A stretch of 63,046 nucleotides of DNA. Source: Mucilaginibacter sp. GTDB lineage: Bacteria > Bacteroidota > Bacteroidia > Sphingobacteriales > Sphingobacteriaceae. The DNA lies in contig JAQBOY010000005.1 of the NCBI GenBank assembly GCA_028287805.1, positions 1 to 63,046 of the forward strand. Direction: 5' to 3'. Each line of letters opens with the position of its first letter. Within the stretch, counting starts at the first letter, position 1. A program made the position numbers and the translations under genes. Shown one piece after another: positions 1-63,046 of the stretch. The notes beneath the pieces were generated by a model, which did not search any database, had not been told where the DNA came from, and was given only the letters and a program-made list of their open reading frames with translations.

Positions 1-215
1 AACCGGATGTTTATGTTAAACATGAAAAGAGTGAGCATTATTATAATGACCGCACGGCACCATATTACGATAATAACAAAGAAACGTTTGATCGTTGTTT
101 AGCGGTTCTAAACGATTGGGGAGTTGAAGATAGGCCTAATATTTTGCTTGAGATGCTGCCGGCTGCATTAGCAGAAGGCAATGTTGGGATGCTGAGTCCG
201 AAAGGTATATCATGA
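1..215 (+). CDS. 3' end of hypothetical protein (partial, runs off window start)
   Basis: Frame 3 is open from base 3 (PDVYVKHEKSEHYY...LSPKGIS) to TGA at 213-215; family not recognised. Confidence 0.55.
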   Translation, partial: PDVYVKHEKSEHYYNDRTAPYYDNNKETFDRCLAVLNDWGVEDRPNILLEMLPAALAEGNVGMLSPKGIS

Positions 216-410
216 GTTTTTAAATGTAGGCAATTGCATAAGCAATTTGTAGGTTAGAAAAAGCTGACTCGAAACAGTTTTGATGAGATTATCATTCTGT
301 TAATCGATGGTCTTAAGTTCAATAAACCTTAATTTATTTAAGGAAGTTACTGGCCTTTGAAAATGTAAACCTCAAACTACTCCTATTACATCATTTAAAT
401 GATTAATTTG

Positions 411-418
411 TATATTTG
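411..418 (+). promoter_or_regulatory. Bacteroidota sigma-A -7 element (TATATTTG)
   Basis: Matches TAnnTTTG consensus; no credible CDS before the terminator at 562-600. Confidence 0.4.
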
Positions 419-516
419 CAATGCAGGTTTCCAGTATCTTGTAATCACGTATAATATACGTCGTTAGTGTGATACCAAAAAGGATACCTTTTAGATTTCA
501 TTTAATTAAAATACAG

Positions 517-606
517 TAAATCAAACTGTTATAAATAGGGTTCTGGTACAGCTGATACCACAAACGTTCGCAAGTTGCTAAACACTTGCGAACGTTTTTC
601 ATTTAT
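517..606 (+). repeat. att-like junction J1 (core ACCACAA 557-563); 557-606 identical to 27991-28040
   Basis: 50-bp perfect direct repeat read from sequence; TAAATC box 40 nt and TACAG 10 nt upstream of the core, as in the other junctions. Confidence 0.9.
562..600 (+). terminator. Intrinsic terminator-like hairpin
   Basis: 14-bp perfect stem AAACGTTCGCAAGT/ACTTGCGAACGTTT, 8-nt loop, T-rich tail. Confidence 0.8.
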
Positions 607-652
607 TTTTATACCGCCCTTAAAAAAGCAAAGACACTCTGTGTGGATAAAT

Positions 653-706
653 ACCCTTTCGGGCTGGGCTATCCTCTGCGAAGGATGCCGCTTTTATCCC
701 TAATGC
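653..706. repeat. Degenerate REP-like intergenic repeat of a type recalled from Flavobacteriia/Sphingobacteriia
   Basis: GC-rich CCCTTTCGGGCTGGGCTATCC...GGATGCCGCTTTTATCCCTAATGC in AT-rich context; family recognition from memory only. Confidence 0.35.
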
Positions 707-749
707 AATATTGGGTATGCTTAAAATTTGATGATGTCAAGCGCGACTA

Positions 750-1512
750 TTATACCCTGCCATGTCTTATTTTGGTAAACCCTGGGTTGCCCTGAAGCGC
801 AAATACATGATCTCTGCCAATGGCGTAACCGAAATTAATGTTATTAAAACCGAGCATAAAGACGGCACCATAACTATATGAAGCAGATTGCCTGTCCGGT
901 TTTAAGCCGGGTGCATTTGTCGCCTCTTTTAAGGACACAGCGCCAAGACCGCCAAGTAGCCCGGTACTAAAGGAAAACTATTTGAGATTTTTACCTAAAA
1001 ACTTCTTTTTAGGATCGAAAATATTATAATTGAATTTGTAAAGTGCTGAAAATCCAACATTGTACCAGTCTCCACGTTTGCCGGATTTACACTCCCATCA
1101 CCAATTTGTTGCCTGAACTTTAACGGTATGGATAAGGCTTGTATACCAAAATTTCCGTCTCCGTATTTAATGGGGTGGTTTTCAACGGAATCATCAGGAA
1201 AATAATAGTTGCCGCCAAAAGCCAGTCTGTGTTGGTCTGGCCCACCTTCAAGTGGTTTGGCTTTCCCTTTATTTAACTTGTTGGTATCTGCTATTTTGAG
1301 CGTATAATAGTCTGTTTTATCAGTTATCGTTGCCAAAAAGGGAGCATTGACAGTATCAAGCTCAATAGAATAATTTTTCGTGGTGTTGTCGTTCGGGCTT
1401 CTTGGTATTTTTTTATAAATCGCAAGTATATTGTTTTTAAAGATTGTTTTTTGCTGGCCGCAACCGAATAAAAACAGCGCAAAAATAGTGCGTATAATGG
1501 GATGAATTTCAT
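750..1512 (-). pseudogene. Frameshifted hypothetical (outer-membrane-like) protein
   Basis: Three consecutive short minus-strand ORFs (1324-1512, 995-1336, 750-938) that read as one protein (signal-like N-terminus, ALSIPLKFRQ, amphipathic INFGYAIGRD). Confidence 0.5.
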
Positions 1513-1515
1513 AAT

Positions 1516-1983
1516 CTATTTGGTTGGCATATCTAAAATTAATTCTCCGTTACCTGTATTAAACTGTGCCTTTCCGGTATTTATAATGGCAAGGATTCCT
1601 GCGAGCTCGTCGGCAGAAACTTCATCAGCATGAAATTCTTTTCCATTGGAAAGTTCAAGCCATAGTTCTGCAGTATTTTTATAATTGAATTTGACGTAAA
1701 GGGTATCAATCTTAAAAACTGTAGTTGTGCTTTTTATGGCGTGGCTAGCTTTAGGCACATATTCAAATGCTGACATCGCAGACGTATCAACAAACTTGAC
1801 TTTCTTTTTAAAAAGGAATAAAAAAATGATAATTACTATTGCTAAACAGAATAGTACGATTAATGTATCTTTAATGCGTTTAATGAAATAAGGTGTACCT
1901 CCGCTGGCACAAATTGAAAAATTGGAGAATATATTAATAGGTGTGGAAACTGTAGCCTGAACCATCATATGAATAACATCCAA
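1516..1983 (-). CDS. Hypothetical membrane-anchored protein (start uncertain)
   Basis: ORF with one hydrophobic segment followed by KKK; TTG start doubtful. Confidence 0.45.
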   Translation of the reverse strand: MDVIHMMVQATVSTPINIFSNFSICASGGTPYFIKRIKDTLIVLFCLAIVIIIFLFLFKKKVKFVDTSAMSAFEYVPKASHAIKSTTTVFKIDTLYVKFNYKNTAELWLELSNGKEFHADEVSADELAGILAIINTGKAQFNTGNGELILDMPTK

Positions 1984-2225
1984 AGCCGTTTCCGATTTAT
2001 AAAATTATAACCAGCCCTAGGAAGCGAGAGGCATCCACCTGTTTCAAGCTTTCTTTACACGCCCGCGAGATACCGCATCGTATAATTGACTTAATTCGCA
2101 AAAAACCTCACTCGCACGCGTGCGCTGGCTTCACTTAGAGCACTTTTTGCCGCGCCTGTTAAAGCTCCTGATGTATTTGGCGGAATGGACGGATTAACAT
2201 ATCCGGCTACAATTTGATTATAGTT

Positions 2226-3152
2226 TTACCCTTCCCCAAGATTTCTTCTGGATTCCGGCATAATTGATTTTATTGCCTCTGCTACTTCTATTGGCAGGTC
2301 AGACTCCAGAATATCAGCGCCCACTATAAACGTTTCACGGTAGTGAGCAGCCCGTTCAGCCGGGTCCTTTAATTTATCATATGATGGTGCTGCCGAAATC
2401 ATACACATAACGCCTTTAGCATGAAGCATATCTAACAGTTCTTTATTCTTCGGTTTATTTGTAGGGCCTATATAGGCTATCATATTCTTCCATGGCACTC
2501 CTACTTTTTCATACGTATAAAAAGCCTCTTTTGTTAGTACAAAGGCCGACATCATATTGTCAGGATTGTTGTCGTAATAAAATCGGGCTTGTTGGGCATT
2601 GTGCACCGTTAACATTACCATATCATTTTTGCACTCTTTTAATATTTGGGCGGTCATTTCAAGCGGGACATCCTTATGGTCAAGGTTTAATACCGTTTTA
2701 CCTTTGCTCCATAAAATAACTTCTTTAAGCGTTGGTATCTTATAATCGGTAACATTTCCCTGCGGATCTTTTAACCTGAATTTTTGCAGTTCGGCAAAAG
2801 TATAATCCGATACCTTACCCTTACCAGTTGTTGTCCGGTCAAGTGTTTCATCATGCATTAAAACAACTACGCTATCCCTGGTTAACCTGGGATCGATCTC
2901 AAAAAAAGCGGGGGTATGTTTAAGGGTGTTTTCAAACGTGGCTACGCAATTTTCCGGGTAACCGTTAGTTGTACCGCCACGATGACCACTGATCACGGGC
3001 ATATTTTTTCCGGTATGTTTAAAATATCCCTGAAACTCCTTTATGTTTTTAAATTTAAGAGCATTTATTTCTGTCTGCGCTTTTGAAATTTTTGCGGTTA
3101 TGACTAATAGTAAGCACAATAAAAATATGGGATTAGACGATGGCCTCTTCAT
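2226..3152 (-). CDS. Glycerophosphodiester phosphodiesterase (GDPD) family protein, secreted
   Basis: GHRG...PEN, EID...HD..LDRTT motifs; signal peptide. Confidence 0.9.
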   Translation of the reverse strand: MKRPSSNPIFLLCLLLVITAKISKAQTEINALKFKNIKEFQGYFKHTGKNMPVISGHRGGTTNGYPENCVATFENTLKHTPAFFEIDPRLTRDSVVVLMHDETLDRTTTGKGKVSDYTFAELQKFRLKDPQGNVTDYKIPTLKEVILWSKGKTVLNLDHKDVPLEMTAQILKECKNDMVMLTVHNAQQARFYYDNNPDNMMSAFVLTKEAFYTYEKVGVPWKNMIAYIGPTNKPKNKELLDMLHAKGVMCMISAAPSYDKLKDPAERAAHYRETFIVGADILESDLPIEVAEAIKSIMPESRRNLGEG

Positions 3153-3167
3153 TTTTTTGATATTAAT

Positions 3168-3764
3168 TTATGCGTTTAGTTTTTTTAAGGTGATTTCGCC
3201 AGTGTCATCCAGCTCAAAAAAAGTAATAGCGGCGTTTTCCTGGAATATTCTCCGGTAGTTTTTTAATTCCATACCCAATTTATACGCCATATACAGGCGG
3301 TTTATACCATTGTGCCCCACCACTACTATGGTTTCGTTTGCATGCTTTTGCAGCATTTCATTAAAAAAAGCATTTACCCTTTCAATAATTTCCATCCCTG
3401 TTTCACCAGTACCCCCGGCCTTTGTATTTCCAGGGTCGTGTATCCATGCGTCCCACAAAGATTTATCTTCGTCAATAAACTCTTCTTTTGTTTTACCCTC
3501 CCAATTACCAAAATACACTTCGGTGATGCGTTCGTCTGTTTGTACCTGCTGGCTCCCGGTCGCTATTTGGGCTGTGAAACATGCCCTGCGTAACGGAGAG
3601 GAATAAACCGCGTCAAATTTTTCGTCCTTTAACTGATGATACACTTTTACAGCTTGTTTCACGCCTTTACTGGTCAGGCTGGCATCGGTTCTGCCACAAT
3701 AGCGGTTACCATCGGCATTATATGGGGTTTCCCCATGCCTTAACAAAAAAACACTAAGCATCAA
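3168..3764 (-). CDS. Histidine phosphatase (phosphoglycerate mutase-like) family protein
   Basis: LRHGET, SSPL.RA, VVGH motifs. Confidence 0.9.
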   Translation of the reverse strand: MMLSVFLLRHGETPYNADGNRYCGRTDASLTSKGVKQAVKVYHQLKDEKFDAVYSSPLRRACFTAQIATGSQQVQTDERITEVYFGNWEGKTKEEFIDEDKSLWDAWIHDPGNTKAGGTGETGMEIIERVNAFFNEMLQKHANETIVVVGHNGINRLYMAYKLGMELKNYRRIFQENAAITFFELDDTGEITLKKLNA

Positions 3765-5208
3765 AACCTCCTTTCATATAGCCTTTGCGCTGCATAACAG
3801 ATAAAAATTTTTGATAATTGACTTCATATTTTTCGGTCAACTCCTTTCCAGGATTGAACTCTTTTTCAATTACAACCAATTGTTTTACGGCTTCAATTAC
3901 AGAATTAAAATGCGTTTTGGACGCAGCCAAAACAGCCGCACCTACAGCACCTGATACGTGTTTCATTTTATAGATAGGTTTGTTCAGCACATGACTTCTA
4001 ATAGTGAGCCAGGCATCACTATTGCTGGCTCCTCCTGCGGTGTAAACTGCATTCACTTTTTCGCCTGACAGATGTTCTATCATTTCATAAGCATACCGTT
4101 CAAGATAAGCCACGCTTTCCATATTTGCCGTGAACCGCTCCTCCCTGGTTAACCCTTCGGGCTCAAAGCCCCTGGCCTGTGGCGCAATAAAAGGGAAGCG
4201 TTCTCCTTCCTGCTGTAGCGGATAAGTTATGTGGGGAGTAGGAATAAGCTGACAAGCCAGTTCATTTAAATTAACCAGATCGTCACCAAATTCATTGGTC
4301 ACCCAATCTGCCCCGGTATTACTGGCACCACCCGGCATCCAGTAACCAACCGGGTGCCTGTGGCTGTACAAACGACCCAAGGGATCAAGCACTTCATTTT
4401 TAGTCACCCCTTTTATCACCATAGTTGTGCCGATGGTGGTATTCCACTCGCCAGGATTTATGGCCCCAGATGCTATCTGCGACGCACATCCATCTGTTAT
4501 GCCTGCTGTAATTTTAACACCCTCAGGCAAGCCAAGATTTCGGGCTATATTATTTGAGATAGTACCAATCACTGTTCCGGACGGAACAACTTTGGGCAGC
4601 CATTCTTTTTTTAGCGGAAGTTGGGTATACAGATATTCGGGCCATTCGTATTTACTAACATCATAGCCTGATTTAAACGCGTTGGTATAATCGGTTATGC
4701 CCCATATATTGCTTAGCATACCAGTTACAAAATCTGCCGCATGTATCCATCTGACAATTTTATCGGCTTTAGCAGGATAAGTTTCCTGGAACCAAACCAT
4801 TTTTGCAAGACCGCTCGAAAAATTAAAGGCCGTGTAACCGCTGTTATGATATTTCAGCGCAGCGCCGGTACATTTTTCAGCCTGTTTAACAGACCGTTTA
4901 TCACTGTACATAATAGCAGGATGTAATGGCACATTATTTTGATCCAAAGGAATAACGGTGCCTGACGTGGAAGTCACCGCAATAGCTTTTATATCACCAA
5001 TAACACCCTTTGTTTCCTCCTTTTGTAATAAGCTGGCTAACGACCGGTAACAAGCCTCCCACCATGCTGCGGGAGATTGCTCTTCGCGTGATTGATCGTT
5101 TAGCGAAAAAACCTGTTCTGACAACGAAATGACGGATCCTTTTGCATCGATCAAAACAACCCTTGCCCCCTGTGTGCCAATATCAATCCCTATAAAATAT
5201 GGTGCCAT
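3754..5208 (-). CDS. FGGY-family carbohydrate kinase
   Basis: IGIDIGTQG, TDG, GTT, AGGAS motifs. Confidence 0.9.
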   Translation of the reverse strand: MAPYFIGIDIGTQGARVVLIDAKGSVISLSEQVFSLNDQSREEQSPAAWWEACYRSLASLLQKEETKGVIGDIKAIAVTSTSGTVIPLDQNNVPLHPAIMYSDKRSVKQAEKCTGAALKYHNSGYTAFNFSSGLAKMVWFQETYPAKADKIVRWIHAADFVTGMLSNIWGITDYTNAFKSGYDVSKYEWPEYLYTQLPLKKEWLPKVVPSGTVIGTISNNIARNLGLPEGVKITAGITDGCASQIASGAINPGEWNTTIGTTMVIKGVTKNEVLDPLGRLYSHRHPVGYWMPGGASNTGADWVTNEFGDDLVNLNELACQLIPTPHITYPLQQEGERFPFIAPQARGFEPEGLTREERFTANMESVAYLERYAYEMIEHLSGEKVNAVYTAGGASNSDAWLTIRSHVLNKPIYKMKHVSGAVGAAVLAASKTHFNSVIEAVKQLVVIEKEFNPGKELTEKYEVNYQKFLSVMQRKGYMKGGFDA

Positions 5209-6656
5209 TAACTGAATAACTGTTTAAAGGATGAACGGGTCTTTTTCCACTCATTATACAATGATGCGTAATGCGCCCTTGCTGTGGGTTCCACAACCTC
5301 CAGGGTTATGGCAGGCGGTTGGTCCTTTCCAAGTGCCATATTACATATTAAAACACCCCCAACTACCGATGACTGACGATAACTGTTACGGATCATTACT
5401 TTTTTGTTTAGCAAGGCAGCTATAAACTGCCTTAGAGTATGGCTCTGAACACCTCCCCCGCAGGCCCATATATAATCCTGTTCATGTGGACTAACCTCAT
5501 TTAAGGTTTTATAATTCTCGCATATACTACAGGCAATATCCCAAAGGGTTGCCCAAACAAAGCTTGCACGGGTTAACTGGTGCGAAACCGGTGCGTCAAA
5601 AATAAACCCACCTTTGGTAAGCGGCGTTATTTCATCGGCCAATAACGATCCTAATGATGCAACACATTGAAAACTGTTTATCTCTGATAACTCCCGCTCG
5701 ATTACTTCATAATCTTCATTGGGATAAAAAATTTCCTTTAGTCGTTGATAATTAAGTCCGGTGACACCGGCATTAGCTTCAAACATAAAATCACTTTCAT
5801 TAGCATGTCTTCCTGTCCAAGTCCGCTCCTTTTCGTCGGTCAAATATCTATCGGTCAATTTAATAATCGGGGTAGTTGTACCCGATACAATAACCACATC
5901 GTTGGTTTCAGGCTGTGTGCTGATTATGGCTAATTGTGTGTCAGCACCACCTACTATAACCTGTGCATCATCAGCAATGTTAAGGTTAGCTGCCTGCTCT
6001 TTGGTAATAGTACCTAAATTTGTTCCGGAATCTGTTAATTGTGGTAATACCGACAGATCTATATTAAAAACAGCGCACAGCTCTGCCGACCAATCTTTTT
6101 TCGCCACATCATACAACAAAGTTTCTGATGCCTGCGAATGCTCATAGTGAGCAATTCCGCTTAGCATATATTCTATCCAGTCACTGATACTCAAAAAGGT
6201 AGAAAAATCATTCCAGATCTCTTTTCGCTTTTCGCGGATGCCTACAACTTTCATAGCAGAAAAGAGTGAAGTAGGGTAACGCCCGGTTAGCCGGTACACA
6301 TAGCTTTTATCCTTGATCAGGCTTTCCCACTCCCTGCCTCTGTGATCAATATTGGGCAATCCAATCTGCGATTTTCCATCTTTATCCAGCAGTACAATCC
6401 CTTCACGCTGACTGGTAGCTGTTAAAGCAAGAATATGCACCTCACCTGCCTGTACCAAGGCACTTTTTGTTAATGCAGTAACCTGCTCCCAAAGCTGTTC
6501 TGGATCAAAATACAGGGCCTCGGGATAGTTTGTGTCTTTATGGTATATAATATTTTCACGATCAATCCCCAATATTTCTCCGGTAACGGCTGCCACGGCA
6601 ACACGTACATTACCGGTACCAATGTCAATTATAATATATGCTTCTTTAGATGCCAT
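5208..6656 (-). CDS. FGGY-family sugar kinase (LsrK-like subgroup)
   Basis: IDIGTG, TSQREG, GGADTQ, SGTT, CGGG motifs. Confidence 0.9.
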   Translation of the reverse strand: MASKEAYIIIDIGTGNVRVAVAAVTGEILGIDRENIIYHKDTNYPEALYFDPEQLWEQVTALTKSALVQAGEVHILALTATSQREGIVLLDKDGKSQIGLPNIDHRGREWESLIKDKSYVYRLTGRYPTSLFSAMKVVGIREKRKEIWNDFSTFLSISDWIEYMLSGIAHYEHSQASETLLYDVAKKDWSAELCAVFNIDLSVLPQLTDSGTNLGTITKEQAANLNIADDAQVIVGGADTQLAIISTQPETNDVVIVSGTTTPIIKLTDRYLTDEKERTWTGRHANESDFMFEANAGVTGLNYQRLKEIFYPNEDYEVIERELSEINSFQCVASLGSLLADEITPLTKGGFIFDAPVSHQLTRASFVWATLWDIACSICENYKTLNEVSPHEQDYIWACGGGVQSHTLRQFIAALLNKKVMIRNSYRQSSVVGGVLICNMALGKDQPPAITLEVVEPTARAHYASLYNEWKKTRSSFKQLFS

Positions 6657-6662
6657 CTCAGA

Positions 6663-7643
6663 TCAAGCTGTTTTTTTTTCGGCATTGTTGATCTCATTTG
6701 ATAAGGCCCATCCTAAGATCTTTTCATTTAAAATTTCAACATGATGGTCTTCAACTTCATGAGTAGCGCCTGCCGTATGCGGTGTAGCTAATACATGGGG
6801 ATGGTTAATTAGGCGGTAATCCTGTTGATCAGGTGGTTCAAAATCAAACACGTCCAATACAGCCCCCCTGATCCTGTTATTTTCAATCGCGTTAAGCAGA
6901 TCATCGCGCTTTACCACACTGGCCCTGGCTGTGTTTACAAATATGGCTTCTGGTTTCATTCTGGAGATCAATTTTTCATCAATCATACCAATTGTTTGAT
7001 CATTAACCGGTAAATGAATTGAAACAATATCGCTACTTTCAAAAACATCTTCCAGAGATGTTTTGTGATAATCAGGGTTGGCGGTTTCTATGTAAGGATC
7101 ATAAAATTTTATATGACAGGGAAAGTTTTTAACCATTTCTGCAATCCTCTGACCTACCGCACCAAAACCCACCATACCAATGGTTTTTCCGGCCAGTTCA
7201 TTGCCCTTAAATTGCAGGTATGAGGTATGGGCGCCTTCGCCCCAGTTTTTCCCGGTTAGCCATTGCCAGCCCGGAATCGTATTACGCATCAGGCTTATCA
7301 CATTTGATATAAACAGTTCGGCAACAGCCTGGGCATTTCGTGCGGGTGTATAAAACACCTGTATGCCTTTCTTTTTGGCCGCCTCAAGGTCAACATTTGA
7401 CGGCGTACCCCTGCAAACGCCAATAAATTGTAATTCAGGATGAAGATTTATCACATTGGCCGTTACATTATCATGCTCTGTAATTAAAGCATCAGCGTGC
7501 GTTTCATCAATTAGTTTATTTAGTTCACTTTCATTAAATGCCCTGCCGTTATCTTTCCATGGTTTGTAAATAACTTCTCCAAACTTACCGGAGAGTATGT
7601 CCTGACCTTTTTGATTATATGGCGCTGTTATCAATATCCTCAT
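6663..7643 (-). CDS. D-isomer-specific 2-hydroxyacid dehydrogenase
   Basis: GxGxxG (VGFGAVG), VNTARA, LDVF..EP, TPH.AG. Confidence 0.92.
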   Translation of the reverse strand: MRILITAPYNQKGQDILSGKFGEVIYKPWKDNGRAFNESELNKLIDETHADALITEHDNVTANVINLHPELQFIGVCRGTPSNVDLEAAKKKGIQVFYTPARNAQAVAELFISNVISLMRNTIPGWQWLTGKNWGEGAHTSYLQFKGNELAGKTIGMVGFGAVGQRIAEMVKNFPCHIKFYDPYIETANPDYHKTSLEDVFESSDIVSIHLPVNDQTIGMIDEKLISRMKPEAIFVNTARASVVKRDDLLNAIENNRIRGAVLDVFDFEPPDQQDYRLINHPHVLATPHTAGATHEVEDHHVEILNEKILGWALSNEINNAEKKTA

Positions 7644-7684
7644 ATTTGTTATTTGTATTTTAATAGTAAATTTTGCAAGGGGTT

Positions 7685-8968
7685 TTATTCCATTTTAAAT
7701 AGAATTCCAGGCGACTCTTTTGCAGAATGCGCGGTTTTTGCATTATCAGGCAATGAAATAAACCCGGTTAATATAGCGCTGATTAAATACAGGCCAGCTA
7801 ATATCCAAACCACACCCTCATCGCCGACAATTCCGATAAAAATCCCAACTATGGCCGGGCCTACAAATACCGCCAAACCGGCACCTAAGTTTAATACGGC
7901 CATTGCTGCTCCCTTATCTTTTTTAACCAGGGACGGAACAAGCGCCGATAGTGGTACATAACCGGCCAGCAAGGCACCCCATAATACACCGCTAAGCATT
8001 ACCAGCCAAAAACTCCCCCCAAATAAAACGGGGGAATAGTAAAAAAGTAAGGTAGTTACTGCACAACCAACCCCGCCAAACCACATCACTGTATTTTTCC
8101 AGCCGAGGCTATCGCCAACAAACCCGAAAATCAAATTAAATGCAATATTGGCGGTAAAAATTGTACCCCATATTTGCAGCCAGGCAGTAGTTGAAAATCC
8201 GTGGGCCGCCATGTATGTTGGCAGAAATACCGGGAAAGCAAACTGTGCGGTTGTATTGATGATGCGCACAATACCTCCTAACAAAACCTTGGGCTCTTCC
8301 TTCATTATGATCAGGCCTTTCGCCAGTTCCTCCGATTTGCTCACCGCGCCTGAATTTGCATCGGCTTTAAATTTGTCTTTATTCAATACGAGTGCGAAAA
8401 ATGCACCCAGTACAACCCAAAATATAGAACTCCATAATGTATTAAGATATCCAAGGTGCTGAATTGCCCAGCTTGAATAATAAGCGCCAAAAACATTTAA
8501 TCCGCCGGTAAAAACGAACCAAAACCAGCCAACTGCCCTGCCCAATTTCTGCTCGGGGCTCCTATAAGTTATCCAAACTAAAAATGAATAGGCAAAAAGC
8601 GGATATCCAAACCCCCTTATGGCATAGGTAATCAGCATAATCGGAAAATGCAGCTCTGGCATGCCATACCCCACAAAGCCGACCGTACCCAAAATGTACA
8701 AGAGAATTCCCGTCATCATGGTTTTTTTAGGCCCATAACTTTCGGCTAAAACACCCGAAAACCAGGAAGATATGGCAATGGTTACCCCATATATCGTAAA
8801 CAACGAGGCCGATTGCTGTATTGTTAAACCCCTTCCCAGAAGATAAGGACTTAGCCAGCCTTGTTCAACGCCGTCACCCATCATAAAAATCAGGATACCC
8901 AGATAGCCCCAGGCAAGGTGCCTTGGAATACCCGCTTTATCAAGTACTGAATTGCCTGAATTAGTCAT
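7685..8968 (-). CDS. MFS transporter, RbtT/DalT/CsbX (polyol permease) family
   Basis: WGYLGILIFMMGDGVEQGWLSPYL N-terminus typical of this family; ~12 hydrophobic segments. Confidence 0.85.
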   Translation of the reverse strand: MTNSGNSVLDKAGIPRHLAWGYLGILIFMMGDGVEQGWLSPYLLGRGLTIQQSASLFTIYGVTIAISSWFSGVLAESYGPKKTMMTGILLYILGTVGFVGYGMPELHFPIMLITYAIRGFGYPLFAYSFLVWITYRSPEQKLGRAVGWFWFVFTGGLNVFGAYYSSWAIQHLGYLNTLWSSIFWVVLGAFFALVLNKDKFKADANSGAVSKSEELAKGLIIMKEEPKVLLGGIVRIINTTAQFAFPVFLPTYMAAHGFSTTAWLQIWGTIFTANIAFNLIFGFVGDSLGWKNTVMWFGGVGCAVTTLLFYYSPVLFGGSFWLVMLSGVLWGALLAGYVPLSALVPSLVKKDKGAAMAVLNLGAGLAVFVGPAIVGIFIGIVGDEGVVWILAGLYLISAILTGFISLPDNAKTAHSAKESPGILFKME

Positions 8969-9081
8969 TTCTTTTTATTTTAATTGTTAATTGGTTTAAA
9001 GCTTTAAAGAATGGCAATGGGCATTTCCATGCCTGTTAGGTTTATTTTAGTTAAAAAAGCTTAACACTTCAGATTAAGCTT

Positions 9082-9143
9082 AAACAAATAAAGCATTTAA
9101 AACCAAATAAAACAAAATTTAATTAAAAAAAATGTTTTGAAAT
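9082..9143. promoter_or_regulatory. Putative DeoR operator (~10-bp-period AAACAAAATA-like repeats)
   Basis: AAATAAAACAAAAT at 9105-9118 recurs at 24505-24518 and partly at 26295-26304. Confidence 0.45.
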
Positions 9144-9217
9144 ATAAAATAACTACAAATTAAAAGCCATGGTGACAATATTTTTCTCTACTTTTAGCTC
9201 ATATTTCTAAAATAAAA

Positions 9218-9982
9218 ATGAAAAACATAACTGACAGGCACCAGTTTATACTTGAAAAGCTAAAAAAAGAAGGAAAAGTCAATATTGTTGAGCTGGTGGA
9301 AGAAATGGGTGTGACTGGAGTAACCATTAGAAAGGATTTAAAACTATTAGAAGATAAAAACCTCTTATTCAGAACACACGGCGGCGCATCCATAAACAAT
9401 CCGTATGCTGTTGACCGGCCCATTTACGAAAAAGAGTTTATAAACTCTGACGAAAAGAAAAAGATCGCAAAAGCTGCAATTGAGCTCATTGGCCAAACTG
9501 ATTCCATCATGATCGGTTCTGGCACTACTGTTTTTGAACTGGCACGTATGCTTCATCCAACCAAACATCTTACTGTTATTACTCCCGCGTTAAAAGTGGG
9601 GTTGGAGCTAAGCAATCGTCCTAACGTGGAAGTATTACAATTAGGCGGCTTGATCAGGCAAAATTCCTCGTCTGTTGCAGGAGCACATGCTATGAGCGTT
9701 TTAGAGGATATTTCCTGCAGTATACTATTTTTAGGTGTTGATGGCATAGATATAGATTTTGGTATAACCATATCAAATTTATCGGAAGCCACACTTAATC
9801 AAAAAATGATTGAAACCGCGCAAACAGTAGTTATTTTAGCTGACAGCACGAAGTTTGACAGGCGGGGCCTGGGCCGGGTATGCAGCCTGGAGCAAGTTCA
9901 TTATATTATTACTGATAATAAAGTTTCAAAGAACACTGTAAAGGCAATAGAAGAAAAAGATGTTAAGGTTATTATAGTTTAA
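9218..9982 (+). CDS. DeoR/GlpR family transcriptional regulator
   Basis: N-terminal HTH (TIRKDL...RTHGGA), SGTT and LADSTKF in sensor domain. Confidence 0.95.
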   Translation: MKNITDRHQFILEKLKKEGKVNIVELVEEMGVTGVTIRKDLKLLEDKNLLFRTHGGASINNPYAVDRPIYEKEFINSDEKKKIAKAAIELIGQTDSIMIGSGTTVFELARMLHPTKHLTVITPALKVGLELSNRPNVEVLQLGGLIRQNSSSVAGAHAMSVLEDISCSILFLGVDGIDIDFGITISNLSEATLNQKMIETAQTVVILADSTKFDRRGLGRVCSLEQVHYIITDNKVSKNTVKAIEEKDVKVIIV

Positions 9983-9992
9983 TTACCTTTAG

Positions 9993-10025
9993 AGAAAAAG
10001 ATGGGCTTTACAACCGTCTTTTTCT
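9993..10025. terminator. Bidirectional terminator between convergent genes
   Basis: AGAAAAAGATGG/CCGTCTTTTTCT stem. Confidence 0.65.
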
Positions 10026-10063
10026 TCATTCTTTTTTCTGAGTTTGTTTGTTAATTGCGGATG

Positions 10064-12916
10064 CTATCCCAACTCAACCGGTCCTAAAATACCCATCGAA
10101 TAAAGTGGCTGCTTTTTGCCTTTGATCCATTTGATCGAGTCCTTATTATCTTTTAAAGAGTACATATAATTACCAAGGGTTGTGGTAAGCTTGATTTCAA
10201 GCTTGTTATTCCCTTGTTTAATAATATCTTTCACCGGGTAAACATGATCACCATACCAGCGGTTACCCAGATTTTTTCCGTTAAGCGTAACCTCGCTAAC
10301 ACCCTCTACTTTTCCTAAATTTAAATAGCTTATTTCAGCCGCGTTATTTACCTCGAATGAATTTTCGTATAAGACATTGCCTGCGAAAGCTAAGAGGGTA
10401 CTATCCTCCTTAAAATCAGCCAGTTTATCTAATTTCTGAGCTTGTTTACTACCGTTAACATGATTAAGTGTTAAGTTCCAGGGTGAAGTAATAGTTAGTA
10501 TCGCTTTTTTTGAATGATCAATTGGATTATACTTTTTACCGTGTCGGTTATGGTCAAAAACTATCAGTTTGGTTTCTGCCGGGCCAAGCGTAATTTTCAA
10601 CCGGTTTTTCTTCCCTGCCGTGGGGTACAGGTAACGCTCTCCGGTTTCGGCATCCCATAACCAGGCTGTTTTATTTGGCGCTACTTCAAATTCCGCGTTA
10701 AATTCAAACCTTTTACTGTTGCTGTAATTGGAGATAAAAAACGCGTCGGTAAGATCAAATTTATAATAAACCTGACTAACGGATGCTTGTGGATTATCCG
10801 TTTTCATATAAGGTTTAATGCCGAATTGTTCCTGCATGCCCTTGTACCAGTCAATTATTTTATCACTGGGTGTTGGGGCCGGATACATAACTACATTTTT
10901 ACTTTTTATTCCTTTTATAATATCACTCACTTGTTTGTCAAGTACTACATGGTTATTATATCCCGGCGCTTTGTGCGGATATTTACCAATAAATATAATT
11001 TGCCCGCCTGCATCCGCGAAACGTTTAATGGCTTTAGCCGTGTCGGGATGTATGGTTTCCGCCTCTACAATTAATAATACTTTATACTGCCGGGGGCCAT
11101 AAGAGAGCTTTCCGTTAGGAAAGGTGGCCTTTTGTAAAATGCTCTCGCTTACATAATCGCAGCCGCTGCCATTTTGATGGATAGCCTCCCATATATTATG
11201 TACATAATCCGGCAATGCCCTTTCAGGAAATGGATCCCATTGCGCCGCGTATTTGCTCCACAGGTCGGGTAGGGGATGCATAACCGCCACATCAGATACG
11301 AGTGTCCCTTTCTGAAAAACTGACGACAGCCTTCCTTTATAACCTACCCATTGTTTTAAATATGGCCACCACGGATTCCGTTCATTAAAGAAAGTACCAT
11401 ACCTAATCCAGCCAGGATATGGGGCATCGGCAGGACTGTAGTTAAACCCATGTAATATGGAATGGGTTACACCCGACAAATTACTTTGATCACCGGTTTG
11501 TTTTATCTTTTCCAGTGTGGCATTAAAAACCAGCTCAGTATTGGTGATTTCCTCACAGCTAATGAGCTTTTTGCCAGCCAGCCTGGCTCCCGAAGAAACG
11601 AATTTATTAACTTCTGAATAAGCCCTGCCCTGTTTATAATCAAAATCCTTCAGCTCCTGACCTATATGGGTACGGATCCAGGTTTCACATTCGGGAATAT
11701 CAATTTGCATACTGGAATCAGAGGGATGAAATTCCCGGCCATAAGCCTGCACCCTTGATTTAACACCATTTGTTTTGCACCAGTTCAAAAATGTATCCAA
11801 AAACCGCTCCTGGAACAATTCCATCTTGGTTATTTCAAAATCATAACGCACACGGTCTAAGGTATCTCTTAACTCATAGCCGGGGATGGAGCCATATTTT
11901 TCATCCAGCGCCCTTCCTAATCGCCCGGTTTTAAACAATATAAAAGGCAGATAAGGATTGAGTGAATATTTCCTTCGTTTTTCAAACTGCTCCAGCATAT
12001 CATCGCACCAGTTGGCTCCTTCCAATTCCAAACTGTCTGTAAATACCGATCTGAATTTATTACCCATCAGCCCTATTTTGGGAGTGATGGCATCAGACAT
12101 TTTGTTGAGGTATTTTTGAACCGCATTCTTATTATAATGATTTAAAACCGGCCCGCTGGCACCCGGAGCTCCAAACATTACAGCCATAAATCCTGTAATT
12201 TTCACCAGGAAATACAGCACATAACTACCCTCAGGAACATTAACTGTTATCATTTCCTGGCCGGTTTGAACATCGAGGTTAACTACAGTATCTACACTTT
12301 CCAAATTGACAGGTGCTAACCTGAGTATGCTAAGCTCTTTAAAGCTTTTGGTGTTTTTTGATGAGATCGGCGGATCAACTATTTTCAGTAATTCTTCGCG
12401 CGATATTTTTAACGTTTGTGGCCCGGTAATGTCTTTGGTACCCAGGGCCATGATCTGCGTCTGTTCGTCCTTTGTTAAAAACTCGCCGCCAAACGGCCAG
12501 CCCGATCCTACAATAATATCACAGATCATTCCGCGTTCTTCAGCTGCTTTTAGCGTAAAATCAAGCATATCAAGCCAGTCATCACTTAGCCATTCATATT
12601 CCTTATAATTTAACGGATCGGCAGTTTCCGGGAATCGGATGGAATTGATCTCCACGCCACCAATACCCAGGCCTCTCAGCATATCCAGCTCACGCAAAAG
12701 CTCTTCTTTTACAATCCTGTTCCCGTTCCACCACCAGCGCACAAACGGTTTTGATGTATTTACCGGATATTTAAAAGCGGTGTACAGATCATTTGCCGGC
12801 AAAGTTTTATCGGCATTAAAATTATACCACGCTGCGTTTTTTGTGATACGGGTTAACGGCAGCCCGGCAATAGTTACCGAACCTAACTGTATAAATTTTC
12901 TTCTGTTTAAGCTCAT
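10064..12916 (-). CDS. GH106-like glycoside hydrolase (alpha-L-rhamnosidase family), Tat-type signal
   Basis: PFVRWWWNGN, GIGGVEI, GSGWPFGG, DSLE, SCEE motifs; NRRKF signal; C-terminal beta-sandwich ending GPV.L. Confidence 0.8.
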   Translation of the reverse strand: MSLNRRKFIQLGSVTIAGLPLTRITKNAAWYNFNADKTLPANDLYTAFKYPVNTSKPFVRWWWNGNRIVKEELLRELDMLRGLGIGGVEINSIRFPETADPLNYKEYEWLSDDWLDMLDFTLKAAEERGMICDIIVGSGWPFGGEFLTKDEQTQIMALGTKDITGPQTLKISREELLKIVDPPISSKNTKSFKELSILRLAPVNLESVDTVVNLDVQTGQEMITVNVPEGSYVLYFLVKITGFMAVMFGAPGASGPVLNHYNKNAVQKYLNKMSDAITPKIGLMGNKFRSVFTDSLELEGANWCDDMLEQFEKRRKYSLNPYLPFILFKTGRLGRALDEKYGSIPGYELRDTLDRVRYDFEITKMELFQERFLDTFLNWCKTNGVKSRVQAYGREFHPSDSSMQIDIPECETWIRTHIGQELKDFDYKQGRAYSEVNKFVSSGARLAGKKLISCEEITNTELVFNATLEKIKQTGDQSNLSGVTHSILHGFNYSPADAPYPGWIRYGTFFNERNPWWPYLKQWVGYKGRLSSVFQKGTLVSDVAVMHPLPDLWSKYAAQWDPFPERALPDYVHNIWEAIHQNGSGCDYVSESILQKATFPNGKLSYGPRQYKVLLIVEAETIHPDTAKAIKRFADAGGQIIFIGKYPHKAPGYNNHVVLDKQVSDIIKGIKSKNVVMYPAPTPSDKIIDWYKGMQEQFGIKPYMKTDNPQASVSQVYYKFDLTDAFFISNYSNSKRFEFNAEFEVAPNKTAWLWDAETGERYLYPTAGKKNRLKITLGPAETKLIVFDHNRHGKKYNPIDHSKKAILTITSPWNLTLNHVNGSKQAQKLDKLADFKEDSTLLAFAGNVLYENSFEVNNAAEISYLNLGKVEGVSEVTLNGKNLGNRWYGDHVYPVKDIIKQGNNKLEIKLTTTLGNYMYSLKDNKDSIKWIKGKKQPLYSMGILGPVELG

Positions 12917-12957
12917 GATTTAGGTTTTTACAACATTTAATGATAGAGACTTTCAGA

Positions 12958-15900
12958 CTAATCTTCAGCCTGTATAGTTACCGGCCCCAGTAAACCTGAG
13001 GGCAATAGTGGTGCATCCTTTTTAAATACAATATTGGTATTTGTTAAACGCTTTTGGGCAGGTAATGCCGCATCACCAATCAGCCTGTTTGGCCATAGGT
13101 TGATCACCTCTATTTTTAGCACATTTTCTCCTGATTTTAAAGCCGATGATGCATCTATTCGCCAGGGAGCTGTCCATACAATTCCCAGATGTTTACCATT
13201 AAGGCTTACATCAGCAATATTTTTTACTATACCGAGGTCAATGTAAACAGGTTTATGATTAGCAGCTGCTTCGAGGTCAAATGATTTGGTGTAGATCGCC
13301 TTTCCCGAATAGTATTTAATTCTTTCATCGGGATGCTGGCTCCAGTCCTGTAAACTGCCAAACTCCACAACTTCGGGGCCACCCCATTTAGTATCAAATT
13401 CAACATTCCAAGCCCCGGTCAATTCTTTTACCCGTTTTAGCTGCGGAAGATCAGTTGAACTTTTTGCGGTAGGTGCCGATGAATTTACAGGGAATACAAT
13501 AAACCAGGATTGAAATGCCTCAAACGTTAAAGAAATCCCAGTTCGTCCGTTTACATGCTGAAAGTTGACCTTGTTGTTGATTTTCCCGGTAACGGCATCC
13601 CAGATTTCAGGCGTGCGGTTTTTAACCCTGAATGTACAGGTTGACTGCAACGGTTTGCCATGCCTATTTGTTATAAAATAAATCTCAGCTTCCGGTGTTG
13701 TACGGTGAATAAAATCTATCCAGTCACCGTCTTTCCTGGTATATTCAAAATCAGGCAGGATGTTATTCTGCAATAAAATATGCCTGATGCTATCACCAAA
13801 AACTACCCGGCCGCTGCCATAATGATTTAGTTTGATGTTTTTCCCGTCGATATTACCCCATACCTGCTTTGTGATTGTTTTTATCTCCTCATCGCAGTGT
13901 GGGTAATTTTTAAGCCCGGAATCCTGTAAGGGCTTTTTACCAATAACTATAGCGCCAGCTTTTATCAAACTGCTGATCTTATTTAATACAGCTAATGGCA
14001 TCCTGTTGTTATCCGGTAAAACAAGCACACTATAGCTCATGCCGTTGGGTAAAATAAGCCGGCCATTTTTAACAGATAAGCGGGTTAGCAAGACCTCTTC
14101 GTTGCACACATCATAATCATATCCCTCACCCAACGATGGGTCTGTATGCTTTTGTGCTACCAGATTGGGCGTAGTGTCTCCGTTATAAAATAAAACATCA
14201 GCAACAAACCTGCCAAGCCGTAACAAGTATTGGCAACGAGCTACATAATCAAAGAAAGCGCCCGATTTTTCCCACCAAGTCACGTTAGGGTTAAAATGGG
14301 TACCAGCGCCATACTCATACCCCGGCTTGCCGTCTTTTGGCCGGGTAGCGGTTGATGTGTGAATAGCTATGCGGTTCACGCCTTCGCAATAGGCTCTGTC
14401 CAAAGCTTGCTTAAGCGATCCCGGATAATCAAGCCAGTGCCTCATAGTGGTAAATGCCTCGGCAGATACCGTTTCCCGGCCGTAAATATGTGCTGCCGAT
14501 GCCACCATTTTAGTAACCTTGTTTTGGCCTTTGTCCAGTCGTGATACACCATAAGGCTTATCATCGGTCAGGGTGTTTTCATCTTCGTGATTAGGCCCCA
14601 GCCAAAACTCGCCCATCGGGAAATCACTGCGGCCCAGGTTCTTTAATCCGTCTATACAAATAGCACCCGAACGACTTGGCCCTGCAGCCTCATTTTGTAC
14701 CAGTATGCCAGCATCATGACATAAATCGGCAAAGCGTTTATAATGCTCGTCGGCCATGCAATCGCCCAGTGTTTTTCGGTAATCATTCAAAAAGCGGTCA
14801 GATATTTCCGCGCTGCCAATAATATAGCCGGATAAAACAGGCAGGTATGGTTTGGCATTGTATCCACGGTATTTTTCAAATTGTTCCAGCATGTTTGCTG
14901 TCCAATTTGGAAAGCCATCTTCAAAGCTGTCATCGCAGAAATATTTGGGTTTATTGCCAACTTTCGCGGCTTCTTCTAATAATATCCTGCCCAAGTTTTC
15001 AAATTGCAGCTCCACTCCCTTATGGTCAAACCAGTCAATAGATAAGCCATCCGCCTCCGGCTGAGCGATCATTAACCTGGAACCCGTCATCCGGTGACCG
15101 GTACGGATTATTTTCCATTTACCTTGCGGTACGTCCCAGTCAAGATGGCCATTCTTATCAACATGGCTACTCAGATCAATGACCTGAGTAATAGGAACCG
15201 GCTGATCCGAAGGGTTATTGTGCCACTCTGATAAAACCGGCCCCATAACATCTGTTGCCAATATGAAGTTGCTGGCATCTTTATGATTGGTTTTGGCAGC
15301 CAGTACTTTTGAACGCTCATCAATGATGCAATTTCCACCAGTATCATTATCAGGAATAGCCACTATGGCTGTATCCCGGTAATCCAATTTTTCAAGCGGC
15401 AGGTCAATATAGTCTTTAAAGCCGGGTGGGTTGAATACATGATCATACCCGGCCCTGTTGCCGGGCAACGGTAACTTATCCGAAAATTTTTGCGGACCGG
15501 TTACGGACAATTCCGACTGAAGATACCAACGCCCGGAATTTTCAGGCTTTATCCACGGGCCACCCATACACCATCCCGAAGAAAGATTGACGCCGACAGC
15601 AATGTTCAGTCTTTTGGCTTCTTTCATGGCATGGCGGTAAAGCTCCTTCCATTCTTCTGATAAAAACTTTACTCCCTGTGGAAACGGAACCCCGCCCAGC
15701 CCCCCTGCTGAGTTTACCAGCAAAACTTCGCCCATGCCTTTCAATCTAAACTCTTCCAGGTCGCGGGTGATACCTTCTTTATCTACAAGACCATTGAACC
15801 ACCACCAATAACAAGATGACTTTGTACCATCAGGCGGATGAAGAAAATTTCTTCTTAGCTCATTTACACCAATTATATTAACGCTATTGATAACAGCAGC

Positions 15901-15981
15901 CATGGTGTTTGAATTTAAAAGCGCTGCACCAGCTGTAGCGAGAGAGCTAACTTCTAAAAATTTCCTTCTGTTGATGTTCAT
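12958..15981 (-). CDS. GH106-like glycoside hydrolase, Tat-type signal
   Basis: YWWWFNG...GITRDLE, GW.MGGPWI.P, DSFE, PMGEFW, SAAHIYG...AEAFT, PSGLLGPV; NRRKF signal. Confidence 0.85.
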   Translation of the reverse strand: MNINRRKFLEVSSLATAGAALLNSNTMAAVINSVNIIGVNELRRNFLHPPDGTKSSCYWWWFNGLVDKEGITRDLEEFRLKGMGEVLLVNSAGGLGGVPFPQGVKFLSEEWKELYRHAMKEAKRLNIAVGVNLSSGWCMGGPWIKPENSGRWYLQSELSVTGPQKFSDKLPLPGNRAGYDHVFNPPGFKDYIDLPLEKLDYRDTAIVAIPDNDTGGNCIIDERSKVLAAKTNHKDASNFILATDVMGPVLSEWHNNPSDQPVPITQVIDLSSHVDKNGHLDWDVPQGKWKIIRTGHRMTGSRLMIAQPEADGLSIDWFDHKGVELQFENLGRILLEEAAKVGNKPKYFCDDSFEDGFPNWTANMLEQFEKYRGYNAKPYLPVLSGYIIGSAEISDRFLNDYRKTLGDCMADEHYKRFADLCHDAGILVQNEAAGPSRSGAICIDGLKNLGRSDFPMGEFWLGPNHEDENTLTDDKPYGVSRLDKGQNKVTKMVASAAHIYGRETVSAEAFTTMRHWLDYPGSLKQALDRAYCEGVNRIAIHTSTATRPKDGKPGYEYGAGTHFNPNVTWWEKSGAFFDYVARCQYLLRLGRFVADVLFYNGDTTPNLVAQKHTDPSLGEGYDYDVCNEEVLLTRLSVKNGRLILPNGMSYSVLVLPDNNRMPLAVLNKISSLIKAGAIVIGKKPLQDSGLKNYPHCDEEIKTITKQVWGNIDGKNIKLNHYGSGRVVFGDSIRHILLQNNILPDFEYTRKDGDWIDFIHRTTPEAEIYFITNRHGKPLQSTCTFRVKNRTPEIWDAVTGKINNKVNFQHVNGRTGISLTFEAFQSWFIVFPVNSSAPTAKSSTDLPQLKRVKELTGAWNVEFDTKWGGPEVVEFGSLQDWSQHPDERIKYYSGKAIYTKSFDLEAAANHKPVYIDLGIVKNIADVSLNGKHLGIVWTAPWRIDASSALKSGENVLKIEVINLWPNRLIGDAALPAQKRLTNTNIVFKKDAPLLPSGLLGPVTIQAED

Positions 15982-16051
15982 AAATATATGCAGATAAATC
16001 CGGGTACAATTTGGCTACCCGGTTTATGGTGTTCGTATTTTAATATCCAAA

Positions 16052-18007
16052 TCATGGGAAAAAGAATTTACGGATGTGATATGGCAGGTTTAATAGTTTA
16101 TCGCCGCTACCGCCATAAACAGTGGTTGTAACTGCTCCGTTATTATACATGTACAGTGTTTGGTTTGACGGGCGATAAATAGCCGGATGTGTTATTCCAT
16201 CGCCAAAATAATCTCCAGGAGCGGGGATATCGCCAGAGGCCGGTGTTAAGACCGTTACATTGTTAACGCCCGTATTTGCGCTATCCAAATGCCAGATACC
16301 TGTGGCAGGGTCAAAAATGGCAACATCTGTTTTACCATCACCGTTATAGTCTCCTGGTACGGGTATATATCCGGCATCACCATAATGTTTATTGATGATC
16401 TGCCCCCTTACATTCCACATTCCTGTGGATATCTTATAATAAGCAACGTCTACCTTACCATCGCCGTCATAATCACCCGGTACGGGTATAACTCCGGCTT
16501 CACCATAATCATAACCAGTTTGGTCTTTTATATACCAGTGGTAAGGACTTGTTGGCCTAAACATAGCTATATCGGCTTTTCCATCACCATTATAATCTCC
16601 CGGCACGGGTATATCACCTGCCTGTCCGTAAACGGCAGTTACTTCGGTCGCCAGTTTAATATACCAGGTAAAATTAGACGGCCGCCAAATGGCCAGATCA
16701 GTTTTACCATCGCCATCATAATCCATAGAAACCGGCAGATCTCCCTGCGTAGCGCTGCCATAGGTCACGTTTGACATACCCTGAACCTTCCATACGCCCA
16801 AATTAAAGAAGGAAAGCTCAGATAAACCATCCCTGTCAAAATCAGAAGTACGGGTAGTAGTTTGCTCATGGAATAGCGGCCTTGTAAACTGGCTGTCGCT
16901 ATCAGTTTCAAACTGTGAAATATAGGGTGAAAAAGTTTTTACACTGATCAGGTCTTTAGCAGGAGAAAACTTCATTAAACGCATATAACCATTTCCTCCC
17001 AGCGTTCTGAACTGGTAATCTGAAACAAATGTTTTTATGGTTCTTCCACTATAGGTATCCTGCCTGTAGCCTTCGCCATTTACATGCCCACCCAAAAAGA
17101 GGAACACATTGCGGCAGGATTTTATCTTGTCATAAATTTCCTGGGTTTGGGCCGAGTATGTTGACGGTGTTGCGGGGCTGCCTGCATGGTGTGTCACAAT
17201 AATAGCTTTCCTGCCAGCATAGGTTCCCGTTAAAAGACCTTTCATCCAGTTATTCATATTATCCCTTTCGGTAACAGAGGCAGCGTCTGTGCGGTCATCA
17301 TATTCAATATAGATAGCGATAAAATCAAGGCCACCGGCGCTGAACAGATCATAATGGCTATCATTATTGCTGCCATAATGCCCACCGTAAAAAGGCATTC
17401 CGCTAAACCGGGGTACAGCGAAACCAAAATATTGGTTATAATAGGTAGTGGTGCTGAAACAGCTTCCGCGGTCATTAGTATTAGTTCCGCCACCAACGGG
17501 GTCGTGATTGCCCTGATCATGATTACCTACCGCCATTCCATACGGGATACCCGCGGCATCAAGCTTGGCCATGGCAGTATCGGCCCGCCGCCATTGTACC
17601 GGGCTCCGTGTCGGGTCATCACCATTTTCAGATATATCCCCCAGGTGAACAACGTAAACAATATTTGAATCAATTTGATGATTTACGATCCAATTGGTTT
17701 GAGCATAAAACATCCCGATAACGGAATTATACGTAGTGCTTTGTCCCGTATAGGTTTGCGTATCAGGGATAACAGCAATCATAAAATCCGCGCTCGATAC
17801 GGCATTGGTAGCTAATTCTGAAGGAGAAGAAGTGCTGGCTTCTACGCCGTTTTGTGCAATTACCAGCTTTTTACAGCCCGAAAAAACAATATACGGGATT
17901 AAAACCAAAGCCATAACTCTTTGTAAAGAAGTATAACTTCTACTACTGGATTGGCTATTTCTTTTTTTAATAACACAAGGATCTCTAAATTGTAAAATTG
18001 GTTTCAT
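16052..18007 (-). CDS. Calcineurin-like metallophosphoesterase fused to FG-GAP/VCBS repeats, probable lipoprotein
   Basis: PDTQ, HLGD, GNHD, GH motifs; repeated PGDY(D/N)GDGKxD units; FSGC lipobox-like (true start may be downstream). Confidence 0.8.
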   Translation of the reverse strand: MKPILQFRDPCVIKKRNSQSSSRSYTSLQRVMALVLIPYIVFSGCKKLVIAQNGVEASTSSPSELATNAVSSADFMIAVIPDTQTYTGQSTTYNSVIGMFYAQTNWIVNHQIDSNIVYVVHLGDISENGDDPTRSPVQWRRADTAMAKLDAAGIPYGMAVGNHDQGNHDPVGGGTNTNDRGSCFSTTTYYNQYFGFAVPRFSGMPFYGGHYGSNNDSHYDLFSAGGLDFIAIYIEYDDRTDAASVTERDNMNNWMKGLLTGTYAGRKAIIVTHHAGSPATPSTYSAQTQEIYDKIKSCRNVFLFLGGHVNGEGYRQDTYSGRTIKTFVSDYQFRTLGGNGYMRLMKFSPAKDLISVKTFSPYISQFETDSDSQFTRPLFHEQTTTRTSDFDRDGLSELSFFNLGVWKVQGMSNVTYGSATQGDLPVSMDYDGDGKTDLAIWRPSNFTWYIKLATEVTAVYGQAGDIPVPGDYNGDGKADIAMFRPTSPYHWYIKDQTGYDYGEAGVIPVPGDYDGDGKVDVAYYKISTGMWNVRGQIINKHYGDAGYIPVPGDYNGDGKTDVAIFDPATGIWHLDSANTGVNNVTVLTPASGDIPAPGDYFGDGITHPAIYRPSNQTLYMYNNGAVTTTVYGGSGDKLLNLPYHIRKFFFP

Positions 18008-18171
18008 AGCGTTGGTCTAATTGGTTTTTAAATCAGCTTATCATCTAAGCTTGTTTCTTTAAACTTTACCACACCGGTAACACAGTTGTCCCTATCTCGT
18101 GTTTATTATTACAAATCCAATAACACCTAAGCGCGGCCCGTTTTACACGCCCGCTTAAGGTTATGGTGTTA

Positions 18172-19659
18172 TTATTTAAAACTCACTACAGCTACCGCGA
18201 ATGGTTTGAGTGTTATGGTGCTGTGTTCAAGCTGATATTGCCCAACGGGATCATCAGCTGTAGTAATATCCACATAATTAACACCGGCATTTTTTGCATC
18301 AGCCGGCAAATCAAGCTGTACCTCTTTATTTCTTCTATTAATAAGTAGTAACTTTTTACCGTTGCCGGTTACAAATGCCTGACCTGTAACATCAGGATTG
18401 TTAACGGCTGTGATTTGCAGCTTATCGCCCGGACCTAAATTATCTTTCAGTAATTTCAACACCCAATAACGAGCGTTGGGTTTACTGTTCGTCCAGTTCA
18501 TCATGCTTACATCCGGAAACTGTGTTGGATAGCCTACCAATTGTGATTCGCCTGCAACATCAATACCTATTTTGGTAAGTTCCAAGTAGATGTAGGCATA
18601 CATGGCCCCCGATAGATTCCAGTAGGCATCAGGGATAACCTCTTTATAATCCCGGTCCTGCAATATGGTACCAATTTCATTGATCTGTGTAAACACACCC
18701 GGAGCAAGCCGTTTGCGTATATTCTCGATATACCTTACACGATCAAGAAAGCCATTTGCCTGATCAAAAAATGAATACTGGTAACTGTCTATGGTTTGAT
18801 AAACGGAGGCCGGGCGCCCATAAAAATGATAAGAAATCCCTTCCAAAGGTACACCTGCCTTATGATTTGCAGGGTTTAAGAAGTATTCAAACCATTCGGG
18901 GTTAGTTTCATAAGCTACGGATATGCCAACAAACTTAGTTTCAGATGATACTTTTTTTAATTCGAGAACAATGGCATCATACATTTTTGTATATAGTTTA
19001 GGCGATATTCTATGTTCCAGGTCCGGTTCGTTCAGCACTTCCCAGTAAGGTATTTTATAGTAATGACCTGATTTATGAAACTTACCCAATTCATCAGTAA
19101 ACCCTCCCTTGGTATACCAGCTTAACAGCCGTGCAAAATAACCGGCCAGTTCCTTCATGGTAGTATCCCTTAGTTCTTTCCCCTGGTTATAGTTCCAGTT
19201 AACCTCGTCGGCATTTGCATCGACCTCAACCGTTTTGTCAGTTTTAAACATCCATACAGGTATGGTACTAAAATTCACTACTACCGAATGCCTTTTAGTA
19301 GCTTCCATCAGGTCCTGCATAACAGGATCTGCGTAGGTAAAATCCCAGTAAGTTTGCTCTTTTGTGGGTGCGTTCAGTTCAACAACCGCCGCTTTGGGAT
19401 AAGGGAACCATGGCACATACCGCACATAGTCAGCCCCTAAATTTTTTAACGCCTCAAAAGTACCTTTATAGATAGGTGAATTGGCGCGCAGCATTGGATT
19501 ATACACTACCTGAAGGGTTGGTGTTGTTTTTGAAACCGAAACCGTTTTTCCCCAGTTAATGATTACCGCTTTTTTTTGCGCATAAAGCTTTGGTACCGAC
19601 AAACATGCTACTGCGCTCATGATCATCAGGGGGATACTGTAATGGGTTCTATTTGCCAT
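18172..19659 (-). CDS. GH39-like (clan GH-A) glycoside hydrolase, secreted
   Basis: YWEVLNEPD acid/base motif, ISYHFY, INEIG nucleophile region; signal peptide. Confidence 0.75.
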   Translation of the reverse strand: MANRTHYSIPLMIMSAVACLSVPKLYAQKKAVIINWGKTVSVSKTTPTLQVVYNPMLRANSPIYKGTFEALKNLGADYVRYVPWFPYPKAAVVELNAPTKEQTYWDFTYADPVMQDLMEATKRHSVVVNFSTIPVWMFKTDKTVEVDANADEVNWNYNQGKELRDTTMKELAGYFARLLSWYTKGGFTDELGKFHKSGHYYKIPYWEVLNEPDLEHRISPKLYTKMYDAIVLELKKVSSETKFVGISVAYETNPEWFEYFLNPANHKAGVPLEGISYHFYGRPASVYQTIDSYQYSFFDQANGFLDRVRYIENIRKRLAPGVFTQINEIGTILQDRDYKEVIPDAYWNLSGAMYAYIYLELTKIGIDVAGESQLVGYPTQFPDVSMMNWTNSKPNARYWVLKLLKDNLGPGDKLQITAVNNPDVTGQAFVTGNGKKLLLINRRNKEVQLDLPADAKNAGVNYVDITTADDPVGQYQLEHSTITLKPFAVAVVSFK

Positions 19660-19724
19660 ATCTGTTATTTTACTTGATTTAAAAGAGAATTAAAAAATTT
19701 AAAGACTGCATATAAAATCAACTA

Positions 19725-21281
19725 TTAAAAATAACCTGGATTTTGTATTAACTGAGGGTTTAGTTCTTTTTCTGATTGTGGTATAGGGAACAGCAACCTG
19801 TTAGCATTAATAACAAATGCATTTGCCGGAAGGTAGCTATATATTGTTTTTGCCTTAGCTCCATAAATAGTCATTACTGTTATTGCAGTGCCAGTGCGTA
19901 CCAGGTCATGCCAGCGATGGTTTTCGAATGCAAGCTCTACCCTTCTTTCATGCATAATAATAGCGCGCAATTTCGTCGGGTCTGTTTCTGTGCTTGCTGT
20001 TAATCCGGCCCTGGCACGAACTGCATTTAAATTAGTTAAGGCCAGTCCCGATTTCCCTTGTTCGTTTTGAGCTTCGGCTAACAATAAAAGCGCGTCTGAG
20101 TAACGATATATGGGCCAGTTATCATTAGTATTATTAGAAACGACATGAGAATGAAGGTATTTTTTAATATAAGGGACACCTACTTTTCCGGCTGCCGGCG
20201 TATAATTTACCACACTTTTATTGGCCGAAATTACAAGGAGGTCGCTCGTATTGTATGCACCTTCGGCAATTCCGATAGAGGCATCCAGGCGTTTATCATT
20301 GGGCTCGTAAGTGCTTATCAAATCCTGCGTGGGCGTATTCCAGCCACCTGAACCTGAGTTATCTGTAGCAATAACCGTTGTTCCAAATGTGGTAACTATC
20401 CCGGTATTCTTAGTTCTTGGTAAAAACTGGTATATAAAATTGCTTGGCTGGGTACCCTTATCAGTCCCTTGTAAATATTGTATTTCAAAAATAGACTCTT
20501 TGCTGTTTTTATTGGTTGTTAAAAAAGCATCTGCATAATTAGCATTTAAGCCATAACCCATTGCCGGTAGCGTATTGAGCAATATTTCGGCCTCAGCATA
20601 TTTCTTTTGAGTCATATACACCTCGGCTAACAGCATAGTTGCTGATCCTTTTGTTGCCTGGCCGATTTGCGGAAATTTTGCCGGCGGAGCCAGTTCATTT
20701 ATCGCGTCTTTCGCATCCAGGATTATCTGTGCATAAACCTCGTCAACGGTTAAGCGTGGTAGAAAAGCCTCCTCCGCTTTAGTTACCTCTTTTATATATA
20801 AAGGAACAGCGCCAAAAAGCCGTACGAGCTTAAAGTAATTCCAGGCTCTTAAAAACTTTGCCTGTCCGTCAATATCACTCTTTACACCGGCGGCCAAATT
20901 TACAGGAGCCAGCCTTCCAATAACAATATTGGACCTTGAGATACCATTATAGCAATGGAAATACACCGCGTTAGTGTAAGCATTGGTTGGATCATCAACC
21001 CAATCAGATATGCTCTCTCTCTGAACATTGGCAGTACCCCGGTTACTTGGATAGGGCTGATAATGGCTATTATCCGACCGCATTTCTGAGGTAAAGTAAT
21101 CGTTAACTGCTAAATCCTGCAGCGGAGCATATGCTGCTGCAATTGCCTGCCTGAAATCCGACTCGGTTTTATAAAAAGTGGTAGGTGAAACCGAGTCATT
21201 TGGGATCAGGTCAATAAAACTCTTTTTACAGGATACTGCTGTAAATGCAAGTATGGTAATTAAGATATATATTTTTTTCAT
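19725..21281 (-). CDS. susD: SusD/RagB family lipoprotein
   Basis: Lipobox VSC; AKFLRA..YF.LVR.FG, RYSD.LL..AEA, ERRVELAFE..RW.DL.R, QNPGY. Confidence 0.95.
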   Translation of the reverse strand: MKKIYILITILAFTAVSCKKSFIDLIPNDSVSPTTFYKTESDFRQAIAAAYAPLQDLAVNDYFTSEMRSDNSHYQPYPSNRGTANVQRESISDWVDDPTNAYTNAVYFHCYNGISRSNIVIGRLAPVNLAAGVKSDIDGQAKFLRAWNYFKLVRLFGAVPLYIKEVTKAEEAFLPRLTVDEVYAQIILDAKDAINELAPPAKFPQIGQATKGSATMLLAEVYMTQKKYAEAEILLNTLPAMGYGLNANYADAFLTTNKNSKESIFEIQYLQGTDKGTQPSNFIYQFLPRTKNTGIVTTFGTTVIATDNSGSGGWNTPTQDLISTYEPNDKRLDASIGIAEGAYNTSDLLVISANKSVVNYTPAAGKVGVPYIKKYLHSHVVSNNTNDNWPIYRYSDALLLLAEAQNEQGKSGLALTNLNAVRARAGLTASTETDPTKLRAIIMHERRVELAFENHRWHDLVRTGTAITVMTIYGAKAKTIYSYLPANAFVINANRLLFPIPQSEKELNPQLIQNPGYF

Positions 21282-21304
21282 GTCTTATTATATATGAGAT
21301 GATC

Positions 21305-24300
21305 TTATTTAAATGTAGTTTGAATGCCAAGTGAGAATGTTCTTGGTACAGGATAGGCATTTTCATCTACACCAATGCCCTGAGTAGCATCCAGGCCAGA
21401 AAAGCTAATCTCCGGATTCATACCAGAATAGTTGGTTATAATAAAAGCCTGCTGAACAGATCCATATACCCTTAAATTTTTCAGCATGCCGCTATCCTTC
21501 AATTTGAAATTATATCCCAGAGAAATATTTTTTGCTGTCAAATAAGAACCGCTTTCAACCCATTGCGAGTTTACCTGCCGGCCCATAGCAGTTGTACCGG
21601 TTTTAGTTCTGGGATAAATTCCGGAACCAGGATCTTCGGGCGATCTCCAGTGGTCAAGCGGGGCGGCAAGCAACATTCTTGAACCATCCATATTGGTTTG
21701 ATAGGCCCATTTAGCAGCATTTAAAATCTTCCCGCCAACAGCGCCCGCCATAGAAATGTTCAGGTCAAAGTTTTTATAAGTGAAGTTATTGGTGATCCCG
21801 AAATTAAAATCAGGAGTTGGGTCGCCAATAAACGTACGGTCATTCACATCGTCAATTACACCATCTCCATTGAGATCCTTCACCTTAATTGTACCAACAT
21901 CGGAAGCGCTGCCGTACTTAGCCGAATTAGCCAGGTCGTTTGCGTCTTTATACAATCCTTCAAAAACAAACCCATAAAACTCTCCTAAATGGTGCCCTAC
22001 CTGGTTACGGTAATAATCTGAAGAAACGGTGTTATTCCTGCGGATAAATCCCGGGGATACCAGCGATTCAATGATGTTTCTTTCAAATGAAATATTAAAG
22101 TTGGTATTCCATTTTAGTTTCCCGGTTAAGTTAACAGTGTTTACAGCAATCTCATGTCCCCAAAACGCAAACTGCCCTATGTTAAAATTGACTGACGAAA
22201 AGCCGGACGCTCTTGGAATAGGCATTGACTGAATTAAGCCATCTGATATTTTGTGATAATAATCATAAGCAATGGTGATACGATTATTTAGGATTGTCAA
22301 ATCCAAACCAACATCAAATTGCTTGTTTCGTTCCCAGGCCAGGTCAGAATTACCTAATGTACCAATGGTTTGTCCCGGAACCGATACTCCGTTTACCACA
22401 TAATTGTATTTTCCTAAAACTGAAAGTGCTGTATAATTACCAATATTGTTGTTGCCTGTTACGCCATAGCTTGAGCGTATTTTAAGAAAATCTATAGCTT
22501 TAAAATTCTCCATGAATTTTTCATCACTGATAATCCATCCTACAGATACAGACGGGAAGTATCCATACTTACGGTCCGTTCCAAATCTTGATGATCCATC
22601 ACTACGTACAGCACCCTGCAATAAGTACTTGCCCTTATAATTATAATTTAAACGGCCAATGGCTGATAGCAGGGAATATTCAGTAATGTTACTTGTGCCG
22701 GCAGTTATAGATGTGGCCGCACTTAGATAAGGTATATCATCACTTGGAAAACCTGTACCTGATACTGAATTGCTTACCTGGCTGAATTTTTGTGCAGAAT
22801 AACCTACCAAAGCCTGAATATTATGATCGGTAGCAATTGTTTTATTGTATTGAAGGTTTGTTTCTGCGGTCCAGGAATAATTATCTACAGAACTACTTAA
22901 ACCTGTATTTATGGAGTTGGCTGTGATGCTGGCCGGAGTAAACTGGTTGCGTGTTTCAGCTCCTTTGTCTGCACCTACGTTTGTCTTTAAACTCAGTCCT
23001 GGTAAAAACTCATAATTTAAATAAGCATTTCCTAATATCCGTGTTGTAATGTAATCATCCTTGTTTAACATAAACTGGGCAAGCGGGTTTATGTAGGAAA
23101 CCATACCGGGAGAGTTCACATTTTTCGTGTAACTACCATCAGGATTATATGGAGAAATTAAAGGGCTTGACTCAAATACTCTTTCAAATAAACCACCAAC
23201 ACCGTCTGTACTTAGTCTGTTATTATGATCTAAACGATAACTTGGCGCAAGGTTAAACCCTATCTTTAATTTATTATTACTTGAGGTTAGGTCCTGATTT
23301 AAGCGTAAAGAAAAAAGCTTGGTGCCTGTATTTACGATAACTCCTTCCTGCGACTGGTAACCCGCTATTACTGTAGATGTAGATTTTTCCCGTGCTGTTT
23401 GTACGGTCAAATCATAACTCTGTATAGGCGCCGCTCGGGTAAGCAGATTAAACCAGTTGGTACCCTCACCGTATTGGCTGGGATTAGCATAAGCAGGGTC
23501 AATTGCGGCAGTAACACCTTCATACTTCACCTGGTCCTGGTATCTTTCATTCATAAAAGTGGCAAATTGATTTGCATTCATCATGTCAGGTACCCTATTC
23601 ATCGGAATCTTTTGCACACCATAATTACTGCTAAATTGTATTTTTGAATCCCCTGCCTTCGCGTGCTTAGTGGTGATCAGTATAACCCCATTTGCCGCAC
23701 GCGAACCATATAAAGCGGTAGATGATGCATCCTTTAATACTGTAAATGTTTCAATCTCATCGGGGTTGATGTTATTAATACTGCCTGTAACAGGCATACC
23801 ATCAATAACAAATAGCGGTTGATAATCTAAAGCAAGTGATGCCGCCCCACGTATGCGGAATGCCATACCGCGCCCCGGCTGGCCGCTGGTTTGTGAAATA
23901 TCAACACCGGCAACTTTTCCCTGCAATTGCTGTGCAAACTGCCCTACAGGCATATCCTGTAAAGACGTGGCGCTAATTTGCGTAATAGCCCCGGTAACTT
24001 CTCTGCTACGTTGTTTACCATAACTTACAACAACTTCATCCAGGCTTTTTGCAGCTATCTTTAACTTGATATTAATTACCTGCCGGTTACCAACTGTAGC
24101 TTCTGTATTCTCAAAGCCCAGTAGCCTGAATATTAAAACAGAATTTGGAGAAGCATTAATCGAATACTCGCCATCGGCATTAGTTGAAACACCGGTTTGT
24201 GTACCTTTAATTAATACAGTTACCTCAGGAAGGGGCTCATCCCGATCATCAATCACCTTGCCCCTGATCTTAGCTGCCTGCTGGCCGAATGCCGATGTGC

Positions 24301-24373
24301 CCAAAAGCAAGGCAAGCAGGAATAAATGAAAATGCTTTTTTCTGAAAATAGCATAGTAAAGGTTTTTTTGCAT
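21305..24373 (-). CDS. susC: SusC/RagA TonB-dependent transporter
   Basis: LKDASSTALYGSRAANGVILITTK signature, C-terminal YPVPRTFSLG.QTTF. Confidence 0.97.
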   Translation of the reverse strand: MQKNLYYAIFRKKHFHLFLLALLLGTSAFGQQAAKIRGKVIDDRDEPLPEVTVLIKGTQTGVSTNADGEYSINASPNSVLIFRLLGFENTEATVGNRQVINIKLKIAAKSLDEVVVSYGKQRSREVTGAITQISATSLQDMPVGQFAQQLQGKVAGVDISQTSGQPGRGMAFRIRGAASLALDYQPLFVIDGMPVTGSINNINPDEIETFTVLKDASSTALYGSRAANGVILITTKHAKAGDSKIQFSSNYGVQKIPMNRVPDMMNANQFATFMNERYQDQVKYEGVTAAIDPAYANPSQYGEGTNWFNLLTRAAPIQSYDLTVQTAREKSTSTVIAGYQSQEGVIVNTGTKLFSLRLNQDLTSSNNKLKIGFNLAPSYRLDHNNRLSTDGVGGLFERVFESSPLISPYNPDGSYTKNVNSPGMVSYINPLAQFMLNKDDYITTRILGNAYLNYEFLPGLSLKTNVGADKGAETRNQFTPASITANSINTGLSSSVDNYSWTAETNLQYNKTIATDHNIQALVGYSAQKFSQVSNSVSGTGFPSDDIPYLSAATSITAGTSNITEYSLLSAIGRLNYNYKGKYLLQGAVRSDGSSRFGTDRKYGYFPSVSVGWIISDEKFMENFKAIDFLKIRSSYGVTGNNNIGNYTALSVLGKYNYVVNGVSVPGQTIGTLGNSDLAWERNKQFDVGLDLTILNNRITIAYDYYHKISDGLIQSMPIPRASGFSSVNFNIGQFAFWGHEIAVNTVNLTGKLKWNTNFNISFERNIIESLVSPGFIRRNNTVSSDYYRNQVGHHLGEFYGFVFEGLYKDANDLANSAKYGSASDVGTIKVKDLNGDGVIDDVNDRTFIGDPTPDFNFGITNNFTYKNFDLNISMAGAVGGKILNAAKWAYQTNMDGSRMLLAAPLDHWRSPEDPGSGIYPRTKTGTTAMGRQVNSQWVESGSYLTAKNISLGYNFKLKDSGMLKNLRVYGSVQQAFIITNYSGMNPEISFSGLDATQGIGVDENAYPVPRTFSLGIQTTFK

Positions 24374-24485
24374 AATGGTTTAGGTTTTTTAATAAATGAA
24401 TTCTTAGCCCATTAATGGACAGGAACATATTAACAGGATGTAAATTATTAATGGTTAATTGGTTAGCTTTTGCTAAATTCTTTTC

Positions 24486-24537
24486 AAATAAATAAAAATA
24501 AAAGAAATAAAACAAAATAAAAGAAATAAAAACACAT
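24486..24537. promoter_or_regulatory. Putative DeoR operator array upstream of susC
   Basis: Tandem 10-bp-period AAATAAAA(G/C)(A)-like repeats. Confidence 0.45.
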
Positions 24538-24694
24538 AATAACAACCACTTTTAACATATTTTAATATTTTTAGTTAAATAGTTAAATACTTTGCAATAA
24601 TAAGGCCGTCATGTTAAAGTAAAGCTTGTTTTATGTTATCAAAAAAGAAATGTTTTGAAATAATTAGCAAGCATATTAAACAACAACACATTGC

Positions 24695-26125
24695 TTAACA
24701 AACCTGAACAACATCTATATTAAGTAATTGCCCCAGCTTACTGATCTTGGAGCTGATGTGACCTACACCTACAGCACAATGATGCGCCGGACCATAGCTA
24801 TTCCAGTTATTGACAAACCTGCGTGCTCCTATACTGAATTTATATCTGCTATTGGTATTACCAATCTCCAATATTGGTCCGGGCACTGATTCCCCTTCGG
24901 CCACCAACAGCATCAGTTTGCCACCCTGCTGCTCTACCACCGAGAGCAGGGTGATCTGGCCATTCCTTACCGACATCTCGACCGACAGGCCCCTGCCTAC
25001 CTTGCCGTGATATACTTTTAGCGGACGTACTTTTGTTTTGCCTTCGGCTATTTTGATGTGACCAGGACCGTCATGTCCCATCAGCACCACATCATCATTA
25101 AAATCCATGGCATAGTATTCGGTAAAGGAGCCACCAGATCCAAAGCTGTCCATGATCTTCATAGCCTGCGCGTTCTTGATCTCGTATTCACCCGCTACCG
25201 GGATGTTTCGGGCGGTAAGCAATGAGTTACCCAATATGATGGAACTGATGGTGTCTTCGTTATCCATATTACCAGTCCCCTTATAATAATAGGCCATAGA
25301 GCCCAACTGATATTTATCTACCAGCATATCCAGCGCTACCGAGGTCCTGGCCGCCCGCTCCAGCTCTTCCTGCGAGCAATCACTTTGCACATCAAACTGC
25401 GTATGAAAAAGTTTTACCCGTTCGGCTATTTGTTCATTGGTGACTAATTTTCTGAGCCAGGCCAGTTCATCTACTTCTAATAATTCAATATGGCCACCAA
25501 AGCTGGCGTATTGCTGGGTAAGGTCGGTGTAGATATCCAGCATACCACTGTAATAATGCCCCATGCAACCCAGGCGATTATAGGCCATGATGTTGGCTAC
25601 TTTGGCAGCCTCCACCCATTCGGTTACCTCATCCCAGCATTCCGGATCATCATGCAACATACCTGTGATCTGGTGGAATTTGATACCGGTACGGTTAAAC
25701 ACATTAGCTATTTCCGGTACCGGACAGGCTGAGCAATAAGCCAGCCATTCGCCGGTCATTTTAGTACGGTCGGTCATCTGGTTAAAGGCGTTATAATCTA
25801 TTGCCGCCTCCGGTGCCAGGTTCAGAATGATGACCGGCACTTTAGCTCTTTGCACCACAGGTAAAACTGTTGAAGACAAGGCATAAGTAGTTACATATAA
25901 AAAGATCAGGTCAACATCCTCCCTCCTGAATTGACCGCCAGCCTCAAAGGCTTTCTCAGCCGTATCGATCAGACCAAGATTCACTATCCCCGGATGGATG
26001 GCTTTTAGCTTTTCTTCTACTATGGCCAGGTAGCCTTTTAGTCTTTCTTCCAAACCTTCAAACTGCTCCCAGTAGGCATCTAATCCAATACCAAATAAGC
26101 CGACTTTTAATAATTGTTTATTCAT
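24695..26125 (-). CDS. L-fucose/L-arabinose isomerase superfamily sugar isomerase (substrate unknown)
   Basis: GEYE, E.Y..DF, MGHDGP, GPAHH metal-ligand motifs; ATG at 26125 preferred over TTG at 26158. Confidence 0.85.
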   Translation of the reverse strand: MNKQLLKVGLFGIGLDAYWEQFEGLEERLKGYLAIVEEKLKAIHPGIVNLGLIDTAEKAFEAGGQFRREDVDLIFLYVTTYALSSTVLPVVQRAKVPVIILNLAPEAAIDYNAFNQMTDRTKMTGEWLAYCSACPVPEIANVFNRTGIKFHQITGMLHDDPECWDEVTEWVEAAKVANIMAYNRLGCMGHYYSGMLDIYTDLTQQYASFGGHIELLEVDELAWLRKLVTNEQIAERVKLFHTQFDVQSDCSQEELERAARTSVALDMLVDKYQLGSMAYYYKGTGNMDNEDTISSIILGNSLLTARNIPVAGEYEIKNAQAMKIMDSFGSGGSFTEYYAMDFNDDVVLMGHDGPGHIKIAEGKTKVRPLKVYHGKVGRGLSVEMSVRNGQITLLSVVEQQGGKLMLLVAEGESVPGPILEIGNTNSRYKFSIGARRFVNNWNSYGPAHHCAVGVGHISSKISKLGQLLNIDVVQVC

Positions 26126-26609
26126 TATCGTTAAGGTTGCATTAAAAATTAAGGCCAAAGCCTTGTGAAAATCTATAATTGGTTATTATAAGTTACCTGT
26201 GAGGGCCATCATCACAAACCATTAATCTTTAGGCCGAAAAATGATTTGTAATATTTTAATACAATATTAATTATTTAAAACATATAATTAAATAAAATAA
26301 AACATTTTTAAACAAAAAAAAAGTTATTATAAGGGAGGATTGTATGCCTTCTTCTATTTTAATCCTAAACGATGACATATGAGGTCGCAAATTAGATACT
26401 GATAGCTTTCGAATTGGCAGATATGACTTGTAAACCAACTCGCATGAACATTAAAATTACGCGGATTTCCGGATACAGCGGGTAACAGTTAAGCCGTGGT
26501 ATAAATTTATTATTGCCTTTCATTATAAACCAACTCTGTTTTTATAGCTATACAAAAGTGGGATTACCATTAGAGTGAAGCTAATTGTATTAAATAAATA
26601 AGGTATTGG

Positions 26610-26755
26610 ATGATACAGGTAGCATTTAAAATTGAAGTTAAAACCGGGCGCCATCAAAGAGTATAAGAAAAGGCATAGGTCGCTTTGGCCGGAGATGAAA
26701 GCTTTGTTAAGCATGAAGGTATATATGATTATAGCATTTTTTACGAAAAGGAAAA
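26610..26755 (+). pseudogene. rhaM: L-rhamnose mutarotase remnant (two frameshifts, truncated)
   Basis: Reads MIQVAFK / LKLKPGAIKEYKKRHRSLWPEMKALL / KHEGIYDYSIF across two frame changes, matching RhaM EYxxRH..WPE...YSIF. Confidence 0.75.
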
Positions 26756-27471
26756 CCCTTTCCGTACTTATACCACTGATCAGGCATATTTTACCGGGAA
26801 TCCACTTCTCCTCCCAGTTAAGTACTATCGCCAGGAATTAAGTCATAGCTTGAACGGTAAGCTGGGATCGCTGACCCTGCAATTGGCCGCAAGTCAGACT
26901 ATAGGTGAGATTACGCACTTCCCTATAATTTGGGTGACACCATTATAAACCAAAAAACCAACTACGGTAACCGATATGGCTATTCCACAACAGCCAGTTA
27001 CAATAGTCAGTTCAAGACTTGGTGGCGTTTCTCAGGAACGGTGGTAGCGGGCTATGTGGTTACCAGAGGTGAATATGCAATAACATTGCGATTAATAATA
27101 ATACTTTACAGTTGATACTATCCACTAACCAAACATTCACGATCTCTAAAAAGGCAGGTTTAAGCAGTACGCTGATTGTTAATAATTCCTTTCCAGGAAC
27201 AATTGTTAATACTCGTATTGGTAACCGGCTGGATACGGAAATTAGATTGCGGAAAACAACAGGTCCGTTCAATATCACTTTATCTGCACAGGATCTTCTA
27301 AAAAGCAACAAAGACCGTTTCAATTATATGCTCGGTGCATTACGTATCAAGGACAATTATTATAACGATACACGTAGTGTTGCCTTAGTGCTTACCTATA
27401 GCTTTGGTAAGCAAACTGTAAAAGATAAAAGGGATCATGGTACTGGTTCGCATGACGTTAAGGAAGATTAA
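26755..27471 (+). pseudogene. Decayed 3' part of an outer-membrane beta-barrel (TonB-receptor-like) gene
   Basis: Fragments NPFRTY...GNPLLLP, YNSQFKTWW, LSAQDL, YYNDTRSVALVLTYSFGK in different frames. Confidence 0.6.
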
Positions 27472-27629
27472 CATAGTTAGGAGGACGCAAGCAACACTTT
27501 GAGCAGAATACTATATTAAAAAAATAGATTTTAAAAAGTCGGTTACAACTTATTAGCTTTCTTTTCGTCCGGTTCAAAATGATGATGGTTAAAATCACTA
27601 CGGCAAAGTTGACATACAGGTTAAAAGGT

Positions 27630-27888
27630 AATGTCCAGCGTTTTTTTTGTGTTTACAGGTGGAAGAACTCCTGTAAATATTTCCCTAGACCTGCCTTGTG
27701 GTCTGGTTCAAACCGAAGTACCCAAGATTAGAAATTCTTCTGATGGGTTCAGACAAGCATTAATACCTCTTATGATCCCTTTGTTTAACTGATTGTCAAA
27801 GGTGTTTCTTTCACTATAAGATTTAAATTCTAATGATTCGCTTTCGGTATGCTCTTCTTTAAAAAGTTTCTATAACATCATACCTCAA
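27630..27888 (-). pseudogene. Schlafen/AlbA_2-domain gene remnant
   Basis: Manual translation FKEEHTESESLEFKSY...IIRGINACLNPSEEFLILG resembles AlbA_2 E...EFK...I.AF.N..GG.L..G; frameshift near 27860, stop at 27708-27710. Confidence 0.55.
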
Positions 27889-27921
27889 TTTACTCCCTTT
27901 TTTCCTGCAATGCGAGAATTA

Positions 27922-28040
27922 AATTATAAATCCAAATCTGCGATTAAACGCAAATCGTACAGGAAATAGTTCGAGATTTGTACAGTAGCCACCACAAACG
28001 TTCGCAAGTTGCTAAACACTTGCGAACGTTTTTCATTTAT
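27922..28040 (+). repeat. att-like junction J2 (core ACCACAA 27991-27997): upstream half matches J3, downstream half matches J1
   Basis: 27961-27998 identical to 56852-56889 (38 bp, similarity extends to ~77 bp); 27991-28040 identical to 557-606. Confidence 0.92.
27996..28034 (+). terminator. Intrinsic terminator-like hairpin (copy of 562-600)
   Basis: Same 14-bp perfect stem. Confidence 0.8.
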
Positions 28041-28586
28041 AATGCTTAAGCTCCTTTGGTTACGTTATTCCTCGCGTTATAGCTGAAACATCAGAGTTTA
28101 ACTTCCCCAAAACATTTTTTGTTGTTATGATCGTAATGGAATTTTCCATATAATTATCTATTATGAGATAATGCCTTGTGCCATGGTACTCACTTTTGAT
28201 GCCTTGTTCGAGCCAGGTGGGCGCACAAAAGCGGTTTTAAAGCCTCATCGAAACTGTCTAAATTCCTGATTTAGAGTGTTTTTTCATTTGTTCTCCCCTC
28301 AACGTCAAGAAAGCCAAAGTCCTCGTTACCTATCCGACTACCTGTTTTTAATTTTTAATTTAGGTAACACAAACCTATTCAATGAATTGACATACAGTAA
28401 TTACAGGGGTAAAAGTTTGTTTAAATCAGTCTTTTTAGACTATTCTGTGTTACCTTTTTGTACATTCCGTTGATACTCCTTGAATCATACTGTTGCAGAA
28501 TTAACATTTATTTATTATGATCACGGATAGAAGTATCTAACGAAAAGTATTAATTTCGGCAAAGTTTTTAATAAAAATTATAAAGT

Positions 28587-29396
28587 ATGAAGTTCTTTGT
28601 CTTGTTTTGGTCGCTATTGGTCCCAGTTACTGCTTTTTGTCAGGAAACAATAATTATGAATTCAACGTATCTAAAATCACCTGATACAATATGGGCCTAT
28701 AAGCCTTCATCATATAAAAAAACTATAGAATATCCGGTAGTTTTTTTACTTCATGGCCATTCGGCAAATTACAAAGCATGGAGCAAGCTTGCAGATCTCC
28801 AGAAACTTGCAGATCAATACAGTTTCATTATTGTTTGTCCGGATGGATTAAAGAAGAGCTGGTATTTAAATTCGCCACTGCGAGATAGTTCGCAGTTCGA
28901 GAGCTTTTTTATTAAAGAATTAATGCCCAAAATATTTGAAATCTATAGTGCAGACCGGAAAAGTGTATTTATTAGCGGGGCTAGTATGGGAGGTTATGGT
29001 GCCATGTGGCTTTTTTTACGCCATCCTAACCTGTTTCTCAGTGCAGGCAGTACTTCAGGAGTACTGAATTTAAGATACTCCGGGTTTAAAAAAACAACCT
29101 TGGCTGAGCATTTAGGCATGTACTCTGATGAAAATAAAGCTTTTGATGACTATTCGGCTATAAATAATCTCATCAATATAGTAGGTTTGAATAAGTCAAT
29201 AATCTTTGATTGTGGTACAGAAGATTATCTCTACTCTGCCAATAAAAAGTTCAGAGATAAATGCGATGAGTTGAAAATTAAAGCAACTTACATTGCACAG
29301 CCCGGTGCTCATACCGGTTCTTATTGGTCTGGAAGTATCTTGACTCATTTTAGCTTTTTTTCTGACTTGGCATCACGAGAGAAAATTAAGTATTAA
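28587..29396 (+). CDS. Secreted alpha/beta-hydrolase esterase (CE1-like)
   Basis: LLHG, GASMGG nucleophile elbow, DCG.ED, GAH. Confidence 0.88.
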   Translation: MKFFVLFWSLLVPVTAFCQETIIMNSTYLKSPDTIWAYKPSSYKKTIEYPVVFLLHGHSANYKAWSKLADLQKLADQYSFIIVCPDGLKKSWYLNSPLRDSSQFESFFIKELMPKIFEIYSADRKSVFISGASMGGYGAMWLFLRHPNLFLSAGSTSGVLNLRYSGFKKTTLAEHLGMYSDENKAFDDYSAINNLINIVGLNKSIIFDCGTEDYLYSANKKFRDKCDELKIKATYIAQPGAHTGSYWSGSILTHFSFFSDLASREKIKY

Positions 29397-29538
29397 ATCC
29401 TTTGTTTTGTTACGTGGACACGAGCGCAATTGATTGGCTATCTGTTCCATTTGCTGTATATCACGTATAGAAAACCTTTATTTAAAAATACTTTATAAAA
29501 AAATTTAATAATTGTTGCTGACTTGTTTAAAAATATTA

Positions 29539-29546
29539 TATATTTG
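29539..29546 (+). promoter_or_regulatory. Bacteroidota -7 promoter element for susC operon
   Basis: TATATTTG with TTGTTG near 29512. Confidence 0.55.
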
Positions 29547-29664
29547 TTTTAACAAAGTGAAATTTAGCTAATTGATCATTAGATTTTAAAATAGTACACT
29601 TAAAGTTTTCAGTTCACATTAAATTATTATATCAGCTTATTCCTAATTAAATCACCTGTATATT

Positions 29665-32600
29665 ATGATGAAACTATTTACAAAAAAAGAGAAGCTATTA
29701 TGGATGATGCTGCCCATAATGCTTTACATGTTATGCTTCAATATTGCTGCATCTGCACAGTCTCGAACAATTAATGGATCGATTACAGATAAAAATCGGG
29801 ACGTCTTGCCGGGTGTTTCAGTAAGAGTTAAGAATTTCAATAAAGGAACTGTAACAGATGTTGATGGTAAATTCTCTTTAGCTCTTGATGCTGGACAGAA
29901 TACGTTGGTGTTTACTTCCATTGGTTTTGTTTCTCAAGAAATTAAGATTTCCAGTACAACGCTTAGTATAATTTTACAAGAATCTGATCCGCAGCTTAAT
30001 GAGGTAATTGTAGTAGGTTATGGCACTCAGAAAAAGGCTAATGTTATCGGATCTGTAGCTCAGATTAATAGCGATGATTTGAAACAATCGCCAACCATGA
30101 ATATCACTAATATGCTGGCTGGTCGTTTGCCCGGTATCACCACTTTACAACAATCAGGAAGGCCAGGTGCAGATGACGCCACTCTTCGCGTAAGGGGTAC
30201 ATCTACTTATGCAGGTGCGCAGGGACCTACTGTAATTGTAGATGGGGTTGAACGTCCTTTTTCTCAATTAGATCCTAATGAAATTGAAAGTATCTCAGTC
30301 TTGAAAGATGCTTTATCTGCAGCGGTATATGGTTTACAAGGTGCAAACGGAGTAATATTAGTAACTACTAAAAGAGGTAAAGCTCAACAGGCAAAAATAA
30401 CTTATGACGCTGCTTTAATGGTAAATTCCAATACCCGTTTCCCTAAATTTTTAAACGGCCCGGATTATATGGATTGGTTTTCCAGAGCTGAAGAACTGGA
30501 TAATGAGTACAGGTTGAATACAGGGCAAAATCCGAGCCCCTTGACCTATAATCAAGCGCAGATAGATGCAGTTAGAAATGGAACCAATACAAACCCGCTT
30601 TTGGGAAATACGGATTGGGTGGGTGAGCTTATGGGGAAATCAAGCGCTACTCAAAGCCACAGTATTACGGTTAGAGGCGGAACAGAAAAAGTTAAATACT
30701 TCTCTAATATTGGTTATTTAGATCAGGATGGTGTAGTGGCAAATACAGGCTATAAACGCTATAATATAAGAACTAACCTTGACGCCCAGTTAAACAAGAT
30801 TCTTTCTGTTTCATTAGATCTTGGTGCAAGGATGCAAAAAACTACTACACCTGGCATATCTCCGGATAATACTGCTTATTTTAATCCATTCTATCAGGCA
30901 GTTAGAGCATTGCCTAACATGCCGATGTATGCAGCGAATGGTTTACCAACGGCTTATAATAGTAATGGAGGATATGTTAACCCGATTGCCTCCGTATTGC
31001 AATCAGGATACCAGAATAGCGAAACCGATGTTTTCCAAAGTACGCTAACTTTCAATGTTAAAATTCCATGGGTGGAGGGTCTTACCGCTAAAGTGCTGTC
31101 CTCATTTGATAAAAATGCTACAGAAAATAAAAGCTGGACAACTCCATACCAATTAATGGGAAGAGGAAGAAACCAAACCACGGGAGATTTCACATTGCTG
31201 GCCAACCCTCCGGGTATTACTGTAAATACATTACGACAAAGTTATAGCCAGAACAACAGAGTATCATTTCAGCCAAGTTTAAATTATACAAAAACTTTTA
31301 ATGAGCATACCTTTACCGCTTTGGTATTGTATGAGTGGTCGCAAAGGAAATCGAACCTGTTTTCAGCAGGAGCTAGGAATTTTGCATTAGGCGAACTTCA
31401 GGATATTGATTTTGGCAGTTCTGCCTCACAAGATTTTATCAGTCCTACAGGTTCTAGTGGCGTAGAGGCTAGGAGTGGATATGTTGGACGGGTCAATTAT
31501 TCTTATAAAAGAAAATATTTATTTGAAGCAGCTTTTAGAGCAGATGCTTCCATTAACTTTCCAGAAGAAGGACGTTGGGGTTATTTCCCAGGAGCGGGAT
31601 TTGGCTGGATTGCGAGTGAAGAAGCTTTTTTTAGTAAAATAAAAAATACTGTAAATTTCTTAAAATTTAAGGCTTCTCATGGTGTTTCGGGTAAAGATGG
31701 AACGGGAACGGCATTTGCCTATCTTCCAAGTTTTAGCTTAACAGAAAGCCCTGTAGTTGTTATTGGAGGTGCACCTCTTGCAGCGCTTTATACACAAAGT
31801 CCGCCGAATAGAGATATAACATGGGAGAAGCATCATATTACAAATGTAGGTTTTGAAGCAGAACTATGGAATGGTAAACTGGGTATTGATTTTGATTATT
31901 TCTATAAAGTTGTAACTGATGTTTTAACAGGAAGGGGATCTCTTTATCCTCCATCAATTGGTGGTAATTACCCTTCAACATTTAATGATGGCATAACCGA
32001 TAATAGGGGATTTGACCTTCAGATCAGACACAGAAATAGGTTAAATAAATTTAACTATTCTGTTACTGGTAATTTTAACTGGGCCAGAAATAAGACCATC
32101 TTAATTAATGAAAACCCAAATCTTCCGTCTTGGCAAAAAAGAACAGGCCGCCCTATTGGAGAAAAAATGGGATTTGTTGTTGAGGGCTTTTATCAATCAT
32201 GGGAGGAAGCAAGAAATGGTTCTTCTCCAAGTAGCGGTGCAATAGCCCCTGGTTATTTCAAATACAAAGATTTAAATGGAGATGGACGCATTACACGTGA
32301 TGCAGACATGACCTTTATTGGAAGAAGTAATTTACCAGAGATTATGTACGGTCTTAATCTGGAAGCCAGTTATTCCGGATTTGATTTTTCTGCTCTGTTT
32401 CAAGGAGCTGCTCTATCCAGTATTGCTTTAGGCGGAGTATATGAAGGTTCTTCAGGTACCTCTGGAATTGAGGATAATAGTCCGTTTACTAAAACATTTT
32501 ATGGATTCGGAAATTCGCCATACTATTTAGTAGAGCAAGCATGGACTCCTACTAATACAAATGCAAAATATCCAAGGTTAACTTCCGGAGGGGTAGCACT

Positions 32601-32859
32601 TTCTCCGCATAATGCAAATGCCAACTCAGGTTTTATTGTAAACAATGATTATTTACGATTAAAATCCATTCAATTAGGTTACACACTTCCAAAGAGCTTT
32701 TTTAAATATAAAATAGAAAGAATTCGCTTCTATGTATCTGGCTTTAATCTCTTTACCTGGGATAAGTTAAAATACTTAGATCCTGAAATGCCTAACGTAA
32801 ATAATGGATTTTATCCGCAGCAAAAAATGATTTCCGGTGGAATGAACGTAACATTTTAA
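29665..32859 (+). CDS. susC: SusC/RagA TonB-dependent transporter
   Basis: LKDA.SAAVYG..GANGVILVTTKRG, C-terminal YPQQK....G.NVTF. Confidence 0.97.
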   Translation: MMKLFTKKEKLLWMMLPIMLYMLCFNIAASAQSRTINGSITDKNRDVLPGVSVRVKNFNKGTVTDVDGKFSLALDAGQNTLVFTSIGFVSQEIKISSTTLSIILQESDPQLNEVIVVGYGTQKKANVIGSVAQINSDDLKQSPTMNITNMLAGRLPGITTLQQSGRPGADDATLRVRGTSTYAGAQGPTVIVDGVERPFSQLDPNEIESISVLKDALSAAVYGLQGANGVILVTTKRGKAQQAKITYDAALMVNSNTRFPKFLNGPDYMDWFSRAEELDNEYRLNTGQNPSPLTYNQAQIDAVRNGTNTNPLLGNTDWVGELMGKSSATQSHSITVRGGTEKVKYFSNIGYLDQDGVVANTGYKRYNIRTNLDAQLNKILSVSLDLGARMQKTTTPGISPDNTAYFNPFYQAVRALPNMPMYAANGLPTAYNSNGGYVNPIASVLQSGYQNSETDVFQSTLTFNVKIPWVEGLTAKVLSSFDKNATENKSWTTPYQLMGRGRNQTTGDFTLLANPPGITVNTLRQSYSQNNRVSFQPSLNYTKTFNEHTFTALVLYEWSQRKSNLFSAGARNFALGELQDIDFGSSASQDFISPTGSSGVEARSGYVGRVNYSYKRKYLFEAAFRADASINFPEEGRWGYFPGAGFGWIASEEAFFSKIKNTVNFLKFKASHGVSGKDGTGTAFAYLPSFSLTESPVVVIGGAPLAALYTQSPPNRDITWEKHHITNVGFEAELWNGKLGIDFDYFYKVVTDVLTGRGSLYPPSIGGNYPSTFNDGITDNRGFDLQIRHRNRLNKFNYSVTGNFNWARNKTILINENPNLPSWQKRTGRPIGEKMGFVVEGFYQSWEEARNGSSPSSGAIAPGYFKYKDLNGDGRITRDADMTFIGRSNLPEIMYGLNLEASYSGFDFSALFQGAALSSIALGGVYEGSSGTSGIEDNSPFTKTFYGFGNSPYYLVEQAWTPTNTNAKYPRLTSGGVALSPHNANANSGFIVNNDYLRLKSIQLGYTLPKSFFKYKIERIRFYVSGFNLFTWDKLKYLDPEMPNVNNGFYPQQKMISGGMNVTF

Positions 32860-32868
32860 TTAGCAGCT

Positions 32869-34572
32869 ATGAAACAATATATAAAAGCAATAAAAAAATC
32901 ATTTGTTGTGGCCGGAGCTATTCTTGCCATGAGTGGATGTAAAATAGACACCAATCCTTTAGATAGATATACTGACGTAGCTGTTTATCAGAATCCTGCC
33001 AATATCAGATCCTATGTGATAGGAATGTATAGTGAGTTTAGTACGTTCAAATTTGGTACTTTTCCTATTGGATATGATAATGCAACAGATGCATTAACGG
33101 ATGTAATGAAATATACCTCCGGAATTTCCGGAAATGGAACGGTGAATATTCTGGCTTCAGATGCATCAAGAGTAAGTGCTTCTGGACCGCAATTAAATTA
33201 CTGGGCTACAGGATATGCCCGTATCCGTCGTTTAAACGAATTTTTAGAAGGACTGGATAAAAAAGCTAAGGGTCTGGATGGAGACGCAAAGTTGAAATTT
33301 CAAGCCGAAGCCCGTTTCATACGTGGATATGTTTATTTCTGGCTGGTTAGACTGCATGGTAGCGTAGTGTTGCTCGATAAGCTAACCTCTAATAAAGACA
33401 ATCCTCGTTCTAGCGAAGACGATTGCTGGAATTTTATAGCTGCGGATTTTGCTTTTGCAGCAGCAAATTTGCCTAAAACATGGGATGCCATTAATACAGG
33501 AAGAGCTACAAAAGGCGCCGCTTTCGGAATGCTGGCCAGAACTTGGTTGTATGCTGCATCTATTGCAGAATATGATAAAAAGCAATTTAATACCGATGAA
33601 TTAACAGGGGTACCGGCTTCAAAAGCCAGTGCTTATTATACCAATGCTTCCAATGCTGCAAATGAAGTTAAAAAATTAGCCGCTGAAGGGTTATACGATC
33701 TGGATGCAAACTTTGCCTCTATTTTTACCAATAAAAATACGAAGGAAGCTATCTTTAAAATAGATTTCGTAAGGCCTCAGCTAACTCATCAGTACGATTT
33801 AGGTTTTGCACCACCAAAAGATGCACCAGGACAAGTACTGGTTTACGGAGTGCCAACAGCGGAGCTTGTAAATGAATTTGAGATGAGTGATGGCTCTACT
33901 TTCTCATGGTCGAACTCAACAATGGCAGCTAATCCTTATGCAAACAGGGAGGCCCGTTTTAATGCAACTATATTGTATAATGGTGCTGTTTGGAAAGGCA
34001 GAACAATAAATACTACTACTTCTGATGCAGTTGAAGGCTTCACTGAATATGGCGCTTCCAGTGATCCAAAAAGAACAGTTAGTGGTTATTATGCCAAAAA
34101 ATTATTAGATCCGCTAAATACAAGTATTGTGGTTAATAAAAGTGATCAAAGCTGGATAGAAATGCGTTACGCTGAGGTTTTATTAATCGATGCAGAAGCA
34201 AAAACCAAAATCAATGATATTGCAGGGGCAAAATTATCACTAAATGCTCTTAGAACAAAAAGAGGATTACCAAATACACCTTCGCAGACGGGAACAGAGA
34301 TGATGAAAGCCATCGAACATGAGCGAATTGTAGAACTTGCTTTTGAAGGACATCGTTACTGGGACCTTAGAAGATGGAGAAAAGCACACATTGTGTTGAA
34401 TAATATTAGGTTTACGGGACATAAAATCACTCCCAATGGCTCAGGTGTTAGTTATACTACCGTATCCGTTGATAATTCAAACCGGCAGTTTACACCTGCT
34501 CTATATTATATTCCAATTCCTTTAGATGAAATTTTGAAAAATAACGCTATTACTCAAATCAAGGGATGGTAG
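32869..34572 (+). CDS. susD: SusD/RagB family lipoprotein
   Basis: Lipobox MSGC; AEARFIR, RYAEVLL..AEA, ERIVELAFEGHRYWDLRRW. Confidence 0.95.
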   Translation: MKQYIKAIKKSFVVAGAILAMSGCKIDTNPLDRYTDVAVYQNPANIRSYVIGMYSEFSTFKFGTFPIGYDNATDALTDVMKYTSGISGNGTVNILASDASRVSASGPQLNYWATGYARIRRLNEFLEGLDKKAKGLDGDAKLKFQAEARFIRGYVYFWLVRLHGSVVLLDKLTSNKDNPRSSEDDCWNFIAADFAFAAANLPKTWDAINTGRATKGAAFGMLARTWLYAASIAEYDKKQFNTDELTGVPASKASAYYTNASNAANEVKKLAAEGLYDLDANFASIFTNKNTKEAIFKIDFVRPQLTHQYDLGFAPPKDAPGQVLVYGVPTAELVNEFEMSDGSTFSWSNSTMAANPYANREARFNATILYNGAVWKGRTINTTTSDAVEGFTEYGASSDPKRTVSGYYAKKLLDPLNTSIVVNKSDQSWIEMRYAEVLLIDAEAKTKINDIAGAKLSLNALRTKRGLPNTPSQTGTEMMKAIEHERIVELAFEGHRYWDLRRWRKAHIVLNNIRFTGHKITPNGSGVSYTTVSVDNSNRQFTPALYYIPIPLDEILKNNAITQIKGW

Positions 34573-34601
34573 TATTTAATCATAATATTAAATTTTTAAT
34601 A

Positions 34602-36281
34602 ATGAAAAAATTATCATTAAGTTTTATTGTTACTGCATTGGTTTGTCTGATGCTTAACTCTTGCAAGAAAGCGGAAGAGGTGATACACAATACCAGTAAT
34701 GAACTGGCTGACGTATATGGAACTTTGGAAGGTAAAGGTAGTAGTCGTCTCTTCGAACCTCGTTACAGTGCTAATAAGGATACAATTTATTTCGATATAC
34801 CTTATTATTATCCAGCCAATTCTGATAATGAAGTTGATCTTTCAAAAATAATTTTAAGATCAACTGTACCTTCGGATGCGATTGTAACTCCTGCTTTAGG
34901 TATTATACAGAATGTATCCAAACCATTTACTTTAAAAATTACATCAGGATCTGGCGAAATTAGATCATTTGTTGTGGTTTCTAAAAAGGTTGGCGATGTA
35001 TCTATCACTAATTCAAATATAAAATATCAAGCCGGTAGTTCTTCTCAAAGTGTAGAAGCCGTTATTAAAGATGCGGATATTTTATTTTATATTTTACCGG
35101 GAACCGATGTAACTAGCGCTACACTTAATCTTAGTATTAATAAACACTCAAGCAGTTCTATCGCAAACGGCTCTACCATCAATCTATCACAAAATATACC
35201 TTTAACTATAACAGGTATAGATGGTTCTAAAAAAATCTATACACTTAAAGCAACCGAACCTGTAAAACTAGATTATGGTGTAGGTATAAACAGAAGATTG
35301 TGGAGTAAATCCGCGGCTGAACTAGGTTTTACCACCAATATGGAAACTTCGTTTGCAATTTCCGGAAATTATCTGGTTACTTCTCTTAGAACAAGTCCAG
35401 CTAAATATAGGGTGTTTAACCGGTTTACAGGGGCTTATGTTAAAGATATGGCCCTTCCTTATACTGTTTTGTCTTTCCAAGTTGCACATGATGCTTCTGG
35501 CCATCTATTGGGGGCAACTTATGGCGCTAAAAGTGGCAAATTCATTGCCTATAAATGGAGTGATATTGATGCTGTGCCTGTAAAATTGATCGATTGGACT
35601 AACAACAATCCAGGTGCAGTAACAGGAGATGGCGGAGTAGGAAGACGGGTTAATATTTATGGAGACCTCAATACCAATGCGGTGATTATGTCTACTGCTG
35701 GTCAATCTTCCGTCATATACAAATGGAGAGTGCAAAACGGCATACTATTAAATAATACTCCTGAAGTTGTAAGATACTTGTCAGTTACAGGTGGAGCCGC
35801 CAGTTTTATGGGCTATAACGCAGATGCACAGCCTACTTCTGCCGATGCTAATGCAAATTATTTTATCAATTACCAGTTTGAAATAGGTTTGGTAAATGGT
35901 GTAACGAATGAAAGAATCATTGGTTTCGCAAATGAAACTGATGTTTTCGGCATATTCCACTTTGCTACAGATTATATAGAATTTAATAACGCAAAATACC
36001 TTGCTGTTCAAAAATTTGTAAAATCATTTAGTTACAATAATGCAGTTATGAGCCTGTTTGATGTTACAGAAAATTCCAAGATAAGTTTATCTGCTACAGA
36101 TCCAAGGTATCCAACTTTCAATATCTATAATTCAGAAGAGTTTTTAGGAGCAAATGCAAATGTCAACGGTACAGGAGATATTTGTATAACCCTAAGTCCT
36201 GATAAAGAGCGGATGCAGGTGTACATGTTGCTTACAAATGGTGGAATCATAGCGCATGAGTTCACTAAGTATACTCCATAA
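34602..36281 (+). CDS. Surface lipoprotein (DUF5018-like Ig repeats plus C-terminal beta domain), putative glycan-binding protein
   Basis: Lipobox LNSC after ATG at 34602; lies directly after susD. Confidence 0.7.
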   Translation: MKKLSLSFIVTALVCLMLNSCKKAEEVIHNTSNELADVYGTLEGKGSSRLFEPRYSANKDTIYFDIPYYYPANSDNEVDLSKIILRSTVPSDAIVTPALGIIQNVSKPFTLKITSGSGEIRSFVVVSKKVGDVSITNSNIKYQAGSSSQSVEAVIKDADILFYILPGTDVTSATLNLSINKHSSSSIANGSTINLSQNIPLTITGIDGSKKIYTLKATEPVKLDYGVGINRRLWSKSAAELGFTTNMETSFAISGNYLVTSLRTSPAKYRVFNRFTGAYVKDMALPYTVLSFQVAHDASGHLLGATYGAKSGKFIAYKWSDIDAVPVKLIDWTNNNPGAVTGDGGVGRRVNIYGDLNTNAVIMSTAGQSSVIYKWRVQNGILLNNTPEVVRYLSVTGGAASFMGYNADAQPTSADANANYFINYQFEIGLVNGVTNERIIGFANETDVFGIFHFATDYIEFNNAKYLAVQKFVKSFSYNNAVMSLFDVTENSKISLSATDPRYPTFNIYNSEEFLGANANVNGTGDICITLSPDKERMQVYMLLTNGGIIAHEFTKYTP

Positions 36282-36295
36282 TAACTTCTTGTTAG

Positions 36296-36326
36296 ATAAC
36301 TCTTTGTTCATAGAATGAAGAGTTAT
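36296..36326 (+). terminator. Intra-operon hairpin
   Basis: ATAACTCTTTGTTC/GAATGAAGAGTTAT inverted repeat. Confidence 0.5.
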
Positions 36327-36358
36327 TTGTTTGCCACTTTTTTCTAAAATCTAATACG

Positions 36359-37759
36359 ATGAAGATCATTTATAAGATAATTACGGTTGCAATAATAGGT
36401 TTATTTGGCTTGGCTGCTTGTAAAAAATCCAATCCAGACAAAACTTCCAATCCTGGAGGAGAACCTATTCCTGTCGATACGGTCACTAAAAGAGGGGAAG
36501 CAATTATCTGGGTAGATGCTCGTTCCAATGTTTTTGGCACCTATGGGCGGTTTAATGATACTGCCAAGATCAGAAGAGTACTTGATACCTTAAAAGAAGT
36601 AGGTGTAACAGGCTTAGTATTAGATGTAAAAGGGTCTACTGGATATACGATGTATCCTAGTATTTATTCGCAGCAATTAACTACCCTTGATGGCAAGAGC
36701 TTTACACCCGGAGTTGATTATGTGGGCTTTATGGTAACTGAAGCCCGAAAACGTAATTTTAAAGTGTACGCCTCTATTGTCACTTTTGTTGAAGGATCCA
36801 GCTCCAAAGGCAAGGTATATGAAGATCCGCTTTGGAGAGATCAGTATCAATCTATAGTATGTGATGCAAGTGGAAACCGTGTTCCCATTACAACAACAGG
36901 TAAAAACGGTTTTGTTAATCCTGCTATTCCAGCGGTGCAAGAAAGAGCACTCAATATCATTAAGGAAATAGTAGCAAAGTATGAGATTGATGGAATGCTC
37001 CTGGATTATGCACGCTACACAGATATAAATGCAGATTTTTCTGATTTCAGCAAAAATGATTTTATAAAATTTCTGGAGCAAAGATATAATGATACTGAAG
37101 CAAATAAAATGAGTTTTCCTTCAGATATTGTTTCAACCTGGAAAACGGTTAGTGGTCAGGTGTTGCCCAATGCTACCGGAAAATACTATAAACGCTGGTT
37201 ACTTTACAGGGCTACTGTGATACATGATTTCTTTGTAAAGGCGAAAATCGCAGTTAAAAGTGTTAAGCCTAATATAAAATTTGGTACCTATGTTGGGGCA
37301 TGGTATACCACATATTATCAAGTAGGAGTAAACTGGGCGAGTGAGAATTACGATCCTTTTAATGACCCGGAGCTACGTTTTGACTGGGCATATCCTGATT
37401 ATAACAAAACAGGATATACAGAACAGCTAGACCTTTTAATGACAGGTAATTATTTTACCCAGTTAATGTTGAAAGATAATCCTGCAACAGCCGGACTCGC
37501 CTATCATTGGTGGAGCGTTGAAGGATCTTTGAAGGGTGCTAAATATATCACCAGAAATAAAATGCCTTTATATGGCAGCATAGATATGGGTAATGTAGAT
37601 TGGGCTAATCAACAAGCTATCAGCAATACCATAAAATATATTCGGGCAACTGCTACCGGAGGAGTAATGTTGTTTGACGTGGTTCACGTTTATGCTCCGG
37701 AATATAATCGCTTGAAGCAACCTCTTTGGAATGCGCTAAGAGAGGGTTTAAAGAAATAA
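36359..37759 (+). CDS. GHL10/DUF187-like glycoside hydrolase lipoprotein
   Basis: LDVK...G...YPS, FVNPA.P.VQ, Y.IDG..LDY.RY motifs; lipobox LAAC. Confidence 0.8.
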   Translation: MKIIYKIITVAIIGLFGLAACKKSNPDKTSNPGGEPIPVDTVTKRGEAIIWVDARSNVFGTYGRFNDTAKIRRVLDTLKEVGVTGLVLDVKGSTGYTMYPSIYSQQLTTLDGKSFTPGVDYVGFMVTEARKRNFKVYASIVTFVEGSSSKGKVYEDPLWRDQYQSIVCDASGNRVPITTTGKNGFVNPAIPAVQERALNIIKEIVAKYEIDGMLLDYARYTDINADFSDFSKNDFIKFLEQRYNDTEANKMSFPSDIVSTWKTVSGQVLPNATGKYYKRWLLYRATVIHDFFVKAKIAVKSVKPNIKFGTYVGAWYTTYYQVGVNWASENYDPFNDPELRFDWAYPDYNKTGYTEQLDLLMTGNYFTQLMLKDNPATAGLAYHWWSVEGSLKGAKYITRNKMPLYGSIDMGNVDWANQQAISNTIKYIRATATGGVMLFDVVHVYAPEYNRLKQPLWNALREGLKK

Positions 37760-37914
37760 TATGGTAGGTTGGTTTAGTTAGCGGACATGGTCCCTTGTTT
37801 TTATGGGAGAGCTATCCGTAAAAATTTGGAATAATATTGCTATAGATATCAGGTTTTGGCCTTAAACAAATTTATGCTGAAACTAAACCTGAGTTCTTAT
37901 AAAAATTTGGATTT

Positions 37915-37979
37915 GGGCGTTCGAGCGGGCTTTTCGTTACAATTTTTTTGCCCTGGAGAAGGGGTAAAAAAGATTTTCG
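37915..37979. repeat. Degenerate REP-like intergenic repeat
   Basis: GGGCGT..CGGGCTTTTCGTTACAAT plus hairpin TTTTTTGCCC/GGGTAAAAAA. Confidence 0.35.
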
Positions 37980-38032
37980 GAGAAAAATACAAACAGAAAT
38001 TAATTTAAAAGCTAAAATGGCCATTTCAGATC

Positions 38033-39064
38033 ATGTTAAAAATTAACTTAAAAAGGTTACTTCCTTTCTGCTTAGGTTTAACTATCCTGCTAGCAAATTC
38101 TTGTTCAGCAAAGAAGGATAATTTTAAGCCGATTTTAACTTCAGTTCCTGTAGTTGTTACAGAACAAAATTTAATTAAACTTCCTTCAGATTGGGTAATA
38201 TCCAGCACTTTAATGAATGGTTTTCCAACAGGAATAGAGGTTTATCAAAAAACTACACCAACTAACGGAAAAGCAACAAAAGCGTATTGCATCGTATTTG
38301 ATCCAAAGAGTTCTGTTCTTGAATTTAAGCCAATACTTCCAGACAATAATAAGAAGGTAAGTACACTTTATGTGGAAGAACCCGGTACAAAATACGCTTG
38401 TATAAACGGAGGCTTTTTTGGAACCAATGCATCTTACAGCTTGGTTATCTATAACAATACTATTTTGGCACCCAATATAAAATCATTAAGCAGGAATTAT
38501 AACAGCATTTCTACAACGTATTATCCCACCCGTGGAGCCTTTGGTATTTCTGCAAGCGGTTCGCCAGAAGTTGCCTGGGTATACAACGTTGGAACAGGAA
38601 ATGGAATTGTTTATAGCTATTCTGTACCCGCTGCCAATGAATTAAATAAGGCACCGGCGTCTCAGCCTACCAGCGCAAATCCGGCAGGAGCTAAAATATG
38701 GGATGTAATGAATGCTATAGGTGGTTCACCTGTTCTTATTAAAGATAACGAGATTAATATTTCTGATAAACAAGAACTGATAGAGATAGATAATGCCACA
38801 TCAAGAGCTCGTTCTGCCATTGGAATTACCGCTACAGGCAAAGTTATTCTCTTAGCAATTGAAGGAAATAATGCAGATGGAGGAACAGGGCTAAATCTTG
38901 CGGAACTTGCTGCCCTTATGAAAGATATGGGATGCACCGCTGCATTAAACCTGGATGGTGGAGGATCAACCTCATTAATGATAAACGGTCAGCAAACGGT
39001 AAAGCCAAGTGATGCAGCTGGTGAGAGACCGGTAATGAGTGCCATTATTATAAAGAAGAAATAA
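38033..39064 (+). CDS. Phosphodiester glycosidase (NAGPA/DUF2233) family lipoprotein
   Basis: INGGFF, RSAIG, ALNLDGGGST motifs. Confidence 0.92.
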   Translation: MLKINLKRLLPFCLGLTILLANSCSAKKDNFKPILTSVPVVVTEQNLIKLPSDWVISSTLMNGFPTGIEVYQKTTPTNGKATKAYCIVFDPKSSVLEFKPILPDNNKKVSTLYVEEPGTKYACINGGFFGTNASYSLVIYNNTILAPNIKSLSRNYNSISTTYYPTRGAFGISASGSPEVAWVYNVGTGNGIVYSYSVPAANELNKAPASQPTSANPAGAKIWDVMNAIGGSPVLIKDNEINISDKQELIEIDNATSRARSAIGITATGKVILLAIEGNNADGGTGLNLAELAALMKDMGCTAALNLDGGGSTSLMINGQQTVKPSDAAGERPVMSAIIIKKK

Positions 39065-39074
39065 TAATTTATAG

Positions 39075-40466
39075 ATGCAGATTATACCAAGAAATCATAG
39101 CCTTGATGCCCTGAGAGGACTGGCAATACTGCTGATGGTATTATCTAGCAGTATCTCTTTTGGTATTTTACCTGCATGGATGTACCATGCCCAAGTGCCA
39201 CCACCTCACCATATTTTTAATCCTGATTTGCCCGGTATTTCCTGGGTAGATCTGGTTTTTCCATTCTTTTTGTTTTCTATGGGCGCCGCTTTTCCGCTTG
39301 CTATGCAAAAGAAAGCAGAAAACCAATACATCTTAAAAGTATTAGCATCTACTGTACAGCGTTATTTTCTGTTGGTATCGTTTGCAATATTCACCGTACA
39401 TGCCCGCTCAGGAATGATGAACAGTACGCCTGGGTTAAAAGAATACTTGTTGTCTGTTTGCTGCTTTTTTGTACTTTTTTTAATTTATTCGCAGGGCGGA
39501 AGCACTTCCTCTAAACGATTGGGATGGTTATGGAAAATTTCAGGTTTAATTTTAGCCTTATTGTTCCTCTCCTTTTATCCTTTTGCCAAAGGCTTTAGCT
39601 TTTATACAAACGATATCATTATCATAGTATTGGCCAATATGGCGCTGTTTGGGTCTCTTGTTTGGTTCTTTACCCGTAAAAACCCGCTTTTGCGTATAGG
39701 GATCCTGCCTTTTATTATGGCTATATTTTTAGCATCTAAAGATCTGGGCAGCTGGAACAGCTATATCTTTAACTGGTCCCCGGCAACTTGGATGTATACG
39801 TTCTATTTCTTAAAATATCTGTTTATTGTATTACCCGCAACATTGGCAGGCGAGTGGTTGCTTGCGGCAAAGCCAGAGGTGAAAGTTCAGCCGCAGAAAT
39901 CTCATGGATTATTTATTGCGATACTGTGTTGGGCCCTGTTGCTTTGTAATCTGGTGGGTTTATACAACAGATGGCTCGTTCTGAATCTTATGGCCACGCT
40001 CCTTTTGTCAGGCTTAATTTTACTCCTGCTGAAACAAGTGAAAGAAGGAGTGGATAAAAGTCTTTTTACAAAATTTATCCATGCAGGGATTTATCTGCTG
40101 ATGCTCGGATTATTTTTTGAAGCTTACGAAGGTGGGATCAAAAAAGATATATCTACCTACAGCTATTATTTTGTAACGGCCGGATTGGGGTTTCTTATCT
40201 TACTTTCATTCATCATTTTTGAGAAACTAGGCTATTTCTCATCCGTACTTACTTACCTGAGCAATACTGGTAAAAACCCAATGATTGCTTATACTGCGGG
40301 TAATTTGCTGCTTATTCCTTTATTAAAACTAAGCGGAGCACATGTTTGGCTTGATAACATAGGAATTACTGCTGCCGGAGGTTTTATGCGTGGGATAATA
40401 TTTACTGGCATCGTATCTCTAATAACTGTTTTTTGTACAAAAAAGAACCTGTTCTGGAAAACCTGA
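39075..40466 (+). CDS. DUF5009 / HGSNAT(NagX)-like membrane acyltransferase family protein
   Basis: SLDALRGLAILLMVL, WVDLVFPFFLFSMG, IKKD..T.SY; multi-TM. Confidence 0.8.
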   Translation: MQIIPRNHSLDALRGLAILLMVLSSSISFGILPAWMYHAQVPPPHHIFNPDLPGISWVDLVFPFFLFSMGAAFPLAMQKKAENQYILKVLASTVQRYFLLVSFAIFTVHARSGMMNSTPGLKEYLLSVCCFFVLFLIYSQGGSTSSKRLGWLWKISGLILALLFLSFYPFAKGFSFYTNDIIIIVLANMALFGSLVWFFTRKNPLLRIGILPFIMAIFLASKDLGSWNSYIFNWSPATWMYTFYFLKYLFIVLPATLAGEWLLAAKPEVKVQPQKSHGLFIAILCWALLLCNLVGLYNRWLVLNLMATLLLSGLILLLLKQVKEGVDKSLFTKFIHAGIYLLMLGLFFEAYEGGIKKDISTYSYYFVTAGLGFLILLSFIIFEKLGYFSSVLTYLSNTGKNPMIAYTAGNLLLIPLLKLSGAHVWLDNIGITAAGGFMRGIIFTGIVSLITVFCTKKNLFWKT

Positions 40467-40495
40467 ACAGATAAACCAATTATATAAATAGAAGC

Positions 40496-42397
40496 ATGAC
40501 ATTAAGTTTTCTTGATATAAGTATCATCCTTACCTACATTGTAGGCATTCTTTTTCTTGGTTTTTATATATCAAGTAAATCAACCAAAAACCTTCAGACG
40601 TACTTCCTTGGCGGAAATAAAATGAAGTGGTACTATCTGGGTTTGAGTAATGCCTCCGGGATGTTTGATACATCAGGCACCATGTGGACCGTAAGTATAC
40701 TCTTTATATATGGGTTAAAAAGTGCATGGATTCCATGGTTATGGCCAGTATGGAACCAGGTTTTCATCTTTGTATATCTAGCTATCTGGATGCGCAGATC
40801 GGGTGCTATGACGGGTGCCCAATGGATCACTTTTCGTTTCGGTGATGGCAAGGGTGCAAAGCTGTCGCACATCATCATTGTTATATTCGCGGTTATCAGC
40901 GTGGTAGGTTTTATCGCCTACTTTTTTGAAGGGATAGGAAAATACTGTACAGCAATTCTTCCCTGGGACCTATCCACTAATATCGCCGGCTGGCAATTGT
41001 CCTCCGAAAGGGCTTATGCTTTAATCATAGTCACTCTGACTACCATATATACGGTTAAAGGAGGTATGTATAGTGTGGTAGCAACAGAAATACTGCAATT
41101 TTTTATCATGACCATTTCCTGTTTCGCAATAGGATACATCGCCTATACTTCTATTACTGCAGAACAAATACAAGCAGCTGTTCCGCCGGGATGGAGCGAT
41201 ATGAGTTTCGGATGGAAACTAGATCTGGACTGGAGTAAAACCCAGGTGCCCAATGTAAATGGCAAGATTGTTTCAGATGGTTTTGGTTTCTTCGGGCTGT
41301 TGTTTATGATGATGTTGTTCAAAGGTATTTTTGCTTCTATTGCTGGCCCGGTGCCGAGTTATGATATGCAACGTGTTCTTTCTGCAAGAACACCATCCGA
41401 AGCTGCAAAGATGGCTTTCAGTACCATTTTTGTAATGTACATTCCCCGTTACCTGATGGTTGCTTCATTTGCGGTGCTGGGACTTGTTTACCTGGGCCCC
41501 CAGATGGGAAAGATGGGTAGTAATATTGATTTTGAAAAAGTTTTGCCTTTAACTATTAATCGTTTTATTCCCAGTGGTTTAAAAGGACTGGTGCTGGCCG
41601 GTTTTCTTTCAGCTTTTATGGGAACATTCTCCGCATTTGTAAATGCTGCTCCCGCCTATATTGTGAATGATATTTATAAAAAATACATTAACCCCCACGC
41701 TACCGACAGTAAATACATCCGCCTAAGCGTAATATCATCCATTCTGCTGGTTATTGTGGGCGTTATATTTGGTTTTAATGCCGCATCATTAACCAAGCTT
41801 ACTTTGTGGTTAACTTCTGCTTTATACGGAGGTTATGTGGCTTCCAATGTTTTGAAGTGGGTTTGGTGGCGCTTTACCGGCAACGGTTATTTCTGGGGTA
41901 TGCTCTTCGGGCTGATCGCCTCCACCACCAAACTATTTGTGTTCCCTGAAATTGTGGATATCTATATATTTCCAGTTATCCTGTTGTTCTCCCTTATCGG
42001 ATGCATTATTGGTACGTATATCGAACCATTAACCAACAGGGAAGTCGTAAAGGAGTTTTACCGCAAAACCAGACCCTGGGGTTTTTGGGGACCTATTAAG
42101 CGAGAGGTTATGCTCGAGGATCCATCATTTGTGCCCAATAAAGATTTTAACCGCGATATGTTTAATGTAGGGGTAGGCATAATCTGGCAAATGGCACAGG
42201 TAGTTATTCCTATTTATTTTATGATCCGGGAAAACACGAAGATGGTTATTTGGTGTGCAGTTCTGATTATTACCAGTGCGTTGCTTAAAAAATTCTGGTG
42301 GGATCGCTTAAAGGAAGCGGATGATGAAGCACCATCGGGGATGAATAAACCGATCCTGTTAGCTCCCGAAAAGATTGGAGCGGATTCATTGGTCTAA
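40496..42397 (+). CDS. Sodium:solute symporter (SSS)
   Basis: YFLGG, RFG, GG..SVV.T..LQF, GL.GL.LAG..SAFM.T; multi-TM. Confidence 0.92.
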   Translation: MTLSFLDISIILTYIVGILFLGFYISSKSTKNLQTYFLGGNKMKWYYLGLSNASGMFDTSGTMWTVSILFIYGLKSAWIPWLWPVWNQVFIFVYLAIWMRRSGAMTGAQWITFRFGDGKGAKLSHIIIVIFAVISVVGFIAYFFEGIGKYCTAILPWDLSTNIAGWQLSSERAYALIIVTLTTIYTVKGGMYSVVATEILQFFIMTISCFAIGYIAYTSITAEQIQAAVPPGWSDMSFGWKLDLDWSKTQVPNVNGKIVSDGFGFFGLLFMMMLFKGIFASIAGPVPSYDMQRVLSARTPSEAAKMAFSTIFVMYIPRYLMVASFAVLGLVYLGPQMGKMGSNIDFEKVLPLTINRFIPSGLKGLVLAGFLSAFMGTFSAFVNAAPAYIVNDIYKKYINPHATDSKYIRLSVISSILLVIVGVIFGFNAASLTKLTLWLTSALYGGYVASNVLKWVWWRFTGNGYFWGMLFGLIASTTKLFVFPEIVDIYIFPVILLFSLIGCIIGTYIEPLTNREVVKEFYRKTRPWGFWGPIKREVMLEDPSFVPNKDFNRDMFNVGVGIIWQMAQVVIPIYFMIRENTKMVIWCAVLIITSALLKKFWWDRLKEADDEAPSGMNKPILLAPEKIGADSLV

Positions 42398-42465
42398 AGG
42401 AATTCCCTAATAAATGATTTTGAATGTCCCTTTGTTGTAGCACTCAAGGGGATATGAAAGTCAGT

Positions 42466-42495
42466 CTCAATACGCAATACTCATTACTCAATACT
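42466..42495 (+). repeat. 4x 7-bp tandem repeat (CTCAATA-like)
   Basis: CTCAATA CGCAATA CTCATTA CTCAATA; degenerate counterpart at 52441-52470. Confidence 0.7.
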
Positions 42496-42504
42496 ATATT
42501 CCAA

Positions 42505-43179
42505 ATGAAAAAATTCTTCCTGATTTATTTGTCTTGCTTTTTTGTAACTATCGCAAGTGCACAAAGTGTAAAAATTGACAGCAGCTACAACAATTCTTAT
42601 TATCAACAAAGAATGGAACTCTTTGCGAATTTACCTTCACCAAAAAAATCAATTGTGTTTTTGGGAAATAGCATAACTGAAAGAGGAATGTGGAACGAGC
42701 TAATCCCCGGAAAGGTGATTATGAATAGAGGAATTGGGGGAGATAATACATTTGGTGTGTTAGCAAGGCTAGACCCGATAGTTAAAACCAAACCCCAAAA
42801 GGTATTTCTTTTAATCGGTATTAACGATTTAGGAAGAGGGTTGCCCGTAGAAGTAATTGCGGCGAATTATAAAAAGATCATACAGAAAGTCATAACAGGC
42901 TCTCCTAAAACCACTTTGTATATTCAAAGTGTATTACCCATGAATGATGATATACTTAAGGCCGCGTATCTTAAAAATAAGATGGCTTTAATAGTACAGC
43001 TGAATCAGGAAATTATAAAGCTTGCTGCAGCGTATAAATTGACTTACATCAACCTTCATGAAATATTCGACAATGGAAAAGGTCAACTAAAAGCGGAACT
43101 GACCATAGACGGAATTCACCTTAACCCGGCTGCCTATGTGTTGTGGGTTGATTACCTGGAGAAGAAAAAGTGTTTATGA
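42505..43179 (+). CDS. SGNH/GDSL esterase (O-acetylesterase-like)
   Basis: FLGNSIT, NRGIGGD, GIND, DGIH; signal peptide from ATG 42505. Confidence 0.92.
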   Translation: MKKFFLIYLSCFFVTIASAQSVKIDSSYNNSYYQQRMELFANLPSPKKSIVFLGNSITERGMWNELIPGKVIMNRGIGGDNTFGVLARLDPIVKTKPQKVFLLIGINDLGRGLPVEVIAANYKKIIQKVITGSPKTTLYIQSVLPMNDDILKAAYLKNKMALIVQLNQEIIKLAAAYKLTYINLHEIFDNGKGQLKAELTIDGIHLNPAAYVLWVDYLEKKKCL

Positions 43180-45089
43180 TCTTTAAAGGAAGCAAGCTGC
43201 TCATTTGCTGCCTATTAGTGTTAGCGGGACTTCCGGTAAGTGCGCAAGAAAGCAATCAAAGTCAACAGAGTCATCTTATTCCATTGCCGGTTTTAGTGCA
43301 GCCTGGTCTGGGGAAGTTCCAGATCACCTCAAAGACCAGCATTGTATTGTCTCCTGAAGATGCAGCTCATGCTGGAATTGCCGATTTTTTAGCTCAAAGG
43401 TTGAGACTGCCAACTGGTTTTGCAATACCAGTTCAGTATCGCAGAACCAAAAACCACGATATTAGGTTCAGCCTGAATAAAGTGCCACAACAGAATCTGG
43501 GAACCGAAGGTTATACATTGCAGGTAAGCCCTAAAGGAATCTTAATAAGTGCCAATCAGCCAAAGGGGTGGTTTTATGCCATGCAAACGCTCTCGCAATT
43601 ATTGCCTCCGCACGTTGAGAGTTCTGTTAAAATCAATACTATTTCCTGGTCTGTTCCATGTATTAAAATTGAAGATTGTCCCCGTTTTGAATGGCGTGGG
43701 CTGATGCTGGATGTGAGCCGACATTTTTTTTCGAAGGATTTTATAAAGGCTTACATAGATCAGATGGTAAAGTATAAGTTCAATACTTTACACCTGCATT
43801 TAACTGATGATCATGGCTGGCGTATGGAGATTAAAGGCTTACCTGAATTAACTAAAGTTGGAGCATGGAGAGTTCCCCGAGAAGGTTTCTGGAAAGATTT
43901 CGAAAAGCCACAAGCAGGCGAAGCCAATACTTACGGCGGATTTTATACGGCTAATGACATGAGGGAAATCATTGATTATGCTTCCCAGAGATTTTTAACC
44001 ATCGTTCCCGAAATTGATGTCCCTGCCCATAGCATGGCACTTATTGCTTCTTATCCTAATTTATCTTGTAAGCAATTGCAATATACGGTAAACCCAGGTT
44101 TGGCATGGTCGGCTGAACAGGAAAATGTTTTATGTGCTGGAAATGATTCTGTTTTCCTTTCATTGGATAAAATCTTTACAGAGATTGCCCTGATATTCCC
44201 AGGAAAATATATTCATATAGGCGGTGATGAAGCGGTTAAAACTTTCTGGGCAAGGTGCCCTAAATGCCAGCAGCGCATGAGGGATGAGCACCTCAGTAAC
44301 ACAGAGGAACTACAAAGTTATTTTATAAAGCGGGTAGCAAAGATTATAGAAAGCAAAGGAAAAAAGCTGATTGGTTGGGATGAAATCCTGGAAGGCGGAC
44401 TTGCAGCAGACGCTACGGTAATGAGTTGGAGAGGGATGGATGGCGGCCTTCAGGCAGCAAAAGCTGGACATAAAGTGATTATGAGCCCTTGGCAAAATGC
44501 CTATCTGGATCTGTATCAAAGTGATCCGGTTATGGAAAATAACATGGGTGCTGTATGCAGGCTAAGTAGTTGTTATCAGTTTGAGCCAGTGCCAGAGGGA
44601 ACAGACCCAAAGTATATTCTGGGTGCTCAGGGCATCTTGTGGACAGAGCATGTTCCGAATGAGCGGCAGGCGCAATATATGACTTGGCCGAGAGCCATGG
44701 CTTTGGCAGAAGTATTTTGGTCAGCAAAAACTCAACGTAACTGGAATGGTTTTATTAACAGGCTGGAATGGCACCTTCCGCGGTTGGATACAGCAAATGT
44801 GAAATACTCACGTGGCTTTTACGACCCGCTTATTACAGCGGTTAAAACAAATACAGGAGAGCTTAAAGTTAAACTAGCCACCGAAATAGAAGGGCTTGAT
44901 ATTTATTATACTTTTGATGATACGCATCCTGATAATTACTATCCTAGATATACTGGCCAATTATTAACTCTTCCAAAAGGCGCACACAGCATTCGGGTAA
45001 TTACCTATCGTGCTGGAAAACCCATGGGGCGTGAAATTAATCTGCCTTTAAAATATCTTGCTAATCGTGTGGAACGATCAGCGAACTAA
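43176..45089 (+). CDS. GH20 beta-N-acetylhexosaminidase
   Basis: WRGLMLDVSRHF, HLHLTDD.GWR, HIGGDE; ATGA overlap with upstream stop. Confidence 0.95.
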   Translation: MIFKGSKLLICCLLVLAGLPVSAQESNQSQQSHLIPLPVLVQPGLGKFQITSKTSIVLSPEDAAHAGIADFLAQRLRLPTGFAIPVQYRRTKNHDIRFSLNKVPQQNLGTEGYTLQVSPKGILISANQPKGWFYAMQTLSQLLPPHVESSVKINTISWSVPCIKIEDCPRFEWRGLMLDVSRHFFSKDFIKAYIDQMVKYKFNTLHLHLTDDHGWRMEIKGLPELTKVGAWRVPREGFWKDFEKPQAGEANTYGGFYTANDMREIIDYASQRFLTIVPEIDVPAHSMALIASYPNLSCKQLQYTVNPGLAWSAEQENVLCAGNDSVFLSLDKIFTEIALIFPGKYIHIGGDEAVKTFWARCPKCQQRMRDEHLSNTEELQSYFIKRVAKIIESKGKKLIGWDEILEGGLAADATVMSWRGMDGGLQAAKAGHKVIMSPWQNAYLDLYQSDPVMENNMGAVCRLSSCYQFEPVPEGTDPKYILGAQGILWTEHVPNERQAQYMTWPRAMALAEVFWSAKTQRNWNGFINRLEWHLPRLDTANVKYSRGFYDPLITAVKTNTGELKVKLATEIEGLDIYYTFDDTHPDNYYPRYTGQLLTLPKGAHSIRVITYRAGKPMGREINLPLKYLANRVERSAN

Positions 45090-45154
45090 GCTTTAATATT
45101 TTATATTCCGGGTCAATCGTTAGTAAGGCAGATTCGGGAACCAATTTATTCTAT

Positions 45155-46204
45155 ATGAAGAAGATCATTTTTTTTAGTTGCCTGTATCTTGCAGGACTGG
45201 CTAATCTTAAGGCACAACAAGCCCCTGCTAATCTGTTGTTGTTAAACAATTATACCTACACGTCCAAACACCGGTTGGTAGGCGAGATTCATTCTGCAAA
45301 CTCGGTTCAGGATAAATCCGGTTTTATTCTTAAAGGTCAAAACGCTAAGTTTTTCCATATCCGGAAAAACAATCAGCTTTTTATCCGGAAAAATGCAGCA
45401 TCTTCTGATGCTCAATGGTTTGATCTTACTGTCTCTTCCTTAACGGGAGAAAGCAGTTATTTTAGAATTGTTAATAATCGATTTATAAATAATAAGGTTA
45501 TAGCCCACCGCGGTTCCTGGAAAAACACTAAAAGTCCTGAAAATTCAATTGCTTCTCTACAACATGCTATACTGCAGGGCTGCGAAGGATCTGAATTTGA
45601 TGTTCACATGTCTGTTGATTCGGTTCTTTATATCAATCATGATCCCAAAATACAGGGCGTAGAAATTGAAACGGTAAGTTCTGATAACTTATCTAAAATA
45701 TTACTTTCAAATTCTGAGGTTCTTCCAACACTAAGAGCTTACCTGGAGGAAGGCTTGAAGCAGAATCGGACCAAGCTTATTCTTGAGATTAAATCATCCG
45801 TTATCAGTAAGGAAAGGTCATTGGCATTAACCGAAAAAGTGCTTCAATTGGTCAGAGAAATAAAGGCCCAAGCCTGGATAACCTATATCAGTTTTGATTA
45901 CGATATTTTAAAAAGGGTTTTAGAAGTAGATCCTTTTGCAAAAGTGGCCTACCTGGGCGGAGAAAAAAATCCCGCAAGTTTAGCAGCAGATAAGTTTTAT
46001 GGGCTGGATTATAACTACGCAATTTTTCAGAATAAAGTGAATTGGATAAAAGAGGCTCATGCAAATAACCTGACGGTAAATGCCTGGACTGTGAACGATC
46101 CGAAGATTATGGATTGGATGCTTGCAAATAAACTTGATTTTATTACCACCAATGAGCCGGAGCTGCTTCTTAAAAAGGTGGGCGAAAAGCTTGCGGATAA
46201 ATAA
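45155..46204 (+). CDS. GDPD family phosphodiesterase with N-terminal extension, secreted
   Basis: IAHRG...PENS, EFDV...HD, LEIK, WTVN, ITTN.P. Confidence 0.9.
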   Translation: MKKIIFFSCLYLAGLANLKAQQAPANLLLLNNYTYTSKHRLVGEIHSANSVQDKSGFILKGQNAKFFHIRKNNQLFIRKNAASSDAQWFDLTVSSLTGESSYFRIVNNRFINNKVIAHRGSWKNTKSPENSIASLQHAILQGCEGSEFDVHMSVDSVLYINHDPKIQGVEIETVSSDNLSKILLSNSEVLPTLRAYLEEGLKQNRTKLILEIKSSVISKERSLALTEKVLQLVREIKAQAWITYISFDYDILKRVLEVDPFAKVAYLGGEKNPASLAADKFYGLDYNYAIFQNKVNWIKEAHANNLTVNAWTVNDPKIMDWMLANKLDFITTNEPELLLKKVGEKLADK

Positions 46205-46333
46205 TTAACTCCTTTCTCATTTAACATGCAACGAATGCTCTGGTCAATTGCGATAGCAATATTTTAATTTATTTTAAAAAGTTTTATTATATTTTAATAT
46301 TTTTATATATTTAACCTGTATTGAAATAAACAC

Positions 46334-47533
46334 ATGAAAAACTCTGATAAAAATTCATTCCTTATATTGACAGTGCTATGCGTTATGGCTGTGTTTAGTT
46401 CTTCTCTTCATGCACAGGAATTGAATACTGAACAAACTAACCGCATTAAGAATGCTAAACAAGGGGGTATTTTATATTTAGACAACTTCTTATCTTCAAA
46501 TAAATTTACTGAGCTAAACTATAAAAAAGTAGTTCTGCCGGGTCCCCAATTTATTATATCAGATGATCCGGAATACATACGTGTTCCCGAAGCTATAGCA
46601 TTAAGAGAAGCCGTTCAGCCAGGAGCAGTAAGATTATATGTTTATAATGTGAATGGCGTTAAGGAACCTAATAAAATTGCACGTAAGATAACGGCTGTAA
46701 TTAAAAATACTGGTACAGGAATAATGCATTTACGGATGTTAAAATATGCTTCAGAAAAACCTAGTGGGAATTATTTTCAGATAGGAAAACAGGGGCTGGC
46801 AGATTATTTTGCATCGGTTCCTGAAAATATGACACGGAGTGTAAAGCCTGGAGAAGCAATTGCTATTGATGAAAAACTGGAAAAGAATAGTGTTAATTAT
46901 GACGAATTGGTACATGGATTTTATGAATTTGTGATTGACCAGCCCGGAGAAATTAGCGTAATTCAAACAGACCCTAAAACTCCCGGTCCGTTGGCTTTAA
47001 AGCGCATAAAAACAGTTCTTCCTACCAGCCATAATAATGCGGGGAGAGGTTTGTTTGGGGTTAGTAATTATCAGGTGATCACAGGAGGAGTTTTAGATAC
47101 TAAAAATGGGGTTACTGAAATAATAATGGCTGATGGGAAAAAAGACCCCTGGGTAAAAGGTGTGGAAGGTGGCAGCGGTGATCAGGCAGAACTGGCGGGT
47201 AACTACGGTGTAATGTATCATGTAAAAATGAAATGGAAAAGCTCTGATGGCAAAGGATTGGCTTTAGTAACGTGGAATTCTCGCTCCGGCGACAGCCAAT
47301 GGTGTGGTGGAATGGCAGCTACAATGGTGGTAAGTAAAGGTAAATTCGATCAAGGTATTATTAAACTGCCATCAGATCAGTTAGTAACAAAAGGAGCACA
47401 GGAAGCTATTCTAATCCAAGTATTTCCTCCATCTGCCGATGGGGCAGAGCAAACAATAGATTTTACATATTCCCCACCAGGAGCATCTTGTTTGCCAACC
47501 CCACTTGTTTTTATACCTGTTGATCTGAAATAG
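46334..47533 (+). CDS. Secreted conserved protein of unknown function (SDDPE and GNYGV motifs)
   Basis: 399-aa ORF with signal peptide; no catalytic family recognised. Confidence 0.75.
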   Translation: MKNSDKNSFLILTVLCVMAVFSSSLHAQELNTEQTNRIKNAKQGGILYLDNFLSSNKFTELNYKKVVLPGPQFIISDDPEYIRVPEAIALREAVQPGAVRLYVYNVNGVKEPNKIARKITAVIKNTGTGIMHLRMLKYASEKPSGNYFQIGKQGLADYFASVPENMTRSVKPGEAIAIDEKLEKNSVNYDELVHGFYEFVIDQPGEISVIQTDPKTPGPLALKRIKTVLPTSHNNAGRGLFGVSNYQVITGGVLDTKNGVTEIIMADGKKDPWVKGVEGGSGDQAELAGNYGVMYHVKMKWKSSDGKGLALVTWNSRSGDSQWCGGMAATMVVSKGKFDQGIIKLPSDQLVTKGAQEAILIQVFPPSADGAEQTIDFTYSPPGASCLPTPLVFIPVDLK

Positions 47534-47581
47534 AAAACATTTAGAATTATGATTTCACGTTAAGGCTTCAGGGTATATGTT

Positions 47582-48322
47582 ATGGAAAAGTATTTTAAAG
47601 CAAAAAGGATATATGAAATAAATATAATGGGGATAAATAAGACTTTACTTTTCTGTTTATTATGGATGTTTCCATTTATTATCAAGGGTCAGTCGCTAAA
47701 ACATGAAGCGGCGGTTGATTCTAATTATCATAACTATCTTTATGATAATCGTTTGGCTTATTTTAACGGTTTGCCTGCTGCAAAGGGCGGAATAGTTTTC
47801 CTTGGCAATAGTATAACACATTGGGGAGATTGGGCAGAGCTGTTTAAAAATGCTAAAGTAAGGAACCGTGGTATTGCTGGCGATATCAGTTTTGGTGTGC
47901 TGGCAAGGTTAGATGAAATAACGGTATCAAATCCTGAAAAAATATTTATAATGATTGGAGTAAATGATATAGGTCGAAAGATCCCGACATCTTATACTAT
48001 CAGAAATTATGAGAAAATCTTACTTCAGTTAAAAAACCGAAGCAAAAGAACCCGCATTTTTATGCAAAGTATTCTGCCTATTAATGATAGCCTGATTAAC
48101 AGAAAGTATTATACAGGGACGAACACAGAAATAAGAAACCTGAATGAGGAGTTGAAGAAACTTGCTTTAAAACATACTATTACTTATATCGAATTGCACA
48201 GTCTTTTTACAGATGCTTCGGGTCAAATGTTGGCAAAATATACGTATGACGGAATTCACCTAACCGCTGAAGGTTATCTGTTATGGATAAATTACCTGAA
48301 GAAAAAGAGGTATTGTAATTAG
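47582..48322 (+). CDS. SGNH/GDSL esterase
   Basis: FLGNSIT, NRGIAGD, GVND, DGIH. Confidence 0.92.
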   Translation: MEKYFKAKRIYEINIMGINKTLLFCLLWMFPFIIKGQSLKHEAAVDSNYHNYLYDNRLAYFNGLPAAKGGIVFLGNSITHWGDWAELFKNAKVRNRGIAGDISFGVLARLDEITVSNPEKIFIMIGVNDIGRKIPTSYTIRNYEKILLQLKNRSKRTRIFMQSILPINDSLINRKYYTGTNTEIRNLNEELKKLALKHTITYIELHSLFTDASGQMLAKYTYDGIHLTAEGYLLWINYLKKKRYCN

Positions 48323-48364
48323 ATATAGGATTAATGTTTTTATGCTAAATGAACAAAGTTAATA

Positions 48365-49579
48365 CTAATTCAGAGCTAACAAACGATTTCTAACCAACAA
48401 GCAAGCTCCATTTACTCCTGCCTTCCCTCCCAACTTTGAGATCATTAATTGAGTATCTGTATTTACAAGACTTAATGAGTATTTATTAACTGCGCTTTTG
48501 ATGGGAAGCCGAAGATATTCTCCTGTTGAAGCCAGCCTTCCGCCAAGTATCACCAGTTCTGGGTTGAATATGTTAATCAGCAAAGCTATTCCTCTGCCCA
48601 GATTTTCACCTATTTCTGCTATCAATTCTATTGCTAAAGTATCATCATTGTTAGCAGCTTCTATAATATCTTCAAGCTCTATTTCCTCAACATCACGTGT
48701 GATAACCGTTGAAGAGCCAGCTTTTAGCTTTTCTTTAAACATTCTGACAAGTGCCCAGCCAGACGCTTCTGTTTCCAGGCAACCCTTTTTACCACAGTGA
48801 CAGATGATTTCATTTTTGAATATCGGGATATGTCCAAATTCTCCGGCAAAACCTGATTTTCCGTAATATAATTGGCTGTTTATCATAATTCCCATTCCTA
48901 ATCCATAGTCAAGGTTCAGAAAAAGAACGTTTTTTTCGTCTTTTACAATGCCAGAAGAAAATTCTCCGAATGCCATCGCTCTTGAATCATTTTCCAGAAA
49001 TACCTTTATCCCAAGATGTGATTCTAGTACTTTGCTGAGAGGTTCTTCATGAAAGTGAAAAAAGCTATAGCTATAGCCAGTTGCATAATTAATCCGGCCT
49101 GATAGGTTTATGCCTATTCCCAGAATCTTATCTTTTGGGGCATTAAATTCATTAATGAAATTTGATATTAAAGAACATAAATCTTCTAGGGACTCCTGGT
49201 TATTATTGAGTTTATAAGGTTGATTTTCAATACTACGGACCATTCTTTTTTGGAGGTCGATTATACCTATATTTATGTGGTTTTGCTTAACATCTACACC
49301 AACAAAGAATGCAGATTCTGGTATTAATCCATATAAGTTTGGCCTTCTGCCACCTGTTGAGTCTATCTTCCCAAAATCTTTAACTAAGCCATCTGCAATA
49401 AGATCGCTTAACAAGTTAGCTACTTTGGGAGCACTTAAATTCAATTCCTTGCAAAGGTCAGCTACAGTAGAGTTTCCTGTATTTGCTAAAAAAGAGATGA
49501 TATTTTTTTTTATATTGATATTCTTGTAAGCAACACCTGTAATATTATCCCCAAGTTCTTCAAAAAAAGTTTTCTTCAT
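48365..49579 (-). CDS. ROK family transcriptional regulator (HTH + ROK)
   Basis: N-terminal HTH, GGRRP, ENDSRA, GEFGH, CHCGKKGCLE. Confidence 0.93.
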   Translation of the reverse strand: MKKTFFEELGDNITGVAYKNINIKKNIISFLANTGNSTVADLCKELNLSAPKVANLLSDLIADGLVKDFGKIDSTGGRRPNLYGLIPESAFFVGVDVKQNHINIGIIDLQKRMVRSIENQPYKLNNNQESLEDLCSLISNFINEFNAPKDKILGIGINLSGRINYATGYSYSFFHFHEEPLSKVLESHLGIKVFLENDSRAMAFGEFSSGIVKDEKNVLFLNLDYGLGMGIMINSQLYYGKSGFAGEFGHIPIFKNEIICHCGKKGCLETEASGWALVRMFKEKLKAGSSTVITRDVEEIELEDIIEAANNDDTLAIELIAEIGENLGRGIALLINIFNPELVILGGRLASTGEYLRLPIKSAVNKYSLSLVNTDTQLMISKLGGKAGVNGACLLVRNRLLALN

Positions 49580-49621
49580 TTTGGTTATTTTGATACAAAA
49601 AAGATAAAAGTCTGCTTTTAT

Positions 49622-49840
49622 CTTTTTAATAAAAATTAATAAAAAGTGAATGCAAAGTTAACCTAAAAAAATTTGTTGAATTCTCCTTTTTTATTCATAT
49701 CAAGAAAAAATATTCCAACGTAATGATAATTAATACTTTGATTATAATATCATAGATTAATAAGGGAAGTAAGCTATACGTTATAATTGTTACAAACACT
49801 GTTTTTTATCCAATAAACTTTTTAATAAATTTATTAAACT
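49622..49840. promoter_or_regulatory. Candidate ROK operators (TTTTTAATAAA.(A/T)T.A(A/T)(T/A)AAA-like) at 49622-49646 and 49817-49840
   Basis: Near-palindromic motif also seen at ~28563, ~29490 and ~46280; AT-rich so chance cannot be excluded. Confidence 0.4.
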
Positions 49841-49880
49841 ATTCTTACTTGATTAAATATTTATTTATCTTCGCAGTATT

Positions 49881-52355
49881 ATGAAGTTTAGGCATTCAGT
49901 TACTTTCATATTGTTTCTAGTGAGCGGGTTGTTTGCTCCCAAATTGTCAGCCCAAACAATCAACACAGATCTGCTGATTATTGGTGGGGGAGCAAGTGGT
50001 ACTACTGCTGCTATACAAGCCTCAAGGATGGGGGTGAAAACACTGATTGTTGAAGAAACAGAATGGCTCGGAGGGATGCTTACATCTGGAGGAGTATCTG
50101 CAATTGATGGCAATCACAACATGCCTTCCGGTATATGGGGAGAGTTTAGGCAGAAATTATATGACTATTACGGAGGCCCTAAAGCAGTTGAAACGGGTTG
50201 GGTAAGCAATACGTTGTTCGAGCCCTCAGTAGGTAATAAAATACTTAAGGAGATGGCCCAAAATGATAGTCTATTGATCTTGTATAAAACTGTTTGGAAA
50301 GAAGTAAAAAAGAAAGATGGCCTTTGGAAGGTGACAGTAATTACAGGCGGTAAAAAGCGTGTAATAAATGCAAAACTCTTAATAGATGCTACAGAACTTG
50401 GAGATGTAATGGCTATTGCAGGCGTACTTTATTCTATTGGTATGGATAGCCGTAATGATACAGGGGAGGAGTTTGCTCCAGAAAAAGCTAATAATATTAT
50501 ACAGGATCTTACCTATGTGATTACCTTAACGGATTTCGGAAAGGGGAGTGAGAAAACTATTCCAAAACCAGAAGGATATAACTCAGCTGAATTTAAATGC
50601 AGTTGCGATATTGCAGATCCGGCTGGCAATGGCAGTCCAGATAATAATTGCTATAAAATGTTGCAGTATGCCCGTTTACCAGGCAATAAATACATGATTA
50701 ACTGGCCAAAATGCGGTAATGATTTTTATCTAAATATTATTGAAAATACGCCTATAGAAAGAACGGCTGCTTTGAAAGAGGCCAAATTGCATACCTTAAG
50801 GTTTCTTTATTACCTGCAAACAGAACTAGGTTTTAAAAATCTAGGGATAGCGGATGGTGAATATCCTACTTCAGATAATTTACCGATGTATCCTTATTAC
50901 CGTGAATCTCGCAGGGTGAAGGGTTTGGTAAATTTAACGCTAAATCATGTTGCTAAACCTTATGAGCAAAAGGAGGCATTTTACCGTACAGGAATTGCAG
51001 TAGGTGATTATCCGATAGACCATCATCATTTAAAAAATGCAACAGCACCTGCCATAGATTTCGTGAAGATAAAGGTACCGTCTTATAATATCCCGTTAGG
51101 CTCATTAATACCTGCAGGCATTAGCGATCTTATTGTAGCTGAAAAGAGTATTAGTGTAAGCAATATTGTGAATGGGACTACTCGTTTGCAGCCCGTGGTA
51201 CTTTCTATTGGACAGGCAGCAGGTGCTTTAGCTGCTGTAGCAATTAAAAATAATATTCAGCCTTCAGAGGTAAATATTAGGGAAGTGCAGCAGGCCTTAT
51301 TAGATGCTCATGGATACCTAATGCCTTTTATTGATATTAAACCTGATGATAAAGACTTTCAACCCATACAAAGAATAGGGGCTACCGGTATTTTAAAAGG
51401 AACAGGTATTCCTTTTAAATGGGCTAATCAAACATGGTTTTATCCAGACCGGGTAATAAGTGAGTATGAATTGTTAACAGAATTTAAAAGTTATTACCCA
51501 CAACTCAATACTATACCGGCTTCGGGTAGTCCTTTAACGCTTCAGTTCCTTTCAGAAATATTATCAGCGATTAACAGCAATATAAGCTTCAGCAGTATAG
51601 CCGCAAACTGGGCAAAACTAAACCAAAATGGAGTGGCTAACCCCGACTTGGTTCTTAACAGGAGGCAGGTAGCGGTATTGATTGACCATTATTTAAAACC
51701 CTTCAATAGCCAGATAGATTTTAAAGGTGCCTTAAAGGAAAATAGGGTTGTAGATAGTAGTTACGCCAATGGATATTATCTGAAACAACGGGCGGCATTA
51801 AAAAATCTTCCCGCTAGGAAAAACCAAATTGTTTTTCTGGGAAATAGCATTACTGAGCAAGGCCAATGGCAGAAATTGCTACCCCAAAAACAGGTATTGA
51901 ACATGGGGATCAGTGGGGATGTATCGTTTGGCATTCTTTCAAGATTGGATGAAGTACTTGCTTTTAAGCCTTCCAAAATATTTCTAATGATGGGAATTAA
52001 TGATTTAAAAAGAGGTATTCCGGCAGAGCTAATTACAGCTAATTATATCAAATTTATAACGCGTATTAAAAGTGCTTCGCCCGGAACCAAAGTTTTTATC
52101 CAGAGTGTTCTGCCACTAAATATTTCTATCCTGCCTGCATCTTATTATAAATTAAGTAATGAAAAGGTAAATGCATTAAATGAACAATTAAAGGCCTTGT
52201 GCAAGCAATATAAGCTTACCTATGTTAATCTGCATGAGGTATTTGCTGACGGAAATGATGAACTGAAAAAAGAACTTAGCATCGACGGCTTACACCTGAA
52301 ACCCGCTGCCTATGTTTTATGGGTGGATTACCTGAAAAAGATAAATGCTTTATAA
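49881..52355 (+). CDS. FAD-dependent oxidoreductase (PF12831-like) fused to C-terminal GDSL esterase
   Basis: IIGGGASG..AA, LGG..TSGGV, IDATE.GD, YYRESRR, G.YPID.H, GQAAG; then FLGNSIT...GIND...DGLH. Confidence 0.88.
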   Translation: MKFRHSVTFILFLVSGLFAPKLSAQTINTDLLIIGGGASGTTAAIQASRMGVKTLIVEETEWLGGMLTSGGVSAIDGNHNMPSGIWGEFRQKLYDYYGGPKAVETGWVSNTLFEPSVGNKILKEMAQNDSLLILYKTVWKEVKKKDGLWKVTVITGGKKRVINAKLLIDATELGDVMAIAGVLYSIGMDSRNDTGEEFAPEKANNIIQDLTYVITLTDFGKGSEKTIPKPEGYNSAEFKCSCDIADPAGNGSPDNNCYKMLQYARLPGNKYMINWPKCGNDFYLNIIENTPIERTAALKEAKLHTLRFLYYLQTELGFKNLGIADGEYPTSDNLPMYPYYRESRRVKGLVNLTLNHVAKPYEQKEAFYRTGIAVGDYPIDHHHLKNATAPAIDFVKIKVPSYNIPLGSLIPAGISDLIVAEKSISVSNIVNGTTRLQPVVLSIGQAAGALAAVAIKNNIQPSEVNIREVQQALLDAHGYLMPFIDIKPDDKDFQPIQRIGATGILKGTGIPFKWANQTWFYPDRVISEYELLTEFKSYYPQLNTIPASGSPLTLQFLSEILSAINSNISFSSIAANWAKLNQNGVANPDLVLNRRQVAVLIDHYLKPFNSQIDFKGALKENRVVDSSYANGYYLKQRAALKNLPARKNQIVFLGNSITEQGQWQKLLPQKQVLNMGISGDVSFGILSRLDEVLAFKPSKIFLMMGINDLKRGIPAELITANYIKFITRIKSASPGTKVFIQSVLPLNISILPASYYKLSNEKVNALNEQLKALCKQYKLTYVNLHEVFADGNDELKKELSIDGLHLKPAAYVLWVDYLKKINAL

Positions 52356-52472
52356 ACACAAAGGGGACATGAAAATAAATTGCAAGAAGCATGATACATT
52401 GCTCCAAACTATTATCAGCAAATATAAAGGGGACATGGAAGTCAATACTAAATATTTATTACACTATACTTC

Positions 52473-53405
52473 ATGAAAATAACAGGAACCTTTCTTGACG
52501 AAATATCGCATGATATTCCTCACCAAAATTGGGGAAGAGTGGAGTGGGATCGGGATTTTGCCTATATGAGGAATATTGGTATTGATACTGTTATTCTTAT
52601 TAGAAGCGGATACCGACGTTTTATTACCTATCCATCCCAATATCTTCAAAATAATTTTGGTTGTTATAAACCTCCGGTAGATCTGGTTGAGATGTACCTG
52701 GAACTGGCGGAAAAATACGGAATGAAATTTTATTTCGGTTTGTATGATAGCGGTCATTATTGGGATACTGGTAATCTTTCGCAGGAGATTGATTCAAACC
52801 GTTTTGTAATTGATGAAGTGTACCAGCGATACGGTCATTTTAAAAGTTTTAGTGGATGGTACCTGAGTATGGAGATAAGTCGCAGAACAAAAGGTGCTGC
52901 CGGTGCTTTCAAAACATTAGGGTTACAGTGCAAAGAAGTAAGCAATGGTTTACCAACATTAATATCTCCCTGGATTGACGGAAAAAAGGCAGTTATGGCT
53001 GCATCCACTCAATTAACTAAAGAAGAGGCCGTGTCTTTAGGTGAGCATGAAAAAGAATGGAGCGAAATTTTTGATGAAATAAGCGGAGCTGTAGATGCTG
53101 TAGCTTTTCAGGATGGACATATTGATTTTCATGAATTGCCTGATTTTTTTGAAGTAAATAAAAAAATGGCAGATAAATATGGATTACAGTGTTGGACCAA
53201 TGCCGAATCCTTTGACAGGGATATGCCGATAAAATTTTTGCCGATAAAATTTGAAAAATTGAAATTGAAATTAGAGGCTGCTGGTAAAGCCGGGTATGAA
53301 AAAGCGATCACTTTTGAGTTCTCTCATTTTATGAGCCCACAATCGGCCTACCTGCAGGCAGGTCATTTATATAATCGGTATAAGGAATATTTTCAAATAT
53401 CCTGA
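52473..53405 (+). CDS. DUF4434-like protein (predicted TIM-barrel glycosidase), no signal peptide
   Basis: MKITGTFLDEISHDIPHQNWG, GWYLS.E, AFQDG, W.N.ESF motifs. Confidence 0.75.
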   Translation: MKITGTFLDEISHDIPHQNWGRVEWDRDFAYMRNIGIDTVILIRSGYRRFITYPSQYLQNNFGCYKPPVDLVEMYLELAEKYGMKFYFGLYDSGHYWDTGNLSQEIDSNRFVIDEVYQRYGHFKSFSGWYLSMEISRRTKGAAGAFKTLGLQCKEVSNGLPTLISPWIDGKKAVMAASTQLTKEEAVSLGEHEKEWSEIFDEISGAVDAVAFQDGHIDFHELPDFFEVNKKMADKYGLQCWTNAESFDRDMPIKFLPIKFEKLKLKLEAAGKAGYEKAITFEFSHFMSPQSAYLQAGHLYNRYKEYFQIS

Positions 53406-53500
53406 AAAAAATAAGATGAGACCTCCCTGAGCCACCGCTCTAAAACAGCAATAAATAAGTCTTGAGAAGCTTCATCTCCATTAAAAAAACAACTAAGTAG

Positions 53501-54703
53501 ATGATAAATTATAGTACTATTTACAAAGAGGAATTGCTTCAAAACATCATTCCTTTCTGGATGAAGAATTCAATAGATACTGAAGCAGGCGGGTATTTTA
53601 CATGTCTGGACCGCACTGGTAAAGTATTTGACACTGATAAATTTATTTGGTTACAGGGACGACAAGTCTGGATGTTTGCCTCCTTGTACAATAATGTAGA
53701 AGCAAAGCCAGAATGGTTGGAAATGAGCGAACATGGAGCTGATTTTTTGAAGAAATATGGTCGCGATAACGAGGGTAACTGGTACTTTTCTTTAAACCGT
53801 AATGGTAAGCCTTTAGTGCAACCCTATAATATTTTCTCAGATTGCTTTGCCGCTATGGGCTTTGGTGCATTATATAAAGCTAATCCTAAAGATGAATATG
53901 CTGAAATAGCCAAAACAACCTTCGAAAATATTTTAAAACGACGTAACAATACCAAGGGAAAATACAGTAAAATTTATCCCGGAACACGAGATCTGAAAAA
54001 CTTTGCTCTTCCAATGATCTTAAGTAACCTGTCGATGGAACTTGAGCATATTTTGGATAAAAATTTAGTGGATACCCTTATTCAAGATGTGATTCATGAG
54101 GTGATGGAAGTATTTTACCAGCCTGATTCGGGATTGATACTTGAAAACGTATATCAGGATGGTAGTTTGTCTGATTCTTTTGAGGGTAGGCTTGTAAATC
54201 CTGGGCACGTTATAGAGGCCATGTGGTTTATTATGGATCTGGGCGTAAGGTTAAATGACAAGGCTCTTATAAACCAAACAATATATATAGCTCTCAGAAC
54301 AATAGAGTATGGTTGGGATGAAATTCATGGCGGACTTTTATATTTCAAAGACATAAAAGGAAAACCTTTGCAACAACTGGAATGGGATCAGAAATTATGG
54401 TGGGTTCATGTGGAAGCTCTGGTATGCATGGCGAAAGCATATCAGCTTACAGGCAATCCGGCATGCCAGTTATGGTTTGAAAAAATCCATAACTATACAT
54501 GGAAACATTTTCGGGATGAACAGTACGGCGAATGGTACGGTTACCTCAATAGAACCGGAGATGTGTTAATATCATCAAAAGGAAACAAATGGAAGGGCTG
54601 TTTCCATATTCCAAGAGGTTTATATCAGGTATGGAATACTTTTGAAAAAGAAGTGATAAAAGATGGGAATAAACCAGTTACACTGCCAATACCGGAGAGC
54701 TAA
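53501..54703 (+). CDS. nanE: N-acylglucosamine 2-epimerase (AGE family)
   Basis: GGYFTCLDR, WLQGRQVW, NPGH.IEAMWF, KLWWVH.E, KWKGCFH.PR. Confidence 0.92.
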   Translation: MINYSTIYKEELLQNIIPFWMKNSIDTEAGGYFTCLDRTGKVFDTDKFIWLQGRQVWMFASLYNNVEAKPEWLEMSEHGADFLKKYGRDNEGNWYFSLNRNGKPLVQPYNIFSDCFAAMGFGALYKANPKDEYAEIAKTTFENILKRRNNTKGKYSKIYPGTRDLKNFALPMILSNLSMELEHILDKNLVDTLIQDVIHEVMEVFYQPDSGLILENVYQDGSLSDSFEGRLVNPGHVIEAMWFIMDLGVRLNDKALINQTIYIALRTIEYGWDEIHGGLLYFKDIKGKPLQQLEWDQKLWWVHVEALVCMAKAYQLTGNPACQLWFEKIHNYTWKHFRDEQYGEWYGYLNRTGDVLISSKGNKWKGCFHIPRGLYQVWNTFEKEVIKDGNKPVTLPIPES

Positions 54704-54773
54704 AGAGCAAGATCCGTCAAGTATTGATGCAATCTTTATAAAAATCAATTTTCTGTTAATTATTTAAACATAT

Positions 54774-56699
54774 ATGTCGAGATTAAACCTGCTTGAAGAG
54801 ACCCGTTTTGAGAAATTGCCTGTAACAGTATATCCTAATTTTAAAATAGCAACTATTACAGTAGCCAAAAGGATTTCTGATCTGATAATAGAAAAGCAAA
54901 AACATGGACTGAAAGCAGTTTTGGGCCTGGCAACCGGATCAACACCTATTGCATTGTATGCCGAGTTGGTGAGGATGCATCAGCAAGAAGGCCTGAGCTT
55001 TGAAAATGTCGTAACCTTCAATCTTGATGAGTATTTCCCTATGGGGCCGGCTTCTGCACAGAGCTATGTTACCTTTATGAAAGAGAATCTTTTCAACCAT
55101 ATTAATATTGATATGGACCATGTTCATATCCCCGACGGAACTTTATCTTTTGATAAGATCGCAGATTTTTGCCTGGAATATGAACAAAAGATCAGGGCCT
55201 ACGGAGGGCTGGATCTTCAAATACTTGGCATAGGCCGAACCGGACATATTGGATTTAATGAACCGGGATCTGCCCCAAATTCAGGAACAAGACTGGTAAC
55301 CCTTGATGATCTTACCCGGCGCGATGCTTCACGCGATTTCGGGGGCAAAGAAAACGTTCCGGTAAAGGCCGTAACTATGGGAATAGGAACCATATTTAAA
55401 GCCAGAGAAATTGTACTGATGGCCTGGAACCAAAACAAGGCGGAGATAGTTAAAAAAGCGGTAGAAGGAGAGTTGTCCGGCGATGTCCCAGCTACTTATC
55501 TGCAACTTTCAGAAAATGTAGAATTTATTTTGGATACAGGAGCAGCTTCTGAGCTGACCCGTTTCAAAATACCCTGGCTTGTTAAAGATTGCTTCTGGGA
55601 TGATATGTTAACAAAAAAAGCGGTTGTCTGGTTATCTGAGACCGTTCATAAGCCTGTTCTGAAACTAACAGAAGAAGATTATAATACACACGGAATGGCC
55701 CAACTGGTAATAGAGCGTGGCCCGGTGTATAATATTAATATTGACATCTTTAATAAATTACAGCATACCATTACGGGATGGCCTGGCGGTAAACCAAACG
55801 CTGATGATTCGCAAAGACCCGAGCGTGCAGTACCCGCACAAAAGCAGACGTTAATTTTTTCACCGCATCCGGATGATGATGTAATTTCTATGGGCGGGAC
55901 TTTCATCAGGCTTGTAGACCAGGGTCATGATGTGCATGTTGCTTATCAGACATCAGGAAACACCGCTGTTTGGGATGATGATGTACTGCGCTATATAGAA
56001 TTTGCGGTAGACTTTAACCAAAGCCTGGGTAGTACAAACAAAAAAATGCAAATTGTTTACGAGCAAGCGCGAAAGTTTATTGAAGGGAAACTGCCTAATC
56101 AGGTGGATACTCCCGAAATAAGGGATGTGAAAGCATTTATCAGGAAAAGCGAAGCAATTGCCGGAGCACGCTATGCGGGGTTAAAAGATGAAAATATTCA
56201 TTTTATGAATCTCCCGTTTTATGAAACCGGTAAAATTAAAAAAGATCCCGGTTCTGAATTAGATATTCAGTTAACTATAGACTTGTTACAACAAGTGAAA
56301 CCACATCAGATCTTTGCCGCTGGTGATTTTGCAGATCCTCACGGAACCCATATTGTGTGCTTTAAGATCGTCATAGCAGCAATGGAAAAGCTTCGTAAAA
56401 CCGAAGCCTGGGCAAAAGAATGTTGGTTATGGATGTACCGCGGAGCATGGCATGAATTTGAAACGCATGAAATTGAAATGGCCGTGCCACTATCGCCACT
56501 TGAAGTAGAAAGAAAGCGCAATGCGATTTTTAAGCACCAATCGCAAAAAGACCGGCCGGTTTTTCCCGGAGACGATGCCAGGGAATTCTGGATGCGTGCG
56601 GACCAGCGTAATCGCGAAACCGCTGAAGCCTATGATAAGTTAGGACTGGCAAATTATGAGGCAATGGAGGCATTTGTGAAATGGAAATTTCTTAATTAA
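54774..56699 (+). CDS. nagB: Glucosamine-6-phosphate deaminase, long Bacteroidota form with PIG-L-like C-terminal domain
   Basis: LGLATGSTP, TFNLDEY, LGIGRTGHIGFNEPG; FSPHPDDD, DPHGTH. Confidence 0.95.
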   Translation: MSRLNLLEETRFEKLPVTVYPNFKIATITVAKRISDLIIEKQKHGLKAVLGLATGSTPIALYAELVRMHQQEGLSFENVVTFNLDEYFPMGPASAQSYVTFMKENLFNHINIDMDHVHIPDGTLSFDKIADFCLEYEQKIRAYGGLDLQILGIGRTGHIGFNEPGSAPNSGTRLVTLDDLTRRDASRDFGGKENVPVKAVTMGIGTIFKAREIVLMAWNQNKAEIVKKAVEGELSGDVPATYLQLSENVEFILDTGAASELTRFKIPWLVKDCFWDDMLTKKAVVWLSETVHKPVLKLTEEDYNTHGMAQLVIERGPVYNINIDIFNKLQHTITGWPGGKPNADDSQRPERAVPAQKQTLIFSPHPDDDVISMGGTFIRLVDQGHDVHVAYQTSGNTAVWDDDVLRYIEFAVDFNQSLGSTNKKMQIVYEQARKFIEGKLPNQVDTPEIRDVKAFIRKSEAIAGARYAGLKDENIHFMNLPFYETGKIKKDPGSELDIQLTIDLLQQVKPHQIFAAGDFADPHGTHIVCFKIVIAAMEKLRKTEAWAKECWLWMYRGAWHEFETHEIEMAVPLSPLEVERKRNAIFKHQSQKDRPVFPGDDAREFWMRADQRNRETAEAYDKLGLANYEAMEAFVKWKFLN

Positions 56700-56811
56700 T
56701 ACAGTTTGGTGCACCTGTAAGCTGTGCTTACTACTCTTAACAAGGGCAGAACAATTTGGCTTTCACTTTACAAATGCTAACGTGTGAATTATTTTTATTT
56801 TGTCTGATTGT

Positions 56812-56889
56812 AATTATAATGCCAAATCAGCGATTAAACGTAAATCAGACAAGGAAATAGTTCGAGATTTGTACAGTAGCCACCACAAA
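56812..56889 (+). repeat. att-like junction J3 (core ACCACAA 56882-56888)
   Basis: Near-identical to 27922-27998, last 38 bp identical; diverges immediately after the core. Confidence 0.92.
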
Positions 56890-56944
56890 ATTGACCACAT
56901 GGTCTTTTTATTCGCAAACTTTATTGCAGAATAAAACTACCTAA

Positions 56945-56977
56945 AAAAGGCCTTCAGGTAGTTTCTGAAGGCCTTTT
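56945..56977. terminator. Bidirectional terminator
   Basis: 13-bp perfect stem AAAAGGCCTTCAG/CTGAAGGCCTTTT. Confidence 0.8.
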
Positions 56978-57234
56978 GATTTCCTGATTATTTAATTGAT
57001 CCAATAAATGTCAAGTTTATTAAAAATGCCCATGTGGTTTTTTTGTAGTAATTAAATAATTGTACTACCTTAACTAAGTATTATTTCGTATTTAAGCCGG
57101 TTTGCAGGAACATTTAGCGTAGTTTGGGGGGATGCCAGAGGAACGTCTTGCTGCTTTATTCATCCGGGCGGCATGGTTCACTGACAAACGTCCTGTACCA
57201 AATGCTCCGACTGATTACCAGTACCCGGTCTTTG

Positions 57235-58671
57235 TCAACTGGATTTATACTTCTTCATCAGCATCGCCAATTTCTCTAAGTACCAATCTATTTTAGTAGT
57301 CCATATCAGGCAATAATTGATCCGGATATAATTCTTATATTGAGACGAAGTGGAAAATATCTGACCAGGGAATATGCCGATACCTTCCTGAAGTGCCCGG
57401 CGGTGCAGTTCCGAGGCATTAATAGTTGCCGGGAGTTCCAACCAGATACTGAATCCTCCTTTAGGCGCGGCGATTCTAACCTCATCCGGAAAATGACGAT
57501 TGATCGAACCCATATAACGGGCCAGGTTTTGTTGTAAGGCCGTTTTCATATTTTTCACATGCGCATTGTACAATCCTGTTTCTAAATACCGGCCAATTGC
57601 ATCCTGTAAAATACCATTGGTGAAAAAATTGGAAATATATTTCAGCCGTTTGATCTGCTCATGATAGCGCCCGCCGGAAACCCAGCCGATTCGGAACCCC
57701 GAACCTAATGTTTTAGAAAAGGAGGTACAATACAGCACATTGTTAGTCGTATCATAGGCTTTGGCCGGCAGCGGACGGGGATGGCTAAAACTCAGGTCAC
57801 CTAAAGCATCGTCCTCGATAAGCGGAATATGGTGCTGACTTAACAATTCTACCAGGCGAATGATATTTTCCCTCGGCATCGCACAGCCTATTGGCGAATT
57901 GCATATCGTGGTGAGTACACAGGCAGCAACTTGATGCTGTTCAATGGCCAATGCTAATTGGGCAAGGTCCAGGCCGGTATCCGGGTGCAGCGTAATTTCA
58001 AGGGCCAGTAGGTTCAGGCGCTCCAGGATTTGAAGAATACCATAAGGAGTAGGTGATTCCACTAAAATGATATCGCCAGGTTTGGCAACAGCATCGAGGC
58101 AAAGATTAATAGCTTCTATACAGCCATTGGTTACCAATACCTCATCTGTGGCTAAACCAGTTCCCCAATCAAAAGTTTGCCGCACAATTTGTTTAACCAG
58201 CCGGGGATGGCCTTCGATCAGCGGATATTGAAAGCTGTCGCTCGTTGGATCTTTCAGGGTGTCACGCAGGGCCTTACTCATGCGGGAAATAGGCAACAGC
58301 TCATTAACCGGCGCAACAATTGCAAAATTAATCGCGCCGAATTCCCTCATGTTCTTCAACATATTGGCGATCATGGTATTTAAGGTTACCTGGCTGGGAA
58401 GCGGAATATATTTTCCAGCCGGTTTTTGGATCAGGGTGTTTTTTGCAGCAGCGTTAACAAAGTAACCGGACCTGGGGCGGGAAATGATCAACCCTTTGGC
58501 TTCTAACAAATGATAGGCCTGAAATACCGTTGCCAGGCTGACCTGAAGGTCTTTACTCACCTGCCGGACAGAAGGTATACGGTCACCGGCATTAAGGTTC
58601 AGGTTTTTAATGATGCTTGCCACCTTGGCAGCAACTTCCTCATAACGAAACAATGCATGTTCATTTTTCAT
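57235..58671 (-). CDS. MocR-type (GntR HTH + PLP aminotransferase-like) regulator
   Basis: GDRIPSVR...T..QAY..LE..G....PRSGYFV; ESP, IEDD, SFSKTL..GFRIGW; ATG at 58671 preferred. Confidence 0.93.
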   Translation of the reverse strand: MKNEHALFRYEEVAAKVASIIKNLNLNAGDRIPSVRQVSKDLQVSLATVFQAYHLLEAKGLIISRPRSGYFVNAAAKNTLIQKPAGKYIPLPSQVTLNTMIANMLKNMREFGAINFAIVAPVNELLPISRMSKALRDTLKDPTSDSFQYPLIEGHPRLVKQIVRQTFDWGTGLATDEVLVTNGCIEAINLCLDAVAKPGDIILVESPTPYGILQILERLNLLALEITLHPDTGLDLAQLALAIEQHQVAACVLTTICNSPIGCAMPRENIIRLVELLSQHHIPLIEDDALGDLSFSHPRPLPAKAYDTTNNVLYCTSFSKTLGSGFRIGWVSGGRYHEQIKRLKYISNFFTNGILQDAIGRYLETGLYNAHVKNMKTALQQNLARYMGSINRHFPDEVRIAAPKGGFSIWLELPATINASELHRRALQEGIGIFPGQIFSTSSQYKNYIRINYCLIWTTKIDWYLEKLAMLMKKYKSS

Positions 58672-58690
58672 AACCGAAACAAAAGTAAGT

Positions 58691-58754
58691 AACTGATCTG
58701 GTTTTTTAATTAAAAACTGCATCTGTTTTAGCGTACAGGTATCATCTAATTTTG
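58691..58754. promoter_or_regulatory. Putative MocR direct-repeat operator and -7 element
   Basis: AACTGATCTG (58691) and AACTGCATCTG (58715) direct repeats; TAATTTTG at 58747-58754. Confidence 0.55.
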
Positions 58755-58768
58755 TGCAGGAAATAAAC

Positions 58769-59242
58769 ATGAAAAATCAATTGACTTTATTGCACTTTGA
58801 TAACCCGGAAGATCTGCTTGCGGGTATTGATGCGCTTCAACAGCATCACATCGTTATTCAGGAAGTCTATTCTGCAAAACCAGTCCCTGGCATGGAAGCC
58901 AAACTAAACAGGCAGCAATTGCGGCTCGGCGAGATGGTCCTCAGATTTGGCTGTCTGGGCGGTATGGTATTCGTCTCTTTGATTTTTTACTTAATGCAGC
59001 CGGAGGTGAATTGGAAATCAGCGCTGCTGAACACCGTTTTGTTATTAGTTACCTTGTTCCTTGCAGGCTGTTTGACTCCGGTTAAAGCACCCAGGTGTTT
59101 TAACCTGCAACCGGGCGACAGGCGTTACCTGGCCGTGGTTGATACCCAGCGTATACCAGTTGAAGAATCTATCGCTCATCTGTTTCAATATGCCGGCGCA
59201 GTTGATTTCAATTCAACTATAAAAAATATCGTGATCTCTTAA
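58769..59242 (+). CDS. ActD-like (DUF3341) membrane protein, shortened
   Basis: FD.PEDLL.....L......I.EVYS..PV.G.E..L N-terminus, two TM helices; ATG at 58769. Confidence 0.65.
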   Translation: MKNQLTLLHFDNPEDLLAGIDALQQHHIVIQEVYSAKPVPGMEAKLNRQQLRLGEMVLRFGCLGGMVFVSLIFYLMQPEVNWKSALLNTVLLLVTLFLAGCLTPVKAPRCFNLQPGDRRYLAVVDTQRIPVEESIAHLFQYAGAVDFNSTIKNIVIS

Positions 59243-59243
59243 T

Positions 59244-60518
59244 ATGAATAGCATGACCACCTCCAATTTTGATGAACGGTTTATCTTTAAAAGTAAAGCC
59301 AAAGCCTGGTGCTTGGCCATGATCGCGCTCGGGATAACAGGCATTGCCTATGGCTTTTTATCCGGCAGCGCTGAGCGAACTTTTGCCAATTTATTGCTGA
59401 TGGGTTATTACCTGGTTACCGTTTGCCTGTTCGGTGTCTGCTTTTGTGCTATCGAATATATTTCGCAATCCGGTTGGTCGGTTTCCATACTCCGCATCCC
59501 GCAGGTATTTGCCCGGATATTACCTGTCGCGGCACTGGTTCTGCTGGCTATTATAAGTGCCGGTATATTTACTACTCATCCCGGTAAAAATGAAGGCGGT
59601 ATTACTACTGTTTTACCCTATCTGTATAAACTTTGGGCGTTAAAAGGAGTTACTACCCCGCATCATATCAACTATGACGCAGTTATTGCCGGTAAATCCG
59701 GTTTTTTAAACATCCGATTCTTTTTTATCCGCCTGGTGGCCTTTCTTACCTTTTATAGTATTGCAGGCTGGCTACTGGTGAAATATTCGTTCAATGAAGA
59801 CCAGACTGGCGGTATGGCTAATTACAAAAAAAGCTTTAGCCTGTCTGCGCTGTTTTTAGTGGTGTTTTTCTTTACCGTTCCGCTATTTGTTTTTGATACC
59901 ATCATGTCTTTAGACGCCCATTGGTTCTCTACCTTGTTTGGCTGGTATAATCTTTCAGGGTTTTTAGTTAGCGGTTTCACGGTTACGGCGCTAACCGTTA
60001 TTTATTTACAAGAAGCAGGCTACCTGCCTTGGGTGACAAAAAACTACCTGCAAACCTTAGGGGTGCTGATATTTGGCTTTTCCATATTCTGGACCTACTT
60101 ATGGTTCGAGCAATTCCTGCTGATCTATTATTCCAACCTCCCGGAAGAAGCGGTTTACTTTTATAAAAGATGGGAACCCGAGTTTCAATTTTGGTTCTGG
60201 CTAAACCTAACGATCAATTTCTGTGTGCCGTTTTTTGTACTCATGTCGCGCGATGCTAAAATGAGGATAAGCGTAATGAAGGCAACCTGCATCCTGCTGA
60301 TCCTTGGGCACTGGCTGGACTATTGGCAAATGATCATACCCGGAACCACCAAGCCGAAAGCCAACTGGTATAATGAAATAGGTGTTATCGAGGGAGCCAC
60401 GTTTATCGGCTTTGCGGGTTTATTCGTCTATATGGTGCTTTATTCACTTAGCTGCCTCAAAACGCTGGCACCAAAAAATCATCCTTTTCTTCAAGAAAGT
60501 CTTCACCATCAAAATTAA
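59244..60518 (+). CDS. ActF-like (NrfD-fold) membrane protein
   Basis: GWS...LRIP, FD.IMSLDAHWFSTLFGWY, FSIFWTYLWF.QFLLIYYSNLPEE, HPFLQESLHH. Confidence 0.8.
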   Translation: MNSMTTSNFDERFIFKSKAKAWCLAMIALGITGIAYGFLSGSAERTFANLLLMGYYLVTVCLFGVCFCAIEYISQSGWSVSILRIPQVFARILPVAALVLLAIISAGIFTTHPGKNEGGITTVLPYLYKLWALKGVTTPHHINYDAVIAGKSGFLNIRFFFIRLVAFLTFYSIAGWLLVKYSFNEDQTGGMANYKKSFSLSALFLVVFFFTVPLFVFDTIMSLDAHWFSTLFGWYNLSGFLVSGFTVTALTVIYLQEAGYLPWVTKNYLQTLGVLIFGFSIFWTYLWFEQFLLIYYSNLPEEAVYFYKRWEPEFQFWFWLNLTINFCVPFFVLMSRDAKMRISVMKATCILLILGHWLDYWQMIIPGTTKPKANWYNEIGVIEGATFIGFAGLFVYMVLYSLSCLKTLAPKNHPFLQESLHHQN

Positions 60519-60523
60519 AAATC

Positions 60524-60724
60524 ATGATACTCTTACAAATTGGCTTAGTCCTGACGATCTTCTCAATTATTAACTGCTTCCAGTTCGCTTCGGCTATCCT
60601 GGCCAAACAGATTGGACTGGACTTTTGGCGTTGGTTCTGGATCTCACTTTTTCTACCGATCATCTCTATGATCATACTGCTGTTTCTTTGGGATACCAAT
60701 GAGCAGCCGGTGGCGCATAGTTAA
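60524..60724 (+). CDS. Small two-TM hypothetical membrane protein
   Basis: AK..G..FW.WF.ISLFLP pattern; operonic spacing. Confidence 0.65.
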   Translation: MILLQIGLVLTIFSIINCFQFASAILAKQIGLDFWRWFWISLFLPIISMIILLFLWDTNEQPVAHS

Positions 60725-60840
60725 TGGAACCTGTTTGTTTTTTGAAGAATTTGCAAAAGTGCGAGTTGTCTTCAAAATTCAATAGATATGCAACGCCTGT
60801 AACTGACAGGCAACCAAGACAAAATTAATAATCCATAACA

Positions 60841-61374
60841 ATGAAAACATTTAAAGTACCAACCCGCGATGAAGTTAGCCCTGCCAATCAGGCCATATTT
60901 GACACGCTTAAAAAGAAGTTAGGCAAGGTTCCTAACAGTTATGCCTTCATGGCAAGTTCAGAAACCGGATTAGCCACTTACCTGGCATTGTCCAACGCGG
61001 AAAGTTCGCTCAGCATGAAAGAGAAAGAAGTGATCAATCTTACCGTAAGTGAAATAAACGGCTGTCATTATTGCACAAGCGCGCATACGGTTATTGGTAA
61101 ACTAAACGGTTTTACAGATGAACAAATTCTGGAAATCCGTCGTGGGGGCGCAAGTTTTGACGCGAAACTTGATGCATTAGCCCGGTTTGTGAAAGAAGTA
61201 ACCAATAATAAAGGTAATGCCAGCCAGGAAGCTATCGATAATTTTTTTGCATCAGGGTACACCAATGAAGGCCTTGTTGACACGCTTTTAATTGCCTCTG
61301 AAAGAACTTTCAGTAATTATTTAAATGCTATAGTGAATGTTCCGATTGATTTCCCGGTAGCTCCTGAAATTTAA
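60841..61374 (+). CDS. AhpD/carboxymuconolactone decarboxylase family (peroxidase-related)
   Basis: E.I.L.VSEINGCHYC..AH. Confidence 0.9.
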   Translation: MKTFKVPTRDEVSPANQAIFDTLKKKLGKVPNSYAFMASSETGLATYLALSNAESSLSMKEKEVINLTVSEINGCHYCTSAHTVIGKLNGFTDEQILEIRRGGASFDAKLDALARFVKEVTNNKGNASQEAIDNFFASGYTNEGLVDTLLIASERTFSNYLNAIVNVPIDFPVAPEI

Positions 61375-61416
61375 GGCCTTTTGTTTTTAACTTTTGCATA
61401 ACATAAATGAAGAATT

Positions 61417-61866
61417 ATGAAAAAAGTAATTAAACATCGTTTCGATGTATGGCAGGAAGAGCCCCTATACTGGGATCTGATGTCCGGAATGGACAAACGC
61501 CTGTATGAATCAACTATACCCAAAAGCCTGATAGATATTATCAAGGTCAGGGTTTCACAAATCAACAAATGTGCCTTTTGCATCGACTATCACACCGAAG
61601 ATGCTTTGAAGCATGGAGAGACGTCCCGTCGCATATTTGCTTTATCCGCCTGGCAGGAAAGCCCCTTGTTTACCGACATCGAGCGAATGGTTCTTGAGGT
61701 GGTTGAGGAAGTGACTTATATTTTTAATCATGGTGTTTCAGATGAGGCCTATGAAAAGCTGCTATCGCACTTTACGAAAAAAGAGATAGCGGATATCATT
61801 GTCTGCATTTGCCACATGAATTTCTTAAACCGCATAGGCATTTCGACCAAAACAGCAGCCTATTAA
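61417..61866 (+). CDS. AhpD/CMD family protein
   Basis: RVSQINKCAFCIDYH, W.ES..FT..ER, N..NR. Confidence 0.9.
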   Translation: MKKVIKHRFDVWQEEPLYWDLMSGMDKRLYESTIPKSLIDIIKVRVSQINKCAFCIDYHTEDALKHGETSRRIFALSAWQESPLFTDIERMVLEVVEEVTYIFNHGVSDEAYEKLLSHFTKKEIADIIVCICHMNFLNRIGISTKTAAY

Positions 61867-61896
61867 ATTTAGTTTAACCATAAAAAAATTAATCAA

Positions 61897-62544
61897 ATGA
61901 CAATTTCAGGTAAAACAATAGCCGGCATAAAAATCCCCGACAGTGCAATGGCCGGCCAGGCAACAGAGTTATTGCGCGAACATGGCAGCGAGCTTTTGTA
62001 CAACCATACCTTACGGGTCTTTCTTTTCGCGGCGCTAAACGGTCAGCAAAACAACCTTAGGTTTGATGCGGAACTCTTGTATGTCAGCACCATGTTTCAC
62101 GACCTGGGCCTGACAGCGCACTACCGTAGTGATGATAAACGGTTCGAAATTGATGGTGCAAACGCAGCCCGCGATTTTCTGCGTGGTTATGGTGTTTCGC
62201 CACAATCGCTGCAATTGGTCTGGGATACGATTGCGCTGCATACCTCACCGGGTATCGCAGAATACAAAGAACCCGAAGTAGCTTTACTTAATTATGGTGC
62301 GGCATTAGATGTTATCGGCAAGGGTTATGATCAACTGTCGAACACCATCCGCGAAGAAATTGTCCAGCAATTTCCGCGCAATGGGTTAAAGGAAAACATG
62401 ATCAACACTTTTTTTGATGGCTTTAAACACAAACCACATACCACCTATGGCAGCATCAATGCCGATATTTGTGCGTGTATGATCCCGAACTATCAAAGTA
62501 AAAATTATTGCGATTTGATCTTACATTCGCCGTGGTCGGAGTAA
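61897..62544 (+). CDS. HD-domain metalloprotein
   Basis: NH..RV, FHDLGL, RFE.DGA.AA..FL, W..IALHT. Confidence 0.88.
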   Translation: MTISGKTIAGIKIPDSAMAGQATELLREHGSELLYNHTLRVFLFAALNGQQNNLRFDAELLYVSTMFHDLGLTAHYRSDDKRFEIDGANAARDFLRGYGVSPQSLQLVWDTIALHTSPGIAEYKEPEVALLNYGAALDVIGKGYDQLSNTIREEIVQQFPRNGLKENMINTFFDGFKHKPHTTYGSINADICACMIPNYQSKNYCDLILHSPWSE

Positions 62545-62620
62545 TATTTTAACGCTATGTCAAATAAAAAGCCATAAACAAAAATGGCGAGTTCAGAATT
62601 TGAACCATTTTCAATTCAGA

Positions 62621-62687
62621 TCTAAATCTGCCAATCGTTTTAAATCATAAAAGAAATGGTTTGTTATAACTAAAGTCTGCACCACAA
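62621..62687 (+). repeat. Degenerate att-like junction J4 (core ACCACAA 62681-62687)
   Basis: Ungapped in-register similarity to J2: TCTAAATCTG/TCCAAATCTG, TAAATCATAA/CAAATCGTAC, AAGAAATGGT/AGGAAATAGT, TAAAGT/TACAGT, CACCACAA. Confidence 0.7.
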
Positions 62688-62696
62688 GTAGAAATT

Positions 62697-62726
62697 GCCT
62701 CTTAGTGTAAGCTAAGAGGTTTTTTT
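62697..62726 (+). terminator. Intrinsic terminator after J4
   Basis: GCCTCTTAG/CTAAGAGGT stem followed by a T run. Confidence 0.8.
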
Positions 62727-62930
62727 ATGCCTATATAGTTGATTTAACGGCTTTAGCGCTGTTTGTTAATCTGTTAATTATTGAATTGGGTTATATCATA
62801 CTTTAATCCGTTTTTTGGCTAATTGCCGTTTTTCATACCATTGTACATGAAAATGATTAATCGATCTTTACCGTGTCCGGCCATCAGTATTCCATATATC
62901 AGTCTGGCAACCGAGGCTGAAAAGCAGCCT

Positions 62931-63046
62931 TCACTCTTTACCTTTTTTGCTATCCTTCTGGTTAAAGTTTTTCTGTTCTACCCCGGTGGCCAGCGCAGTT
63001 ATCCCTGCCAGGCTGCCAAGCTGCATGGTATCTACTGCCGAACTGG
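62931..63046 (-). CDS. 3' end of probable SPFH/stomatin (slipin) family protein (partial)
   Basis: Manual translation SSAVDTMQLGSLAGITALA...KGKE*; hairpin AGGCTG/CAGCCT just after the stop. Confidence 0.5.
   Translation of the reverse strand, partial: SSAVDTMQLGSLAGITALATGVEQKNFNQKDSKKGKE

Follow-up and report, generated by a model that had tools for sequence, protein, structure and literature searches.

The window, a 63,046-bp stretch of Mucilaginibacter sp. DNA, carries three adjoining blocks of recombinase-less cargo (A, B and C) that were probably stacked behind tRNA-Phe by a large serine recombinase (LSR) encoded on another element, an enzyme that would probably also excise and re-insert them as units. 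Given that the blocks end in a cut-off LSR tail, they are likely to have been docked behind tRNA-Phe by an LSR acting from elsewhere.

Organization of the window

An exact-match scan of the window located the 7-mer ACCACAA on the forward strand at exactly 557, 27991, 56882 and 62681 (junctions J1 to J4), the positions given in the initial annotation. Core-to-core block sizes are 27,434 bp (A), 28,891 bp (B) and 5,799 bp (C). By itself the 7-mer is at chance level (507 copies on both strands of the 4.39-Mb assembly), unlike the flanks of the four junctions, which are above chance. The 50-bp identity annotated between J1 and J2 is exact and starts at the core, and the ∼77-bp similarity of J2 and J3 amounts to 90.9% identity across 77 bp up to the core (E 2e-23).

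Blocks A (557..27990, reverse strand) and B (27991..56881, forward strand) are whole ∼28-kb sugar-use clusters (PULs). Pfam assigned to the former SusC/SusD, two GH106 proteins, a metallophosphoesterase/FG-GAP protein, a sugar isomerase, two FGGY kinases, MFS, DeoR and GDPD, and to the latter an esterase, SusC/SusD, GHL10, NAGPA, GH20, GDSL esterases, an SSF transporter, ROK, GlcNAc 2-epimerase and NagB/PIG-L. The smaller block C (56882..62680, forward strand) encodes a GntR/aminotransferase regulator, two CMD proteins, an HD protein and two others. In agreement with the initial annotation, no recombinase, transposase or relaxase was detected by Pfam in 41 of the 57 listed open reading frames (those of at least 90 amino acids, overlapping shadow frames excluded). 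A tblastn search of the window with tyrosine-recombinase seeds gave no match, and with LSRs the sole match was a 40-residue tail spanning J2.

Block B also contains a feature that had been overlooked. At 28193..28461 on the forward strand, the 3′ half of a tRNA-Met(cat) (to 28226) is followed by the start, on its left side, of an island of tyrosine-integrase type that has lost its integrase. This relic is 84–86% identical to sequences in four relatives (G188, G045, G167 and G177), and in three of these an integrase comes after it.

The arm preceding J2, J3 and J4

In antisense, the ∼75 bp that precede J2, J3 and J4 (the arm) encode an LSR C-terminal tail, VVATVQISNYFLSDLRLIADLDL followed by a stop codon. 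The frame is open and closed by a fixed stop, and conservation ends at that codon. Two public LSR proteins, P0002 (PF07508; 37% identical to the LSR of relative G125) and P0003, terminate in exactly the arm peptide. The right arm of A (27924..27995, reverse strand) holds an intact tail, VVATVQISNYFLYDLRLIADLDL, with its stop at 27924–27926, and constitutes an attP-like half; across the J2 core and the left end of B (27991..28040, forward strand) a single LSR-tail frame runs open through the core, forming an attP-like joint. This J2 frame matches P0002 by tblastn at 60% over ∼40 residues (E 1e-6). In the right arm of B (56814..56886, reverse strand) the tail is frameshifted by a one-base insertion near 56851, which is missing from the contigs of soil runs X2 and X3. 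The right arm of C (62611..62685, reverse strand) is an intact tail of a second subtype, VVQTLVITNHFFYDLKRLADLDLN followed by a stop, and this subtype also terminates an element carrying LSR, MobB and MobC (G125 unit 1). As a correction to the initial annotation, the left side of J1 is a different end type from those of J2 to J4.

Variation among 44 type-I arms was 0.133, 0.060 and 0.207 at codon positions 1, 2 and 3, respectively, and synonymous variant codons numbered 31 in the LSR frame versus 13–20 in the other five frames. In 11 type-II arms, position 1 (0.205) was more variable than position 3 (0.168). The tail is broken in 21 of 62 cases, J3 among them, as expected for decaying relics. 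Within the assembly, the arm profile matched only J2, J3, J4, contig C480, part of C318 and, weakly, C97, and the junction halves are thus not scattered repeats. Searches of viral contigs (with two patterns), plasmids and phages gave no arm, and an attC-like folding test of 51 arms gave 0 predicted pairs for a conserved hairpin. Judged by its sequence, the arm is the split-off C terminus of a large serine recombinase gene, with serine-integrase attP geometry.

Core, motif spacing and the downstream half

The conserved core comprises ∼5 bp, ACCAC in Phe-type arrays and just CAC across tRNA targets; bases 6 and 7 of ACCACAA differ among junctions. The distance from GTTCGA to CAC is 18 nt in 36 of the 39 arms having GTTCGA, against 13 nt for 29 of the 30 tRNAs. 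The motif of the arm is thus 5 bp more distant from the core than that of the tRNA, which in the upstream half equals the attP/attB shift of serine integrases, whose zinc-domain motif is described as 5 bp nearer the crossover in attB than in attP (PMC3783163). GTTCGA would accordingly be the motif bound by the LSR zinc domain. A mirror motif sought in the downstream half scored 2.4 of 9 matches, which is chance level.

Most left ends, including those at J3 and J4, are unlike the LSR consensus. The J3 core and left end of C (56882..56977, forward strand) belong to a hairpin family of non-LSR type, and the J4 core and terminator (62681..62733, forward strand) are 87% identical to the terminator after tRNA-Phe on contig C59; downstream hairpin families are also found after other tRNAs. 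The 50 bp after the core are common to 9 of 58 adjacent junction pairs, 3 of 42 non-adjacent pairs of the same array (p = 0.23 versus adjacent) and 113 of 5,866 cross-genome pairs. The sharing between adjacent pairs is indistinguishable from lineage-specific pools and does not single out terminator duplication during insertion. A generic core-plus-hairpin scan gave too much noise.

J1 and the element to its left

J1 (549..563, forward strand) consists of 15 bp equal to the 3′ end of the organism's own tRNA-Phe(GAA) plus two bases, and provides a tRNA-like (attB-like) half. This match identifies tRNA-Phe as the target and bears out the annotation of att-type junctions at a gene 3′ end. The J1 14-mer occurs in the assembly only here and at the tRNA-Phe on C59, a contig separate from the window. 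The right end of the upstream element (420..548, forward strand), with GATACC direct repeats, is of a different and likely tyrosine-integrase type. Positions 318–564 are 78% identical to a J1-type end in a tRNA-Phe array of relative G013, a near-identical tail immediately precedes the start of one tyrosine-integrase family, and the left side of J1 resembles the end adjoining one such family in that family's tRNA-Phe members. No integrase remnant was found in 1–556. On the other side of the core, the left end of A (562..606, forward strand) forms a terminator hairpin and does not differ from the left end of B; its antisense reading, NEKRSQVFSNLRTFVV, is likely a relic of LSR coding sequence.

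Parent elements and recombinase-less units in relatives

The LSR is present in 52 of 80 relatives. All 29 loci examined lie at a tRNA-type 3′ end, which ARAGORN called as a gene in 24 cases, and the LSR gene runs antisense directly behind the tRNA or tmRNA, overlapping the target 3′ end. Targets seen include Phe, Val, Lys, Met, Leu, His and Arg tRNA ends and tmRNA. The parent LSR reading frame extends through the terminator hairpin into the tRNA, whereas its true tail of 23–24 residues is located at the far end of the element. Several parents also carry a second LSR, a relaxase and a MobC coupling protein. Elements closing in an arm include G125 unit 1 and 4 of 15 LSR-selected regions; the other 11 showed no arm in the 20–40 kb examined. 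No DNA unit with both an LSR and a type-I Phe arm was seen, this combination being represented by proteins P0002 and P0003 only. In the present 85%-complete assembly a full LSR copy was not found, only a C-terminal part interrupted where contig C89 ends (at tRNA-Leu) and, on C97, a fragment with a frameshift. Literature searches gave no description of this Bacteroidota LSR family, and the TIGER paper (2020) may already list tRNA-targeting serine integrases.

Arm-ended units in relatives (n = 43, 0.67–24 kb) lack a recombinase in 41 cases, and 13 are shorter than 1.8 kb. Most retain at most the terminal tails of the LSR, and a tyrosine integrase lies within one unit only, with a separate end of its own. 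Together with the arrays of the window, these units uphold the proposed tandem accretion of recombinase-less elements with cis ends of ∼130 bp; tandem arm arrays also occur in single-contig genomes. One recombinase-less unit is shared by two species (G126 and L093) at 95.3% over 1,909 bp with exact ends and different neighbors, preceded by an arm in one species and by a tmRNA-type tail in the other. A second (L082 and L086) is 81.6% identical over 4,069 bp, again with exact ends and different neighbors, behind Lys- and Arg-type tails. The former comparison hints at movement as single units. Blocks A, B or C, whole and with arms, were present in no relative searched, the genome-wide search covering block B outside its interior. 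Arms are missing where the PUL core of A is found in G151 and G160 and where the genes of C are found in G174 and G152, so the mobility of the three blocks themselves is putative.

Soil contigs

Contigs from several sequencing runs cover the blocks, and short X1 and X2 contigs cross the J2 core. In X1, block A forms one 27,414-bp contig of depth 42.5. In X2, the tRNA-Phe 3′ half is joined directly at 56882 (block C, J3 core) and at 27991, each join being a single contig with 18–25 loose bases whose source could be a related species. Depths for A, B and C are 42.5, 34–37 and 46.5 in X1 and 22.5, 17–29 and 55–63 in X2, with steps at the cores, although contig depth does not equal share of cells. 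As the initial annotation had anticipated, breakpoints in relatives and soil contigs fall at the cores. The excised circles it predicted were not seen: no circle joint of block C was present in the contigs of four runs, and circles of A and B are beyond the resolution of contigs.

Proposed mechanism and alternatives

The attP site would lie inside the 3′ end of the LSR gene, and crossover would fall within the CAC that closes the tRNA. In the T loop, GTTCGA would act as the zinc-domain motif at the attB position, and the identical motif of the arm, 5 bp further out, at the attP position. Integration would replace the tail of the enzyme with tRNA antisense sequence; the tail would return upon excision or when a neighbor inserts. 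The half downstream of the core may be barely specified, so that any tRNA followed by any sequence could serve as attB and any arm followed by any sequence as attP. Anything between attB-like and attP-like sites, including PULs and relics of other islands, might then become an excisable unit, and units might outlive loss of the LSR and mobilization module. Transfer between cells would require a helper conjugative element. More tentatively, Sphingobacteriaceae could possess a genome-wide LSR cassette system read from the T-loop side only, in which a 75-bp arm mobilizes a PUL of up to 29 kb in trans to other tRNAs or tmRNA, and in which the C-terminal tail swap is an on/off switch replacing a directionality factor.

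Were the blocks fixed relics, separately inserted autonomous LSR elements would later have lost their recombinase and mobilization genes, moving in cis or by homologous recombination and never in trans. Such a course, a prediction of the CIME model as published (PMC5704250), would accommodate the coding signature in arm variation, which must stem from autonomous parents, the broken third of the tails, the partly deleted LSRs of G108, L088 and G126d, and the unseen block C circle. It is nevertheless unlikely, given the 95%-identical recombinase-less unit with exact ends at different targets and neighbors in two species, the soil-contig tandem alleles that break precisely at the cores, and the lack of a recombinase gene in nearly all arm-ended units, most of which keep no more of it than terminal tails.

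The initially annotated scheme, an integron-like array built in trans by a tyrosine integrase with a 7-bp overlap, is very improbable. Tyrosine-integrase islands do use the same tRNA as arm arrays in five relatives (G027, G151, G156, G013 and G004), and the left side of J1 matches the end beside such a family. By contrast, core bases 6 and 7 vary with CAC alone common to all targets, the arm is LSR coding sequence, arm-ended units are devoid of tyrosine integrases but for the one with its own end, and attC-like structure is absent. This enzyme type is largely refuted as the partner of J2 to J4 and fits only the element left of J1. Dispersed terminator/REP repeats or an assembly artifact, to which the hairpin families behind other tRNAs and the origin of the window as a contig of a fragmented MAG might point, have a negligible probability, being refuted by the few arm sites in the assembly, the equivalent arrays in single-contig genomes, and coverage by several runs with short contigs spanning the J2 core. 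A Xer/dif-like site was discounted after visual inspection.

Trans-acting LSR mobilization offers a concrete, testable route for the gain and loss of PULs as units in soil Bacteroidota, one in which the enzyme family is named and the boundaries are exact to the base. The occurrence of this family at tRNA and tmRNA ends contrasts with the statement in the Islander paper (2014) that serine integrases were not known at tRNA genes (PMC4383910). Such units would escape island finders that depend on a long tRNA fragment and an integrase inside the island, and the LSRs are candidate tools for large tRNA-site insertions in Bacteroidota.

Comparison with known systems

Integrons are arrays that grow at one site by means of IntI and attC hairpins. 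The window has no IntI or other tyrosine recombinase and no attC hairpin; the annotated integron likeness is a loose analogy because the arm is without a conserved hairpin. Tycheposons, as described, likewise stack at tRNAs with older elements pushed outward, but bring their own, mostly tyrosine, integrases (10.1101/2020.12.28.424599). The 5-bp motif shift and the domain order PF00239 plus PF07508 are shared with LI/A118-type phage integrases, which are reported to have the motif in both half-sites and strict directionality (Rutherford 2013, PMC3783163), whereas here the motif lies in the upstream half only and attP × attL-like reactions are implied.

The ends appear to be inherited from LSR-encoding mobilizable elements, which accounts for the likeness to CIMEs, SCC composites and Dehalococcoides ssrA islands. 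CIMEs have lost integration and transfer genes, keep attL and attR and stack at the target gene end (PMC5704250); blocks A, B and C similarly lack these genes and keep att-like ends. The tRNA-targeting examples in that account use tyrosine integrases, and CIMEs are mobilized in cis, whereas a serine recombinase is implicated here and whole units recur at other targets. SCC/SCCmec composites and ccr-less islands share LSRs, often two, at a gene 3′ end, tandem composites with internal att sites, and some att-bounded units without ccr (PMC13739063). The SCC target is rlmH rather than a tRNA, its att is described there as a TATCATAA core and not as part of a recombinase gene, and the LSRs found here score 53–111 bits, far below the NCBIfam CcrA/B/C cut-offs of 700–900.

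The closest known system is that of the Dehalococcoides ssrA/DsiB tandem islands with integrase-less members, a likeness drawn from the published description. These islands are reported to encode a serine recombinase of ∼520–540 amino acids on the reverse strand that overlaps attL and has no stop of its own, together with a second serine recombinase, and to lie in tandem behind a stable-RNA gene with 15 integrase-less members (McMurdie 2011, PMC3146451). The same study had suggested that a whole gene exists solely in the circular form or where the island lies behind another, and surprise is limited because the architecture has this published precedent. In common are the LSR antisense beside attL overlapping the target 3′ end (in relatives, the window having no LSR gene), completion of the gene by a far-end or neighboring 3′ fragment (the tail frame and P0002/P0003), and tandem units, some without an integration module. 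By comparison with the Dehalococcoides islands as described, the Bacteroidota elements target many tRNA isotypes plus tmRNA; their repeat measures ∼5 bp rather than 20 bp; parents carry relaxase and MobC in place of a six-gene module with ParB and Mom homologues; and the conserved tail is defined and corresponds to that of LSR proteins, the T-loop motif showing a 5-bp attP/attB shift. Most sampled units here are, moreover, without a recombinase, and their cargo includes whole PULs.

Junctions and cargo blocks of the window

The window constitutes the entire contig C486 of an assembly that is 85% complete and divided into 500 contigs, and no tRNA gene is present within it. Inspection of the sequence reproduced the four ACCACAA cores (557, 27991, 56882 and 62681, junctions J1 to J4) and the block sizes reported in the initial annotation, together with the 50-bp identity of J1 and J2 and the 77-bp match of J2 and J3, the latter at 90.9%. 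The blocks had been described as free of recombinase, transposase and relaxase genes, and none was detected by Pfam in the 41 of 57 listed ORFs that were scanned. Pfam assigned a GH106/sugar-kinase polysaccharide utilization locus (PUL) to block A (557..27990), a GH20/GlcNAc-type PUL to block B (27991..56881) and a small regulator/CMD/HD cluster to block C (56882..62680). FG-GAP repeats with a 123-bp period lie within the metallophosphoesterase gene of PUL A (16177-16744), and PUL B contains three paralogous GDSL esterase domains (43033-43177, 48248-48314 and 52209-52353). Beyond J4, positions 62909-63046 match a contig of a related genome (G111:C16) at 93%, and contigs branch there in soil-metagenome runs X1 and X2; this segment is probably repeated sequence. 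The ∼50 bp that follow the core are nearly alike at two successive junctions in 9 of 58 adjacent pairs (window J1/J2, G030, G154, L082, L089, L101 and G164).

The arm is the tail of a large serine recombinase

The ∼75-bp arm that precedes the core at J2, J3 and J4 is, in antisense, the C-terminal tail of a large serine recombinase (LSR). In the LSR frame, arms translate as VVATVQISNYFLSDLRLIADLDL or VVQTLxITxHFFYDLKRLADLDLN, each followed by a stop codon at which conservation ends. The peptide read across J2 retrieved three proteins; the public proteins P0002 (annotated as a site-specific DNA recombinase, PF07508) and P0003 terminate in exactly the arm tail. Codon-position analysis was performed after removal of 12 of 67 arms as out of frame. 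Among 44 arms of the first subtype (type I), variation at codon positions 1, 2 and 3 was 0.133, 0.060 and 0.207, and synonymous variant codons numbered 31 in the LSR frame versus 13-20 in the five other frames. The LSR frame also had the most synonymous variant codons in 11 type-II arms (15 versus 2-11), yet position 1 was the most variable. Tails were intact in 41 of 62 cases, and that of J3 is frameshifted. It is very likely that J2-J4 derive from an LSR.

The recombinase and its target genes

Of 80 relatives, 52 contain a match to the LSR of unit 1 in genome G125, as do 6 of 60 genomes sampled from the phylum. At each of the 29 loci examined (30 fetched), the LSR lies at the 3′ end of a tRNA- or tmRNA-type sequence, in antisense orientation; the majority of these ORFs read on through the terminator into the tRNA. 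An arm was found further along in 4 of 15 LSR-selected regions; the other 11 had none within 20-40 kb. No full LSR copy was found in the assembly of the window. Behind tRNA-Leu(taa), a C-terminal piece truncated where its contig stops (C89:1-300) is a possible intact helper, and a frameshifted fragment is joined to an arm-like site (C97:12923-13367).

The last 15 bp of tRNA-Phe on contig C59 of this assembly are identical to J1, a 14-mer common to the two occurs nowhere else in the assembly, and the terminators behind this tRNA and behind J4 are 87% identical. Given that C59 stops 217 bp past the tRNA, a physical link of the window to this contig can only be inferred. Further parts of the array are perhaps represented by a fourth full arm (C480:9540-9615), by a degenerate second copy of the tRNA-Phe 3′ end that shares the terminator of C59 (C80:363-406) and by a partial arm that is joined to a long palindrome (C318:2610-2651).

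Arms also close units at tRNA-Val, -Lys and -Arg. The 7-bp core is real in the window but partly a coincidence, because the tRNA-like tails in which arms end have only CAC in common across targets.

Arms and units in relatives

Arms of the J2/J3 type were present in 34 of 121 genus genomes, a count that takes in the genome of the window and the unpublished G002, the latter also counted once in the search of the 80 relatives for the LSR; none of the other conclusions depends on G002. Most often these arms follow tRNA-Phe on its own strand and form arrays with as many as five members. An exact-pattern scan yielded 19 stretches from records named Mucilaginibacter, Pedobacter and Bacteroidota, of which 4 were later dropped as probable duplicates; the host is therefore probably a soil member of the Sphingobacteriaceae. 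In total, 43 intervals were compiled that have a tRNA or junction as their left boundary and an arm as their right boundary (669-24,134 bp, median 2,771; 13 below 1.8 kb); being chosen through arm hits, they do not amount to an unbiased census. Pfam analysis of 107 + 95 ORFs, exclusive of SusC-sized and a few other ORFs, and tblastn over all DNA identified a recombinase in 2 of the 43. One carries a tyrosine integrase that is accompanied by a J1-type end of its own. The other, G125 unit 1, encodes a relaxase, MobC and two serine recombinases, both with PF00239 and the first with PF07508 as well, and ends on the right in a J4-type arm. Cargo of other arm-ended units includes a type II secretion cluster and reverse transcriptase (the 24-kb unit of G030, L031/L032), a HigB-type toxin gene (L092) and a TIR-domain protein (L055). 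A 1.8-kb unit between two arms (L061/L168, G126:C1 ∼6643500-6645300), the sole content of which is a frameshifted LSR gene, is a minimal parent element.

In the tyrosine-integrase family of the first recombinase-bearing unit, a tRNA-type tail lies just upstream of the start codon in 8 of 8 further loci, and the Phe members match J1; therefore, the left side of J1 belongs to a system other than that of J2-J4. The family (L035:1560-2969 and L110-L117) matches the J1 end type; its genes read inward from a start ∼70-110 bp within the tail of a tRNA-Phe, a tRNA-Arg-like or a tmRNA-like sequence. Nested 200 bp inside block B (28193-28461) are a tRNA-Met(cat) 3′ half and the left end of a tyrosine-integrase island from which the integrase is missing.

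Mobility of the units

A 1.9-kb recombinase-less unit is shared by G126, where it sits behind an arm, and a Pedobacter alluvionis record (L093), where it sits behind a tmRNA-type tail, at 95.3% over 1,909 bp; the homology begins after the left core and stops at the right core, and the neighbors differ. A 4-kb unit, 81.6% identical end to end, lies behind tRNA-Lys (L082) and behind an Arg-type tail (L086). Of two smaller units that recur in full, one holds a different rank (G040/L101) and the other the same rank (G001/G014); an esterase unit has its right end alone in common between Phe and Val arrays. The data show recombinase-less units, tRNA targets and recurrence with exact boundaries, and units of this kind are probably mobilized in trans.

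For the window itself, X2 contigs join a tRNA-Phe 3′ half to two of the cores, with 25 loose bases at 56882 and 18 at 27991, although these are single contigs that could stem from a close relative. Contig depth for A, B and C was 42.5, 34-37 and 46.5 in X1 and 22.5, 17-29 and 55-63 in X2, with steps at the cores; depth does not equate to share of cells, and X1 possibly represents the source sample. A circle joint was not observed in the soil-metagenome contigs. Continued mobility of A and B is a near-even question that we would answer, narrowly, in the negative. The PUL core of A and the genes of C occur in other species without a nearby arm, and B starts with the relic of a tRNA-Met tyrosine island; the cargo is therefore captured mosaic DNA and not an old cassette lineage.

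Proposed mechanism

The distance from GTTCGA to CAC is 18 nt in 36 of 39 arms having the hexamer (22 arms lack an exact copy) and 13 nt in 29 of 30 tRNAs. For serine integrases, PMC3783163 describes a zinc-domain motif shifted by 5 bp between attP and attB. No mirror motif was found downstream of the core; CAAG at +10 to +13 is common to J1, J2 and LSR left ends and is not found at J3 or J4. We propose that attP would lie inside the 3′ end of the LSR gene, with crossover within CAC and the T-loop read by the LSR zinc domain, such that integration would swap the LSR tail. In the most uncertain step, the downstream half would be read loosely, allowing an upstream tRNA half-site and an upstream arm half-site, each with any downstream half, to recombine without a directionality factor. 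Such loose reading would capture intervening DNA and account for mixed left ends.

Comparison with known systems

The LSR islands have the same layout as the Dehalococcoides ssrA/DsiB islands (McMurdie 2011, PMC3146451), for which that paper describes DsiB overlapping attL without a stop of its own, tandem islands and 15 ssrA islands that lack the module. SCC composites (PMC13739063) are a further analogue of the tandem units, the LSRs here not being Ccr members, and CIMEs (PMC5704250) are another. Serine integrases targeting tRNA genes were not known according to the Islander paper (PMC4383910), and the word tRNA does not occur in the main text of an LSR survey (PMC10083194). The present Bacteroidota family is not described in the accessible parts of PMC12884075 and 10.1101/402107; it is possible that it has already been catalogued. 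The window feature is real and represents tRNA-targeting, tail-splitting serine-recombinase islands of Bacteroidota, the recombinase-less units of which carry whole PULs.
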